Shown one piece after another: positions 1-64,000 of a stretch of 64,000 nt of DNA. The DNA lies in assembly GCA_030265395.1 (NCBI GenBank), contig JARFYF010000036.1, forward strand, positions 15,597,299 through 15,661,298, in the 5' to 3' direction. Both the position numbers and the translations under genes were made by a program. Origin of the DNA: Rhina ancylostomus. Lineage: Eukaryota. Positions within the stretch are counted from its first letter, which is position 1. Every line of letters begins with the position of its first letter. The notes under the pieces are model-generated. The model was not told the origin of the DNA. It worked only from the letters and a program-made list of their open reading frames with translations, and ran no database searches.

Positions 1-56
1 AGCAGGCTCGACAGGCCAAATGACCTTGTCCTGCTCCTATTTCTTATGTTCTTATG
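1..56 (+). mobile_element. CR1-type LINE/SINE 3' tail
   Basis: caggctcga..ggccaaatg..cctgctcctatttcttatgttcttatg, same tail as at 46540-46600. Confidence 0.7.
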
Positions 57-3000
57 CATTAGGAATGCACAGAATAATGCCATTTCCTGTAAAACACTCT
101 TTCTTGGAGGATTGCAGGGCAACTTTAAACACATTATCCTGGAAAAGTCCATCATTGGGCACGTTTGGGACAATTGGGTTTTAATACTGCAGTGCTGGAC
201 TAGGATGGCTTTCAGAAAGTTAATCCTTTTTGCCCATCCCTCCCCATACTGCATTAAGACCTTTCCCTCATCACCCATCCCATTCTACAATAGTTCTGCT
301 CTCTAATCCAACCCCTAGCCCTACAATCACTAAGACTCCAAATTTCCGCAAATCCTGTACTGATCCAATCTCTAATTTTTTCTGTCTTACCCCACATTGA
401 TTCTGCTGGCCCAGGTCTATCTCCCTATCAAGCCCTCCCAAACCCCTTCCAAAAATGCTGTGCTCTGATGCTCCCTCCAAAACCCTAATCACAGAATAAA
501 CCAAATTGGGCTTGTGGCTGACAATTCCCCAAAGCCAGCCTCAGAAAAATGGATGAGCGGCAAAATATTCGTGCTGGAAGTGTGCAAAGCCTTGGGCACA
601 ACTGAGGTTTTCAGCAGAGGGACAACTGAAATGTTTGTTTGTTCCCCAGGGCTGTGACAACCTGTTGCTCAGTTAGAAAATTATTCTATTTTCTTACAAA
701 TATCTCAGTTATTAACAGAGATGTTGAACTGAAGTTCAGTTCTTAAGATAAATATCTCTGTGCATTATGCACCTGATTATATTTGTATATGTTTGCTTTA
801 AACAAATTGTCTTCAGTATATACGTGCAGCAAACAGGAAAAACTCTTAACAGGAACTGCCTATGGTATATTTAGACAAAGTTAATGGCCCACAGTGGGTA
901 CTGAAAAGCAAATGTTATTTTACAGCTTAACCTCTATCATTTCAGTGATAACTGATTATGCCCATTTATTATGTGTTCCTTTCTCAACACTAAAAGCCAA
1001 CCACACAATACAACTTGCAAGTTCACATGTGGGAACATGTTATAACATTGTTTGTTTTTAATTTGAGCCCCTGCTGCTGTCTGTCATTAGGAGGCGTGTT
1101 CCACTAACATTGACTGAGTTGGGTGTCTAAGTTCAAACGACACGCCCATTTCCTGCATATTATAGCTGTAACAGGAAGCAGCTATTATTGAACTTGCCAA
1201 TTTGGTAGTGCTGTCATTGAGCAAGCCGGGGAAAGACGTGCAACTGTAATTTGCCAAACACGTAGTAGCTTTTATTGTTTTGGGGTTAGAACCAGTTAGT
1301 TCTTCATTGACTGTTTGGCCATACATTAACAATAAAATCTGATGTTTTAAAAAGGCACTTCATTTCATTTTTTTGCGTGGGAAAAAGTATAGTACAAGTT
1401 TAAGTACTTTAGCTTTGTGAAATCTCCGTGTAATAACTTAAGTGGTAAAAGTCTAGCAGGTGGTGACAAATGAGCTTCATTTATAATAACCCAGACCAAC
1501 AGGTCGACTCTGAGGAATTTGATTTTTCGGTACTTTTCGACAATAGCCACGATGAGGACTTCACCACAAAAGGTTTGTAAGCAACATTTATCTTGTGTCA
1601 TAGAAATAAAAACATTATCTTTAAAGAATTATATTTTGCTGTTTCAATGTCTGACATAAGGGGAGAGCAGCAATAAAATTCTCATGTATCTGTCCTATTT
1701 GTTTGAGAAGAGTCTTTGCAAAATCATTTGTCATCTTACAAAACATGTGCAACAATCCATACTTGTTCTCACAGAAAGCAACAATGGGGCCAGATACTGA
1801 TGAGAATTTTTTTAGTCTATTTAGCACTAAATGTCAGTTTTGGTTAGCATCCTATTGATCTAAAAGTAGAACAGTAATCACAAGTTTTTAATTTTATCTA
1901 CCAGTTCCTCTTATTGTAGCTGAATGCCTTAAAGAGTAAAAATGGTGTTTGAATGAGGATATGGGGCAGTGCCTCACAATGTACTATGGCAGGCTCATTT
2001 TGTCACTTTTGAAGCAATAATCCCTTCAGGGTTTGCTGTCTTTTGTGCAGTTCCTCACTGATGGTTACATGCTGTACAGCTTGAGGAGATTGGTTGCCTC
2101 GTGGTTAGCAACATTGGTCTTCATTTTTGGGAGCAGATCTGTTAAAGTCCTACATTTGCATTGAGCATGCAGTATTGTCTCTTATTTTATCAGCTGCCTA
2201 CTGGAGTAAGGTCCAAGTGAATGCAAATATGAAAATTTAATTTCATACATTTAACAGTTTTAGTTTTGGAGAGCCATTTGTTGAATGGAATGATTCAGAT
2301 TTGAATAAAATTAGATTCATGTTACATACAGTTTCTTATTAATTATTTACAGACCAGGGGAAAATTTTACATGAAGGTTATTTGCTCCCCTCAGGAGACT
2401 AAATTGTGACTCACCGGACATAATAAACTGCATATCCATTTTCTGATCTGTAATTTATATTCTCTGCATTAAGTAGTCTTAAAGATAGATAGTGGTGTGT
2501 GCTTCACCATAATTGCTTTTTCATGTTAACAGAATAGTTCTCTGTAGTAGATCTCTGCCAAATTTAAGAATACATCACAAAGCAAGAGGATAATTACTGT
2601 GATGTGACTGAAAAATAATTATTTAGTAATGAAGTCTAAACTAAATGTCAATGCATGCCATTTGTAATAGAGGATTGATAACTGAGATCCTGCATTTACT
2701 TTAAAGAAAGGATTTCTATTCAAAAATGGTTTCTGTCTATGTTGTCTATTAAAACCAGATTTCCTGTTTGGATAGTACTCTGTTAATTTTACTGTAACAC
2801 GTTTTTTACTTGTAGCTAAATTTGATAACTATTCAACAAAAGAACTAATACTAATGATCATGACCAAAGTATTAGCCATAACACTGATGGAAATGATAGT
2901 AATCTCCAGGAAAGCAAACTTATTCTCATTTGGTCTTGTGGTATCACCCTAACAAAGACGGTCAGTTGTCACACTTTGTAATTAGGAAAGATATTTTGCT

Positions 3001-4199
3001 CCTTCCCTCCAATATTTAACAATCTTGAATGTACTTGCTGAAATATTTACCTTGAATGCTATCCAAAACACTCCCTGAGGGATGATTCTTAATGTGCGAT
3101 CCTGTCAATGAGCACTGACAGGATATTTTTGACTATAGAACCATCATGATCCAATCCTCTCTGCTGATAGTTCCAAAAGCACAATGAGGCCAATACAGCA
3201 TTCAATCTACCTGAGGTAACTTAATCCGGACAAAGGTTTGAAACTCAAATCTTCCTTATTTCTTCAGCCCATTTTCACAGTTATTTCCATCAGATATCTG
3301 GACACTGTGCCAGCGGTTCTAGTGCACACACATACGGGACTTGGACCCGATATGATTGTGATTGGAGCGGCAATTGAACAGGTCAACTGGGGCTTGAGTT
3401 AGTGGGTGTGATGTGAAAGGATGAGGACCTTTGAGATGGGCAATTGAGTTAGCGGCCATGCGAGAAAAAGAGATCAGGGTCTGCAGGAAAAATTTGGGAG
3501 NNNNNNNNNNNNNNNNNNNNNNNNNNNNNNNNNNNNNNNNNNNNNNNNNNNNNNNNNNNNNNNNNNNNNNNNNNNNNNNNNNNNNNNNNNNNNNNNNNNN
3601 NNNNNNNNNNNNNNNNNNNNNNNNNNNNTGTTGGTGAAGATCAAAAAGAAAGAAGGTAATGGGCTTTGGAATAAACCTACAGAAGATTCAATCCAGCACT
3701 GCCCTATGAAGTTAAACTTGTTCATGCAGTGTCGGCAACTGTTATTCTGAAGGTAACTTAGCTTCAGTTACTCCACAGTGCCCCAGAAGGAATGTTAAAT
3801 GGGGAATGACATAATTCAACAAGGAAATTGTGTCAGGCATTCCAGGTTAACTAGTGTTCTGAAATACCCAGTTGAATTTCCAGAGTGATGAAACACAACA
3901 TAGAAATGGATAATTTCCTGTTTCACTCTAGGTAAACTAGATCTTCAGAAAACAAGAGCATTTAGTGATGATTCTTTCCTTTAAGTAGCTGAGCTAAGCT
4001 AACTTCTCCAGCCAGGTGAACTGAGGTTGCTTTGCACAATAACAGACGAATAGACCTTAACATGTTTAGCTTCTTTAACTCAGGATTTGCTATGGGTTCT
4101 TTGATTCCTTTGCTAAAAAAGAGACTTTAAGGAGACAACATGAGTCTTCATTGGGGTTTGAACAGTACAGGAAAACTTAAAGATCCAAAAAGATCCATA

Positions 4200-4970
4200 G
4201 TATGCACATACACATGGTGCAAGCTGTAAAAGATGCTATCTTGGCAATGGCTTTGGCACACTAGCACTTAACAGCTACCAGAAGAATATAGAGGAGGCAG
4301 ATAATGATGTTGATAAGTGTGTGACACTGGCACTCTCTAAATAAGCCAGCTGACTACATTTCATTCTCTCATAATGGATACCATCCGATGGGGAGAGCTC
4401 ATGGACTTACAAGGATTGCAGGGATCCATGATGCCATTGAGAGTACCCACATATTTGGTGCAATTACCACATGTCACTCTGCCCCACTCTGCAACTGAAT
4501 GGGTTTCTATTCCCTCAAGGTGCAGCTGATCTGTGACCATAGGCAATGAGTCATGCCCCATAACCTGACTGTTTTTATGATGATTTCCTTCAGCGGGATT
4601 GCAATTTGTCAGCTGCATTTCAGCACCGTGACAAAATAAAGGGGGTTACTGATTAGCAGGAGTTGGCTGATGAGTCCAGTGTGCTGCTTTTGTACTTGGA
4701 TAAAAAGCACAGAGAAAAGCTATGCTACCGTGTACTGTAAGATAAAGTGGACAAATGTGAAGCTGAAGGAATGTTTCTAACACCTGGACTGAACAAAAGG
4801 AGGTCTCCAGTCTTCTAGGGAGCAAGTGCCAATCTTCATGGTGGTCTGCCGCCTACAGCACCACTCTCTGTCATGATCCTTTGACATCAATAAAACAGTA
4901 GGCAGCTGAAGTATGGGATCCGCTGCAGGAGAGGAAGGATCTGGAGGAAGAGAAGAGGAAGTGGCAACCA
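4200..4970 (+). mobile_element. Decayed PIF/Harbinger (HARBI1-like) DDE transposase
   Basis: Broken frames read VDKCVTLAL..DYISF, RIAGIHDAIESTHI, GFYSLKVQLICDHRQ, WLMSP, LD*TKGGLQSSREQVPIFMVVCRLQH, then an acidic E-rich tail, in HARBI1-family motif order. Confidence 0.8.
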
Positions 4971-6042
4971 AGTCATTTCCTTTAGCTCAGTCTGTCAATG
5001 TATAACTCATCCATAAAATTCCAATGATCACAATCCCAGTTCCTCATTCAGTAACTCACTCCCATACTTTCATATGACTGCAGAGCAGCAACTGATTGTT
5101 CTATGCTTGGGTGTTGAAATCAGAACATTTTATCTCAGGGTTTATGTATCACATGATATTGCCTTCATGTCTATTGATTGCACATTGGGCTGTTATGCCA
5201 TTCATAATCTCTTCCTGTCTGCACAGTCACAGAATGGTCTGTACATCAGCTGTCTGCATCTTCAGCAACTAGAATGGATGTGATTTTAAAGGTGACAATC
5301 TAAGTTGGAGGTCAACATTAGAGGCCTATGTGTCCGGCCTTTAACAAAGTTCCTACTTATGACCTCCTGTGAGTTCCATCCAGCTCTGCAAGCTCATCTG
5401 GGTGGAGGTTGTAAGCTGGGGTTTGTAAATCCAGATGGGCTTGCGTGGCTTCAGACTCTGATAGAATGTTGGCAAGGACCTGATGAATGGCGGGTGTTTA
5501 TTTTCCTCAGTTCACTGGATATTAGGATTGGGGTCTCACAGTGTATGGTGGAGGAGTGGGGGGGGGGGCCAGAAGAGANNNNNNNNNNNNNNNNNNNNNN
5601 NNNNNNNNNNNNNNNNNNNNNNNNNNNNNNNNNNNNNNNNNNNNNNNNNNNNNNNNNNNNNNNNNNNNNNNNNNNNNNNNNNNNNNNNNNNNNNNNNNNN
5701 NNNNNNNNNNNNNNNNNNNNNNNNNNNNNNNNNNNNNNNNNNNNNNNNNNNNNNNNNNNNNNNNNNNNNNNNNNNNNNNNNNNNNNNNNNNNNNNNNNNN
5801 NNNNNNNNNNNNNNNNNNNNNNNNNNNNNNNNNNNNNNNNNNNNNNNNNNNNNNNNNNNNNNNNNNNNNNNNNNNNNNNNNNNNNNNNNNNNNNNNNNNN
5901 NNNNNNNNNNNNNNNNNNNNNNNNNNNNNNNNNNNNNNNNNNNNNNNNNNNNNNNNNNNNNNNNNNNNNNNNNNNNNNNNNNNNNNNNNNNNNNNNNNNN
6001 NNNNNNNNNNNNNNNNNNNNNNNNNNNNNNNNNNNNNNNNNN

Positions 6043-6105
6043 GGAAACCCACGCACACGTGGGAGAATGTACAAACTCCTTACAGGCAGTGGCGGGAATA
6101 GGCAA
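6043..6105 (-). mobile_element. V-SINE/HE1-like SINE fragment at gap edge
   Basis: ggaaacccacgca..gggagaatgtacaaactcc is the reverse of the V-domain core. Confidence 0.65.
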
Positions 6106-6119
6106 TTTTTATTTTTAAA

Positions 6120-7215
6120 CAGTGATTCCTAGTTCTAGACTCTCCCACAGAAGGAAACATCCTCTTCATGTCCACTCTGTCAAGACCCCTCAGGATCTTC
6201 AATGTTTTGATCAAGTCTCCACTCAAGAGTTCTAAACTTCTCAACTTAAGTGAGAACATGTCCAGTCCACCCAACATTTATTCAGCACAACCAATACATT
6301 CCAAGCATTAGTCTGGTAAATTGTCTCTGAACTACTTACAACATGTTAACATCTTCCCTTTAATAAGAAGACCAGTGCTGTACATAATACTCCAGATGTG
6401 GCCTTACCAACACCCTGTGTAACTGAAGCATATCCTCCCCACTTCTGTATTCAATTCCCCTCACAACAAACAATAATGTTCTGTTAGTTTTCCTAATTAC
6501 TTGCTGCACATGATCAGCCTTTTGTGAATCATGCCCTTGGTCATGCTAGGGTTAGGATTAAGCTAGAGAGGGTACAGAAAAGTTGCCTGGACTGGGGGGC
6601 TTGAGTTAAAAGGAGAGACTGAATAGGTTGGGACTGTTTTCTCTGTTGAGGGGTGACCTTTAAGTGGTTTTTAAAATCATGAGAGGCATAGATCGGGTAG
6701 ATAGTTGCAGTCATTTTCCCAGGATAGGGGAGTCTAAAACTAAAGGGCATAGGCTCAAGGTGAGAGGAGAAAGATTTAAAAGGGATCTGAGGTGCAACTT
6801 TTTCACCCTGTGGTTGTTGGGTCTATGGAACAAGCTGCCAGAGGAAGTGGTAGATGCGTGTGTACAATTACAGCATTTAAAAAATATTTGGACAGATATA
6901 TGGATAGGAAAGGTTTTGAGGGATAACTGTGAAAGACAGGCAAAGGGGACTAACTTAGGTAGACATCTTGGTTGGTGTAGATGAGTTGGGCCAAAGGGCC
7001 TCTTTCTGTGCTTTAGTACTCTATGATACCAGGACCCTGAATCTCAGATCTTCGCAATCTCTTGCCATTTTGATAATATGATTATTTTTAATTTTGCCTA
7101 CCAAAATGGTCCATTTCATATTTTCCTACATTATAATTAAGTTGACCACTCACATAACCTATATATAGCTCTTGGTAGCCTATTTTTTTCACAAATTACT
7201 TTCCTACCCTGCTTG
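6120..7215 (-). mobile_element. CR1 LINE 3' fragment (minus) split by a plus-strand CR1
   Basis: Minus ORF GDLIKTLKILRGLDRVDMKRMFPSVGESRTRNH; the copy breaks near 6540 and resumes near 7028. Confidence 0.8.
6545..7027 (+). mobile_element. CR1 LINE 3' end
   Basis: VFKIMRGIDRVD..FPRIGESKTKGHRLKVRGERFKRDLR..WNKLPEEVV, ending in tactctatga tail. Confidence 0.9.
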
Positions 7216-8079
7216 GTATCCCAGTGTCATATTTTGTTGGAAATTTCATTAACTAATGTTTTCAAGATGAAAAAGAAACAATCACAATTGATTTTTGGAG
7301 ATCTAGTTTGAGCTTCTAACTCTGTGGATATTATTCTAGTATCTCCAAGTTCTTGTTCAGGATGGACTCAATGTGTTTGCGGTAGCTACTTTTGTAGGTC
7401 AAATGAATCAATCTGCATATCCAAATTTGTGTGACTCTGTTGGTGATATATTGTATGTGTAGGCATTGATAAATGCATATATGAGTACTTGAGCCGGTTG
7501 ATAATCCCTGCAAGTCTTTTATGATGCAGAGGTTTTTTCAAATCTGGTAGTCCATTGTTGAGCTAGTTGCCTGCTGACTTTGTCACTCCTGTGGATGTGT
7601 AACCACCTAGTGCTCTCCATCATCTATATTAGCTGCAGTGTTTGGAAAAGGGGTTGGTCCTTGCATATTTGAGATCCAAGCTCTATCCTAGGTTGATGAT
7701 ATCCCTGCAAAGGTTGCACCAATCATGTGCTTCTTCTGGAAGGCAGCATCAACATAAATTGTGAGTGAGGAGACCTGGTTGCAGTGACTGTGGTTAGGTT
7801 GAATAGCTTGTTCTTTGGGGATACCTGTCTGAATAAAAGGTTTGATTCAGCAATTATGCCACTTCTGACCTTCCCTCAATGAAGGGCCACCACGACATTT
7901 GTGTGGGTCTTCCAGCAGTGCTATGATTGTGAAGGTACATTGAAACTTATGGGTGTTAGGTTTAGCTTGTGAATGATAAAGATGATTGGCAGATGAATGA
8001 TAAGGATGTCATGCATTGAGCAGGTCCTAAGAGTACTGTTGCGGTTGCTGGGATGCAGCAGCTAAAAGTACATTCACAG

Positions 8080-8310
8080 ACCTTGACCACAACTGTGAGG
8101 TCATTGAACCCTCAGCAACAATGCACTTAAATCCTTAGATCTGACTTCTGGCTTTGACTTCTAGGGCTATCTGCTTCCAATGCCATGTGAACCTATACTT
8201 GTAGGACTTTTTGGCCACCTCTAGGTAAGGACATCTCCTCTGCCAGGATCTCCAGTCTGAGGCTGTTGAGAATTCACTGTCCCAAGCTGTACCATTCTCT
8301 CCATTTTTCC
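8080..8310 (-). mobile_element. Decayed Myb/SANT-like DNA-binding gene of a Harbinger transposon
   Basis: Frameshifted FSTAS/LEILAEEM...WKQIALEVKARS...CC*GFNDLTVVVK matches the FS..LE.L.EEV / W..IA..V.A / QC.KKFNDL pattern. Confidence 0.65.
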
Positions 8311-8359
8311 TGGTCAGCTTCAGCATCACTGGGTCCAGCCTCAGTACCCACATAAGAGG

Positions 8360-8722
8360 AGCAAAACACTGCAGATGTTGTAAATCCAAAACAAAAATCA
8401 AAAATGTGGAAAGAACTCAGTAGGTCAGGCAGAATCTGTGGGGTGAGTCAACATTTCAGGTCAATCACACTTCATCAGACTGGAAAATTGAAGAGACAAC
8501 TGTGTAACAAGTTGCAGAAAGAGGAAGGGGTGGACAATTCCGGCCTGTATCCTTTCACAGACGTTCATTCTGTTCTCTCTACCCCTTCCCCTTTCTGCAG
8601 CTGTACAAACACTTGTTCTCTCACTTTTCCAGTTCTGATGAAGAGAGATTGACATGAAATGATGACTATTTCTTGCTCTATGGATGTTGCCTGTTCAATT
8701 TTTCCAATATTTTTGTTTCTCG
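8360..8722. repeat. Palindromic Penelope-terminus-like element, copy A
   Basis: Arms ctggaaaattgaagagacaac..gcagaaagaggaagggg and ccccttcccctttctgcag..ttctctcacttttccag; CTGATGA..GAAA cores at 8454-8478 (-) and 8635-8659 (+). Confidence 0.8.
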
Positions 8723-9506
8723 TCGCCCTTTAAAGAAGTGCGGGCCAGTTTTAACAGCAACTTCTGAAGCATGTAGCCAATAACACTGTATCTGGATAGC
8801 ATAAACAAGGAAGTGAGCAGTGAGAAATATCTGTATGTTACTGAATGGATAATGGTGAATTATGCATCACATTCCACAGCCATTTACAGGAGAGCTATTG
8901 AATATAACCACCTGCCCCCATTCAACCTTGCCAACTAAACTATTCTGTACATCAGCAAATGTAATACATTGAAACAATGGAGATTATTCATACAGAATAT
9001 TATAAATGGGAGGGTGAAATGCACAAAGATAGCATCAGATTTTTTTTCATTCTGTTGATTGTATTCTGTCTATTTTAATATTTTTGCTATAAAATTTCTT
9101 ATACTTGAGAGGCTCTGGCAGAACTAAAGGTTGCTATATTGAATGTTGAAATAGACAAAATGGCATTGTGTCACTAAATTTAGTCAGGTTAATCTGGTGT
9201 CTGATCCACTGTAGATCAAAAAAAGTCTTTTGTATCTTGTTTCCCTACTAAATTTCTTTTTAGCCCCATTTATAATTTTAATCTGAACTAGTGCCGAGTC
9301 AGAGATTTTATTATCAGCTTATTTTTACTGTAGGCTTGAGGAGATCCCTGCCCCTATTTTCTTATGTTGTTCTTGAAGTAACTAGCTCAGGCTTGAGAAC
9401 ATCAGGATGTTATTTGAAAGGTAGCAAAATATGGTTACCACCATCTGGTAGCCAATTCCAATGTCATAAGCTTGCCTAATAATAACCTGTTGTTTCTTTC
9501 TTTCAG

Positions 9507-10533
9507 AGGCAGAAAATGTTGCTGCTTCTCACAAGGGCATTGTTCCTCCTTCTGGGATCAGTTTCCCAACTATGGATGTCTCCCAGTATGGATCTCAATC
9601 ATGTAGCTCAATGGCATCTGCAATGTTAGCTGGAGAACACATGAGTGAATATGGCCAAGTGGACAACAGAGAGTTCAAATACTACCTGGAAGCTGCAAAG
9701 CCAAATGTATCATCTAGTGTAGAAAGCCCAAGAATTGAGATCACACCATCACCTGGACTGTTTCATGTAGCTCCACATGTAGCTAGCTGTGGCGAACAAA
9801 CATATCATTCTCCCACAGCAGTTCCTAGAGTTACTTTACCTGTGCCAGGTTCTGAAAACATTGTATACAGGGACCCAAACAGTCCAGCTAGTAGTGCCTC
9901 ATCAACAAGTTGGCAATCAGTTGTGTCTCATGAGTCGAGTTCCCATTATGGCATTTCACCTCAGACCTCACCAATAACATCTCCGTGTGTCTCACCAAAA
10001 AATGGCTCAGAAGAATATCAAGGTCAGGGTGTTCACCATTCTCCAAGAACATCCCCTGTCAACTCACCCTCAACTCACAGTGAAAACTGGCAGAATACAA
10101 GGTCACCATCCCCAACACCCCGACCTTCCTCAAGGTCATCATCACCTTGTGGAAAGAGAAGATATTCCTGTGACCGCTCCAGAACTCCTTCTCCACAGGC
10201 TTCACCAAGAGTCATTGCAAGAGATGAACCCGGTTTGCACCAATTTTCAAATTCTGCAAGTCTTGCAGATGCAATGAGCACACTCACCACTGATTCCAAC
10301 AATGACCTGGGTGAAATGCTTCCTGTAAAGGCTCGTATCATGGATCTTACTCCGCCATCCTCCCTTAAAACTGACATGTGTAAAGGAGAAAAACTTACCA
10401 GCCTTACCACGCTGAATTATGCTGAGTTTTCAGGGCCCTGTCAGGATTTGAAGAAAGATGTTTATGGTGTTGACCCGCTTTTTCTGATGCCTCCTCATCC
10501 TTTCCAGTGGACAAAACCCAAACCTACATGCAC
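9507..10533 (+). CDS. NFATC2: NFATC2 large regulatory-domain exon (exon 2 equivalent)
   Basis: Acceptor tttctttctttcag|AG at 9506/9507 and donor AC|gtgagt at 10533/10534. Open frame contains PRIEIT calcineurin-docking motif (9728-9745), serine-rich SPASSASSTS, SPxxSPxxSP repeats and KRRYS NLS (10154-10168). YLEAAKP resembles NFATC2 FLSAAKP. Confidence 0.93.
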
Positions 10534-11949
10534 GTGAGTATTGTTTCATTTTCCATTCTGACATCAAAATCAAATAAAAAGGAATATTTCACTTTAATTG
10601 GCTTCAATTAAAGCCCCAACAACTGTGGAAGAATTTTATTGATCCTTCATTGGAATCTTATCACAATGTCTCTTCTACCAACGTACTGATTCAGTTCATA
10701 AATCCATTAAAAATTAGAATATGCATTGATAACAATGCCAGTATCCCAACAAATTGAAGAGAAAGGCTCAGAGTTTAAACATGGAGTTGTGTAGGGAAAT
10801 TGACATTCAATTATTTGCTGGCATATGCAGTTAAAGTAATGAAATTAAAGACTTACTAAACCAGATATTAGTTTTAGTTTCCTAATTTAAGCCAGTAATA
10901 GATAATAAAAGTACTTCTTGGCTTGCTGTAACCAACTGGTCTCCTCAAGTTCTTTACATTGGTGGCAAATTGATCAAATTGGACACTGTGACACATCATC
11001 CTTTGGTAACCAAGTCATGGCATCAAGTCAGTGGGTAATAATGCAAAGATCACGGAATCATAGAGTCATAGAACAGTACAGCACAATACAGAGCCTTCAG
11101 CCCATAATGTTGGCCGTGTGAAGTTCATTGTGCTAACCTTAAAAATCCCTGCCTGGATTTGGTGGCAAGAGTACTAATCCACAGTAATTGTTACAGGTTA
11201 TATTTTTTTTATTATTCGGATTGCAGATGGTAAAATGTTAAAATTATGCTAATTTTACCAAACAATTTCAAGCAGGTAAAACTGCTCTATTTAACTGGAG
11301 TGATGGTAGAAATGACAGAAATTGTTATTGGAATACCATCTCACAAATAAGGATCACTCATTGCAATTCCAGATTCTGATAAGATTGTGACTTGTACAGT
11401 AGTTAGATATGGAACAGAGAGGTGGAAGCCAATGAATTTAAGCTTGTTCTTTATTATAATTACCAAAAGGTTGGCAATAAGTTAGGCACAATGAAACTCT
11501 AGTTCAAGGATTTAGTTTTCCAAAGGTGCTTTGATTGCATGTTTCACTGAATTTTACAGAATTTAACAGCTTAAAAAATATTTGAATCGTGTTAAGGTTG
11601 TTTAGTTTATAGATTTAAATATATGCCTTTTTGGGAGTTGTTATGTTTTAGTTTTCTTAAATGTTGTATTTAAAATCTAAGGATTCTCTTTGAAGGAGGA
11701 TGAAATAGCATACAGTGACATCAGTTATTTCCAAAATATTCCACCCATGCAACACTTCGTTCAGCAGTATCTTCTTTCACAATATAAATGCAGATTTCCA
11801 GTAAAAATACACAACCTGTTCATTTTTCATGTCTCGTGTATTTTAATTGATATTGTCCCTTGATTCCTCACAGTTATGACTCATCCTAGGTATCCATGCA
11901 GATGTATTAAAGTGCTGCAATGTTTGGCATTTTGGGCACAATATTTGTC

Positions 11950-12810
11950 AGCCGTTCTCACTTAGTGGCAGCATTCTCACTTCTGAGTCAGAAGGTCATA
12001 GGTTCAAATCCCACATCAAAGATATGAACAGTTATTCTAGTCTTGCAATCCAGTGAGGTACTGAGAAAATGCTGCATTACTCTCTTGCAGAGTTAACTTT
12101 AATCTGAGAAACTATCTGCCTTCCTGGGTGGATATAATAGATTGCATGATACCACTCAGGGGAGAGCAGGGCAATGTTTTGGGTGCCCGAGCTAACACTT
12201 AACACTCAAGCAATACCAAAAATGTATTTTTTTGGTGCTTGTAGGAGCTGCTGTTGCAACTTGGCTGCAGTATTTCCTATGCTGCCCAGCTGACATCTGG
12301 AGTGTGATTTTTGGAATGTTATCAGACATCTTCTGCAAAATATATTTACTGAATTGGTGCTGGGGGTTCAAGTTTGTTGAGATACTGGAGAACTATGGGT
12401 ACTTATCTTATAACAGAAAAGATTAAAGTGGAGATTTCCTGAAAGGTTTTGGAAGAGTAAATAAGGAGACACTGTTTCCAGTAGGGGAAGGGTATCAACC
12501 AAGGAAAACAGATTGAAGATAATTGTCAAAACAATGAGAGGTAATGCAAAGAAAATATTTTTATTCAGAGGGCTGTTGAGATCTGAAACACATTGTCTGA
12601 AAAGTTGGAGGAACGAAATTCAATAGTAACATTCAAAGGATTTGGATCAATATTTGAAGGCAAATTTATTGTGGAGAAATAATTAGGAAGTGGTTCCAAT
12701 TAATCTTTGAGGTTTATAGAATGTGTCAGTTTATGATTCTGTGATCACTATTATAATGATACTTTGAGAGAGACAATGAAAGGTGTAGTATAAATGCAAA
12801 TCCTACTTTC
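11950..12810 (+). mobile_element. SacSINE1/DeuSINE-like tRNA-derived SINE interrupted by CR1
   Basis: Head tagtggcagcattctcacttctgagtcagaaggtcataggttcaaatcccac (A/B boxes), Deu-like body to ~12290, tail tgaaaggtgtagtataaatgcaa at ~12775; CR1 fragment ~12330-12750 between them. Confidence 0.75.
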
Positions 12811-14689
12811 CTAGCTGCACACGTCATTATAGAAATACAGATTTATCACTTCTGATTGGGTTCTGGAAGTTCATGGACTATTAGTAGGATTTATATTCAT
12901 TTTCAGGGAATACTCAAAGGTGTTCCTCTTTACTTCCTTACATCATCTGATAGTAAAGCTGAGCAGTAAATCATCTTAAACCTTGAGGTTAACCTTATTC
13001 TTGCCTTTGTGATTATTGTAGATCCCCAATTATATTTTTGGAGCAATTAGCCAAAATAATATCCTGTAATTTTAGTGAGCAGATGTTTATAGAAAGGTAG
13101 TTTGCATATTCTATCCACAAAATTAAGCAAGAGAATGGGAGGATTTTCTCTTTGAGTATCATTGGCCACATTATTGCACTGAAACATGCTTCTTTTTTAA
13201 TTAATAGCTTTCTGTCTGCAAATAATCTTTATTAAATTTCAAGGTAGATCCAAATGCTAAGGACAACATTTATTCCCTGGTTCTGATTACTGACCATGGC
13301 TAAAATTAAAATATTTATTAAGCAATGAGAGCACAGCATAATAAGCTCTTTAAGAGCGCTTTCCTTCACGGGAAATCATCTTGATACAAGGTGAGGTACT
13401 AACACAGAGCCAAAGGAGGCGGTAACTTTGTCTTATCAGATCAGGAGATGGGGTTGGTTGAGAATTGTTTGCAATTGAGTCAAATTGTGTTGCACTTGCA
13501 GATATGAATTTGAAAATAAATGACAAAATGTAAAACAGGAAACAGTCCAGTGAAAAAAATTGCTTTAATGCAATGTGATGAACACAAAAAGGGAGACATT
13601 TTAAGAACAAATTATTTTTTCCATCAAAATCTAACATGAACTGCATACAGTTCAGTATTAGGATACTGTGTTTGTGAAAAAACAGTATAATATGATTTAG
13701 GTCCAAATTAATGTAAGAATTTTAGAATGTTCATGAAGTTTTTAAATTCAAATGGAACTCATTTTATGCTATTGGCAAACAAGATTGCATTTAATTTTGA
13801 GACTGCATAGCCTCCTGTGTCAGAAAAAAGTATTAAATGGTGGGTATCTCCCCTCTTTTTGGAGTGGGGGTTAGGAATTGGAAAGTGTCTGAGAGTGATG
13901 CTTTGGATTTGGTTGACTTGTAAGCACAGGGAAGTCTGATAATGATATCCCTACATTTCTTAGTTCATGCTCAGCCCATTCCAGCCTGTCAACATCCAGA
14001 AATGTACTGGTGCAAATCTCTATTCTGTCATTCAACATTACACCCCATGTAACCAATACAGCCAGAAGGATCTTAAAAGAATTTCAGTTAGCTGAGAAAT
14101 AGCAAATTGCTTGTTATTTATGTGATTATGTTTCATAAACTGGACCATTCAGCTAATTATGAGAGTGAATAAATTCTAAAAAAGAAGCATAATAAATCCC
14201 ATTCGACAGCTTTATCTGATGCAGGCAGATTACAGAGAACAAGACTTGGATGATGAGAATAGTTTGTGTGGTCTTTCTTCCTTCCTGCTTTCTTACATCA
14301 TTAATCTCATTGGTAATTTATTTCACCGGCTTATGCAACATGTGAGTTCGTGATTACTGCAGGAATTATTAACTGATATTGTCCTCAGCAGATATACTAG
14401 TTTCATTGTGGGCATATGATTCCTAATAGAATACTCGTGTATTTCTCTGTGAATGACTGTGATTACTTTATATTGGGTTTGTGTGAAATTGAACAGAGGT
14501 GAGCTTAGAATTCCTACGGAATTATAATGAATGGAAGCTTTGTATTCATTACTACTAGAACTCAATAAACAACTTTTATTTACTTCATAATATTCCTTGT
14601 ATCTGATGTACACATTCAGTCAATTTCTTGGATAACAAGTGGTTAACTGTCAATCAATTACATTCTACGCAAACAGACTGTCATGTACC

Positions 14690-14790
14690 CAGCACTATAT
14701 CAATGACTACACTTCAAAAGTACATCACTGATTGTAACATGCTTTGTAATGATCTGAAGTCATGAAAGTCAATCTATAAATAGAAACTGC
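14690..14790 (+). mobile_element. SacSINE1-like 3' tail
   Basis: tgactacacttcaaaagtacatcactgattgtaa..catgaaagtcaatctataaatag. Confidence 0.7.
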
Positions 14791-15181
14791 TGTTTTAATA
14801 TCATATTTCATATTGACCATCTGACATAAAGATTTGACAGATAGAAAATGGAAATTTCAGTAGGGATAGGGAGTTAACACTGAAATTCCCATTTGCCACT
14901 GTAAATTAACCCCAGTGTCACTTGAACTCACAGGGGCCAGGATGTAGGTTACTCATAGGTTGTTAAGAGGAAGCAGCGAGTGAGGACAAGACTCTTCTGT
15001 CAGGAAGATGTGCCTGTAAATCTACCTTATAGCAGAAAGCTTATAATATATTAAGGAAAGGATGATCAATCCATGAATACTCAAAGAGCTTAGAGCAACT
15101 TCACTGGTAGGTTCCTGATATGTGAACATATATTTGTTTGTTGATGCAGGTAATTATAAAAATGGTATTGTTTTCTTACAG

Positions 15182-15344
15182 CATTCCTCCTCTGCCACCT
15201 CTGGAGTGGCAGCTGCCAAGTGTATCGGGACAATACAAATTGCAAATTGAGATACAGCCTAAACCTCACCATCGAGCACACTATGAAACAGAAGGAAGCC
15301 GTGGCGCAGTTAAGGCTCCCAGTGGTGGTCATCCTGTGGTCCAG
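15182..15344 (+). CDS. NFATC2: NFATC2 exon, start of Rel homology domain ([12 protein letters not shown]...[26 protein letters not shown])
   Basis: ttttcttacag| acceptor and CAG|gtaatg donor; phase 2 in (AC+C), phase 0 out; [11 protein letters not shown]-recognition loop. Confidence 0.97.
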
Positions 15345-15489
15345 GTAATGCATTTAATTATTATATTTGATCCTACTTGGTACTTGGGAGAGAGTTCCTC
15401 CTGCAAGCACAATATTTGCCGGCATTGTGAAAGCTTAGTCAGTGAGTATATTCAAAATGGTGGTCAATAAGTTCATGGATTATTATAAG

Positions 15490-15648
15490 TGATATATAAT
15501 GTTTAATTTATGTTAATTTTATGTTAACTTATGTTTGTCTAGTCTTGTAACGTACTGTGCTGCTGCTGAAAATAAGCTAATTTTCATGGCATTTATACCA
15601 TGTGTATGTATGCCTATGACAACAATAAACTTGAACTTGAAAAACTTG
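15490..15648 (+). mobile_element. Rex1/Babar-like LINE 3' tail
   Basis: ttttcatggcatttata..tgacaacaataaacttgaacttga with AACTTG-repeat tail. Confidence 0.55.
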
Positions 15649-15869
15649 GATGCTTGAGGTATTAAGGAATATGGGATAGTTTGGGGTAGGTAGAAGTGGA
15701 AGATCAGCTATGATTTTATTGAAGGGGGCTGAAAAGGCAAATGACCTGTACCTGCTTCTAGTAAAACTGTTCAGAACTTTGATTGAAGCAGATATTTGAC
15801 TCTATTTCTCTCTGTTTATAGTTTAGGATTAATTTTGCTAAAAAGTCAAGGGACACTTTAAGCTATAGA

Positions 15870-16442
15870 AAGTTAGGCCACATCTGGAGTATTACATTCA
15901 GTTCTGGTTGCCCCATTATAGGAAGGATGTGGAGGCTTTGGAGAGGGTGCAGAAGAGGTTTACCAAGATGCTGCCTGGATTAGANNNNNNNNNNNNNNNN
16001 NNNNNNNNNNNNNNNNNNNNNNNNNNNNNNNNNNNNNNNNNNNNNNNNNNNNNNNNNNNNNNNNNNNNNNNNNNNNNNNNNNNNNNNNNNNNNNNNNNNN
16101 NNNNNNNNNNNNNNNNNNNNNNNNNNNNNNNNNNNNNNNNNNNNNNNNNNNNNNNNNNNNNNNNNNNNNNNNNNNNNNNNNNNNNNNNNNNNNNNNNNNN
16201 NNNNNNNNNNNNNNNNNNNNNNNNNNNNNNNNNNNNNNNNNNNNNNNNNNNNNNNNNNNNNNNNNNNNNNNNNNNNNNNNNNNNNNNNNNNNNNNNNNNN
16301 NNNNNNNNNNNNNNGGATATGGACATTGTGTAGGCAGAAGGGATTAGTTTAGTTGGGCATTTTATTACTAATGTAATTGGTTTGGCACAACATTGTGAGC
16401 TGAAGGGCCTGTTCCTGCGCTGTACTGTTCTATGTTCCATGA
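15870..16442 (+). mobile_element. CR1 LINE 3' end spanning an N gap
   Basis: PHYRKDVEALERVQKRFTKMLPGL and tail gaagggcctgttcctgcgctgtactgttctatgttc. Confidence 0.9.
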
Positions 16443-16444
16443 TA

Positions 16445-16630
16445 CATGAAATGCTGGAAATACTCTGCTGATCAGATAGCATATGTGGAGAAGAGAAGCA
16501 GAATGATTACTTCATCTGGATGTAAGAACTAGGAATTGTTATAAATAAACAGGTTTTAAATTACTGAGGACAGTGGAGTGGAGGAGAGAACAAAAGGGAA
16601 ATTCCAAGAACGGGAGTAAATTGGATAAAA
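16445..16630 (-). repeat. Single arm of the Penelope-terminus-like element
   Basis: aaatgctggaaatactc..cagatagcatatgtggagaagag resembles left arms of the palindromic copies. Confidence 0.55.
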
Positions 16631-16639
16631 GGGGTGTTA

Positions 16640-17570
16640 GTTTAATTTGGGAAACTGGACATTAACAAAGGGGCACTGCACGTACGCATTCAAAACGGTG
16701 CCATTTGGGGCTGAGACTGGGGATGCAGGGAGAGAGAGCTGGCAGTTCTCGGCTGAGTCGGGTACTCTGATTGTGTCGTCCGACTGGAATCAGGGAAGCG
16801 ATAGTGGAGGGATCGGGGAGAGCAGTGAGCTGGGCTAGATTGGTGATCAGGCCAGCTACAGAGTGGTTTGGGGAACAGAGATGAATTTGATTAGGTTGTT
16901 GATCAGCTAGTGGTAAGCAGCTAGTAGTGGTCAGGGATGGTGGGGTGTGCAGTGCATCGGATTGGGTTTGTGATCCAAATCTGGGACTGCTGGGACACAG
17001 TGGTGGTTGGGGCAGAGGGGTAGGAGGACCAGGGTCTGGGGTCCGGTTGATGATCAGGTAGGTAGCCATTTTGGGAAATAGGGAAACAATCAGCATCCAG
17101 TTTTGGGTCAACTTGGTGATCAAGTAAACAGGTATCTTGCAGGTGGGTGGGATCAGGACTGGGGACTAGTATTAGGTTAGCTTTGGTGATCAGGTGTGGA
17201 TGGAGATCAGGATCTCCATAAAAGGCCTTGGGAGATTGCTGAGTTGTGGGTAAGAAGATGGTTATGTGTGGGGAGTCAGGACCTGAGTTGATTGCAGGTT
17301 TTGGAGCAGATTGGTGGCTTTGGGGACTGGGTTCTGGGCTGGGCTGGTCAACAGTTTAGAGGAGTGATAATAGATAGGTCAGTACCAGGGCAGGGGTGTT
17401 GAAGGTTAAACGTTTAGTGTGGGGCTACCTTCATAGGATCCAAGTGCAGTGTTGCACTATGAAAGTCGAGTTGACCAGTGGGTGCCTACAATGATCTAAA
17501 TTTGATACCCCAGACATGAAAAATTATGTCTGGGAATGCCCGGGAGAATTTCAGGAGTGACCTGAAATTA
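16640..17570. repeat. G-skewed low-complexity element ending in two 9-bp hairpins
   Basis: Recurrent gggatc/gatcag units; stems cccagacat/atgtctggg (17509-17534) and aatttcagg/cctgaaatt (17547-17569). Confidence 0.5.
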
Positions 17571-17614
17571 GTCATTATTGCATTTTAGTTGGCTGCAAGC
17601 ACATCTTTCAATTG

Positions 17615-18240
17615 TCATAGTGTCAAACAGCAGAGAAACAGGCCCTTTAGCCCACCATGTCCATGTCAGCTGTCAAGTACCTATCTGTACTAAACCCCTT
17701 TACCAGCGCTTGGTCTGTAGCCTACAATGCCTTGGTGATTCAAGTGCTAGTGGGATGCTTTTTAAATATTGTGAGAGTACCTGCCTCCACCTCCTTCTTT
17801 GGTAATGTTTTCCAGATTGCAAACACTCTCTGGGTTAGATTCTTACATAGATCCCCTCAAAACTTCTTACTCCTCATCTTAAGCCGATTCCTCTGGTCCT
17901 AGATGCCTCTGCCAGTTTCTTACTATCTACCCTATCTATATCTCTCAGAATTTTGTATGTCTTGTCAAGTCTCCTGTCAGCCTCTTCAGCTTCAAGGAAA
18001 ACAAACTCAGTCTATCCGACTGAAACGCTCCATCCCTGGCAACATCCTGGTGAATCTTCTCTGCGTCTTCTCCAGTACAATCACGTCTTTTCTGTAGTGT
18101 GGGAATCAGAACTGCGCACAATATTCTAGCTGTAACCTAACCAATGTTTTATAAAGTCACACCTGAATTTTCCTGCTATTATACTCTTATGAAGACAAGT
18201 ATCCCATATGCCTTCTTCATCACCCTATCTACCTGCACTG
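17615..18240 (-). mobile_element. CR1 LINE 3' end
   Basis: catccctggcaacatcctggtgaatcttctctgc..tctccagtacaatcacgtc (reverse ERVQRRFTRMLPG) plus reversed tail. Confidence 0.85.
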
Positions 18241-18244
18241 TCAC

Positions 18245-18540
18245 TGAAATGAATGTGCTGCACAATCCTCATGCCCTCATTCTGTGGCAGCCCATTGTGC
18301 AATCTGCAAACCAAAGGGCGACTGTGATACATGAGGTTGTCCAGGGATCACATGACCTGTTACTTTGAGTGCAATTCACACATACTTGAATGACAAACAC
18401 ACAGTGAAAGGCTACCACACATAATGCTGACTGGACCACTGTGGAGGACACCAGCAGCGTTTGTCAGAGTGAGTCATGATTAGTGACAGTCTGTTGCATT
18501 GTGTGCTACCTGACAGGAACTTGCTGCATAGCCTAGAGAC
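18245..18540 (+). mobile_element. Possible third Harbinger transposase fragment
   Basis: Weak matches only (HNADWTTVEDT resembling YN.AH..TR..VE.T; VCCIV). Confidence 0.35.
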
Positions 18541-20764
18541 CATTGATTTTAGCCGCTGAACAATGCTATAATATTCTTCTTCCATTAGCAAAATGTTCTG
18601 ATGTTTCTATGGCATCTCCATTACCTGGATTTCTATAGTATTTGGTTGCCCTTTCATGTTTTTTTTTGCTTGTGGGCTGCACATGAGCTGGGTTCACATC
18701 CTTCGACTGCAGTCTGTGGTTTCTTCATCTTGCTGCGTCTTCCTCTTTTTTTTTGGTTCTGGTCAGAAGTCACAACCTTCTGCAAACACAAGGCATGTAT
18801 AATCTTAAACAAACCAGCATTGATTTTAAGCAACTGAAAACAATGTTATCGCAATTAGCTCTTAAAGCCTTTTTTAAAAATAATATTCAATGTGTATGAG
18901 GATTATTACTGAATTACTTCTGAAACACTTCAGTCTGAGATATGAAAATGGGTGGCAACAGAAGTATTGTATTTCCTGGTAAAGTGATGGTGTTATAGTG
19001 TAGTGTGCACATACTTGCATTTGTGAAATGTAGTGGTCAGGGGAAGAGGAGGTAAGATCACGTGTGAAACAGGAAGTCGTCAGTGAAGGGATGAGGAAAC
19101 AAAACTAGAAGCGTTCAAGGTGAAAAGGATTTGTGAATGTAGACACACAGAATGATAAGTAGAGGTGTCAAAGAATGGAATTTGAAAATAAATAATGATC
19201 TTCTGACTTCTTTTTACCATTTTCTGTTGTTAATAACAATGAAGAAAAATCAGCATAGGATGTATCATAAAAACATGACAAAGTTTGGTTTGTGTTGATA
19301 ATTCAGCAAAACAATCATATCATTATAACAAATAGCCATAACAAATTAAATACATTTTTCATCACAAAATGGTATCAAGTATCTTTGCAGTGTTCTTAAC
19401 ATTCTAAAGTGCTTCACAGGTAAAAATTGATCCTGAACTTGGAGCAGATGCCCAAAAATGCTTGGTTAATGATAGTGTCTTGAAGAGGGACAATGTAGTA
19501 GATAGTTTGGGGAACAAAGTTCAGGGCTTGGGGCCTAAATGGCTGAAGGGATGCTAGGGAGCAATGCTTAATTCCTCAGTCTTTTTGGAATCCGCAATAA
19601 TTTGACTCAAAGCTAAGTGCCCTGGAACTCAGCTAAGGCGGCACTGAGAAACAAATTTGGAAGCAGTCACAACAATTTTTGGTGTTTATCCCAGCAGACA
19701 AAGAAAATCTTTACACATGCTTTCCATCAATTCCTTCAGTGCAAGGAATAATGGAAGAAACAACTGAGGAAGTATTTTATTTATATATTGTTAGCTTTAC
19801 ATATACTTTTGCACCCTTTCTTCTGTTCTTTCTCTGCCCCCAACGTTAATATTCCCCTTTTAGCCATGTCAGCAATGTTGGAAACAGATACCTTATGTAG
19901 TGCCACCCTCCTCAGTGACATCATAAAATGCAAACATCTGCCCTGCGGGTCCCAGTTCTCTGACTTCAGCTTTGTAAATCAGCATAAATTTGGCTATGCT
20001 TGGATATAATTTTATCCCATCAATGAAAAGGCTAAAACTGTCTCAGATATGAAAGAAGAAGCAAATGCTGTACATTTTTGCCAGTCTCTAAGTCTTCATG
20101 AGCTTTTGTGTTTTGTTTCTTAAGCATTAGTAAAACTGCTGTGCTTTGTGATCTAAATGTTGCATGCAAGTCAATACTTCTGACTTAGTCTTTTAATAAA
20201 AGAACATCACAGCAAATCACATCATAGTTTACTGAATGTTTAACTCCTTTGTTTTCTATAATGCCATTTTCTTCTCATAATAGCTGCTCTAGCCTGTCTT
20301 GCATTTATCTCTCTCATGATTACTTTTTTAAAATTTAGAACTCTATGTTTTTCTTGACTTTCCGTTTCTAGCTTTTATAATCTGTTAATTCTGTAAAGTT
20401 TGCAGCCCACACATTGCCAGAAACGTAGATGGTAAATAGGATGCGCCATTAGGCCCAAAATCATTCGAAGTGTGGGTTGTGCCGATGTCATTGGCAAGAA
20501 ATGAGAGTTGCCTAAAAGGTGGAAATTTTTTGTCACTTGGCGCTGGGACTTTGAAATTGCTGTAAAATATGATTAACCCCGTCAGAACTGAAATTCCTGC
20601 AAACATCACTGCAACCTATGCATTTCTTTGATTAGATATCTGCAGAGTTTGTCATAAAATTGCAAGCTGATTTTGTTTTAGCTCAACAATTCCATTCCGC
20701 CCTCCCCACCTAAGCTTGGTGATTCATTTTGGAATGTAAGTTCCCTTACTGCTCCTTAAGTAAA

Positions 20765-20960
20765 GACAGAGAATGCTGGAGATACTCAGCAGGTCAGGTG
20801 GTATCTGTGGAGAAAGAAAAAGAGTCAACATTTCAGGCTGATGGCCTTTCAACAGAATTTACTTGAAACATTAACTCTGCTCAGATCCGTTTGACCTACT
20901 GAGTGCTTCCAGCATGTTCTGCTTTTATTTCAGATTTCCATTCTCAGCAGTTTATTGCTT
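20765..20960. repeat. Palindromic Penelope-terminus-like element, copy B
   Basis: gaatgctggagatactcagcaggtcag..gagtcaacatttcag versus tgaaacattaactc..tgacctactgagtgcttccagcat. Confidence 0.8.
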
Positions 20961-23900
20961 TTCACCTCCCTGAGTTTTGCTTTATTCCTGTAGCAGTTTA
21001 ACAATATGTGTTAGCAGCAGGTTTTGTCATGGTGGGGAGAAAGCCAAGGCCATCCATGGCCTCATTTGAGGTACGTTTGTACTTTCCTGCTGGAGTCCTA
21101 GTCACAGCAAATGAACAGCAGGAACCTGGGATAGAACAATGTAGCACTCAGCTAAAATTACTCATTTCACATTTTCTAGTTCTTGAAAGTAGAAATGAAA
21201 TTACTGCACCTTTCCTCACATTTGGATTAGTTCACTATGAATTGTTTAAAACGATCTTACTGATGAACTAGAATAATTGATGACACCAGAAAAAACAGCC
21301 AAAGAAAACTGCATTTTTTTATACAACATGTACATTTTGTAAGTCATTTCTTCCTCTTCCTTTTGTTTGGCTCTTGATCTCTATGCCTGTCAGACAAATC
21401 AGAACTATGACCTCCTCCAAAAACTCACTATAACCACTTTGAAACCACCTGCTTGGGAGTATGGAAGACTGATCCCAAAACAGTGACTCCCATAAGTTTT
21501 GCATCTGGCTTCCACTTAGTGGTTTCTAGCAGGGTCCCAACAACATTTAGGAAGTCATCCCTGGAGTGATTTTATGTATCATTACAGGTGACGTAAATGT
21601 AATTTGGCTCCCTCATAATCCGCATTAGGATATTTTAAAAGGATCTTTTTATTATTCTAAGACTGAATTCAGAGTCAAAATCAGAGCGATTCAAGCAGCA
21701 AAAACCTCATTATCTCTCTGTTCCACAGTCGCCTTTCACTAACAAAGTTTAATGAAAGAATAACTTGTTTCACAAAAAGTCAGACACAAAGCTAGGGACT
21801 ATTATCCTTGGATTTCATGAAATATGATAGGAAGTTATTTTTGGCTCATTGGTAAAGGTGAGGCCAAATACCTTTTGTTGAGTTCATATTTTTGTCCCAT
21901 GGAATTAATTTATTCAAAGGGCATTCTTAGACACATGCCATTGGAAAATGGCTCCTTTAAAGCTGTGTGAATATTATCACCAATGTTAGGTTTGTGTTAC
22001 AGAAACCACACACACCAGATTCTCGCAAATAATAGGCCATGAAGAACAGAGGAATGTGACAGAAACCCCAGCCCATAGACCAGCTTAAATAGCTAACTAT
22101 AACATACTCACTGTTTTAAGAAATATAATAAAAAAGGCTCCTGAGGAGCCCTGGTTATTTTAAGTAGAAGTTGATTGAGACCCAATGATAAACAAACCCT
22201 GATAATCTTAATGTAGAGCCACTTAGATGATGTCAGATCAAACATTTCACAGGAATGCAGATTGGCCCATATTTCCTGTGCCCACTTTATAAAAGAGTTA
22301 TCCAGCCCCCTGCTCACTTCCCATAGTTTTTTTATCAAATTACTTATGTAATTTCCTTTGTCGATTATGTGTCATCATCCTTTCAAGCATTGCATTGCAG
22401 ATCACAACCAAACACCTCATAAGAATAATCTGTTGAGCTCACCTTTAATGTTTCTGTGCCATTTACCATTTTTGCTACTCTGTGATAAAGCATGAAAGAT
22501 TCCTGAAAGGACTGAAGCTAGAAACTGTGGCTTGTAGGTATAGGTACACTATATCATCATGGTCATTGCACAAAGTATCAATGACTATTGTCTGCTGCTG
22601 AAAGCTTTGGTAGTACCTGTCATATTACACTTTCTCACTCATGAAAATGTATTGTCCAAGATTAAGGCTAAGTCTGTTGAGTGCCATTGCTGTCACTGTT
22701 GGGCTGGCAATGGGTTAGGTGCCAAGAGATCAGGTCGGTAATCAGAATCAAGGTATTTGGAATGATAGGTTGGGGAGGGAGTGGAATTTTGGGAAATGAC
22801 ACCTCCATTGAGGGGACCGGATGACAAGGATCTTGTGAAATTTGAGGAGGAGGATACTGGTGGAATTTGACTGTTGGGAATCGGGCTATTAGGTACTTGA
22901 GGCATTGGAGTGGTCTAGCCTTGGCCAATTGGGGGGAATATCAGAGAATGACGTTGAAGATTTGGTTCCATACAGGGGTTATTGAAGATTGAGAATAGAA
23001 GGTAAATAGTCAGTGATATGTTTCACTCTGTCCAAAGTTAATTTTCAATCATGTATCATTAAAATAAATAGCACTGCACTATCTGATTTATAGCCCCTTG
23101 TCTGATTAACCAGAAGATATTGGCACTGGTGATGAATCATAGCTCAGTACTGTCACATCTCTCAAATCCATCTGTATTTTAGAAAGAACATTTTGCTTTG
23201 GCATAACTTTGATTATTTCAACTTCGTTGCTCTGATGAAGGATTCAAAGTTACAGTTTACAAGACAGATTTCCTTTTTTATTACTGCAGTTTAACTAGTT
23301 CCAATGTTATAGCTATACTGCTGAATCTTGTAAGGGCCAAGAACAAAAATGGTTTAAAACTCCGCATTTGTATAGATGTACCATATACAGTGAAGCAGCT
23401 CTTAGTAATATAGTTCTCCTGAAGTTCACATGCCCACATCATTATATTCTGCTGGGTAGTACTTTGCAAGTCAGTTTCTCCCCAACCTCTTGTGAACAGT
23501 GCCAGCTCCACCTTCATATCTTCCCATATAAATGGAAGAACTTCACCAGATGTTTTAATTTGAGTGATTGGATGAACTACCAACATGTACTACGATTAGT
23601 AGGAGGATTTAGCAATTGAAGAGCAGGATTAATCCACAGACCCATTTAGCCTGAGCTGGAATTAAAGGCAAAAAGATATTAAATCTTTTAATGCTGAATA
23701 AGAATTATATGATTGTTAGATCTTTAAATTAAGAACTGATCATACTTTATTTTTAATAATTGCAAACTACAGTACTGACATTGTTCAGATATTGGACTTG
23801 AGAATTCAAAGGACACTGATGCTTTTATCTCAATTTCCACATTGTATCTATCACACAGAGATATTCAGCAATGTAATTATTCAAGAGCAATGCAGCATGT

Positions 23901-24039
23901 GATTTTAAACTCAGTCCTAAAGTATTATACATTTGTTTTTTACCATGATGAAGTTCCCTGGAGAGGAACAGAAATCAACAGTAGCAGATAAAAATAAATG
24001 TAGCTCTTTTGCAAGTTATTTGCATCATGTTTTTACATT

Positions 24040-24245
24040 GCTAAGGCAACACCCACACAAACCTAACTGTAGTAATGTGTTCAATTCTGGACACTGCATA
24101 TTAGAAAAGGAGTTGAAAGCTTTGGAGTGGATACTATAAGAGATAAAGAGATTTACTACAATGTTTCCAGCCTTGGGTAGACAGGAAAAAGCGGGGATAT
24201 TCTCCTTAGAAGAGAGAAGGCACAGAGGAGGTTTGACAGAAAGAA
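24040..24245 (+). mobile_element. Old CR1 fragment
   Basis: CVQFWTLH/ALEWI-type CR1 ORF2 C-terminal remnants; likely tail at ~24775-24935. Confidence 0.6.
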
Positions 24246-24249
24246 AAGG

Positions 24250-24662
24250 CTTGGATTTATGTTGCATCTTTTACAATTGCAGAATGTTCCATGGCACATG
24301 AAAGCCAATCATAATCATAGCCAATGAAATGTTTATGAAGTGTAGTTGCTGTTGTAATAGAGGAAATTTAGTAAGCAATTTGTTCACAGCAAACTTGTAC
24401 AAATGGAAACATGATAATTATCAGATGATCTCTTTTAATAATGTTGATTAGGGACAAATATTGGCCAGAATGCTGGGAATAGTTCCCCAAGCTTCTTCAA
24501 AAAAATTACCATGAGGTAATTAATCTTCACTCAATAGAGCAGAGAGCAAGTGGGGTCTGAGTTTATTATTTAATCTGAAAGTCAATGTGTTCAGTTTATG
24601 CGTGGGGCTTGAGCCCACAACCTTCCAATTCAGAAGCAAGAATGCTACCAGCTGAACTATGA
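24250..24662 (-). mobile_element. Near full-length SacSINE1/DeuSINE-like SINE
   Basis: Reversed tRNA head gggcttgagcccacaaccttccaattcagaagcaagaatgctaccagctga, Deu core atgttgattagggacaaatattggccag, tail gaagtgtagttgctgttgtaat. Confidence 0.8.
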
Positions 24663-26423
24663 GTGACAGCAGTGTTTATAAACTGAGTACATAAAGAGAA
24701 ATTTGTTTTCAATGACTGAATTTCCATAAAATTATTGGGTAAGAAAATAGGCAACGTCTTTTTAACACTAGTGTAAGGTTCAGGAGTAGCTTTCAAAGGG
24801 GATTTGGAAAACTGCTTGAAGGACAAGTTGCCAGGTATGGCTGAAGAGGCAGGAGTAGGATCAGATGATTTGAAGAGCCAGTACAGAATCAATGAGTTGA
24901 ATGACCTCCTCCTCTGGTGTACTAGTTTCTGACTATATTTAATTTGAACTATTGTGTAATTATTGTCTGGATTCAACTAACATTGATGTCATTTTAATTA
25001 GAAGTTTGGGTGATAAAAGCCAATAATTTACTTGATGGCATACTGTACTGCTGTAAGAATGACTTAAAGATAAATACTTTTGGAAAATGCGTACAATGGT
25101 ATAATTAAAGTTTGCACATTCAGAGGGAGTCAATAATTGTAAATGTAGAATTAATTAATGTTCAACTTTGCAATTAAAACACACAAGTGAAGCAGTAAGT
25201 TTTAACGTGTGTCAGATTTATAATGCCATTTGTATAAAAAGCAAGACATTTAGTCTGCAGATCTCTGAAAAAGGCAGCTTGATGGTTCTTTGTAAGAGGA
25301 TGTGCAAATTTGATTGGTCACATGGATATCTTTGATGTCTTTGGACAATTGTGCACAATTCTGGTGAATGTTTTCATGCTGAACACTCAGGCCTTTCTCA
25401 CTGTTTTCCAATAAACAAAATTAACCAAGTCTTAGGAATGAAGCTGCACAGAGATATCCTTTTAGTGATGGTGCAGAAAATGATCAAGGCATAAGTCTTT
25501 TTCTCTGCTCAATTTAACTAGATGTGCAAATGAAATATGAGGAAAGCTTCTGGTGGTGTGTTTTTGTTTATAACAGCCACTTCTGCTCATTCACTTTCTA
25601 CTCATAAAATGGTCTGTGGACATTCCTGGGGTACTTGTGGACTCGGCCGCAAATTCCACTGGATGAGCCTGGATCAGCAGATCCAATTCCACATTGGTAT
25701 CTGCAGCTGCACACAGGCAGTGATTCCATTGTGGGCCCCAGAGTAAAAAAAATACAAATGCCTGCTGATGCCAGAAGCATTGATTTTCATTGGCGTGAGT
25801 GAAAATCAGAGAGAAGAAAATTCCCTCATGTACAGATGAACCAGTTTCTTACTCCTTTCTTAGAATTGCAGGTTGCTAGCTTGTGTTTATCCTTTCTTTT
25901 TGGGACCTTCCTTAGAAGCTGCTTACAATGGTAGAGTTTGAACTTCTAGGTGGTGTACATTAGCTTTAATTAAGGCTTGTTGATTTCAAACTTGTGTATT
26001 CAGTCTCAATTCTTGTTGCCTCACTTAAATAAATTTCTTATCTTTACATCATCTGTACTTCCTCATCTCATAAAAGTCTGGATCATGTTTCTCTAAATCT
26101 TGTTCTCTCCACTGGAAACAGGTGCAACATTTCAAATTTCTCTTTATAACTGGCACCTTTATGTTTCACAATTGACCTAGTTCCTCTTCCCTGAACAAAT
26201 CCCTTCTCAAGCAGGTCAGTCACTGAACTNNNNNNNNNNNNNNNNNNNNTTTCTTTGATATTCACACTAGTAACCAAATTCATTTTGTTAAGTCCAGGGT
26301 AAAAACAACAGTTATATTTCTGGATAGCAAAAAAGGGGAGATTTGTATGAGTAGGCCTTTGGGCAATGGTATTTACAATTTTTTACAAGCTGTTGAATTT
26401 CTGTTTTTTTAAAGGAGGGATTA

Positions 26424-26761
26424 CAGACTGCCCCTCAGTTACAAATGCCTGACTTATGGACACCCATACATACCAATGAGTTCCCATAATATTATTGTTT
26501 TTACAATTTGCATATGAATTTACATATCAAGTCCAATTTACATATGAATGTTTATTCCTATGAATGGCAGAACTAGTTTCCTCTCTCTCTACTTTTAGTA
26601 ATTGTTCTTTCTTCTTATGTGCTTTTGATGCCATTTATTACAATACTGTGGAGGCATGATTGCCATATCAAGTAATTTTTGTGTATGTTCTGACTTACGG
26701 ACTAAATCAACTTACGAATGTCTGTAAAAACAGAACCCATTTGTTACACGGGGACAGCCTG
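26424..26761. mobile_element. Tigger/pogo-like (Tc1/mariner) MITE
   Basis: TA|cagactgcccctcagttacaaatg ... catttgttacacggggacagcctg|TA: ~24-bp imperfect TIRs with TA duplication, 338 bp. Confidence 0.85.
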
Positions 26762-27499
26762 TATTTGCATTGCAAATTTCCAGACATGTCTCAGTCATTG
26801 AAAATGTCATGGACATTAAGATTTGAGCTGTCTGCATTTAATATTGGATGTCTCAAAATTAAATAGTCTGGATGCTACTTAAAAAAAATGATACATGTCT
26901 GAAGTGGTTTGCATAGCTCCTGGGTTTGCTTTATAACCTTGTTACAACTAAAGTCAGAAGGGTTCCACTGAAATCATACTGCTTTCTTTTATGTTTTTAT
27001 GATTTTCACAGTAGTATTGGAAACTTTGGTCATATTCTTCCTCAGGACTTTCTGATTGCTAATGATGCCGGTGGGCAAGGTTCCTCCTCAGTTGTATTGG
27101 TTTGAAAAACTGCAGCATAATGTACCTTGGGATCATTTGATTTGCCTTTCATATACTGATTAGTTTAAATGGCTTCTGTAAATATTGTTTTAATCTCACT
27201 ATGGCTGTTTGAGAATTGAAATTAAATATTTTTAAAATAATCTGGAAACTAAAAGCTGGCACTAATAAAAGTGGGATGAAGCTGTCAGATCTTCATATTT
27301 ACCCAATTATTTTGCTGAAATCCTTTAGGGAAGAGAATAAACCATCTTTACCTTATCTGTTGTGAAGCCTGCCACAGTTTAATTTCAAGGTGATTGAACA
27401 TTTAGTCATATTCTGCAATGGCTAGCAATCCATTCAGTCATATCAAAAAAAGCCCACCAGCCCCAACAAACTCAAGGCAACACAGTGAAGACATGAACC

Positions 27500-27710
27500 T
27501 GAGATGCTGAAATCTGGAGCAAAAAAAAACCAAATTGCTGGAAGAACTTAGATGGTTGAACAGCATTTGCGGAGGGAAATGGACAGTTGATATTTCAGGT
27601 CAAGACCTGGACTAGATGAAGGGTCTCAACCCAAAATTTTGAATGTCCATTTCCCTCCAAGATGCTGATCAACCCATTGGGTTCCTCCAGCAGTTTGTTT
27701 TTTGCTCAAG
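27500..27710. repeat. Palindromic Penelope-terminus-like element, copy C
   Basis: gagcaaaa..caaattgctggaagaac..ggagggaaatggaca versus tgtccatttccctcc..gttcctccagcagtttgttttttgctc; centre has ctagatgaagggtctcaacccaaaa. Confidence 0.85.
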
Positions 27711-28594
27711 GTAACACAAGATGAGCAATGAATCCTAGTCCAACATTGTCCATATCCTATAAATAATTAAAACATCTAACCATTCCAGCAATGCCTATGT
27801 GCTGTGAATAAATTAAAGGTAAGATAAATACAGAATAGATGGCAGGTTCTAAGACACTCCACCACTTGTAGTTCAAACAAATTAGAAAAAAAGATTAGAG
27901 AATGGCTGTTGAAGCAGGTCCCTAAATTCTTTCAGAAGTTGTTAAGTTGTTGAAGGAATATGGAGAACAAACTATAGATTACATTTTGTGAATCTTGATG
28001 GTTTAAACAGGCTGCTTCTGTTCTGTAATTTGCTGTCTCTGTATGAAGTGGAGAGAGCAATTGAGCAGGTAAACCTGAATGTCTCAGGTCTGTTCAGTTA
28101 AGGTTTGGATTACCAGAAATATTTCCAATTAAATTTAACCATCTGGACTGCAGCTGAATTCCTGGTGTTCAAACTTTGTATTTAAGCCCCAATGCACCAG
28201 GGCTCTCTAAATAAACTCAGCTGACATATGATAGCAAATCAGAATATTGGCCCTTTTTCACTGAAATCTAAAGGAATATTGAAAACATTTAATGATCAAT
28301 GTCACTCTATTTCCATTCTGCTTACGGTGAGGTACATCTGAGAGCAATTTCCATATGAAACCAATGTGATTAGGCATGTAATAGTCAAGGCAACATTGAA
28401 TGTCACTCACAGCAGAAAACATAAATCTACCACAAGTAGTGGAGAACCAAATGTATTTGAAAAAAAAATTAATTAAAAAAATAATATTACTAAAGAAAAT
28501 GTACTGGAAAAATTAATGGGAATGAACAAATGATAACGGGAACAAATGTAACACGAAAATTACTGATGGAAAAATAAGCTGTTCGAATGCAATA

Positions 28595-29085
28595 AGTCTG
28601 CAAAGGAATACATACTGATGAGAAAGGATGTAAAGATATTTGAGAGAATGCAGCAGCAATTTCCTCAAATGATTCCAGGAATGAGGAATTTCAGTGATAA
28701 GATTGGGGTGAAATAGTTCTTTTAGGAGAAAAGAAAGCCAAAAAGGAGTTTTGATAAAGATGACAACAAGTTTGAATAGGGGAAGTATAGAGAAGCTGTT
28801 CCTTCAATGGGTGGTTTCAGGGACACAGCTTTAAAGATAAAAAGACACACGGGGCTGTGAGAAAGATCTTTTTACATGGAGAGTGATTGTGATTGGAACT
28901 CACTGTAAGGGTGATGGAAACAGAATCAGTCAGTAATCTCAAAAGCCAATTGAGTAGACACTCAAGAGAAAGTAATTTAGAAGGATTTTGGGACAGAGAG
29001 GGGAATGGGACTAATGAAATTGCTTATAGCAAGCCAGAATCGTCATGACGGGCTGAATGGCATTTTCTGTTCTGAAGCAATTCCA
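28595..29085 (+). mobile_element. Old CR1 3' end
   Basis: gaaaggatgtaaagatatttgagagaatgcag..atgattccagg and tail gggctgaatggc..ctgttctg. Confidence 0.7.
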
Positions 29086-29204
29086 TGATTCCATGGATGG
29101 GCAAGAAAGTGGAGGTAGAAGTGTCATATTACGATCAGTGCGGCTATTCACTTAATTGGAAAGATTGATTGAGACTTGAGGACTTGAGGTTATTAGTAAA
29201 TGAA

Positions 29205-29430
29205 AATAGTAAAAACCTGCAGATGCTGAAAATATAAATAAAACAAGTGCTGGAAACACTCAACAGGTCGGGCATCATGTGTGGAAAGAGAAACAGAGTT
29301 AACATTGTAGATCAAAGATCCTTCCCAGTTCTGACAAAGAGTTTACAACCTGAATCATTAACTCTGTTTCACTTTCCACAGATGCTGCCTGACCTGTTGA
29401 ATGTTTCCAGAATTTTCTGTTTTTTATTGG
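29205..29430. repeat. Palindromic Penelope-terminus-like element, copy D
   Basis: ctggaaacactcaacaggtcgggcatc..gtggaaagagaaacagagttaa versus ttaactctgtttcactttccacagatgctgcctgacctgttgaatgtttccag. Confidence 0.85.
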
Positions 29431-30033
29431 AGGTTCCCACCGTCTTCTCAAATGCTCCTTCACAGGGCAAGGATTCCTATGAGTCTGTAAAAAAGTAATG
29501 TTTTTTTCAAGGAGGCTTAGAAAAGACCAATGGAGCATTTTCTGTGTCCTCCTGGTTGTCTCTTGTCATGATGGAACTTGAAATAGAATGCCCATTGTTG
29601 GGTTTTCGAATGATGTGGCCTGTCCATCAAAGCTGACTGAATATAATAAGACCCTCCATGCTAGAGATATTAGCCTGGGAGAGGGTGCTGATATTGGTTC
29701 ATTCATCCTGCCAATGGATCAGCAAAAGGCGCACTGAAGCATTCAAACACATTTGTTGGATTCACCACATCAGTACTTTCGAGGTACTATAAGAAGCCTC
29801 TGAAGTGCAGGAACATGCACAATTCTGTTTGTGATTGTATTTCAATACAAGCTGTATATGTTAATTGAAAATGATCCATTGTTTTATAAAAAAACAATAA
29901 TGATATTAAGAGTTTCATTAAATTATGATTCAAAGCTGTCTGAGCCTATCTGCACTTTTGTGTTGAAGCCTGTAAGGATTTATTGTAGTCTTATCTTGAA
30001 CACATTCACATAAGTTATCTTGTCTGTTATCAG

Positions 30034-30236
30034 CTACATGGCTACATGGAGAACAAGCCTTTAAGCCTGCACATATTTATTGGAACAGCGGATGAGCGAA
30101 TCCTGAGGCCACATGCCTTTTACCAAGTCCATCGCATCACTGGCAAAACAGTCTCAACCACCAGCTACGAGAAAATCTGTGGCAATACCAAAGTTCTGGA
30201 AATCCCGCTTCAACCGGAAAACAACATGAAAGCAGT
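30034..30236 (+). CDS. NFATC2: NFATC2 RHD exon ([38 protein letters not shown]...NNMKAV)
   Basis: tgttatcag| acceptor and GT|gtaaga donor, 203 bp; MENKPL, ERIL and SYEKI are NFATC2-type residues. Confidence 0.97.
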
Positions 30237-33200
30237 GTAAGAATATTATTTTAATTAACATGTTACCAGTATGTCATATAGTTTTAAAAATACTTTGTTA
30301 AATGTTACTCCTAAAGACAATGACTTGGATAATGGCTTGCTGCTGTTGTTATTCCTTTACATTACACAATTTGGTTAATTCCCATAGAGAATGATGAAAT
30401 GAAAGCCAGGTGCAGTACAGGTCCTGGGTGGACTGTATCTGTCAGTCTCAAAACAATCTCACTTTGCACTACATTGAATGAATTCATTAACACATTTGGC
30501 TGATCTCAGTTCACTTTAACAGTAAGGTTTTTAAATTGTTTATTCTGTCAATGATTTTGTTTCTCCTGTGTATCAAAAGCAATGCATTTCTGCTACTGCA
30601 CTGCTAATCTGACTTTTAAGCAGTAAATTTAAATGACATGTTGATGTAGTAAGCAATTATTTTTGAGATTAGCACTGTGGTGGTTTGTTGAATCATGGTG
30701 TAGGATCTTCATATCTGCACCATGCTTTGCCTGAACTCGGACTGTTCAATGTACTCAGGATGCTTAAATTTTAAAAATGGCCCATTCCCCAGGACTTGAC
30801 ATCTCACTTGTTATTACCAACCTGATCTCACCTAAAATATGAATTGTAAAAAAAACCTTCTGTGCTTTTGCTGAACTTTTTTGTTCTGCCTACCAATCTA
30901 TGTATCTTGGACCTTTAAATGTTACTTACAAAATGTTTTCCTGCAGATTGAAAGAGTGACCAGCACAATTACAAATAGCTGATCTTCTTGTTCTATTTTG
31001 GGGGCATGTATTTCATCAACCTAGTCAAATACACTTATTTTAGCTTCTCTGTAGGATTTTGACATTAAAGAATACTAATGGAAAGTACTGTCATTTCAGT
31101 TGAATTGTTAAGTACCAAGACATGCATAAAGTGGATGAAAGTTTACCTTTACCATTATAGGCCATTTATATTGTTTTGCAGTATAGGTACTGCAATTGAT
31201 AGGTGGAAAGTCTAACAAGTGCAGAAGCAGATGCAAAAGTATTTTTGAAGCATGAAAATTAAGTTACCAAGTCTAGGTGTCGCTATGTAAGGTGAAAATT
31301 GCCTGATTGTACCACTGCCTCAAACTAGTGGTTCGTATAAAAGTTTGTATAATTTCCATTCAGACTTTCTCTCCTTACATTCCTTTGTTTAACTGCCATT
31401 CCAGGAACAGAAATCTAAGCAACCTCATGCCCTTTGACCTGATCTTAATTATAAATAAAAATTAATAGCAAAATTCCATAAGGGCAGCTTATAACGGCAC
31501 AACTTGGAATGTTTTCTACTACCTTTCTTATATGGAGNNNNNNNNNNNNNNNNNNNNNNNNNNNNNNNNNNNNNNNNNNNNNNNNNNNNNNNNNNNNNNN
31601 NNNNNNNNNNNNNNNNNNNNNNNNNNNNNNNNNNNNNACCTTTCTTATATGGAGAAATCAAAGTGCAGCTTAAAAAGGCTGAAGAAAACATTTATTTACA
31701 ATCACTTTGCAATCACTTTGAGTCATCGTTTTAATAAAATTAGATAAAAGACCACAATTTTTCTATATTGAAGGTAATAAAGACCATGGATACTTGTCGT
31801 TACTATGAAACAGTAACTTTAGTGTATCATTTCCTGCCCACCTGCTTTCAGTTGTGGGTGCTGAACTTGGAATAGCCTCATTCTTGGGGTCAAGGAAGCT
31901 GCACTGCTTAGTAAGGCACAGAAGACGCTTTGTGGAGTAGTCTGTGGAATAGTGGTACACATTCTTTCTCGCACTAGTAAATAATGTTCCTTGGCTGGTC
32001 CACTCGAGAATAACATGCAGAGAGATTCATGGACTAGATCATTCTAGGGAAACTAGACAGGATAGAGAGAGTTTAGCAGCCTTCTTGTAAGTTCCATGAT
32101 TTTAGTTGATCAAGGTCAACAATATTCACACTTTTAGTCCTTAAAATATTAGTAAAAACTTAATTTATTGCTCTAGGTAGGAACTGTATTCACGTGATCC
32201 TTACTTTGCAAATGGGAGCTCTGTATAGGTGGATTTCTTGTTTAGCTTTGGAGACCCTTAAACAGACTATTGGGTTTCTGCATGTGTCAACTGTCACTGA
32301 CCAAGAGAAAGGCCCTCTTGCATATAACGAAAGGAAGTCTTGTTGTTTAGTTGGCCGAAATCTACTTTTTATGTAAAGGCATACTTATTTTTATTTTAAA
32401 ACATTTAGAGGCAGTTTATTATTTGTGCCCTATTATTTGTGCCAGCAGGTTGTGTCTGTTCTTATGACAACATATGGCTCAAAATAGATTTCCCATTGAA
32501 TCTGCTACAGTACCTGACCTTAAATGACCAAGTAAGCTAGTCAGATCGGGCATGTGAATTATATATGATTTGATATATCAAAATTAAATTGAAATAAATT
32601 AAGGTCATACATAGGAGAGTAAAGCCCTATAATCCTTTAAAACTTGAATCGGCTGAGGTTCATTTTAATCTGATTTGCTTTCTATTCCCACATCTACAAA
32701 TCTCTGGCTGGTAAATAAAACCTAGTTGTATTTTACACTAGCTCTTTATAAAGAATGTTTTCAATCAGTGTAACAAGCAACAGCTGGAAAAGACAATATC
32801 ACTTTTGTTGGCGTTTGGCTGTATTTTTTAACTATCAAAAAATCATATTGCTCACATCTAGAAAAATGACAGGAAATAGTGGCTGGGATTCTTGTCCAAC
32901 TGATTGAAACAGAATAGATAAAATGGAGCAGAACATTACACCTGATCATTTGTTGGCAGAGTTATTGAGCAATTAGTCTTAATGAGTGAACTGAAGCACT
33001 TTCCAGTTACCCTTAAGCAGGAAATCCTGGCTCATGGGATTGTACTGGAGGTAGGGATGTCTGAAGTGGCCAAGTTTTTGTGCAGAGCAAGTGGCCAAGT
33101 GGCCAAGCAGTTGATTCTGGATCATATCTGAAACCAGAACCAGTTAGCTCCAGAGACACAGCATCACCTTCACAAAGACTAACTATAGCTATTCAGAAAA

Positions 33201-33734
33201 CCAGGAAAGAAAGGTTGAAAGATTTTTGATACTGAGAGGCAGTATTTATTCTTCTGCATTAATTCTAGGAAGGTTTAAAAAGCATCATAGAGACCTAGGA
33301 CACCTCTTCAATGCTTTCTGAATGTGCTTTAACAACCCAAGTGGAGTTATTGTCATCTAATGTTCACCAAGTGGTGTAAAACTGTCCTCTCTGGGTATTT
33401 TCACAGTACAACTCTCCAGTGTCCAGCTGCAACTTTGTAAACACATCCTGAGACTCTAGGCCTGATGAAATCTTCAGCTGTGGTTCATACCTCCACTTAA
33501 CTGACATGTGAGAGTTTATGTTGGGAGAATAAGATAAGAAATTTGATGAAGGTTTTCTGTGCTGAAGTTTGCAATCTAAAAGTGACTATTAACTGCTTCA
33601 ATTATTCAAAAAAAAGGATATATTAATGTTAATCTTTCCCCTTCTCCCCAGAAAGAATTGGCTATTGCTACATTTTTATTGCATAACCCCCAGTCATGGT
33701 GGCCATTTTGCATGTGCAGACCTAGGCAAAAATT

Positions 33735-35600
33735 GCAGGATCATAGAATTGTTATGCCACAGAAGGCAATCATTTGGCCCATTGATTCTTCGACCAGCTC
33801 CTGGAAGAGCAAAACCACCAGAACCACACACTAGCACTTTTTCTCTCTTATGTGCCTATCTAATTCTCTTCTGAAAGTCCTAACTGATTCTGTTTCCACC
33901 ACCCCTATAGGTTGTGTGTTCTAGGCAGTGAATATTAGGGCAGTATTGAATCATAGAAGATTTGCAACACAGAAAAAGGCTATTTGGCCCATCAAGCTTA
34001 TTTTAGCAGGCCTAATCCCACCTTTCCATTGTACTCATTGGTCTTTGACCTATCAGCTACAGGGAACACATTACTTTTATTTCTCCTATCTGAACCTGTT
34101 ATGATCTTGTATATCAAATCTCTCAACCCTAGTTTTTCTGGTCTAACCTTAATCCCTGAATCCCTCTTCCCTGGAGTCCTTCTGCTAAATCTTGTCTGCT
34201 TTCTTTCTTGACTCTTCACGTCCTTCCTAGGATGACCAGAAATGGACTCAATGCTCCACTTTGTGGCCTAATTAGTGTTCTATATACTCTCTGATCTTGC
34301 ATTCTATTTCTCTATTTGTAAATCACAGGATTCACAAGTAGATGGTGGCAGCACAAATAGGGATGGTGAAGAACGCAAATGGTTTAGTAGCCTTCATTAG
34401 CTAGGGCATAGAATATATAGGCAGTTGGCTGTGGTACAACTCTATAAAACATTGGTTAGGCCACAACTGTATGCAGTTTTGGTCACCACACTCTAAGAAG
34501 GACATAATTGCACAGGAGAGGGTGTAGTGGTGACTTACCAGGATGTTGCCTGGGATGAGGAAAGACTGGAGAGACTCAGTTTGTTTCCCTTAGGGAGGAT
34601 GAGGCTGAAAGTTGATCCAATTGAAGTGTACAAAATTTTGAGGGGTATAGACAAGGTAGATAGAAGGAAACTTTTCCCTGTAATAAAGATGTCAAAAACC
34701 AGTTGGCAGAGGTTGAGGGCAAGAGGGAAGAGGTTTCGAGGGGATCTAAGTCAGAGTTCTTTTTGCCCAGAGGGTAGTTGGAATCTGGAATGCCTTGCCT
34801 GAGTGGATGGTGAAAGGGGGAATTTTCACAGCATTTAAGAAGTATCTGGATGGGCACTTAAATAACAAAGGCACAGAAATCTATGGACCAAGTGCTGGTA
34901 ATTGGGATTAATTTTTATGGGTAATTGATGGTCAGCTTGGTTGTATTGAGCTGAAGGGCACGTTTCTCTGCTGTGTAACTCTGACTCAATGTTTCCAAAT
35001 GCTTACTAGCCACTCTTGCCATCCCCTGCTGTTTTCAAATTTAGGCACAAATACACCTAGGCCCCTTTGTTACTGCACACCATTTAGAACTGTGCTATTT
35101 AGTCCATATTGTCTCTACTAACTGTTTCTGCCAAAGAGTATCATGTCTCAATTCTCTGGTTCAAATTCTGGCAATTATCTGCTCATTCTGTCAGCCTAAC
35201 TATGTCACCTTATAGTCTATCACTATCCCCAATGTTTACTACACTTTCAAGTTCTGTGTCCTCTGTAGAGTTGGTGATTTTACCCTGGATACCCATGTCT
35301 AAGTCAAAAATGTACATCAAAATAAGCAGTGGCCCCAGCTCCTACCCCTGAGGAACATTAATATCTATCATTCTCTGTATTTGAAAAATAACTGCCCATT
35401 ACTCTCCATTCTGTTTTGTTAAACCAATTTCCTAATCACGCTACCACTTTAATTTCATGGTCCTCAATTTTGCTCAGCATTTTGTAGCGACCTTGTCTAC
35501 TGAAAATCCACATAATCTACTGCATTCCATCCATCAATCTTCTTTGTAGCTTGATCAAAAAATTTAATCAGGTTAGTCCAATATGATTTTGTTTATGCTT
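33735..35600 (-). mobile_element. Minus-strand CR1 fragments split by a plus-strand CR1
   Basis: Minus ORF LGLRDLIYKIITGSDRRNKSNVFPVADRSKT; resumes after 34990 with reversed RT region. Confidence 0.7.
34335..34990 (+). mobile_element. CR1 LINE 3' end
   Basis: EERLERLSLFPLGRMRLKVDPIEVYKILRGIDKVDRRKLFP and tail gaagggcacgtttctctgctgtgtaactctgactc. Confidence 0.9.
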
Positions 35601-37129
35601 CTTTATTAGCTCAAACTTCTCTAAATGCCTATTAATTTTATTTCCCTTTTTAAAATAATTTAAAGAAAATTGTTTGATACTGAAGTACCCTCAAACCTCC
35701 AATATCAAAATTTTTTCTGAATTAGTTGAGTTTTTGCTGTATTGATGGCTAGTGTTAATAAGAAGGAAAGAATTTAAATATCTAATAAAAACTTTTAATC
35801 TTGCAGCCACTGTGAATGAGAATAAAATGAAGGGTAAGGTTTTCATTTTAACGTGGAAAGCTTTCCACCTATTGTCCTGAATCTCCTCAATTTATAAAGG
35901 GGTCCAAGGATTTACTATTTGGCATGTGGCCAGTTATTGCTATACACCATTGGAAATATGAATGGCAGTTGTTGAAAATTTTCTGTTGAAAATGCCTTGA
36001 GTTAATATTCCCACAAATGGATATGGTTGACACAATGTAAAATTCTAGTCTGATTGCTTTTTCTAAAACTGGGGAAAGAAGTGTCTGAATTATTTCTCTG
36101 GTATTTGCTGGTTGGCTATCAAAAGGTGAAAGAGAGGAGGAATGAAAAAAATTAAATTTATGTTATGCCTTTCACAGCTTCAGGACATCCAGAACCACTT
36201 CAGCCAACAAAATCCAATTGAAGCATAGTTACTGTAATAATACAGGAAGAGTAATGCTACATAGAAAGCTTTTTCTTTCATGTGGGAGACACTGAGTTGC
36301 TTGGATTGTATAGGAAAAGATATTTAGATTGGCTTTATTATAAATCTCAAAACTGGCCAGATATGGATAGTCATAAGGATTGTTATCTCTTCATAAATAA
36401 AATGTATCTGTGTGGTACCATAGAGGGCATTAGCTTTGGACAACTGAGTTGCAATCAAAAGCAAACACAATCCCAGAGAAGCTAAACTTTTAACTCTAGC
36501 TAACTTTCAATGTAGGGTTAAACTGGAGCTGCATTTATTGAGCACTACACTGTTATTTGCCTCTAATTACAAGATGCTTAAATATTATCACCCTGAAAAT
36601 TTACATTATGAATAGCAAAAATTTACTAGCAGAAAACATGGTTAAAGAGGTCCTGGGAAGATCGCATGTCCTGCAATAGATAACTAGTGCTGGAGAAGAT
36701 GCACCTGATTGGAACGTTAGTGGCACCCTGAGGAAGACACCTGTGTTCTCCACTCTGGATTCCCACTCTCCCCCTGCATTTGCAGTTTCTGGTCAACCTG
36801 CCATCCCTAATTGTGGCACCCAGACTGGGGTGAGGTGGTCTTTAGCCAGGCCTTCGAGGGCCAAAAATCTTTGAGGTCACCATCGCTACAGTGTAGCCAC
36901 AGGAATAGCCCAGTGTAGGAGCAAAACGAGAGGCAGAGGTTCATGGAAAAAGTGCACCAAGGAAATGTATAGTGGTGATTAGTTAGTTTCTATAAAATAA
37001 TGCATGATTTCATGCATAGCTTTGATTTCTTTTATTGTGCATTGTGGACAAGGGAAATTTAGGTGTGGGGCTGTTAGTGAGAATCTGTTACTGCAGTTGT
37101 TGGCATCACACTCAGGTAAACTTCTCATC

Positions 37130-38050
37130 ACCGGCCCAGGGAAAAAGACACCATCTCCTCTATTCCTTTTCTTCCTCCTGCTCTTGCTCCNNNNNNNNNN
37201 NNNNNNNNNNNNNNNNNNNNNNNNNNNNNNNNNNNNNNNNNNNNNNNNNNNNNNNNNNNNNNNNNNNNNNNNNNNNNNNNNNNNNNNNNNAGATCTTGAC
37301 AACCTTTTTGTGGGAGAGCTCATCCAGAGGCCTTGGGTGTGGAAACATTATTAACATAGAAACATAGAAAAAAACTACAGCACAATTCAAGCCCTTTGGC
37401 CCACAAAGCTGTGCCGAACATGTCCATACCCTAGAAATTACTAGGCTTACCCATAACCCTCTATTTTTCTCAGCGCCATTTACCTATCCAACAGTCTCTT
37501 AAAAGACCCAAATGTATCCGCAAATTATTCTGGCACACGAATGGTGCACAACTGTCTATGTTACCCACCAAGTCACTAGCTAGATCCTTGTCACTCTGTA
37601 ACAATCCTTTGGCTTCCAATGTTGACTCAAGTGCCACTAGTTTGGCAGATTGCTGCCAAATAAGGCCCTTATGACTTCTGCCATGATATTAGTTAATGAG
37701 CTGCTCCCTTCACCTGCTGGTTTTTGGCAAGACAGAATAAAATGCATTTGGCTCCCTTTGAATAATTCTCTGTGACTTTCCATAAGCAGCAGATTGCAAA
37801 ATGTACCAAATATCTCCAGCTCCAGCATAGGAGTTCACTACCACAGTAACCTTGGCAGCCATTGAAAATGAGGTCCATGACCTGCTTTGAGTTTGAGGTT
37901 GTAGCAGCTGCAATTAGAAGATTTCAGTGTGGGAAGACCTTACTGATCCACAAACAATTCACATGTTGTTCCCTACTGAGGTTCAGGTTAAAGGATGCCT
38001 TTGGTGGATGTGGTGTCCTTCAGTCACACCTTCTCCACCATCATCCAGCA
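37130..38050 (-). mobile_element. Decayed Harbinger transposase, interrupted by CR1 tail (37355-37520) and an N gap
   Basis: Minus ORFs LLQPQTQ..MAAKVTVVVNSYA..AGDIWYILQSAA, CLWKVTENYSKGAKCILF, LDELSHKKVVKI and EQEQEEEKE follow HARBI1-family order. Confidence 0.7.
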
Positions 38051-38562
38051 TATTTCCATGGTCTATGTGCCCTCTGCTCACTCCTTTTTTTCCATGCTAT
38101 ATTCCAAAGGGAATCCATATTTATGCTTCCAAGTCTGGCTGCAACTGGATTGTGCAAAAGCCTTGAGACATGCAAGGGTCCTTCAGTATTTGCTACAACA
38201 ATCCCTGGAGCTTTTAATAACATGGAACAACTTTTGAAACTCTCAAAAGTTTGACTAATAGCCAGCAGAAATAAACCAGCAAATCTCCTAAACTTAAGAG
38301 AAAATACTAGCCCAGTGCAGGACCAGGTCAATGGTCTGAACACTAATGCATTTACCACTTTATGTTCTGGTGTGATGCACAGTGTAGATGCCACTTGGTT
38401 GCCAAAAAATGAACACATGTTTCCAATTTCTCATTTGTTTATCTTGCCAAATTTTGATACAGTCATTTTGTTAGTCCTTTCATTTGAAATGACCACCCGG
38501 ATCATTTGGATCCCAGCAAGATGTAACCCTAAGTATCTTGTCCGGGATTTAGAATTTCTTCA

Positions 38563-38662
38563 CAGTTCTGGTGAAGGATCTTTGACCAGAAACTTTAATT
38601 TTTTCTCTTTCCATTGATGTGCTTGACGTGCTGTTTCCTGCATTTTCTGTTTTTTATTTTGG
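38563..38662 (+). repeat. Single arm of the Penelope-terminus-like element
   Basis: cagttctggtgaaggatctttgaccagaaac..ctttccattgatg..tttcctgcattttctgtttttta. Confidence 0.6.
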
Positions 38663-41204
38663 AATAGCTTTGTGAATGTGGGTTCAGAAAGTATACATTC
38701 GTGACACTAAAGCTGATCCCAGATTTTATAAAATCTGGTGTCAATGTAAATGAGATTGATATGTCACCAGCTTTGTTTGCATCGTTATTTTTGGTTAACC
38801 TTGACTGAGAAAGTCAATCTTAACAAAAGAAGCTTTCTTCAACAAGGAGGTTATTTTTAGCCGTGTTGAGGTCCTGTCTGTAAAAGAGGAAGTACCTATT
38901 TGGTCTTCAGTATTTCTGTGCATTATGAGTAATGCACAGGAGGCTGGATTTGTAAAGTGACAAGCTCAGTCATTGAACTTAACAAAGTTAAGTTCATTTT
39001 GCTTGCTGCCTCATGCCATTACAGATTGCTATATTTAGTACATTCCACTCACCTATAGTAATTAATTGATGTAATCTTGTGAAAGTATATCTGTTATAAC
39101 AAGCAAATGGATTCCTAAGTGGTCAAATTTACATCCATAAGAGTTACTATTGTTAGAGTCATTACACATTACACTACACTCCTCCCCTTCCCCAGCAATT
39201 CTGACAAGTTGTCACAAGCAAAAAAAGATGCTGGCAGATTGATGCATCCCAGCAGGGAAAGATTGTTGATGGCTGTAAGTTTTTATTTGTTAAAATGTTC
39301 CTGAATATTGACCTTTTCAGATGTCTGGAAACTTACCTGAGTGATAATCTTGAAGTTTGAGCATAGATGGTGACTTGTTCGTATTTCAGCATTTTTTGGT
39401 TGATATTTATACACATATACTTTCCTGCAGAAATCACTGGTAATTAGGAACAGGAACTTAAGAGTTTTTTTGAAATTCTGGGTTGGGGGTGGCGGTGGTG
39501 GGATTGGACTGGTCCTGAATTTGAACCTGGAAATTATGGCATCTGATTCACCGCTAATGAATTTCCTATCCCTGAAATAGATCAACAAATAACAAGAGTA
39601 AATCAAATAAATCAACAAATAACAAAAGCAAAGCAAACCAAGATTACAAATCTCTCATCTAAAAATTAGTTAGAAAATATCATTTGTACCCTTTTATATG
39701 CTTATGCACACAAAGGGTCGGATTTTGGACATGTTTTGAAGTATTTGTGCTTATTTCCTGTTGAAGTCCCATCCATTGGGATTTAGACCGGGCATTTCCT
39801 GTCATATTAATGTCATATTAATGTCATATTTCTGTCAGTATTAATGTCTTTCCTCAACTTATTCCTTGCATGCAATGGCACCATAAAACATGCAGTGCCC
39901 ATTAATTACTTACCAATCGAAATTGGATCAAAAGCTTGCATCTTACAATTAACTCAGTTGAACAGGGAGCACATCATGCTGATAATAGCAAACTTTATTT
40001 GATTTAAAGTGTTCCCCCAGAATATCATATTTATGCGTTAAGGTTCATTCCATATAATCGTAACTCAGAAAACTTTGCTGCCACCAGCCCTTGGTGCAGG
40101 TCACGGCTGAACCGCAGCCTGTAGCCGTCTCAATCTGCAGCCCCAGTGGCTGCCACTGATCATGGGGATTGAAGATTGCCCACAGCTGGAGGGCACCATC
40201 ATTCCACTTCATGGATGGCGGGGAGGGAGCGTCTAACCCACAGACCCATGCTCCAATATCTCCACTCAACGCCATAGCCATGTTCCCATCCCCCAGTTAT
40301 TGGTATTTCTGCCTCCTCTTCCCCACCCGATCTCAAGCTGCCACGGAGAGCTCACTCTGACTTCCCATTTTCCATTGCTACTGACTGCTTAAGGTTTTAA
40401 CACTTCNNNNNNNNNNNNNNNNNNNNNNNNNNNNNNNNNNNNNNNNNNNNNNNNNNNNNNNNNNNNNNNNNNNNNNNNNNNNNNNNNNNNNNNNNNNNNN
40501 NNNNNNTGCTACTGACTGCTTAAGGTTTTAACACTTCTTAATGTGAGTAAACCATAATAACATTTCCTTAAAGCAAGGATGTCCTAATGTTGAAATCAGG
40601 CTCACCTGTTGTAAGAATCTTATACTAAAGGATTCTATGCCTCCCATAAACTCGGCTTTTTATTTCCACAGATGAAGCTCTGTCAATTGTTCAGATTGAC
40701 ATTGTTCATGAGATGTTTAGTCAGCCTCCCAACTAAAAGTTTGTCATGCTTGTTCTGGTTGTATAACTGTTTAGCAATACGTCCAAGCACTTTAAACTTT
40801 TTGAGACTCAGAATGGACAGTAATATTTTCTTCTGGTTAAAGCTGAATCTTTTTCCTCAAAATGTTCAATGAACCATTCAGTTTATAGTGCTTTTCATTC
40901 TCAGGGCTTGGGTATCACTTACACAGTTGCATTTATTATCTAACTCCCAGTCAAACTGCGACAGGCTACTTTTGAGGGCAGTTAAGTCTGGGGGATTTTC
41001 GTCGCCAGACTACAAAAGGGTGGCAAATTTCCAAGAGGATATGAGTGAATCAGTTGGGTTTTTATGGCAGTTCAACAACTTAATGGTCATGTTTCACTGA
41101 TTCCAGCTTTATTTGCAGTTTTTGAACCGAATTTAAATTCTCTCTTGTCAAGTAGCCTTGAATTATGTCTTGTTTAGTAATGAGGTACTTTTTTTATATA
41201 ATAG

Positions 41205-41377
41205 GATTGATTGTGCTGGAATATTGAAGCTGAGAAATGCTGATATCGAGCTGAGGAAAGGAGAGACGGACATTGGCAGGAAGAACACCAGAGTGAGGCT
41301 GGTTTTTCGAGTGCACATTCCTCAGCCCAGTGGCAGGACTGTCTCACTGCAGGTTGCTTCTAATCCCATTGAATGCT
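41205..41377 (+). CDS. NFATC2: NFATC2 RHD exon ([37 protein letters not shown]...SNPIEC)
   Basis: ataatag| acceptor and T|gtaagt donor, 173 bp, phases match neighbours; NADIEL is the NFATC2 variant (NSDIEL in NFATC1/3/4). Confidence 0.97.
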
Positions 41378-41769
41378 GTAAGTTTTCTATGGCATTTAAA
41401 TATGTACTGTATGTCTTGTCAGGTACATAAGTGTTTATTAGAATAAATTGTGACTATTTTATTCAATGTTGGAAAGAAATAGTCAATTCACTATTCAAGT
41501 CAAAATTAGCCATTCCTAACACTGATTATATTTCCCAGAATTTACTCAAGTTGTGCCATTGAATTCGACCCACACAAACACAAATAGATCTGTTCTCAAA
41601 TGATGACGTGCTTCCAATGATGATAAAACAGAATACAGTGGAGTAGAAATCTGTTCTTGGTCTCATGTACTCAAGACAGGATAAAGTACAGTTTGCACAT
41701 CTTACTCAATTTGCTTTTATTGATTTCAATGTAGCTATGTTGTTTTTGACCCTCTATTTGCAGTGTATT

Positions 41770-42115
41770 GCACATTCTTAAGTTTCATTGCATAAAAAAG
41801 CTTCTCCTGAATTCTTCATTGGATTTAATAATGAGTACACTATTTTATGGTCTACAGTCTTGGTCTTCATCGCTTGGAAACATTTTCTCCCTAACAACCC
41901 TTTCAAACCCCTTAATCATTGTAAATACCTGGATCAGGTCAACTGCCAACCTCCTCTTTTCTATAGAGAAGAATCCAAATTGTTCGGTCTTTCATATCTT
42001 CTCAGTTCTGGTATTATGCTTTTGTACCCTCTTCAATGCCTTTCAAGCTTCTACTTTTTGCTTAGATTTACTGAATAAAGAAATCACAGTCTCTCCAACA
42101 TGGATGAGTGAAGCT
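41770..42115 (-). mobile_element. Old CR1 fragment
   Basis: cccttaatcattgtaaatacctggatcaggtc..cctcctcttttctatagagaa (reverse GDLIQVFKIM region). Confidence 0.65.
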
Positions 42116-45100
42116 TGACTTCCAATATTTAAATTGTTGCAGGTCTCTAAAGCCCGAGTAATTTGCATCTAAGTGTGTAGAATGAAGATAATGAAGATGA
42201 TACAACCAAGTGTATCAATTGATATCTTCAGTTATTTTCTTTGAATACAGGAAGCTGTTATTTAATGATATCTACAACATCAACTGCATTGTAGCAAATG
42301 TAAATAATGTCCTTCTGACCTTTTCAACTAATATTTTTGCAAATAATTTTTCATTGTGATTTATCATACATCCAAAACTAATTACAGCTGGGTAATAAAT
42401 GCAGCTTTTCAATGTTGCCTGTAACTTGAGAACAGAAAAAAAACTCTGCCTAAATATTTAATCTCATCCAACTGCATTGCAAATAAGATTGTCAAGTAGA
42501 CAGTTGAAAGGAAAGTCCAGTGCAATTATTAAAAGGGCATGAAATTATTTTCAAGCCCAATGGATAAGAATTCACAGTCAGCATGGAGATGCCTGGAATT
42601 ACCATTGGTTTCTGAAGAAGTTTGCACTTCCCTGCACAATCAAAAATCCTTCTGGAGAGCTAGCTCAGTGTGAGGCCCTGGACACTGATAGAGACTTCCT
42701 CTGTGTAATGACGTTACGTAGATGTGACCAAATCAAGCCCACCCATGAAGTAAATGTTTGACAGCTGCCAAAGTGACACTCCTAAAATAGCTGGATATTT
42801 TAAAGGTGAGAAACATATCTCAGAAATTGGAAAACACTAATTCATTCAAAAGTTTGCGACACTATTAAATCTTTGAAACACTTTTAAAAAGCTAAATACA
42901 GAAAACCAGAACAAAAGCATCTAAGCAATGAAACAAAATCAAAACCAGTTGGTGTTCACAGATGTTCACCCCATTGAAATAATTGGTAAGCACTGCTTAG
43001 CCCAGATACAACATGGTGCAGGATGTTCATGCAAATTCTGCACCATAAATTGGCAATTCCTCACCATAGCTTTCTACTTCCTTGCAGGGCTCCTTGAGGA
43101 ATCAGAAAGCAGTCAAAGAAATTGGAGCAAATCACTGATTGCAGTGTTGTAACTCTGTGCTTGTGTGTAAATGCATTGATACCTTGAGCATTATGTAAGG
43201 AAATGTCAGCAGTTTCTGGAACAGTTAATGCCATAGTATGATTTATTAATGAATACTATTGGATAACATTTACAAAACAAGGCTATAAGCACAGAGTCCC
43301 AAGGGTAGGATTAGAGAATGAGTTGTAGGCATTAATCTGTCTTTGCTGAAGACTCTGCTTCTGTTACTCCAGTCACACCCCCAGAAAATAGGGTCTGTAT
43401 CAAGAGGCTCCTCTGCCACAATTAAAGCACTTCTTCAACACAACCTGATAACATTCATATTCTTTCTCCTTTTCAACAGTGATTTCATGAAAGAGTTATA
43501 AACAATTGTATTTGTTGGCACAATTTGACCCACCAGATATATCATTATATGTGTTATTCACTAATCTCTTGTAGTTTTCAATAGAGATCCTGTGTGAGTT
43601 AATAAGGGTGCTTTAAGAGTAGAAGTGTCTCAGTTCTCCTGTAAATGTTATATCTTCCTAATTTTGCAATGGTTAATTGAAATTGATTTCATTATGAAAG
43701 GAACTTTTATAACAATGGTGCTACAGAAATTCATATAATCAGTTCCTGATCTAAAACAGAAGCCCAGATGATTGAACCCAATTCCCTAACATATTATTGT
43801 AAAGACCAAAATATGTAATATGTAAGAATGTTGAGCAGGCACTGCCTAACTTCAGCTGTAAAATGAGAGGCAAACTGATTTCTTTAAATGTTTCTGCTTC
43901 TGTTTTCTGTTGAATATTACTTGTGCTGAAATCACGCCACTGGAAGTTGACAACCCTGTTCTATTTCAATTCTGCTACAAAGTACATCCTTCATTCATGT
44001 GATCTGGTTATTTTTGGGTTTTTCAACAGTTATGTTTGTTATGATGTTCTATTTTAAACTTAGAAATGGAATTCATTATATCTATCGGTAGTGCGGTGAG
44101 ATATGACGAGAATAGCTGAGGAAGATCAGTACTTGTTAATTGAATCCTTCATCAAATGAAATCATGTAAGGGCTTCTGAAAACATAGATTCTGCTGATAG
44201 AGGATGGATGAATGGCAATAAGGGGACATATAACAATTGAGTATTTGCTAAACTCCACTTTGTGGAAGCAATCCTGCTCATTGTGTCAGTTTTTTTATGG
44301 ATTCCTTAGTTTAGCAGGAGAGGAAAGACAAGTACAGTCACAATCCAGGCTGTTGTATGAGAAGTTCACAAGTGATGGAAAGTGGCATTTCCATCATTAA
44401 GTTAGATTTCAAGTATTGGTGAAACCACTGTTTGAACCTTTTCTAATAATCATCAGTACATTGACAAAATGATGTTCAAAGCTTTTCATATATGCACAAA
44501 TTAGTATTGTTTAAAATAGTTTGGAAAACGTGGCCATGACTCGTACTGTTGTTTTCTTAAAATAGTTCAACTAATGCATGCAGGATGACTTGGAGTTTAA
44601 ATCATCTGGAACATCTTGTTTACACACGCAAAAATAGTCTCCAGATTTTATTTACATACAATACCCAAACAGTTGGGTTAATTTTCCTACATCGTATCTA
44701 AGACTGCACCTCAAACATCCTTCATTTGATGAAAAGCTCTTTAAGATGTGCTGAGCATATAAAAGTTGCTATATAATGAAGCCCTTTGTTTCTTAAGTTG
44801 AGATAGCATTTAAACTGTCCCTTGTTATTTTATGGAAAGTCTTACATTTTTTGAGGTTCACCATGTTATTAATACCACGTTTACATGAAGATATTGATCT
44901 TGATGCTAGTAAAAGCTTCTTTATAAAACAGGCAGATGAGAATATTTGCTGCAACTAATTAAGTGGATTTAACAGTATAAGTGAGGGGATAGTCATTGAT
45001 GTTCTATCCTACTGGACTGATGCAGTGAATGAGGTTCTTCGGTGCTTTCTGCCCAGGGTGTCTGGGAAAAATCCAAAAAATTGCAGTAACAGTGCAATGT

Positions 45101-45161
45101 AGTTTTTAAAATTATCAGCAGATATTTTCTGTAATAACTATATTTCCTTTTATACTTCCAG

Positions 45162-45302
45162 CTCAGCGATCAGCCCATGAGCTACCTATGGTGGAAAAGC
45201 AGAGTACAGACAATTGTTTAGTCACAGGTGGACAGCAAATGATCCTCAATGGTCAAAACTTTACGACTGAGTCAAAGGTGCTTTTCACAGAGAAGACTCC
45301 TG
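45162..45302 (+). CDS. NFATC2: NFATC2 exon, start of IPT/RHR-C domain (SQRSAHELPMVEKQSTDNCLVTGGQQMILNGQNF...EKTP)
   Basis: tatacttccag| acceptor and G|gtgagt donor, 141 bp; SAHELPMVE and GGQQMIL are NFATC2-type. Confidence 0.97.
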
Positions 45303-46034
45303 GTGAGTCATGTTGTTCTTTTTTGAATCTTATTGAAAACAGAGTGAACTGTATCACTGATCAAATTTGAATAGAAGTAAATTGCATTGCTCAATCTTTC
45401 TGCATTTTGTGCTCTGAGATTATTAAGTGAACGATGGTATTCTGTTGATTGTATGTGACCTTGGTTGCATATCACAGCCCATAATCACACAAATACACTG
45501 TTCAGGTATGGGAAAAGTTGTGTGAAGTACAAAACTTTTAGATTCAATTCCTTTTTTCCTCATTTGTTGATGATAAATTATATTGCATTCTTAATATTGC
45601 AACCGACCTGTTATAAATTGGATGGTAGAAATAAGAGCTGTTTGCAAAACCTATCACATTAAGAATGATCTTTTCACACCCCTTCTATGAACATTGTGTT
45701 TCCTGTAGAACTGACAAGATCATTCTTCAGCTGTACTGAAGCAGATTACTATCACTGTTATGCATTTGGATTTTTCTCTGGTACTTTGCTTACACAGGGA
45801 TACCAATATTTCAGTTATAGCTTGAGTGACAAACCTTGCCCAATGGTCCTTCTGCATGAACATGGGACTGGCAACATGAATACCATCACCCATGGATTAT
45901 ATTGGAAAAACATCTCAGAAAAATTTCAAATTTTGGGATTGTGCAATGTTAGCTGTCCTTCATAGATTCAGTTGCTGTTTAAGTTATTATTTCAAACTGA
46001 AATGTATTTAATTACATAAGATATAGGTAAGGCG

Positions 46035-46600
46035 GGGCCTGGAGTATTGTGTGCAGTTTTGGGTCTCTTGTCTAAAAAAAAGAATATACTTTCCATAAAG
46101 GGAGTGTAGCAAAGACCAGGTAGATTGGTTCCAGGAATGGTGGGTTTGCTGCATGAGGAGAGTTGAGTTGATTAAGCCTGTGTTCTCTATAGTATAGAAG
46201 AAAGAGAGATATCCCTATTGGAGCTCAGAAAATTCTTACAAAGTCTCAACAGGCTGGATGCTGGAAGGATGTTTCCTTTGGCTGAGGTGTCTAGAACCAG
46301 GAGTCATGGTCTCAGAAAAAGGAGTCAGCCATTTGGCAATGAGATGAGGGGAAGTTCATTCAAACAGAGGCTGGTGAATCTTTGGAATCCTCCTCACCGG
46401 ATGGCCATGGATGCTCAGTCAACAAGTTAATTTCAAAACAGAGATCCGTGGATTTCCGGATATTAAGGGAATCAAGAGGAATGGATATAGGAGGGAAAAT
46501 GATACTGAGGTAGATCAGCCATGATCTTGATGAATGGTGGAGCAGGCTCAGAGAGCCAAATGGCCCACTCCTGCTCTTGTATCATGTGCTCTTGTGTTAA
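46035..46600 (+). mobile_element. CR1 LINE 3' end
   Basis: LNRLDAGRMFPLAEVSRTRSHGL..QRLVNLWN and 3' UTR gatcagccatgatcttgatgaatggtggagcaggctc. Confidence 0.9.
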
Positions 46601-48357
46601 GGAAATTACTTGTGTTCTTAGACTAGATAATGCAGTTTGCTATTGTTGCACAAACAATGCTTAGGTTCTTAAGTCTGCTGCTTTTGATGTGGTCAGATTG
46701 GACTGGCAGGAAACCAAAAGTTAATTATTGTTAAATGCAATGTGTGTTTCATAATTGCTGCTGAATTTGTGCACTATACCAACTGGTGCTTAAAGTTGAA
46801 AGCATTGAAGCCTAGAACAGGACCTGAGACAATTGCAGCTGCACAGCAATGAAAGGAAGAAAAGCAGGCAGTTACTGCAGTTAAGTTCCACTCATCAGCT
46901 GCCACTCACTTTCTAAACATATAATGGAAGCAGTTATATTAACTAAGATATACTGTGTAATATAACAACACACTACCACATGTTTTTTATACATCAATAT
47001 TATTTATTGAATGTCAGCAAAGATCTGAAAGTATTTGTTGTCTAAACAGTCCAGGAATGGCTTTAAAAAATTAATTGTTCTGGAGGTGACTCTCAATATA
47101 TTTGTTCTACTGAGATTCATCCCTGTGCATCAATGAGAAACCACATGCACATAATATTACTTACACCAACCCACCACCTCCCCCAACCTCACTCTATTGG
47201 CTTACTCAGACACAGTGACAACTAATTATAAGCTGAAACCACACCAGGCAGTTTCCCCAGATTCCTATAAATGTTTACTCTCATGGTTCACACATAGAGA
47301 ATCAATTAAGTTAACATGGGGGGACATTGACAAGTTAAACACAGAGAAAGAAGGACTTGAATTTATTTCGCACTTTTCACAATCTCAGAACGTTCCAAGG
47401 TATTTTAAAACCATCAATATGTAGCTACTGAAGTGATTTAGGAAATAAGCACTGGACTTTTTTTCAGTATTTGGCAATAATCTGCTGCAGTGATAAAGGG
47501 GCATGCTGTCGTTATCAAATTGTAGATCGAGCATTTGATACTTTTCCAGTGTCTTAGCGTTTGTGCAGGTTTATAATGAGGCAGTGTTCCAGAAGCACTA
47601 AATCACCCACTGCTGATATGGTACATGTAATGAGTGGAATATTTTCAAGTACCATCTTGCTGATACTGGGCAACTGTGCAATTAAAGTTGCCTTTGCAAA
47701 ATAATGATTAATTCCTGTCTTAAAATTAGTCTGAACCTGAGTTGGCTGAGGGTGATTTCAAGTTCACTCCTGTCTGTCCGTAGCTCCCTGAAAACCCCAG
47801 TCCCAATTAAATCTGCTCATAAGCACTAATGAGCTATTTGACGTTAGGGGGCTTTAGGTCAGTATTCTGCTGATGCAGATTCCATATTTATCCACAGATT
47901 TTACTGGATTGTAATGCAGTATGTTGGCTGCTCTAAAGTTTAATTTTGAATAGTTCATTTATATTTATTCAAATTAAAATCTATTCTTGGAGAGAGCTGA
48001 TGGAAATGAACTCATTTCAGATTCTATATAAGACAAATGTCATTTTCAGTGCATTTTAAAGTTATATCTAATGAAAAGTACCATTCAGCTCATGATTGAT
48101 AGAAAGAAAGAAATTTAACTCAAATTGAACCAGATGAAACAACACTGAAGAGGATCTGGTTTATGTGTGTTTCGTTCATGTAACTTTCAGCAATGTGAAA
48201 TGTCACCAGTATGTGGAGGAAAGTATAAGAGGGCAGTATGCATGTCCTAAATATCTCNNNNNNNNNNNNNNNNNNNNNNNNNNNNNNNNNNNNNNNNNNN
48301 NNNNNNNNNNNNNNNNNNNNNNNNNNNNNNNNNNNNNNNNNNNNNNNNNNNNNNNNN

Positions 48358-48505
48358 ATTGGAGCCTCCATACCAGGCGGTGATGCAACCAGTCAGAATG
48401 CTCTCCACTGTACATCTGTAGAAATTTGCAAGAGCCTTTGGTGACGTACCAAATCTCCTCAAACTCTTAAGGAAGTGAAGCCACTGGCATGCCACCTTGA
48501 TTGCA
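48358..48505 (-). mobile_element. Rex1/Babar LINE RT C-terminal fragment
   Basis: LHFLKSLRRFGTSPKALANFYRCTVESILTGCITAWYG. Confidence 0.85.
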
Positions 48506-49284
48506 TAGATCAAAATGTCTACAGTGAAATATATCAATCATTGAGAATTTTTTGGCTGGTTTTTATTTGACTAAATACCTGGTTTTACAGTAGAAAGCAA
48601 AAGAATCTTTCTTTGCATGACTGATTTGATCTTTTCAGAATATTTGTGCTTGAACTTTGAATCCAGCACTGAGGTTAAAACCAAAATGCATTTTATAGTT
48701 CTTTCCCCACAGTTTCGTCCCTTTGGTTAAATGTTATTGTATGAAAAGGAAGGACTTTGAAGAAAGAAAATAAAACAAGTGTAATCTATTTTGAAAAGTA
48801 AGTTGCAGTACTTCGATCTGACTTTAAAATGCCACTGCTGGAACTGGAAGTAATCTGATATATATTGCACAGTACGTTTCTCATGTATATAGCACTCTCT
48901 GAGACTGGACTTGAACTCAGAGCAGACTGATGCAATGAAGGATTTGCTCTCTTCTGTATGGAGATTCAGGTCATTTCAACCCATTTTCTGGTTAATGTGG
49001 ATCTGAAGCCTCAAATTAAACCTTACACCCAGTGACATCAGAATCTACCACAGGGTTAACATTGCAAAAATGTGATACCCACCTGACCTGCACCCAGTTT
49101 TCAGCACCCAACAAGAAAGTCTACACCCTCTGTGCCCTACAGCCTGAACCACCCACTCCCCAAAACAGATTCATCTTTATCAGGTCTTGTTGCCCATGGT
49201 CACAGCCAATGATCTCAACTCCCTTATGCAGTGGCACCTCATTCACATCAGGTTCAGTCAGGCCTGGAATTCATAGTGGTCGAA

Positions 49285-49725
49285 AAGTCAGAAAGAGTTT
49301 ATTGTCACATGCACAAGTCCATGTGTGCACAGGTGCAATGAAAAACTTATTTGCAGCAACATCACAGGCACATAGCATCAAATAAGCAGCATTCACATGA
49401 AAAACATAAAAGATCCACAACTTTTACAATAAAGAACACAATTAGAATTTTTAAGAAGTCCATTTTAGTGCAAAGTGATCAAAGTAGTCATGGTGTTGCT
49501 GTACTCTAGTGATTAAGGTTGTACCAATTGGTTTAAGAACCAAATGGTTGAAGGGAACTAGCTGTCCTTGAATCTGGTGGCGTGGGACGGGTACCTCCAG
49601 TCCAATGGTAGCTGTGAGAAGATGGCACAGCCCGGATGGTGGGGATCTTTGATGAGAGCAGCACCTCATGTCGATACTACTGATGGTGGGGAGGGATGTG
49701 TCCGTGATGAATTGGGCTGATTCTG
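49285..49725 (-). mobile_element. Rex1/Babar-like LINE 3' end
   Basis: gagtttattgtcacatg reversed tail; gatggttgaagggaa..ctgtccttgaatctggtgg and ggatggtggggatctttgatga. Confidence 0.7.
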
Positions 49726-49939
49726 TGTTGTAGTGATTTCTGTGTTGAAATAGTATTATCCATCTGCAAATGTGAAATATCCTTATGGCCCCTGGCCTGT
49801 GAAAAACTCAATGGGTAAGGTGTAAATAAAATGAGTGTGAATACCATGCTTAATACCCAACTGAATCACGTGTCCACTGAATTCATCATATCATTAGAAA
49901 TGCCACATCTTGCCTGTCCTAGAAATCTGAGATAGACAC

Positions 49940-50122
49940 AGGTAATGCTGGAAACTCTCATCAGGTCAGGTGCATCTATGGAGAGAGTAATCAAGTTAAT
50001 ATTTCAGCTCAATGACCTTTCATCATAATTCCTGAAAAGTTATCAATCTGCAACATTGACTCTGTTTTTCCTCCGTAGAAGCTGCTCGACTTGCTGAGTG
50101 TTTCCAGCACCTTCTGTTTTCA
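49940..50122. repeat. Palindromic Penelope-terminus-like element, copy E
   Basis: tgctggaaactctcatcaggtcaggtgcatctatggag versus ctccgtagaagctgctcgacttgctgagtgtttccagca. Confidence 0.8.
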
Positions 50123-50854
50123 GCAGGCTGTTACCTTGTCAACTTAATTAATATGAATGTTTCCTAAAATGCTTTTGTCGTTTATCCATATCCCTGCTTC
50201 ATGTACAAAACCTGGCCCTTTATTTTTATTGAATGCACTGTGCGGGACTATTTTGCATTAATTCATTCCAGTAATTACAGTTTAAAATGCAACTTCCAAC
50301 TGTTGTAATGTATTGAAAACAGCTGAGTTAAAATGTGTGAACAAACACTGAGAAGAGACGCAATGCCTGAACCGTCATCCCATGTTTTACAAAGATGTTA
50401 GTCTGCTCAGATTCTGTTTGTTGAAGACAATCTTCAAAGAAGTTGCATCCACATCAAAGAGAATTGTAAGTCCTGGACATTTTAGTTTTGATCACTGTCC
50501 ATTCTTTGTACCATTGTGCCTATTATCTTAGCACAAATTTGGCAAGAAGCTGGAAGAACAATGAATGCTAATGTTAAACCAATTTATATATGTAGTGTAA
50601 ATTGTTAATTATGCTTCTGGTATCCTGCCTATGTTTTTGCTTCTGTAAGATCATTTGAATTCGAAGCAATTCTTGGTGTAGTCAAGAGACCAAAATTGTG
50701 ATATTTCCAACATGTTGACGGAGACGCTAAATTTCCTTCAGTCAGCAATCTATCAGTGTCTGCTTTATTGTTAAGTTGGAGTGATGGTAATTTAATGCAG
50801 CTGAGAATCAAGACAAGGTTTTTTAAGGGGTAGTGCCTCCTCTGGAAATGAAGA

Positions 50855-51665
50855 AAGAGCATCATCTGCAGTGGCTTCCTTTCCTACTCAATCACTATTA
50901 CCTCAGGAGTCCACCAAGAATCTATGGTTTGCCCTCTGCTGCCCTTCATTATCTACTTGTATATTGATGACATCCAAGTCTACCTCACTACCACTTTTCT
51001 TGACCCCTCTGCTGTCTTCCACTTCTCAGACTGCTTGCCCAACATCCCAAAATGTATGTGACTCAATATCGAGAATATCAAAACCACTTTGACTGCAACA
51101 AACTCCATTCGCTAACCACAGGATCCATTTCTCTCCCGAGCAATAGTCTGGGCCTGGATGAGACCACTTAGCCTTGGTGGTTGTATTAAACTTTTTGGCA
51201 CATATCATCTCCGTCACTAAGGCCAGTAATTATAACCTCTTTAACATTAACCAACCCCACCACTGCCTCAGCTCATCAGCTGGTGAAACACTGCTGTATG
51301 CCTTTGTTAGCTCTAGATTTCAAACTTCTAATGCTGTGATGGCCAGCATTCCAAGTTCCACCTTAAGGAATATGTGTTCTTCTAAATCCCTGTTATCTGC
51401 AACCAAACCTGCACAAGGCATCCATAATCCAGCCATTATTCACTGGCTTACAATGGCTCCAGATCAACGAAAGGTAAATTTTAATTTTCTCATTTTCTAA
51501 TCCCTCCATTAATTCCTCTTCTCCATATCTGCAACCTCCTTCCAATTCTGGCTTCTTGATCATCCCTGAATTCTATCACTCCAAACTGCCAAGATCCTAA
51601 CCTCTGGAATTCCCTTCCGAAACCTCTTTGTGTCATGATTCTTAGTACTGGCCCTCTATTTGGCT
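50855..51665 (+). mobile_element. L2-like LINE fragment
   Basis: YIDDIQVYL (YADD motif), AGETLLYAFVSSR and ctctggaattcccttcc 3' region. Confidence 0.75.
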
Positions 51666-52039
51666 CCTTTGATGCCTTGTTGTACAGCACATGGATTCAA
51701 TGCTGGACTGATTGCATAATGACACACACCTGAGCCCCATCAGGGGCCGAGCATAAGTACCTGGGTTTCCCCAGCACTAGTTGCCAGAGTATTAGTCAAC
51801 CTTTGGCTCCTGACTGCTTAGAGTGGTCCACTCTTGAGCAGGTCTGTGTTCGCTATTCCTGTTTGAAGATCCAGTTTGTGTTGGGATTCCTACTCAGATC
51901 TCTGAGGCAAGATTCCTTCCAGCTGCTGCTGGTGTTTGGTCCTGAGGAAGTATCCTGACTCCAGTCCTGTACCAGTGTGTCACATTTGGGTTCTCTGTGA
52001 GCTTGCTCTTTGCTCAATATTGTGACAGAATCATGCTAA

Positions 52040-53150
52040 ATGGAATAACCTCAGATCAAATATGGGTAGCTCTAAACTGGTCACCTGTGAGGCAATGTGG
52101 GCCACTGGCAACATCAGTAGCAGCAGAAATGTACACCAGCATATTTGTAACCTCATGGTCCGACATGGCCCTTACTCTACTATAACTTTCAAGCTAGGGG
52201 ATCAATCAAGGTTAAATGAGGAGTGCAGAGGGCATATCAGGAGCAGCACTGGGCACATGAGGTACCAGCTCAGTGAAACTGCAAAATAGGAATACATGAG
52301 AACAAAACAGTACAAACAACAGGCAATAGACAGAGCTAAGCAACTTCATAACCAACAGATCAGACCAATACTCTGCAGTCCTACTACATCAACTCTTGAG
52401 TTGTGGTAGGTAATTGAACACTAATAGGTGGAAGAAACTCCAAGAACTCTATTCTCAATATGGTGGGGCCCAGAATGTATGAATTTAGGCTGAGCATTAC
52501 AAGCATTTCCCAAGTGGTTGATCCACTTGGCTTCCATCAGAGATCCCCACTATTACTGAAATCAGTTTTCAATCAAATAAATTTGCTCCATTGAATATGA
52601 AGACATGGCTAAGAACATTGGATATAGCAAAGATTATGGAACCAGAGAATATGCTAGCTGTAGTACTGAAGACTACACTCCAATGACTAGAGTTATATCT
52701 CACATAAAGGAAGCTGGTTATAATTGTTGGAAGTCAATCATCCCAGTTGTAGGGCATTTCTGTAAGAGATCCTCGGGCAGTAATCTAGGTCCAACTATCT
52801 CCGTTTATCAATGACTTTCCTTCGCTCTTAAGGTCTGAAGGATATGCTTGCTGATGATAGCAAGCATTTCACCAAATGAAGCAGCCCACCCCAGCAATCA
52901 AGCAAGTACTGATAAATGGCAAGTAACGTTTACACCACAAAATGGTAAGCAGTACCATTCCCAACAAGAGAGTGTGTAGCTTTGATGTTCAATGGCAATG
53001 CCTCAGCTGAGTTCCTCATCATAAACATCCTGTGGAACACCATTAACTGGAAACTCAACCAAACCAGGGACAAGTTCAGGTCAAAAGCCAGGTTCTTCTG
53101 CAGCAAGTGATTCACCTCCTTGCACCTCAGAGCCTTCTCCCCTTCCCTTT
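52040..53150 (+). mobile_element. CR1-clade LINE ORF2 remnant (distinct subfamily)
   Basis: cctcgggcagtaatctaggtccaactatc..tttatcaatgactttcc..gcttgctgatgat (PQGSVLGP/FINDLP/FADD). Confidence 0.7.
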
Positions 53151-56100
53151 GAGTGTCAAAACAATTTAATTTGTCCTGTTGCACTTAATTAGTTAGTCCT
53201 GTGCCACCCTTTTTAACATTTATAATCTTGCTATCCTTTTGCCATGAGGTGACCTTCGCTCTTACTATTTTGAAAAGATCAGATACTATTTGTCTGCCTC
53301 GAGATTTGTCAAAATTTTTTTTTACCTTCAATTAAATTTCACTCTTCCTTTTTTCACCTTTCTTTCAGAAAGTAAAGCAAATATGGTTTGCATATTCCAT
53401 GTTAAATTAGAACAATGGATAATCAATAAGCAATTCTTCTTTTAATGCTCAGAATTATATTTTGATACCAGTCAGCTATTGTGGAACTTTGCGAACACCG
53501 AAACCCCAAAATCTTTTAATTGGTACTAGTTATTGAAATGTTGGGATTGTTTGCACCTGGAATGTGAAATCATTACCGCTGGGTCAGGCAGATGCCAACT
53601 CATGACCAGCGTGAGTGCATCTCAAAACAGAGCAACATTGATTTTGCTGGTTAACAGACCTTGCATTCTGAACTATATTTAATTTCATCCTGTTTGAATT
53701 CATAAACTTGCTGTGTAGAATTTTTGCGAACATGAAATTTGTGGGTTGCAGGTGACCCAAATACTCCGCAGCATGAACGGTTTGTGGCTGATATTGTCCA
53801 ACAATTTTTTGGAGGAGACTTCATTTGAAATCATTCCTGTTGAGGTGAATCCTGTCTAAATCAACAAAGAATGGTGTATTCTTGAATTACTGAATAGTTT
53901 CATGTTGCTATACTGGTGTACTTCCTTAGCAATATAGCTCACCTTGAGGTAGATTTTGGTACCTGCTAGTTATTTTTCACTGCATTCCTAGCATAAATAA
54001 ATGAGCAAAGTACATTTTCTTGAAACTGGGTATAGTTTTATTAATTATCAATTAAAGAGTTAAATAATAACTAAATGTCCATAATTCTTTGAAAGACAGA
54101 GTAGTGAGGAATTTTGGATGATTTCCATACTAACAGGAACAATCTGGAACTTTATAGCCTGTAAACTCTTTAATTAATAAAGGCAACCACTTCCAGCAAG
54201 TTTTCACTGGCTGTTGTCTTTGTATGGTGCTGTGATGGCAGTGGGGCACTGGTTTATAGCTTACCTTTGAAGACTGCTCTGGCTTCTTGCGCTTTTATTG
54301 AGTTTTTTAAAATAAATGTAACAAAGTGATGGTAACATCTGATCTTTATATTAGGAAAGATGCAATTACCAAAGGCTGACATAAGATTGTGGTGTCCCTA
54401 CATGGCAGCAAGTAATGAAATCTAGGTGTAATCAATCTGAAAATGTATGGATTTTGACTGACAATTTTTATGTAGCTCCTTTAAAGCTTTAAACAATTCA
54501 ATTTTTACTGCCATCGTAGCCAGATAAAGGTGATATGAGTTGAAGTTTTTTATTCACCTCTATGTAATGGTTTTAAAAATTTATTTATCACACATTTTAT
54601 ATTGACTTGCCTATGAGTTCGTCATTAATTACTACAGATAATTGAAGCCACTTCCAATCTTACTCATTCTATTTTCTTGATAGATTCAGAGGAAAATAGA
54701 ATTCTTGGAAAAGTGTTAAATGTGTAATTGCCAATAAAAATTTCAATCTAATTGAGACCAAGAGTCCTGCTTTAAGTGCGAAGAGCAATCTGGGCACATA
54801 TTGAACTCAAAATTGCTCTTTTTCAGAGGGGTTTTTTAGCTCAAATTTCTTCTCAAAATCATTTACATATCACTGCATGGAAATTCTATCATGAATCATC
54901 ATGATCAGGTAGCATTTTGCTTGTAACATTTTAAAAGATTTGACAAAATTCCTTTATATATTTGAGTGGTAACCTGGTGCAATTTTATTAATATGCCTGA
55001 AAATACGTTCAGCACTAAAGATCATGGAAATTCAGTTTGTGCTGGATATATTTTGCTGGCAGAAATTCCTCAATTTTTGAACTGTCATGTATTGTCTGAT
55101 GTAAGATGAATTGTTCTGAAAGAAACCAGGACAATCTAGCAGAAACTTCAGATCTTTATGCCAATAAAAGAAAGAGAGGGTGATATTCAAGAGCATGCTT
55201 GATGGCCTGTGCAGTAAAGCACTGCCTGGTGGGTTTGTAAACCACAATGTTACATGATCAATTCCTGACATGTGAAAAAGTTTGTTGATCAAGCCATGGC
55301 AGCAGTGAGGTGCTGCAAATAACTTCAGTTTCTCTGGGTTGGGAAAATAAATGAAAGGAAGCAAAAACATTCTAGAGTGGTGGAACTTCCTGTAGATAGA
55401 TTCTTTACTTCAGTCTTTGGATCACGTGTCTTTTGTGCTGGAAATAGGAATAGATCATGGCACAGTTCGATCAAAGAGTCAACTTGGGCTTCTTAAATAT
55501 TGAGTCAATAGTCTGTGTCCTTATTCAGATTAAGAATAGAGACAATAACAGGGAAGTAAATAGAGTGAACTAGAGTCAAATTCAATAAAGAGAATGAAAG
55601 GAAGGAAGTGCATTACGATAGAAAAAAAAGCAAAAGGAAGAGTAAGAAAAAAGTAATTAACACCTGAAAATGGCCTAGGAACAATTTACTACCTCTGGGA
55701 GTGAGATTCTTACAGCTTCACTGTTATGTTTCATCACAGAGGCTGAAAGGGAAATAATTTTTCTTGGGTGTTAACACAACTAATGCAGAAGCAACTCAAA
55801 TTGCCCAGCAAATTGTCTAATTGAAACTCGTGCAAATCTCTGCTATGCCACAAATTGATGGGTAAAGCTATGAAATTGCCACTAATTTTATCCCAATTTC
55901 TTTGGGCCGTTGGTTTTGGATCTGTTCCTAATTTTAGTCCAGTGGCCTCTAACAGAATGTGTGTCTGTGTGGTTAGGGCCCTGCTTAACTGTTATGTTTC
56001 TCTTGGTGAAATAGTCTACTGAGAATCATTTCACTCATAAAATAAAAAGGCCATGATCCAATTGAACTATGTTTAGCCAAAAAAGTCTTAAAGGGAGCAG

Positions 56101-56989
56101 ACAGAAGAATATGGACAAAAACATTTATCCAAGGATTAAATTTTTCTATTTATATTCAAAATTACTTCAAATTTTAGATTAAAAATTATTTGGTTCTCCT
56201 AATTTTCTGCTTTCTGCCCAATCATCTGCAGCTTAAGGAGACATCAGTAAAATCTGCAGAGATATGCATAAGCTGATCTCAACCAAGCTTCCACTAACGT
56301 TACAGTGGTTGATCAGAGACAGTTACCAGGAATTTCCCAATGGGCCAGCCTGAACATAACACAACAATACAAAACGATCTGTGCCACTTAAACCTTTTGA
56401 TGTTTGCAATTTGCTGTTCAGCAAAGCATATCTTGGGCAAATGTTTAGTTTCAACTCCACAATTGCAAAATGCAAACTTCAGATAAAAAAGAGCAATTGC
56501 TGTGCACAATCCCTGCTGTATAAATTCCTAGTATCATTCTTTTAACTGTAAATGATGGCAAACGGCTCCCGTTGCAATAATTAGGGAGGAAAATTTCATT
56601 AAGATGAGAGCCACATTGATTCCTCCACAGATGTAGCTAGGCAGTTTTAAAATGATTACCTTAAATTCATTTTCCTTTAAGAAAATAACGTAATTTATTT
56701 TTAAAAGGTGTGACTTCATTTTAGAATTTTTAATACTGCTATTTGGGAATTTTCATTGCTGGGTAAGGATTGACCCAGTTGATGATATTTATTTTTAAAA
56801 TGCTATTATTTTTTCCAGTGAGGGGAAATGTGTGTTCAAGATGTTTGGACTGCCTAAGTCTTATTATAATCCTGTCCATCCATCCCCTACATTTCACTCA
56901 AATGCATTTTCAAGCACTTAGCCAAACGCAGAAACTCTGCTGGCTAGAGCAATGATTAATAGATCAGGTTAGATGTACCAAATGTGGCC

Positions 56990-58230
56990 AAGCATCTTGA
57001 GAATAGAGACCTGGAAGATTATCTGATGAGGTGAAGGGGAATGGATTGGCTGGAAAGACAGAAAACTAGCAGAGAATATTGGCTGGTTTGAGAAAACAGG
57101 GAGAAATAATCAAGGGAAGTTTACATGGAGGTTAGAAGTGGATAATAATTTCCCTCAGGATTTAGTTCTGGCCACTATATTTCCCTATGATATCTCTAAT
57201 CTCTATATAACATTAGAGGGAAGAATATCAAGTTTTCCAGGTTATGTTAGGTTGAGTGACTAATTATTCATACATTTGAACATCAAAAGAAATGGATATT
57301 GATAAAATTGGAAATTAACTCAAAGAGTACCAGATGGAACACAATCTCAGAGAATGTGAATCAATGCATTGTAGTGAGAATATAACAACAACAGAAGTCT
57401 GAATGGAGGTAAGAGGCAGTGCTGGAGAAGAGTAAGGAGTTTAGGAGTACATTTTAATCAGTACTAAAGGTAACACCCAAAGTGAAAAAGATTGATAGAC
57501 AAAATCAATTAAACTTTAGTGTTTATCAAAATTACATAGAATATAAAAGCCAAGAAATAATGATGAGCTTAGATCAGACCTCTAAAAGACCTTAGTTTTG
57601 TGTCTAGTTTTCGGCTCCAAACTATAAGAATATTAGGGCGTTTGGGTGGATTCTCTGAGGTAAACCCAGCTACAAGGATGCATAAACATGAATAAAGATT
57701 TAAAATTACAATTTTGTCAGAGCCACAATGTTTACAAGGTAACATTATAAAAATGTTTAAAATTATGGAAGTTCGTGAGTGAATCAATAGATGGTTGTAT
57801 TAGTTGAAGGATCTTAAATGACGTCTAAGGTTCAGAACAGAACACTTGAGAAACTCCATTATGCAGAGAATCCTGAGGCCATGAAAGTCACTTCTGGGAT
57901 TCACAGATGAGGCAGAAGATATGGCTGGGGATTTCCTGAGAGTTACGTCTTGTCTACCGCTTTGGTTTCTTTGGAGATGCAGTAGAACATCCAAATGCAT
58001 GCACAAACTGATGGGGTACAACAGATAAAGTTACAGCAGTGAGGCCGGAGTATTTCAAAGGAAATTTCTGCCTTTGTCAACATTGCAGGGTACATTGGTT
58101 AGATGAATGAAGGAAAAGGGGATAAAGACAAAAGGGATTAGGTTGAGTAAATGTGAATCGAACTATGTTCATGTGAAGAGTTTGAGATGACATAGACTGA
58201 TTGGAATCGATGGCTTGTTGCAATGTTGTA
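56990..58230 (+). mobile_element. Highly decayed CR1 LINE
   Basis: ttccctcaggatttagttctggcca (PQGSVLGP-like), atagaatataaaagccaagaa, tctagttttcggctcca remnants in order. Confidence 0.55.
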
Positions 58231-59953
58231 ATTTCTCCATATTTTTAATAGTCCTAATACTGGCTGTATTAGAATTATTTCTCTGGTAGTCACATCCCTA
58301 AATGTTCTCAACCATGAAGGTTGCTTTACCTCTGCAATACTGCTTATATCAATCTGTACCTCTCCTCCTCCATCATTGAAAATCTCAAAGATGCAGACTA
58401 GAAGGGCTGAATGACCTGTTTTCTGTGCTGTAGTTTTCTACGGTTCTATGCTTCCTTTAAACTTACTACTCCTGTGCCCTCCATTTTGGCATTGCTTCCT
58501 CCACCCCTCATAAGTCTTATAAAATGCTGCTGGACATATTCTGTTTCTTTCTGACTTATGCTCACTCTTTATTCAAATCTTTGCTGATCTACGTGAAGTC
58601 CCTGACTTCTAATGTATTATATTCAAAATCCTTGCCTGCATTTTTTAAAATGCAGTCTTCTTCAGTCCCATATTAATCCTTGGCCCATTCCCATCCTCTC
58701 TTCTTCTGACTGTGTCCCTTTATTGACTGTGCTTCACTCTGCCCCCTCAATCAGCTGTCTGAATACTGTACTTTGGAAATCCCTCCCTTAACCTTTCTAT
58801 CTCTCCCCATTTAAAATAAATACCTCTTTTTTGTCACCTCTTTTAACCTCTATTCATATAGCTCAATACTCTTTTCCCATATGTCAGCCTGCAAAATGTC
58901 TTGAGACTTATTTTATGTTAAAGCCACTATATAAATAACATTATTATTTTTGACTCAATTCCAGACATATACAAACCTGTGATTAGGGAATGAGAGATTG
59001 CTCAATGAAAGGTCTTTATGACAATAAACAAAAGCCTGGTTCTAATGCCAAGTATATTCGGACTACTCTAGATACATTGGTGGGTAATACATACCTACCT
59101 GTGCTCCTTAATACATCATTAATAATAATGCACACCAGGGTCATTTGCAGCCAACTCCCTTATTACAGCAATGCTAAGAAAACTTGCTGTACCATATTTC
59201 TCATGGGCTCCATTAACAACCTTGCCAGTTGTTGGATAGTTGCTGAGTTTAGACTCAGTGCTACTTTCTTCTTCCCTGGATCACCAGTAAAGGAAATCAA
59301 TGAAATGATATTGGAATGCAGGGTAATGCCAACTGTGATGGAGCAAGTGAAAGGGCTGTAATACTGTAGTAAACTTAAATCCACTTAAAGACCAATTTGT
59401 ATTAAAAGCAAGTGTTCTAATCCCTAGACATGCTGAATTTAGTCCCCCACTTACATCAGATGAGATGAAGAGTTGTTTTAAAAACTGTGGAAAGGAAATG
59501 ATTGATTTTCCAGCAGGAGATCAGCAGGCTGGGTCATGTTCTTGGTTATCAATCAGGGTATAACAGGCTACATTTGTCTTTCACCCCTATATCCTTCCAG
59601 GCAGAATCTGTAGCATCCTTGATTTCCAAGGTTCATTCAGAGTGGGAGTAGTTGGATGTGGAGTGAGTAGTTGATCCAGAAAGAGAAGAACATGTTATGC
59701 CGTGTGAGCAATTTGACCTACAGCAAGGCTGGTTTAATCCATGGTAGATATCAACTCATTGTGTTTCTACCATTTAAGCCAGAAATTGCAAGTTTCATTC
59801 CTAAATGGTAGGTAGGCTGTTTGTGCAGTGGATGTTTCTGGGGTTGAATCCTCACAATGCTTAAAGTGCTGGAAGTAAAGGAAAGCTTGGACAGCTTTAT
59901 TTTTGATACATTCAATGCAGTCATTACAAAGCTTCACCATAAGNNNNNNNNNN

Positions 59954-60413
59954 AGCCCATCGAGTCTGCTCCGCCATTTGATCATGGCTGATTTATTTTT
60001 CGCTCTCAACCCCATTCTCCTGCCTTCTCCCCGTAACTGTTAACACCCTTACTAATCAAGAACCTATCAACCTCTGCTTTAAATATACTCAATGACTTGG
60101 CCTCCACAGCTGTCTATAGAAATGAATTTCACAAATTCACCACCCTCTGGTTGAAGAAATTCCATCTCATCTCAGTTCTAAAGGGACATACTTTTATTCT
60201 GAGGCTGTGCCCTCTGGTCCTAGACTCTCCCATTACAGGAAGCATCCTCTCCACGTCCACTCTGTCCAGGCCTTTCAATGAGATCCCTCGTTATCCTTCT
60301 GAACTCCAGCAAGTACAGGCCCAGAGCCATGAAATGCTCCTCATACATTAACCCTTTCAACACTGGGATCATTCTTGTAAACCGCCTCTGGACCCTCTCC
60401 AATGTCAAAACAT
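59954..60413 (-). mobile_element. Young CR1 3' end
   Basis: LERVQRRFTRMIPVLKGLMYEEHFMALGLYLLEFRRI; close to the 61200-61690 copy. Confidence 0.9.
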
Positions 60414-60513
60414 NNNNNNNNNNNNNNNNNNNNNNNNNNNNNNNNNNNNNNNNNNNNNNNNNNNNNNNNNNNNNNNNNNNNNNNNNNNNNNNNNNNNNNN
60501 NNNNNNNNNNNNN

Positions 60514-60965
60514 ACCCCACTAAAGCTATGTCCTCTAGTACGTGATATATCTACCCTGGGAAAAAGACTCAGATTGTCCACATAATTTTTATATACTGTC
60601 AGGTTTCCTCGCAGCCTCTGACGGTCCAGAAAAACAATCCAAGTTTGTCCAACCTCTCCTTATAACTAATACTCTGATCCAGGCAGCATCCTGGCGAACT
60701 TCTCCTGCACTGTCTCCAAAGCCTCCGCATTCTTCCTGTAATGTTGCGATCAGAACTGTACACAATACTCCAAATGTGGCCAAACCAAAGATTTATACAG
60801 CTGTAACATTGACGTTTATATTCACTGCCCCAACCAATGAAAGTAAATATGCCTCACACCTTTACTTACCCCTCTGTCTACTTGTGTTGCCACTTTCAGG
60901 GAGCTATGGACTTCGGCCGCAAGATCCCTCTGTGCATCAATATTCTTAAGAGTCCTGCCATTTAC
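60514..60965 (-). mobile_element. CR1 fragment
   Basis: caggcagcatcctggcgaacttctcctgcactgtctccaaagcctcc..cagaactgtacacaatactccaaatgtggcc. Confidence 0.85.
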
Positions 60966-61170
60966 TGTCTACTTAGAAGAACAACCTTTTCCACGAGCTC
61001 GTATTGAGCTTCATTGGAATGAGGAACCATAAGCAGTAGGTCTGCATGGGAGTTGGATGGAGAATTAAAGTAACAGGCAATAGGAAACTCAGGGTCACTC
61101 TTGTTGACTTGAATGGGGGTCTTCTGCAAAATGGTCAACCAATCTGTTTTTGGTTTCCTCGACACATGGT
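60966..61170 (-). mobile_element. Penelope-like element GIY-YIG endonuclease fragment
   Basis: Two frames: CVEETKNRLVDHFAED then VNKSDPEFPIACYFNSPSNSHADL..SNEAQYELVEK, matching YIGETKRRL.DRF.EH...V..HFNS...R.L.E. Confidence 0.8.
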
Positions 61171-61184
61171 CTTTCAATGTTCAT

Positions 61185-62895
61185 CATAAAACACAGGAGC
61201 AGAATTGGGCCTTTCTGTGAATTGAGTTTGCTCTGCCATTTGATCATGGCTAATTTATTGTTCCCTCTCAACCCCATTCACCTGCCTCTCCCTGTAGCCT
61301 TTGACACCCTTACTAAGCAAGAACCTATAAACCTTTGTTTTAAATGTACCCAATGTCTTGGCCTCCACAGCTCTCTGTGGTAGTAAATTCCACAAATTCA
61401 CCACCCTCTAGCTAAAGAAATTCCTTTAGAACAGAGATGAGGAGGAACATCCTTTTATTCTGAGGTTGTGCCCCCTGGTCCTAGACTCTCCCACTAATGG
61501 AGACATCCTCTTCACGTCCACTCTATCAATATTCAGTAGGTTTCAATAAGATCCTCCTCTCATTCTTCTGAACTCTAGTGAGTACAGGCTCAGAACCATC
61601 AAATGTTCCTCATAAAATATTGACTCTTTCATCCTTGGAATCATTTTTATAAACGTGCTCTGGACCCTCTTCAAAGCCAGCGTATCCTTCCTTAGATGTG
61701 GGGCCCAAAACTGCTTACAATACTCAAAATGTGGTCTTACCAACCCTGATAAAGCCTCAGCATTATATTCTTGCTTTTATATTCCAGTCCTCTCAAAATG
61801 AATGCTAACATTGCATATGCCTTCCTTACTACCGACTCAATCTGTAAGTTAACCATTAGGGAATCCTGCACCAGAACCCCCAAGTCCCTTTGCATCTCCA
61901 ATTTCTAAATTCTCTTCCTGTTTAGAAAATAGTCTACACCTTTATTCCTTCTACCAAAGTGCATGACCATACACTTTCCTATGCTGTATTCCATCTGTCA
62001 CTTTCCATATTTTCCCAATCTGTCAAACAAGTCTTTCTGCAGACTCCCTGCTTCCTCAACATCACCTCTCCCTCCATCTATCTTTGTATCATCTGCAAAC
62101 TTGGCCACAAAGCCATTAATTCCATCATCCAGATCATTAACGTGTAACATAAGAAGTAGTGGACCCATGGGGAAGACCACTAGTCACTGGCAGCCAACCA
62201 TAAAAGAACCCCTTTATTTCCACTCTTTGCCTTCAGCCGGTCAGCCAATCTTCAGTCCATGTTAGTACCTTTACTGTAATACCATGGGCTTTTATCTTGT
62301 TTAGTGGTCTCATGTATGGCACCTTGTCAAAGGCCTTGTGAAAATTCAAGTAAACAACGTCCACCGACTCTCCTTTTGTATATCCTGCTTGTTAAATCCT
62401 CGAAGAATTGCAATAGATTTGTCAAGCAAGACCTTCCCTTAAGGAATCCATGTTGAATTCGGCCTACTTTATCATGTGCTTCCAAGTATTCCAAAACCTC
62501 ATCCTTAATAATGGACTCTGGAATCTTACCAACCACTAAAGTCAGGCTAACCAGCCTATAATTTCCTTTCTCCCTCAAAGAATGCAGTGACATTAGTGAT
62601 TTTTCCATTCCTCTGGGACCATGCTTGACTCTAGTGATTCTTGAAAGATCCCTACTAATGCCTCCACAGTCTCTTCAGCTACCTCTTTCAGATCCCTGGG
62701 GTGTAGTCCATCTGGTCCAGGTAACTTATCCACCTTCAGACCTTTCAGCTTCCCAAGCACCTTCTCCTTAGTAATAGCAACTACACTCATTTCTGGAATG
62801 TTGCTGGTGTCTTCCACAGAGAAGACTGATGCAAAATACTTAGTCAGTTCATCCGCCATTTCTTTGTTCCCCATTAATACTTCTCCAGCGCCATT
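61185..62895 (-). mobile_element. 5'-truncated CR1 LINE with frameshifted ORF2 RT
   Basis: KLPGPDGLHPRDLKEVAEE, GNYRLVSLT..QHGFLKGRSCLTNLLQFFE, VNDLDDG..KFADDTK, VRPHFEYCKQFWAPHLRKD. Confidence 0.92.
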
Positions 62896-62964
62896 CATGG
62901 AGTGTTGTTGATACTGAATGTGGCTGCACTCATGTGCTCTTTCCCAATAACCTAGCAGAAGACC

Positions 62965-63150
62965 AACGTAGAGTATCTTCAAAGTCATAGGGTGATACAG
63001 CACAGGGCTCTTTGAACCATCGTCCATGCCAAGGAAATCCATATGATCACAGGGAGAACATGCAAATTCCACATGGACAGCACCATTGATCAAGATGCCA
63101 GATTTGTGAGGCAGCAGATGTACTGGCTGAACTACTCTGATGCCCCTGGG
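62965..63150 (-). mobile_element. HE1/V-SINE-like SINE
   Basis: cacagggagaacatgcaaattccacatggacagcacc..tgtgaggcagcag..ctactctgatgccc with a CR1-like tail near 62980. Confidence 0.65.
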
Positions 63151-64000
63151 AGATACAGATGGAATGGCTTCTGATGCTTTAGCCTAGAATCCACATGCTT
63201 GCTCGGTCATGCAGGAGTGTTTCTACCTGTTCACCATTGCTAACTCAGCTCAAAATTGTACTGCTAGAAGAATAATATACTAAAGGAACAGAAAAAGAGA
63301 AAGTCCTGTATGGAAAAGCAGACAAAGTGAAGGAGATGAGAGACAGACGGGAGGAGGAGTGAAGGGGGAGTGAAAGACACAGAAGTGAAGGTAAAAATGT
63401 TGTGGTCCGGTCACATTAAGGAGTACGTAATGCAGTGGGAGTTTTTAATCTGTCTTAGCAATAATGAACAGAGAGAGACACTCACACAGGACAAGGCAAA
63501 CATGCAGTGTTGAATCATAATTTCGCTTGACTCATATACATTTAACCACATGTGGCAGACTAAAAGATACAGATTCAGATTCAGAACATATGCTGGAGTC
63601 AGTTGTAGAGCAAGCATCTTTTATTACATTGGTTATGAAAAATATTTTATCATAAGTGTGTTATCCAGTCTTACACTGTTGCGTGATTGTTTTCTACATT
63701 TTCTTTAAACATTGATTGTGAACTTGTAGTCTTGTTCCTTTATCCTCCAATTTCCCTAACAAGTAGATGGTATGCAAATTGATTAATTGTGTGCTTTCTA
63801 AAATTGGAGCTGAAAATCTATGCAGGACAGAATTTTTTTTTGCTGAGCATGAGCTTTGTCTACCCAATTAATGATTTCATCTTACCATATGTCCTGTTCT
63901 GAGATTTAAGGTATAATCCAACTTGTGGCATTTCAGAATATGATTTTAGTAATTAGTGTATCAGCTTGGAATAGAAAGTTGGTCGACCAGGCAAGTGATT

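Follow-up and report, generated by a model that had tools for sequence, protein, structure and literature searches.

Palindromes with decayed hammerhead motifs in Rhina ancylostomus are probably old, inverted terminal insertions of a Penelope-like retrotransposon

Five palindromes in a 64,000-nt stretch of Rhina ancylostomus DNA (contig JARFYF010000036.1; hereafter the window) are most probably old, dead-on-arrival, inverted 5'-truncated pLTR insertions of a Penelope-like retrotransposon (PLE), a layout that is already described for these elements. Each arm is a copy of a common ~100-nt sequence whose consensus begins with a minimal type I hammerhead, and the paired arms meet 5' end to 5' end. 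An earlier, sequence-only reading had placed five palindromes and two solo arms in this DNA, and all of them are present where it claimed, giving 12 arms in total (10 paired, 2 solo). A profile search of the window, with a profile made from the same arms that it then recovered, returned exactly these 12 arms (E 1e-28 to 1e-16) and nothing beyond them up to E=1. The predicted folding into long hairpins is likewise borne out, with z = -10.1, -3.6, -11.1, -11.0, and -6.9 for palindromes A to E against dinucleotide shuffles, and 0 of 100–200 shuffles folding as well. Identity among arms over the shared body is 51–79%, and paired arms mismatch at about 20–35% of positions. The palindromes are thus real, and their look is that of old, broken copies.

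Palindrome A (8360–8723) has the longest arms, with the hammerhead sense on the minus strand in the left arm (8391–8534) and on the plus strand in the right arm (8578–8723). The two are identical at 106/138 aligned positions, are pyrimidine-rich for ~57 nt upstream of the core, and flank an unpaired centre of 43 nt (8535–8577); the junction lies at about -56/-57 relative to the core plus these 43 nt. In palindrome B (20755–20962; junction ~20857), the left arm extends to core position -2 and the right arm begins at +14, while in palindrome D (29203–29428; junction 29324/29326) the left arm begins at +6 and the right arm extends to -5. Palindrome E (49921–50122; junction 50028–50033) has a left arm extending to -2 and a right arm starting from +5. 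Palindrome C (27485–27704; junction about 27608–27612) belongs to a separate subfamily, its arms being 76% alike and on average 59% alike to the other arms. The two solo arms both lack a tail: F (16428–16523, minus strand) ends at about GAAA, and G (38558–38665, plus strand) runs from core position -5 to the short end. The outer end of F adjoins a different high-copy repeat.

The head-to-head orientation proposed from the letters alone holds throughout, the cores reading outward in 5/5 palindromes with unequal inward reach. At the outer ends, an extension of ~30 nt (the tail) is found on one arm only in 4/5 palindromes, namely at about 8360–8392 on the left arm of A, 20927–20962 on the right arm of B, 27485–27523 on the left arm of C, and 29203–29235 on the left arm of D; in E the tail is partial and its side uncertain (best score 20). 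Scored against each other, these four tails give 22–33, none of the 6 pairs falling below the 99th percentile of the null (22), and the four partner arms scored against them give 8–18. The same tail recurs in 1,326–1,948 contig loose ends behind 29424 across four runs. Moreover, 11/12 arms extend past the hammerhead cut site (F is unclear). Palindrome C is bounded by a 14-bp target-site duplication (TSD; left copy 27471–27484, right copy 27705–27718, plus strand; 13/14 identical), a score equalled by 0.27% of 1,500 random zone pairs. At A, B, D, and E the best matches are at chance level, leaving a TSD in 1/5 palindromes, and no empty site occurs among the 15 of 4,922 contig joints listed. PLE insertions need not carry a TSD, and where one occurs its length is moderate and varies.

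MITEs and fold-back DNA transposons are short, palindromic, abundant, and non-coding, and the elements described here, at 180–360 bp, in high copy and without an ORF, share these traits. An ordinary element of this kind, with long terminal inverted repeats (TIRs) resembling or captured from hammerhead-bearing sequence, is nevertheless very improbable given the asymmetric ends with their one-sided tail, the variable centres, the lack of common terminal bases and of TA/TTAA-type flanks at the estimated ends, and a single detected TSD of 14 bp. Conserved hammerhead boxes and both helices lie at the point of arm truncation, as in a reverse-transcribed element. A MITE signature (symmetric TIRs, shared terminal bases, a short TSD of fixed length), which would have counted against the sequence-only reading, is absent at the estimated boundaries.

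The palindromes could alternatively have begun as solo pLTR arms that gained a mirror arm later, by host fold-back repair or a second insertion into the first. Two solo arms do exist, PLEs can target their own pLTR (PMC11167929), and the identities of arms from the same element (0.66–0.79) and from different elements (non-C mean 0.665, range 0.51–0.77) overlap. This sequence of events is still very improbable, since 5/7 loci are palindromes with abutting arms, the tail is one-sided, and C has a single TSD around the whole unit with subfamily features on both of its arms.

A palindrome made at insertion by a PLE is the favoured explanation. In published PLE insertions, an inverted 5'-truncated copy, a one-sided tail of 30–40 bp, a head-to-head layout, and TSDs of 8–10 bp have been reported (PMC8557442; PMC3846280), with the tail sitting between two reverse-transcription start sites and uncleaved RNA serving as the main template (PMC11167929). 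The palindromes resemble the insertion units of endonuclease-positive (EN+) PLEs (Arkhipova et al. 2013, PMC3846280; Craig et al. 2021, PMC8557442; Frangieh et al. 2024, PMC11167929) in their head-to-head inverted terminal copies, the 30-nt extension at one end, copies that cross the hammerhead cut site, and, at C, a TSD exceeding those of MITEs. They differ from them in the trimming of both arms to about 100 nt, which makes the entire insertion a hairpin of 180–360 bp without an ORF. Following published PLE biology, the RT/GIY-YIG protein would nick both target strands, and reverse transcription would begin inside the element at two nearby positions, located about 65 and 95–100 nt downstream of the cut site, which would yield one arm without and one arm with a tail. 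Copying would pass through the uncleaved hammerhead and halt soon after, and the truncated products would become joined in inverted orientation, making the palindrome at insertion; CpG loss and arm mismatch would follow as later decay. The mirror arm may be a product of two priming events, or else of self-priming with an antisense template. In B and D the tail-less arm extends further inward than the tailed arm, as it does in C by eye and probably in A, a polarity expected from antisense-template self-priming and not from two independent priming events. The inward-reach walk itself is unreliable for C, where the profile came from the other subfamily, and short for the left arm of A, where it met a one-base gap; other alignments were used there.

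The centres bear on whether the palindromes were instead copied as units. On a version of the fold-back family that the sequence-only reading suggested, one or a few PLE-derived palindromic masters would be transcribed, and PLE protein would copy them again in trans, the inherited centre then being eroded by small central deletions. Such copying would leave a centre junction common to the copies; of these five old copies, D and E are nearly alike at the centre (their arms end no more than 3 nt and 1 nt apart), and A, B, and C differ. In favour of master units, 4/5 junctions lie between about -5 and +14 relative to the core, solo arm G also begins at -5, abundance is very high, pLTRs have trans activity on unrelated cargo (PMC3846280), and tandem retrozymes have been argued to be non-autonomous PLE derivatives (10.64898/2026.07.22.740005). 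Against them, the arms of A are ~55 nt longer, the second arm of B begins 8–9 nt later, and C belongs to another subfamily, so at least three or four masters would be needed for five copies. Upstream of helix I, the contig loose-end consensus shows a T-run like that of A's upstream arm, which implies that many copies extend past D's junction. Furthermore, two solo arms exist, and a full hairpin transcript would hide single-strand structures. We therefore consider master units unlikely.

The consensus and the individual copies tell different stories about the hammerhead. The family consensus does contain a minimal type I hammerhead, including helix I, a palindromic GAAA-CG-U, and a UH site, laid out as a 4-bp helix I, CUGAUGA, a bulged A, a 5-bp helix II, GAAA, a CpG-decayed CG, and UH. 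From the window alone, helix I came to 2 bp or 4 bp by a 3:3 tie, which was settled with the consensus of contig loose ends before 29348 (CAGTT-CTGATGA-A-GGGTC-TTTG; 612–932 loose ends in each of four runs; column agreement 0.51–0.54), independent of the window arm alignment. This loose-end analysis spanned 16330–30100 only, that is F, B, C, and D and not A, G, or E. The completed window consensus has a helix I of 4 bp, a bulge of 1, and a helix II of 5 bp, and is palindromic at hammerhead positions 15/16. Across the 12 arms, the two bases following GAAA are TG (4), CA (3), TA (3), TT (1), CT (1), and CG (0), which indicates CpG decay.

Among the copies, the claim that the arms carry such cores needs correcting: CUGAUGA and GAAA are both intact in 2/12 arms, those of A (8454–8478 on the minus strand and 8635–8659 on the plus strand), where helix II is broken in each and U16.1 is changed to A in the right arm, and the ten other arms have no intact pair. 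One arm of each of B, C, D, and E ends inside the hammerhead, without all or part of CUGAUGA, and the notion that every transcript would carry a core on either strand holds for A only. The bare motif CTGANGAN{8,30}GAAA is hardly more frequent in the window than chance would give (11 matches vs a mean of 5.8 expected, with 5/100 shuffles reaching 11). A hammerhead descriptor (intact core, helices I and II each of at least 3 bp, UH) gave 0 matches on both window strands, and 0/12 arms satisfy it, contrary to the idea of the copies as ribozymes. The Rfam scan for hammerheads that had been suggested gave no family match in the whole window to E=1 or in two sub-regions to E=10; the sub-threshold matches (2 in the whole window; 15 and 5 of miRNA/snoRNA type in the two sub-regions) are generic hairpin matches. 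In an idealised head-to-head unit, the predicted probabilities of helices I and II fall to 0.0. The existing copies probably have no ribozyme activity, and the long hairpin would be expected to prevail over the hammerhead fold in host pre-mRNA. The consensus hammerhead is expected to cleave weakly as a dimer, after GAAACGUU, little or not at all as a monomer, and not as the hairpin; dimer cleavage of hammerheads has been ascribed to Lunse et al. in a passage of PMC6765202.

With regard to formation, 4/5 centres lie in or beside the 5' half of the hammerhead, within about 20 nt. A tentative idea, which we would not call likely, is that the hammerhead sets both truncation and turn-round, the reverse transcriptase halting or changing templates at the 5' half of a ribozyme that is folded and uncleaved. 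The PLE would then mass-produce stereotyped hairpins of ~200 bp, some perhaps re-copied as units.

The family appears to be very abundant, as the sequence-only reading had supposed. The 62.5 kb of called sequence hold seven loci, and contig depth exceeds that of the flanks by a factor of thousands, although this depth is not a copy number. All 12 arms lie in non-coding DNA, with 0/12 overlapping the coding stretches of an NFATC2-like gene on the plus strand (9470–45310; about 9470–10537, 15190–15344, 30040–30210, 41200–41380, and 45150–45310), whose top protein matches are NFATC2 (E 1.5e-25); the exon limits are approximate, and the first stretch was called by eye. Stable intronic hairpins might have been retained for a host role in NFAT pre-mRNA, as an editing substrate, a small-RNA source, or an influence on splicing, and B, C, D, and F occupy the same place in related organisms (sequencing-run contigs, region 16330–30100). 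However, the flanks are equally shared in those organisms, the arms mismatch at 21–34% of positions, as drift would give, and the Rfam miRNA matches lie far below the gathering score, which makes such a role extremely improbable. It would bear on retention and not on origin.

Among known ribozymes, the consensus most invites comparison with the minimal hammerheads of metazoan PLEs (Cervera and de la Pena 2014, PMC4209133), with which it shares a U-rich lead, a short helix I, CUGANGA, one bulged base, G10.1, helix II, and GAAA-C-G-U-H without helix III. That study also reported pairs of such hammerheads on opposite strands, spaced 100–700 bp apart, as well as numerous single motifs derived from truncated PLEs; no cartilaginous fish is among the rows examined of its Table S1 or Fig. 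S3. Our family departs from these hammerheads in that no single copy is intact and most arms have U at position 11.1. Non-LTR retrozymes (PMC7229834; bioRxiv 10.64898/2026.07.22.740005) are likewise short, non-coding, and PLE-related with a type I hammerhead, and the latter source reports them in one chondrichthyan genome. Their units, each with one core, follow one another head to tail in tandem arrays, whereas the arms here are inverted pairs or solos, and no tandem arrays covering the arms were found in the window. A short-motif scan of the window, with 6 ORFs compared with Pfam, revealed no PLE RT or GIY-YIG domain. Short PLE-like peptide motifs gave 16 scattered matches without a credible PLE frame, one of them at 27622 in the right arm of C, in a frame with stops. 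A 19-nt arm stretch had 0 matches in viral contigs, and its metagenome matches (15/15 without flanking similarity) were set aside as chance; a hammerhead-plus-flank pattern occurred 0 times in prokaryote genomes and in viral contigs. No paper on this palindromic family in sharks or rays was found in the openly accessible literature searched, and the supplement of PMC8557442 contains no shark names and no arm motifs.

Short hairpins of this kind are most likely the stumps of PLEs, although an annotation pipeline could take them for MITEs or microRNA precursors. The model of PLE integration and the influence of the hammerhead on truncation have been called unresolved (PMC8557442; PMC3846280). 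The junctions, tails, and TSDs of so abundant a family could separate two-strand priming from self-priming models and reveal hammerhead-shaped truncation. If the hammerhead does shape truncation, junction counts in one genome would test both how inverted ends form and what part the ribozyme plays.

Five inverted repeats were confirmed where the sequence-only reading had placed them, at 8360–8722 (palindrome A), 20765–20960 (B), 27500–27710 (C), 29205–29430 (D) and 49940–50122 (E). Each folds as a single long hairpin that outperforms every shuffled sequence (fold z = −10.1, −3.6, −11.1, −11.0 and −6.9, respectively). A cross-locus comparison within the window showed that arms of different loci are alike in sequence, and a profile built from the window's own arms matches 12 arms, comprising the ten paired ones and two solo arms at 16428–16523 (F) and 38558–38665 (G), with no further arm in the window to E = 1. 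None of the 12 falls within the coding parts of a + strand NFATC2-like gene (9470–45310), the palindromes being situated between or beside these parts. Palindrome C forms a separate subfamily (own arms 76% alike, mean of 59% to other arms). The seven loci amount to one per 9 kb across the 62,548 called bases of this one window, and ten N runs totaling 1,452 bases (3501–3628, 5579–6042, 15985–16314 and seven shorter) could conceal additional arms. At 40376–40537, an identical 31-nt stretch flanks a 100-N run on both sides, probably an assembly overlap rather than a repeat.

Read in the same orientation, the arms open with the 5′ strand of helix I and continue through CUGAUGA, a single A, 13 nt covering helix II, and GAAA; two bases, U, H, the helix I 3′ strand and a body of ~65 nt follow. 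The dinucleotide after GAAA is TG in 4, CA in 3, TA in 3, TT in 1 and CT in 1 of the 12 arms and CG in none, the pattern left by CpG decay. The window-only consensus is split 3:3 at one base of helix I and for that reason failed the hammerhead descriptor at 3 bp. Contigs of four public sequencing runs were aligned to window positions 16330–30100 at 80% likeness. Contigs extending before 29348 (640, 612, 932 and 800 in the four runs) yield a consensus that ends CCAGTTCTGATGAAGGGTCTTTG and joins ACCTGAA of the window, with a column agreement of 0.51–0.54. With the tied base set by these data, the consensus has a helix I of 4 bp, one bulged base, a helix II of 5 bp and a 15/16 segment that is self-complementary. 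Metazoan minimal hammerheads of Penelope-like elements (PLEs) have the same layout (Cervera and de la Peña 2014, PMC4209133). At the sequence level, the extension consensus is independent support for the predicted hammerhead layout of the arms.

The actual copies are decayed. None of the 12 real arms is an intact hammerhead by the descriptor, no other site on either strand of the window passes it, and the Rfam scan proposed with the sequence-only reading returned no hammerhead for the window or two of its sub-regions. Both boxes (CUGAUGA and GAAA) are retained only in the two arms of A, so that the claim of a core in both arms of each palindrome was overstated. For an idealised unit, fold prediction gives a helix II probability of 0.93 in a single arm vs 0.0 in the head-to-head arrangement.

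In all five units, the 5′ ends are joined and the cores read outward. The left arms of A, C and D and the right arm of B carry a related ~30-nt extension beyond the shared body, with pairwise tail scores of 22–33 (all six pairs reach or exceed 22, the 99th percentile of the null), and their tail-less partners score 8–18 against these tails. The left arm of E reaches 20 at best, which makes a tail on E doubtful, and the same comparison detected no tail in F or G. Since an unrelated pair (left arm of B, right arm of E) also scores 23, isolated tail scores close to 22 do not settle a case. The loose-end consensus behind 29424 is the same ~30-nt extension, found in 1,326–1,948 contigs in the four runs. 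The short end lies 54–66 nt from the predicted cut site and the tail ends another ~30–35 nt away; 11 of 12 arms extend through the cut site (F is doubtful). A 14-bp duplication bounds C (13/14 matching; 0.27% of 1,500 randomly drawn zone pairs score at least as well); candidate target-site duplications (TSDs) at A, B, D and E match at chance level only, and the palindromes' estimated ends show no terminal bases in common. Published accounts describe PLE insertions with an inverted 5′-truncated copy and an often one-ended tail of 30–40 bp (Craig et al. 2021, PMC8557442), and head-to-head as the commonest inverted PLE layout, with TSDs of 8–10 bp and proposed self-priming on an antisense template (Arkhipova et al. 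2013, PMC3846280). According to Frangieh et al. 2024 (PMC11167929), the PLE protein of an anole cleaves both strands and extends them, with two internal start sites bounding the tail and mainly uncleaved RNA as template.

Amplification of the palindromes as a unit would predict a shared centre. Relative to the first core C, the arms reach inward to about −56/−57 in A, −2/+14 in B, about +1/+9 in C (judged by eye), −5/+6 in D and −2/+5 in E. A has 43 additional unpaired central bases, 30 of them pyrimidines, resembling the sense-strand upstream arm. No single junction is shared, and C stands apart as a subfamily; the sequence-only reading overstated the case for amplification as a unit. However, the junctions of D and E nearly coincide, and four of the five junctions map to the hammerhead's 5′ half or next to it, so that partial amplification as a unit may have occurred among these five old copies. 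The tail-less arm reaches further inward in B, D, by eye C, and A if its unpaired centre is counted with the right arm (four of four; one-sided chance 1 in 16). We regard this polarity and the clustering at the hammerhead as a lead.

In one run (X1), summed contig depth in the bins of palindromes B, C and D is 17,613, 19,655 and 69,827 vs about 6–12 in unique bins, with a similar picture in the other three runs; as summed depth is not a copy number, we rate the arm family only as very abundant. Contigs of three related organisms, roughly 2–7% different from the window, span unique flank into palindromes B, C or D or solo arm F (at least 32 records), so these insertions predate the corresponding splits; no empty insertion site was seen among the joints listed. 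A 14-nt stretch at 21039, ~80 nt right of palindrome B, is present in these organisms and missing in the window and X1.

Several other features accompany the arms. At 16390–16440, F adjoins one end of another repeat, which has a very high copy number (summed depth ~103,000 in X1) and is related, inverted, to 17627–17660; either F or this repeat probably inserted at the end of the other. The tract at 16660–17360 is G-rich on the + strand (GC skew 0.28 in 16001–18000), with two proline-rich open frames on the − strand and near single-copy contig depth, and is possibly low-complexity. A 30-nt A-rich unit stands in two tandem copies at 39575–39637. A second repeat occurs in both orientations (59959–60407, 61221–61679, 15872–15984, 6107–6192, 34468–34557 and 62327–63183), two direct copies lying 1,261 nt apart; its reading frames are broken, two of them without a Pfam match, and presumably resemble CR1-type LINE ends.

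Searches of viral-contig, metagenome and prokaryote-genome collections for arm-related sequence gave nothing or chance matches. Our literature search found no paper on this palindromic family, which Repbase and Dfam, outside that search, may well contain. The available parts of a whale shark preprint (10.1101/443036) report expanded intronic Penelope-like elements, and those of a retrozyme preprint (10.64898/2026.07.22.740005) tandem retrozymes in one chondrichthyan, neither describing palindromes there. PLEs are defined by an ORF for RT plus GIY-YIG linked to the repeat; the probable PLE membership of this family is based on the layout of the ribozyme, the orientation of the arms, the tail and a single TSD. 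The earlier proposal was correct in placing the arms head-to-head and in deriving them from PLE-type ends. In conclusion, the family is real and abundant, and, judged from its sequence, would consist of decayed, inverted, 5′-truncated PLE-type terminal repeats carrying a fossil minimal hammerhead.
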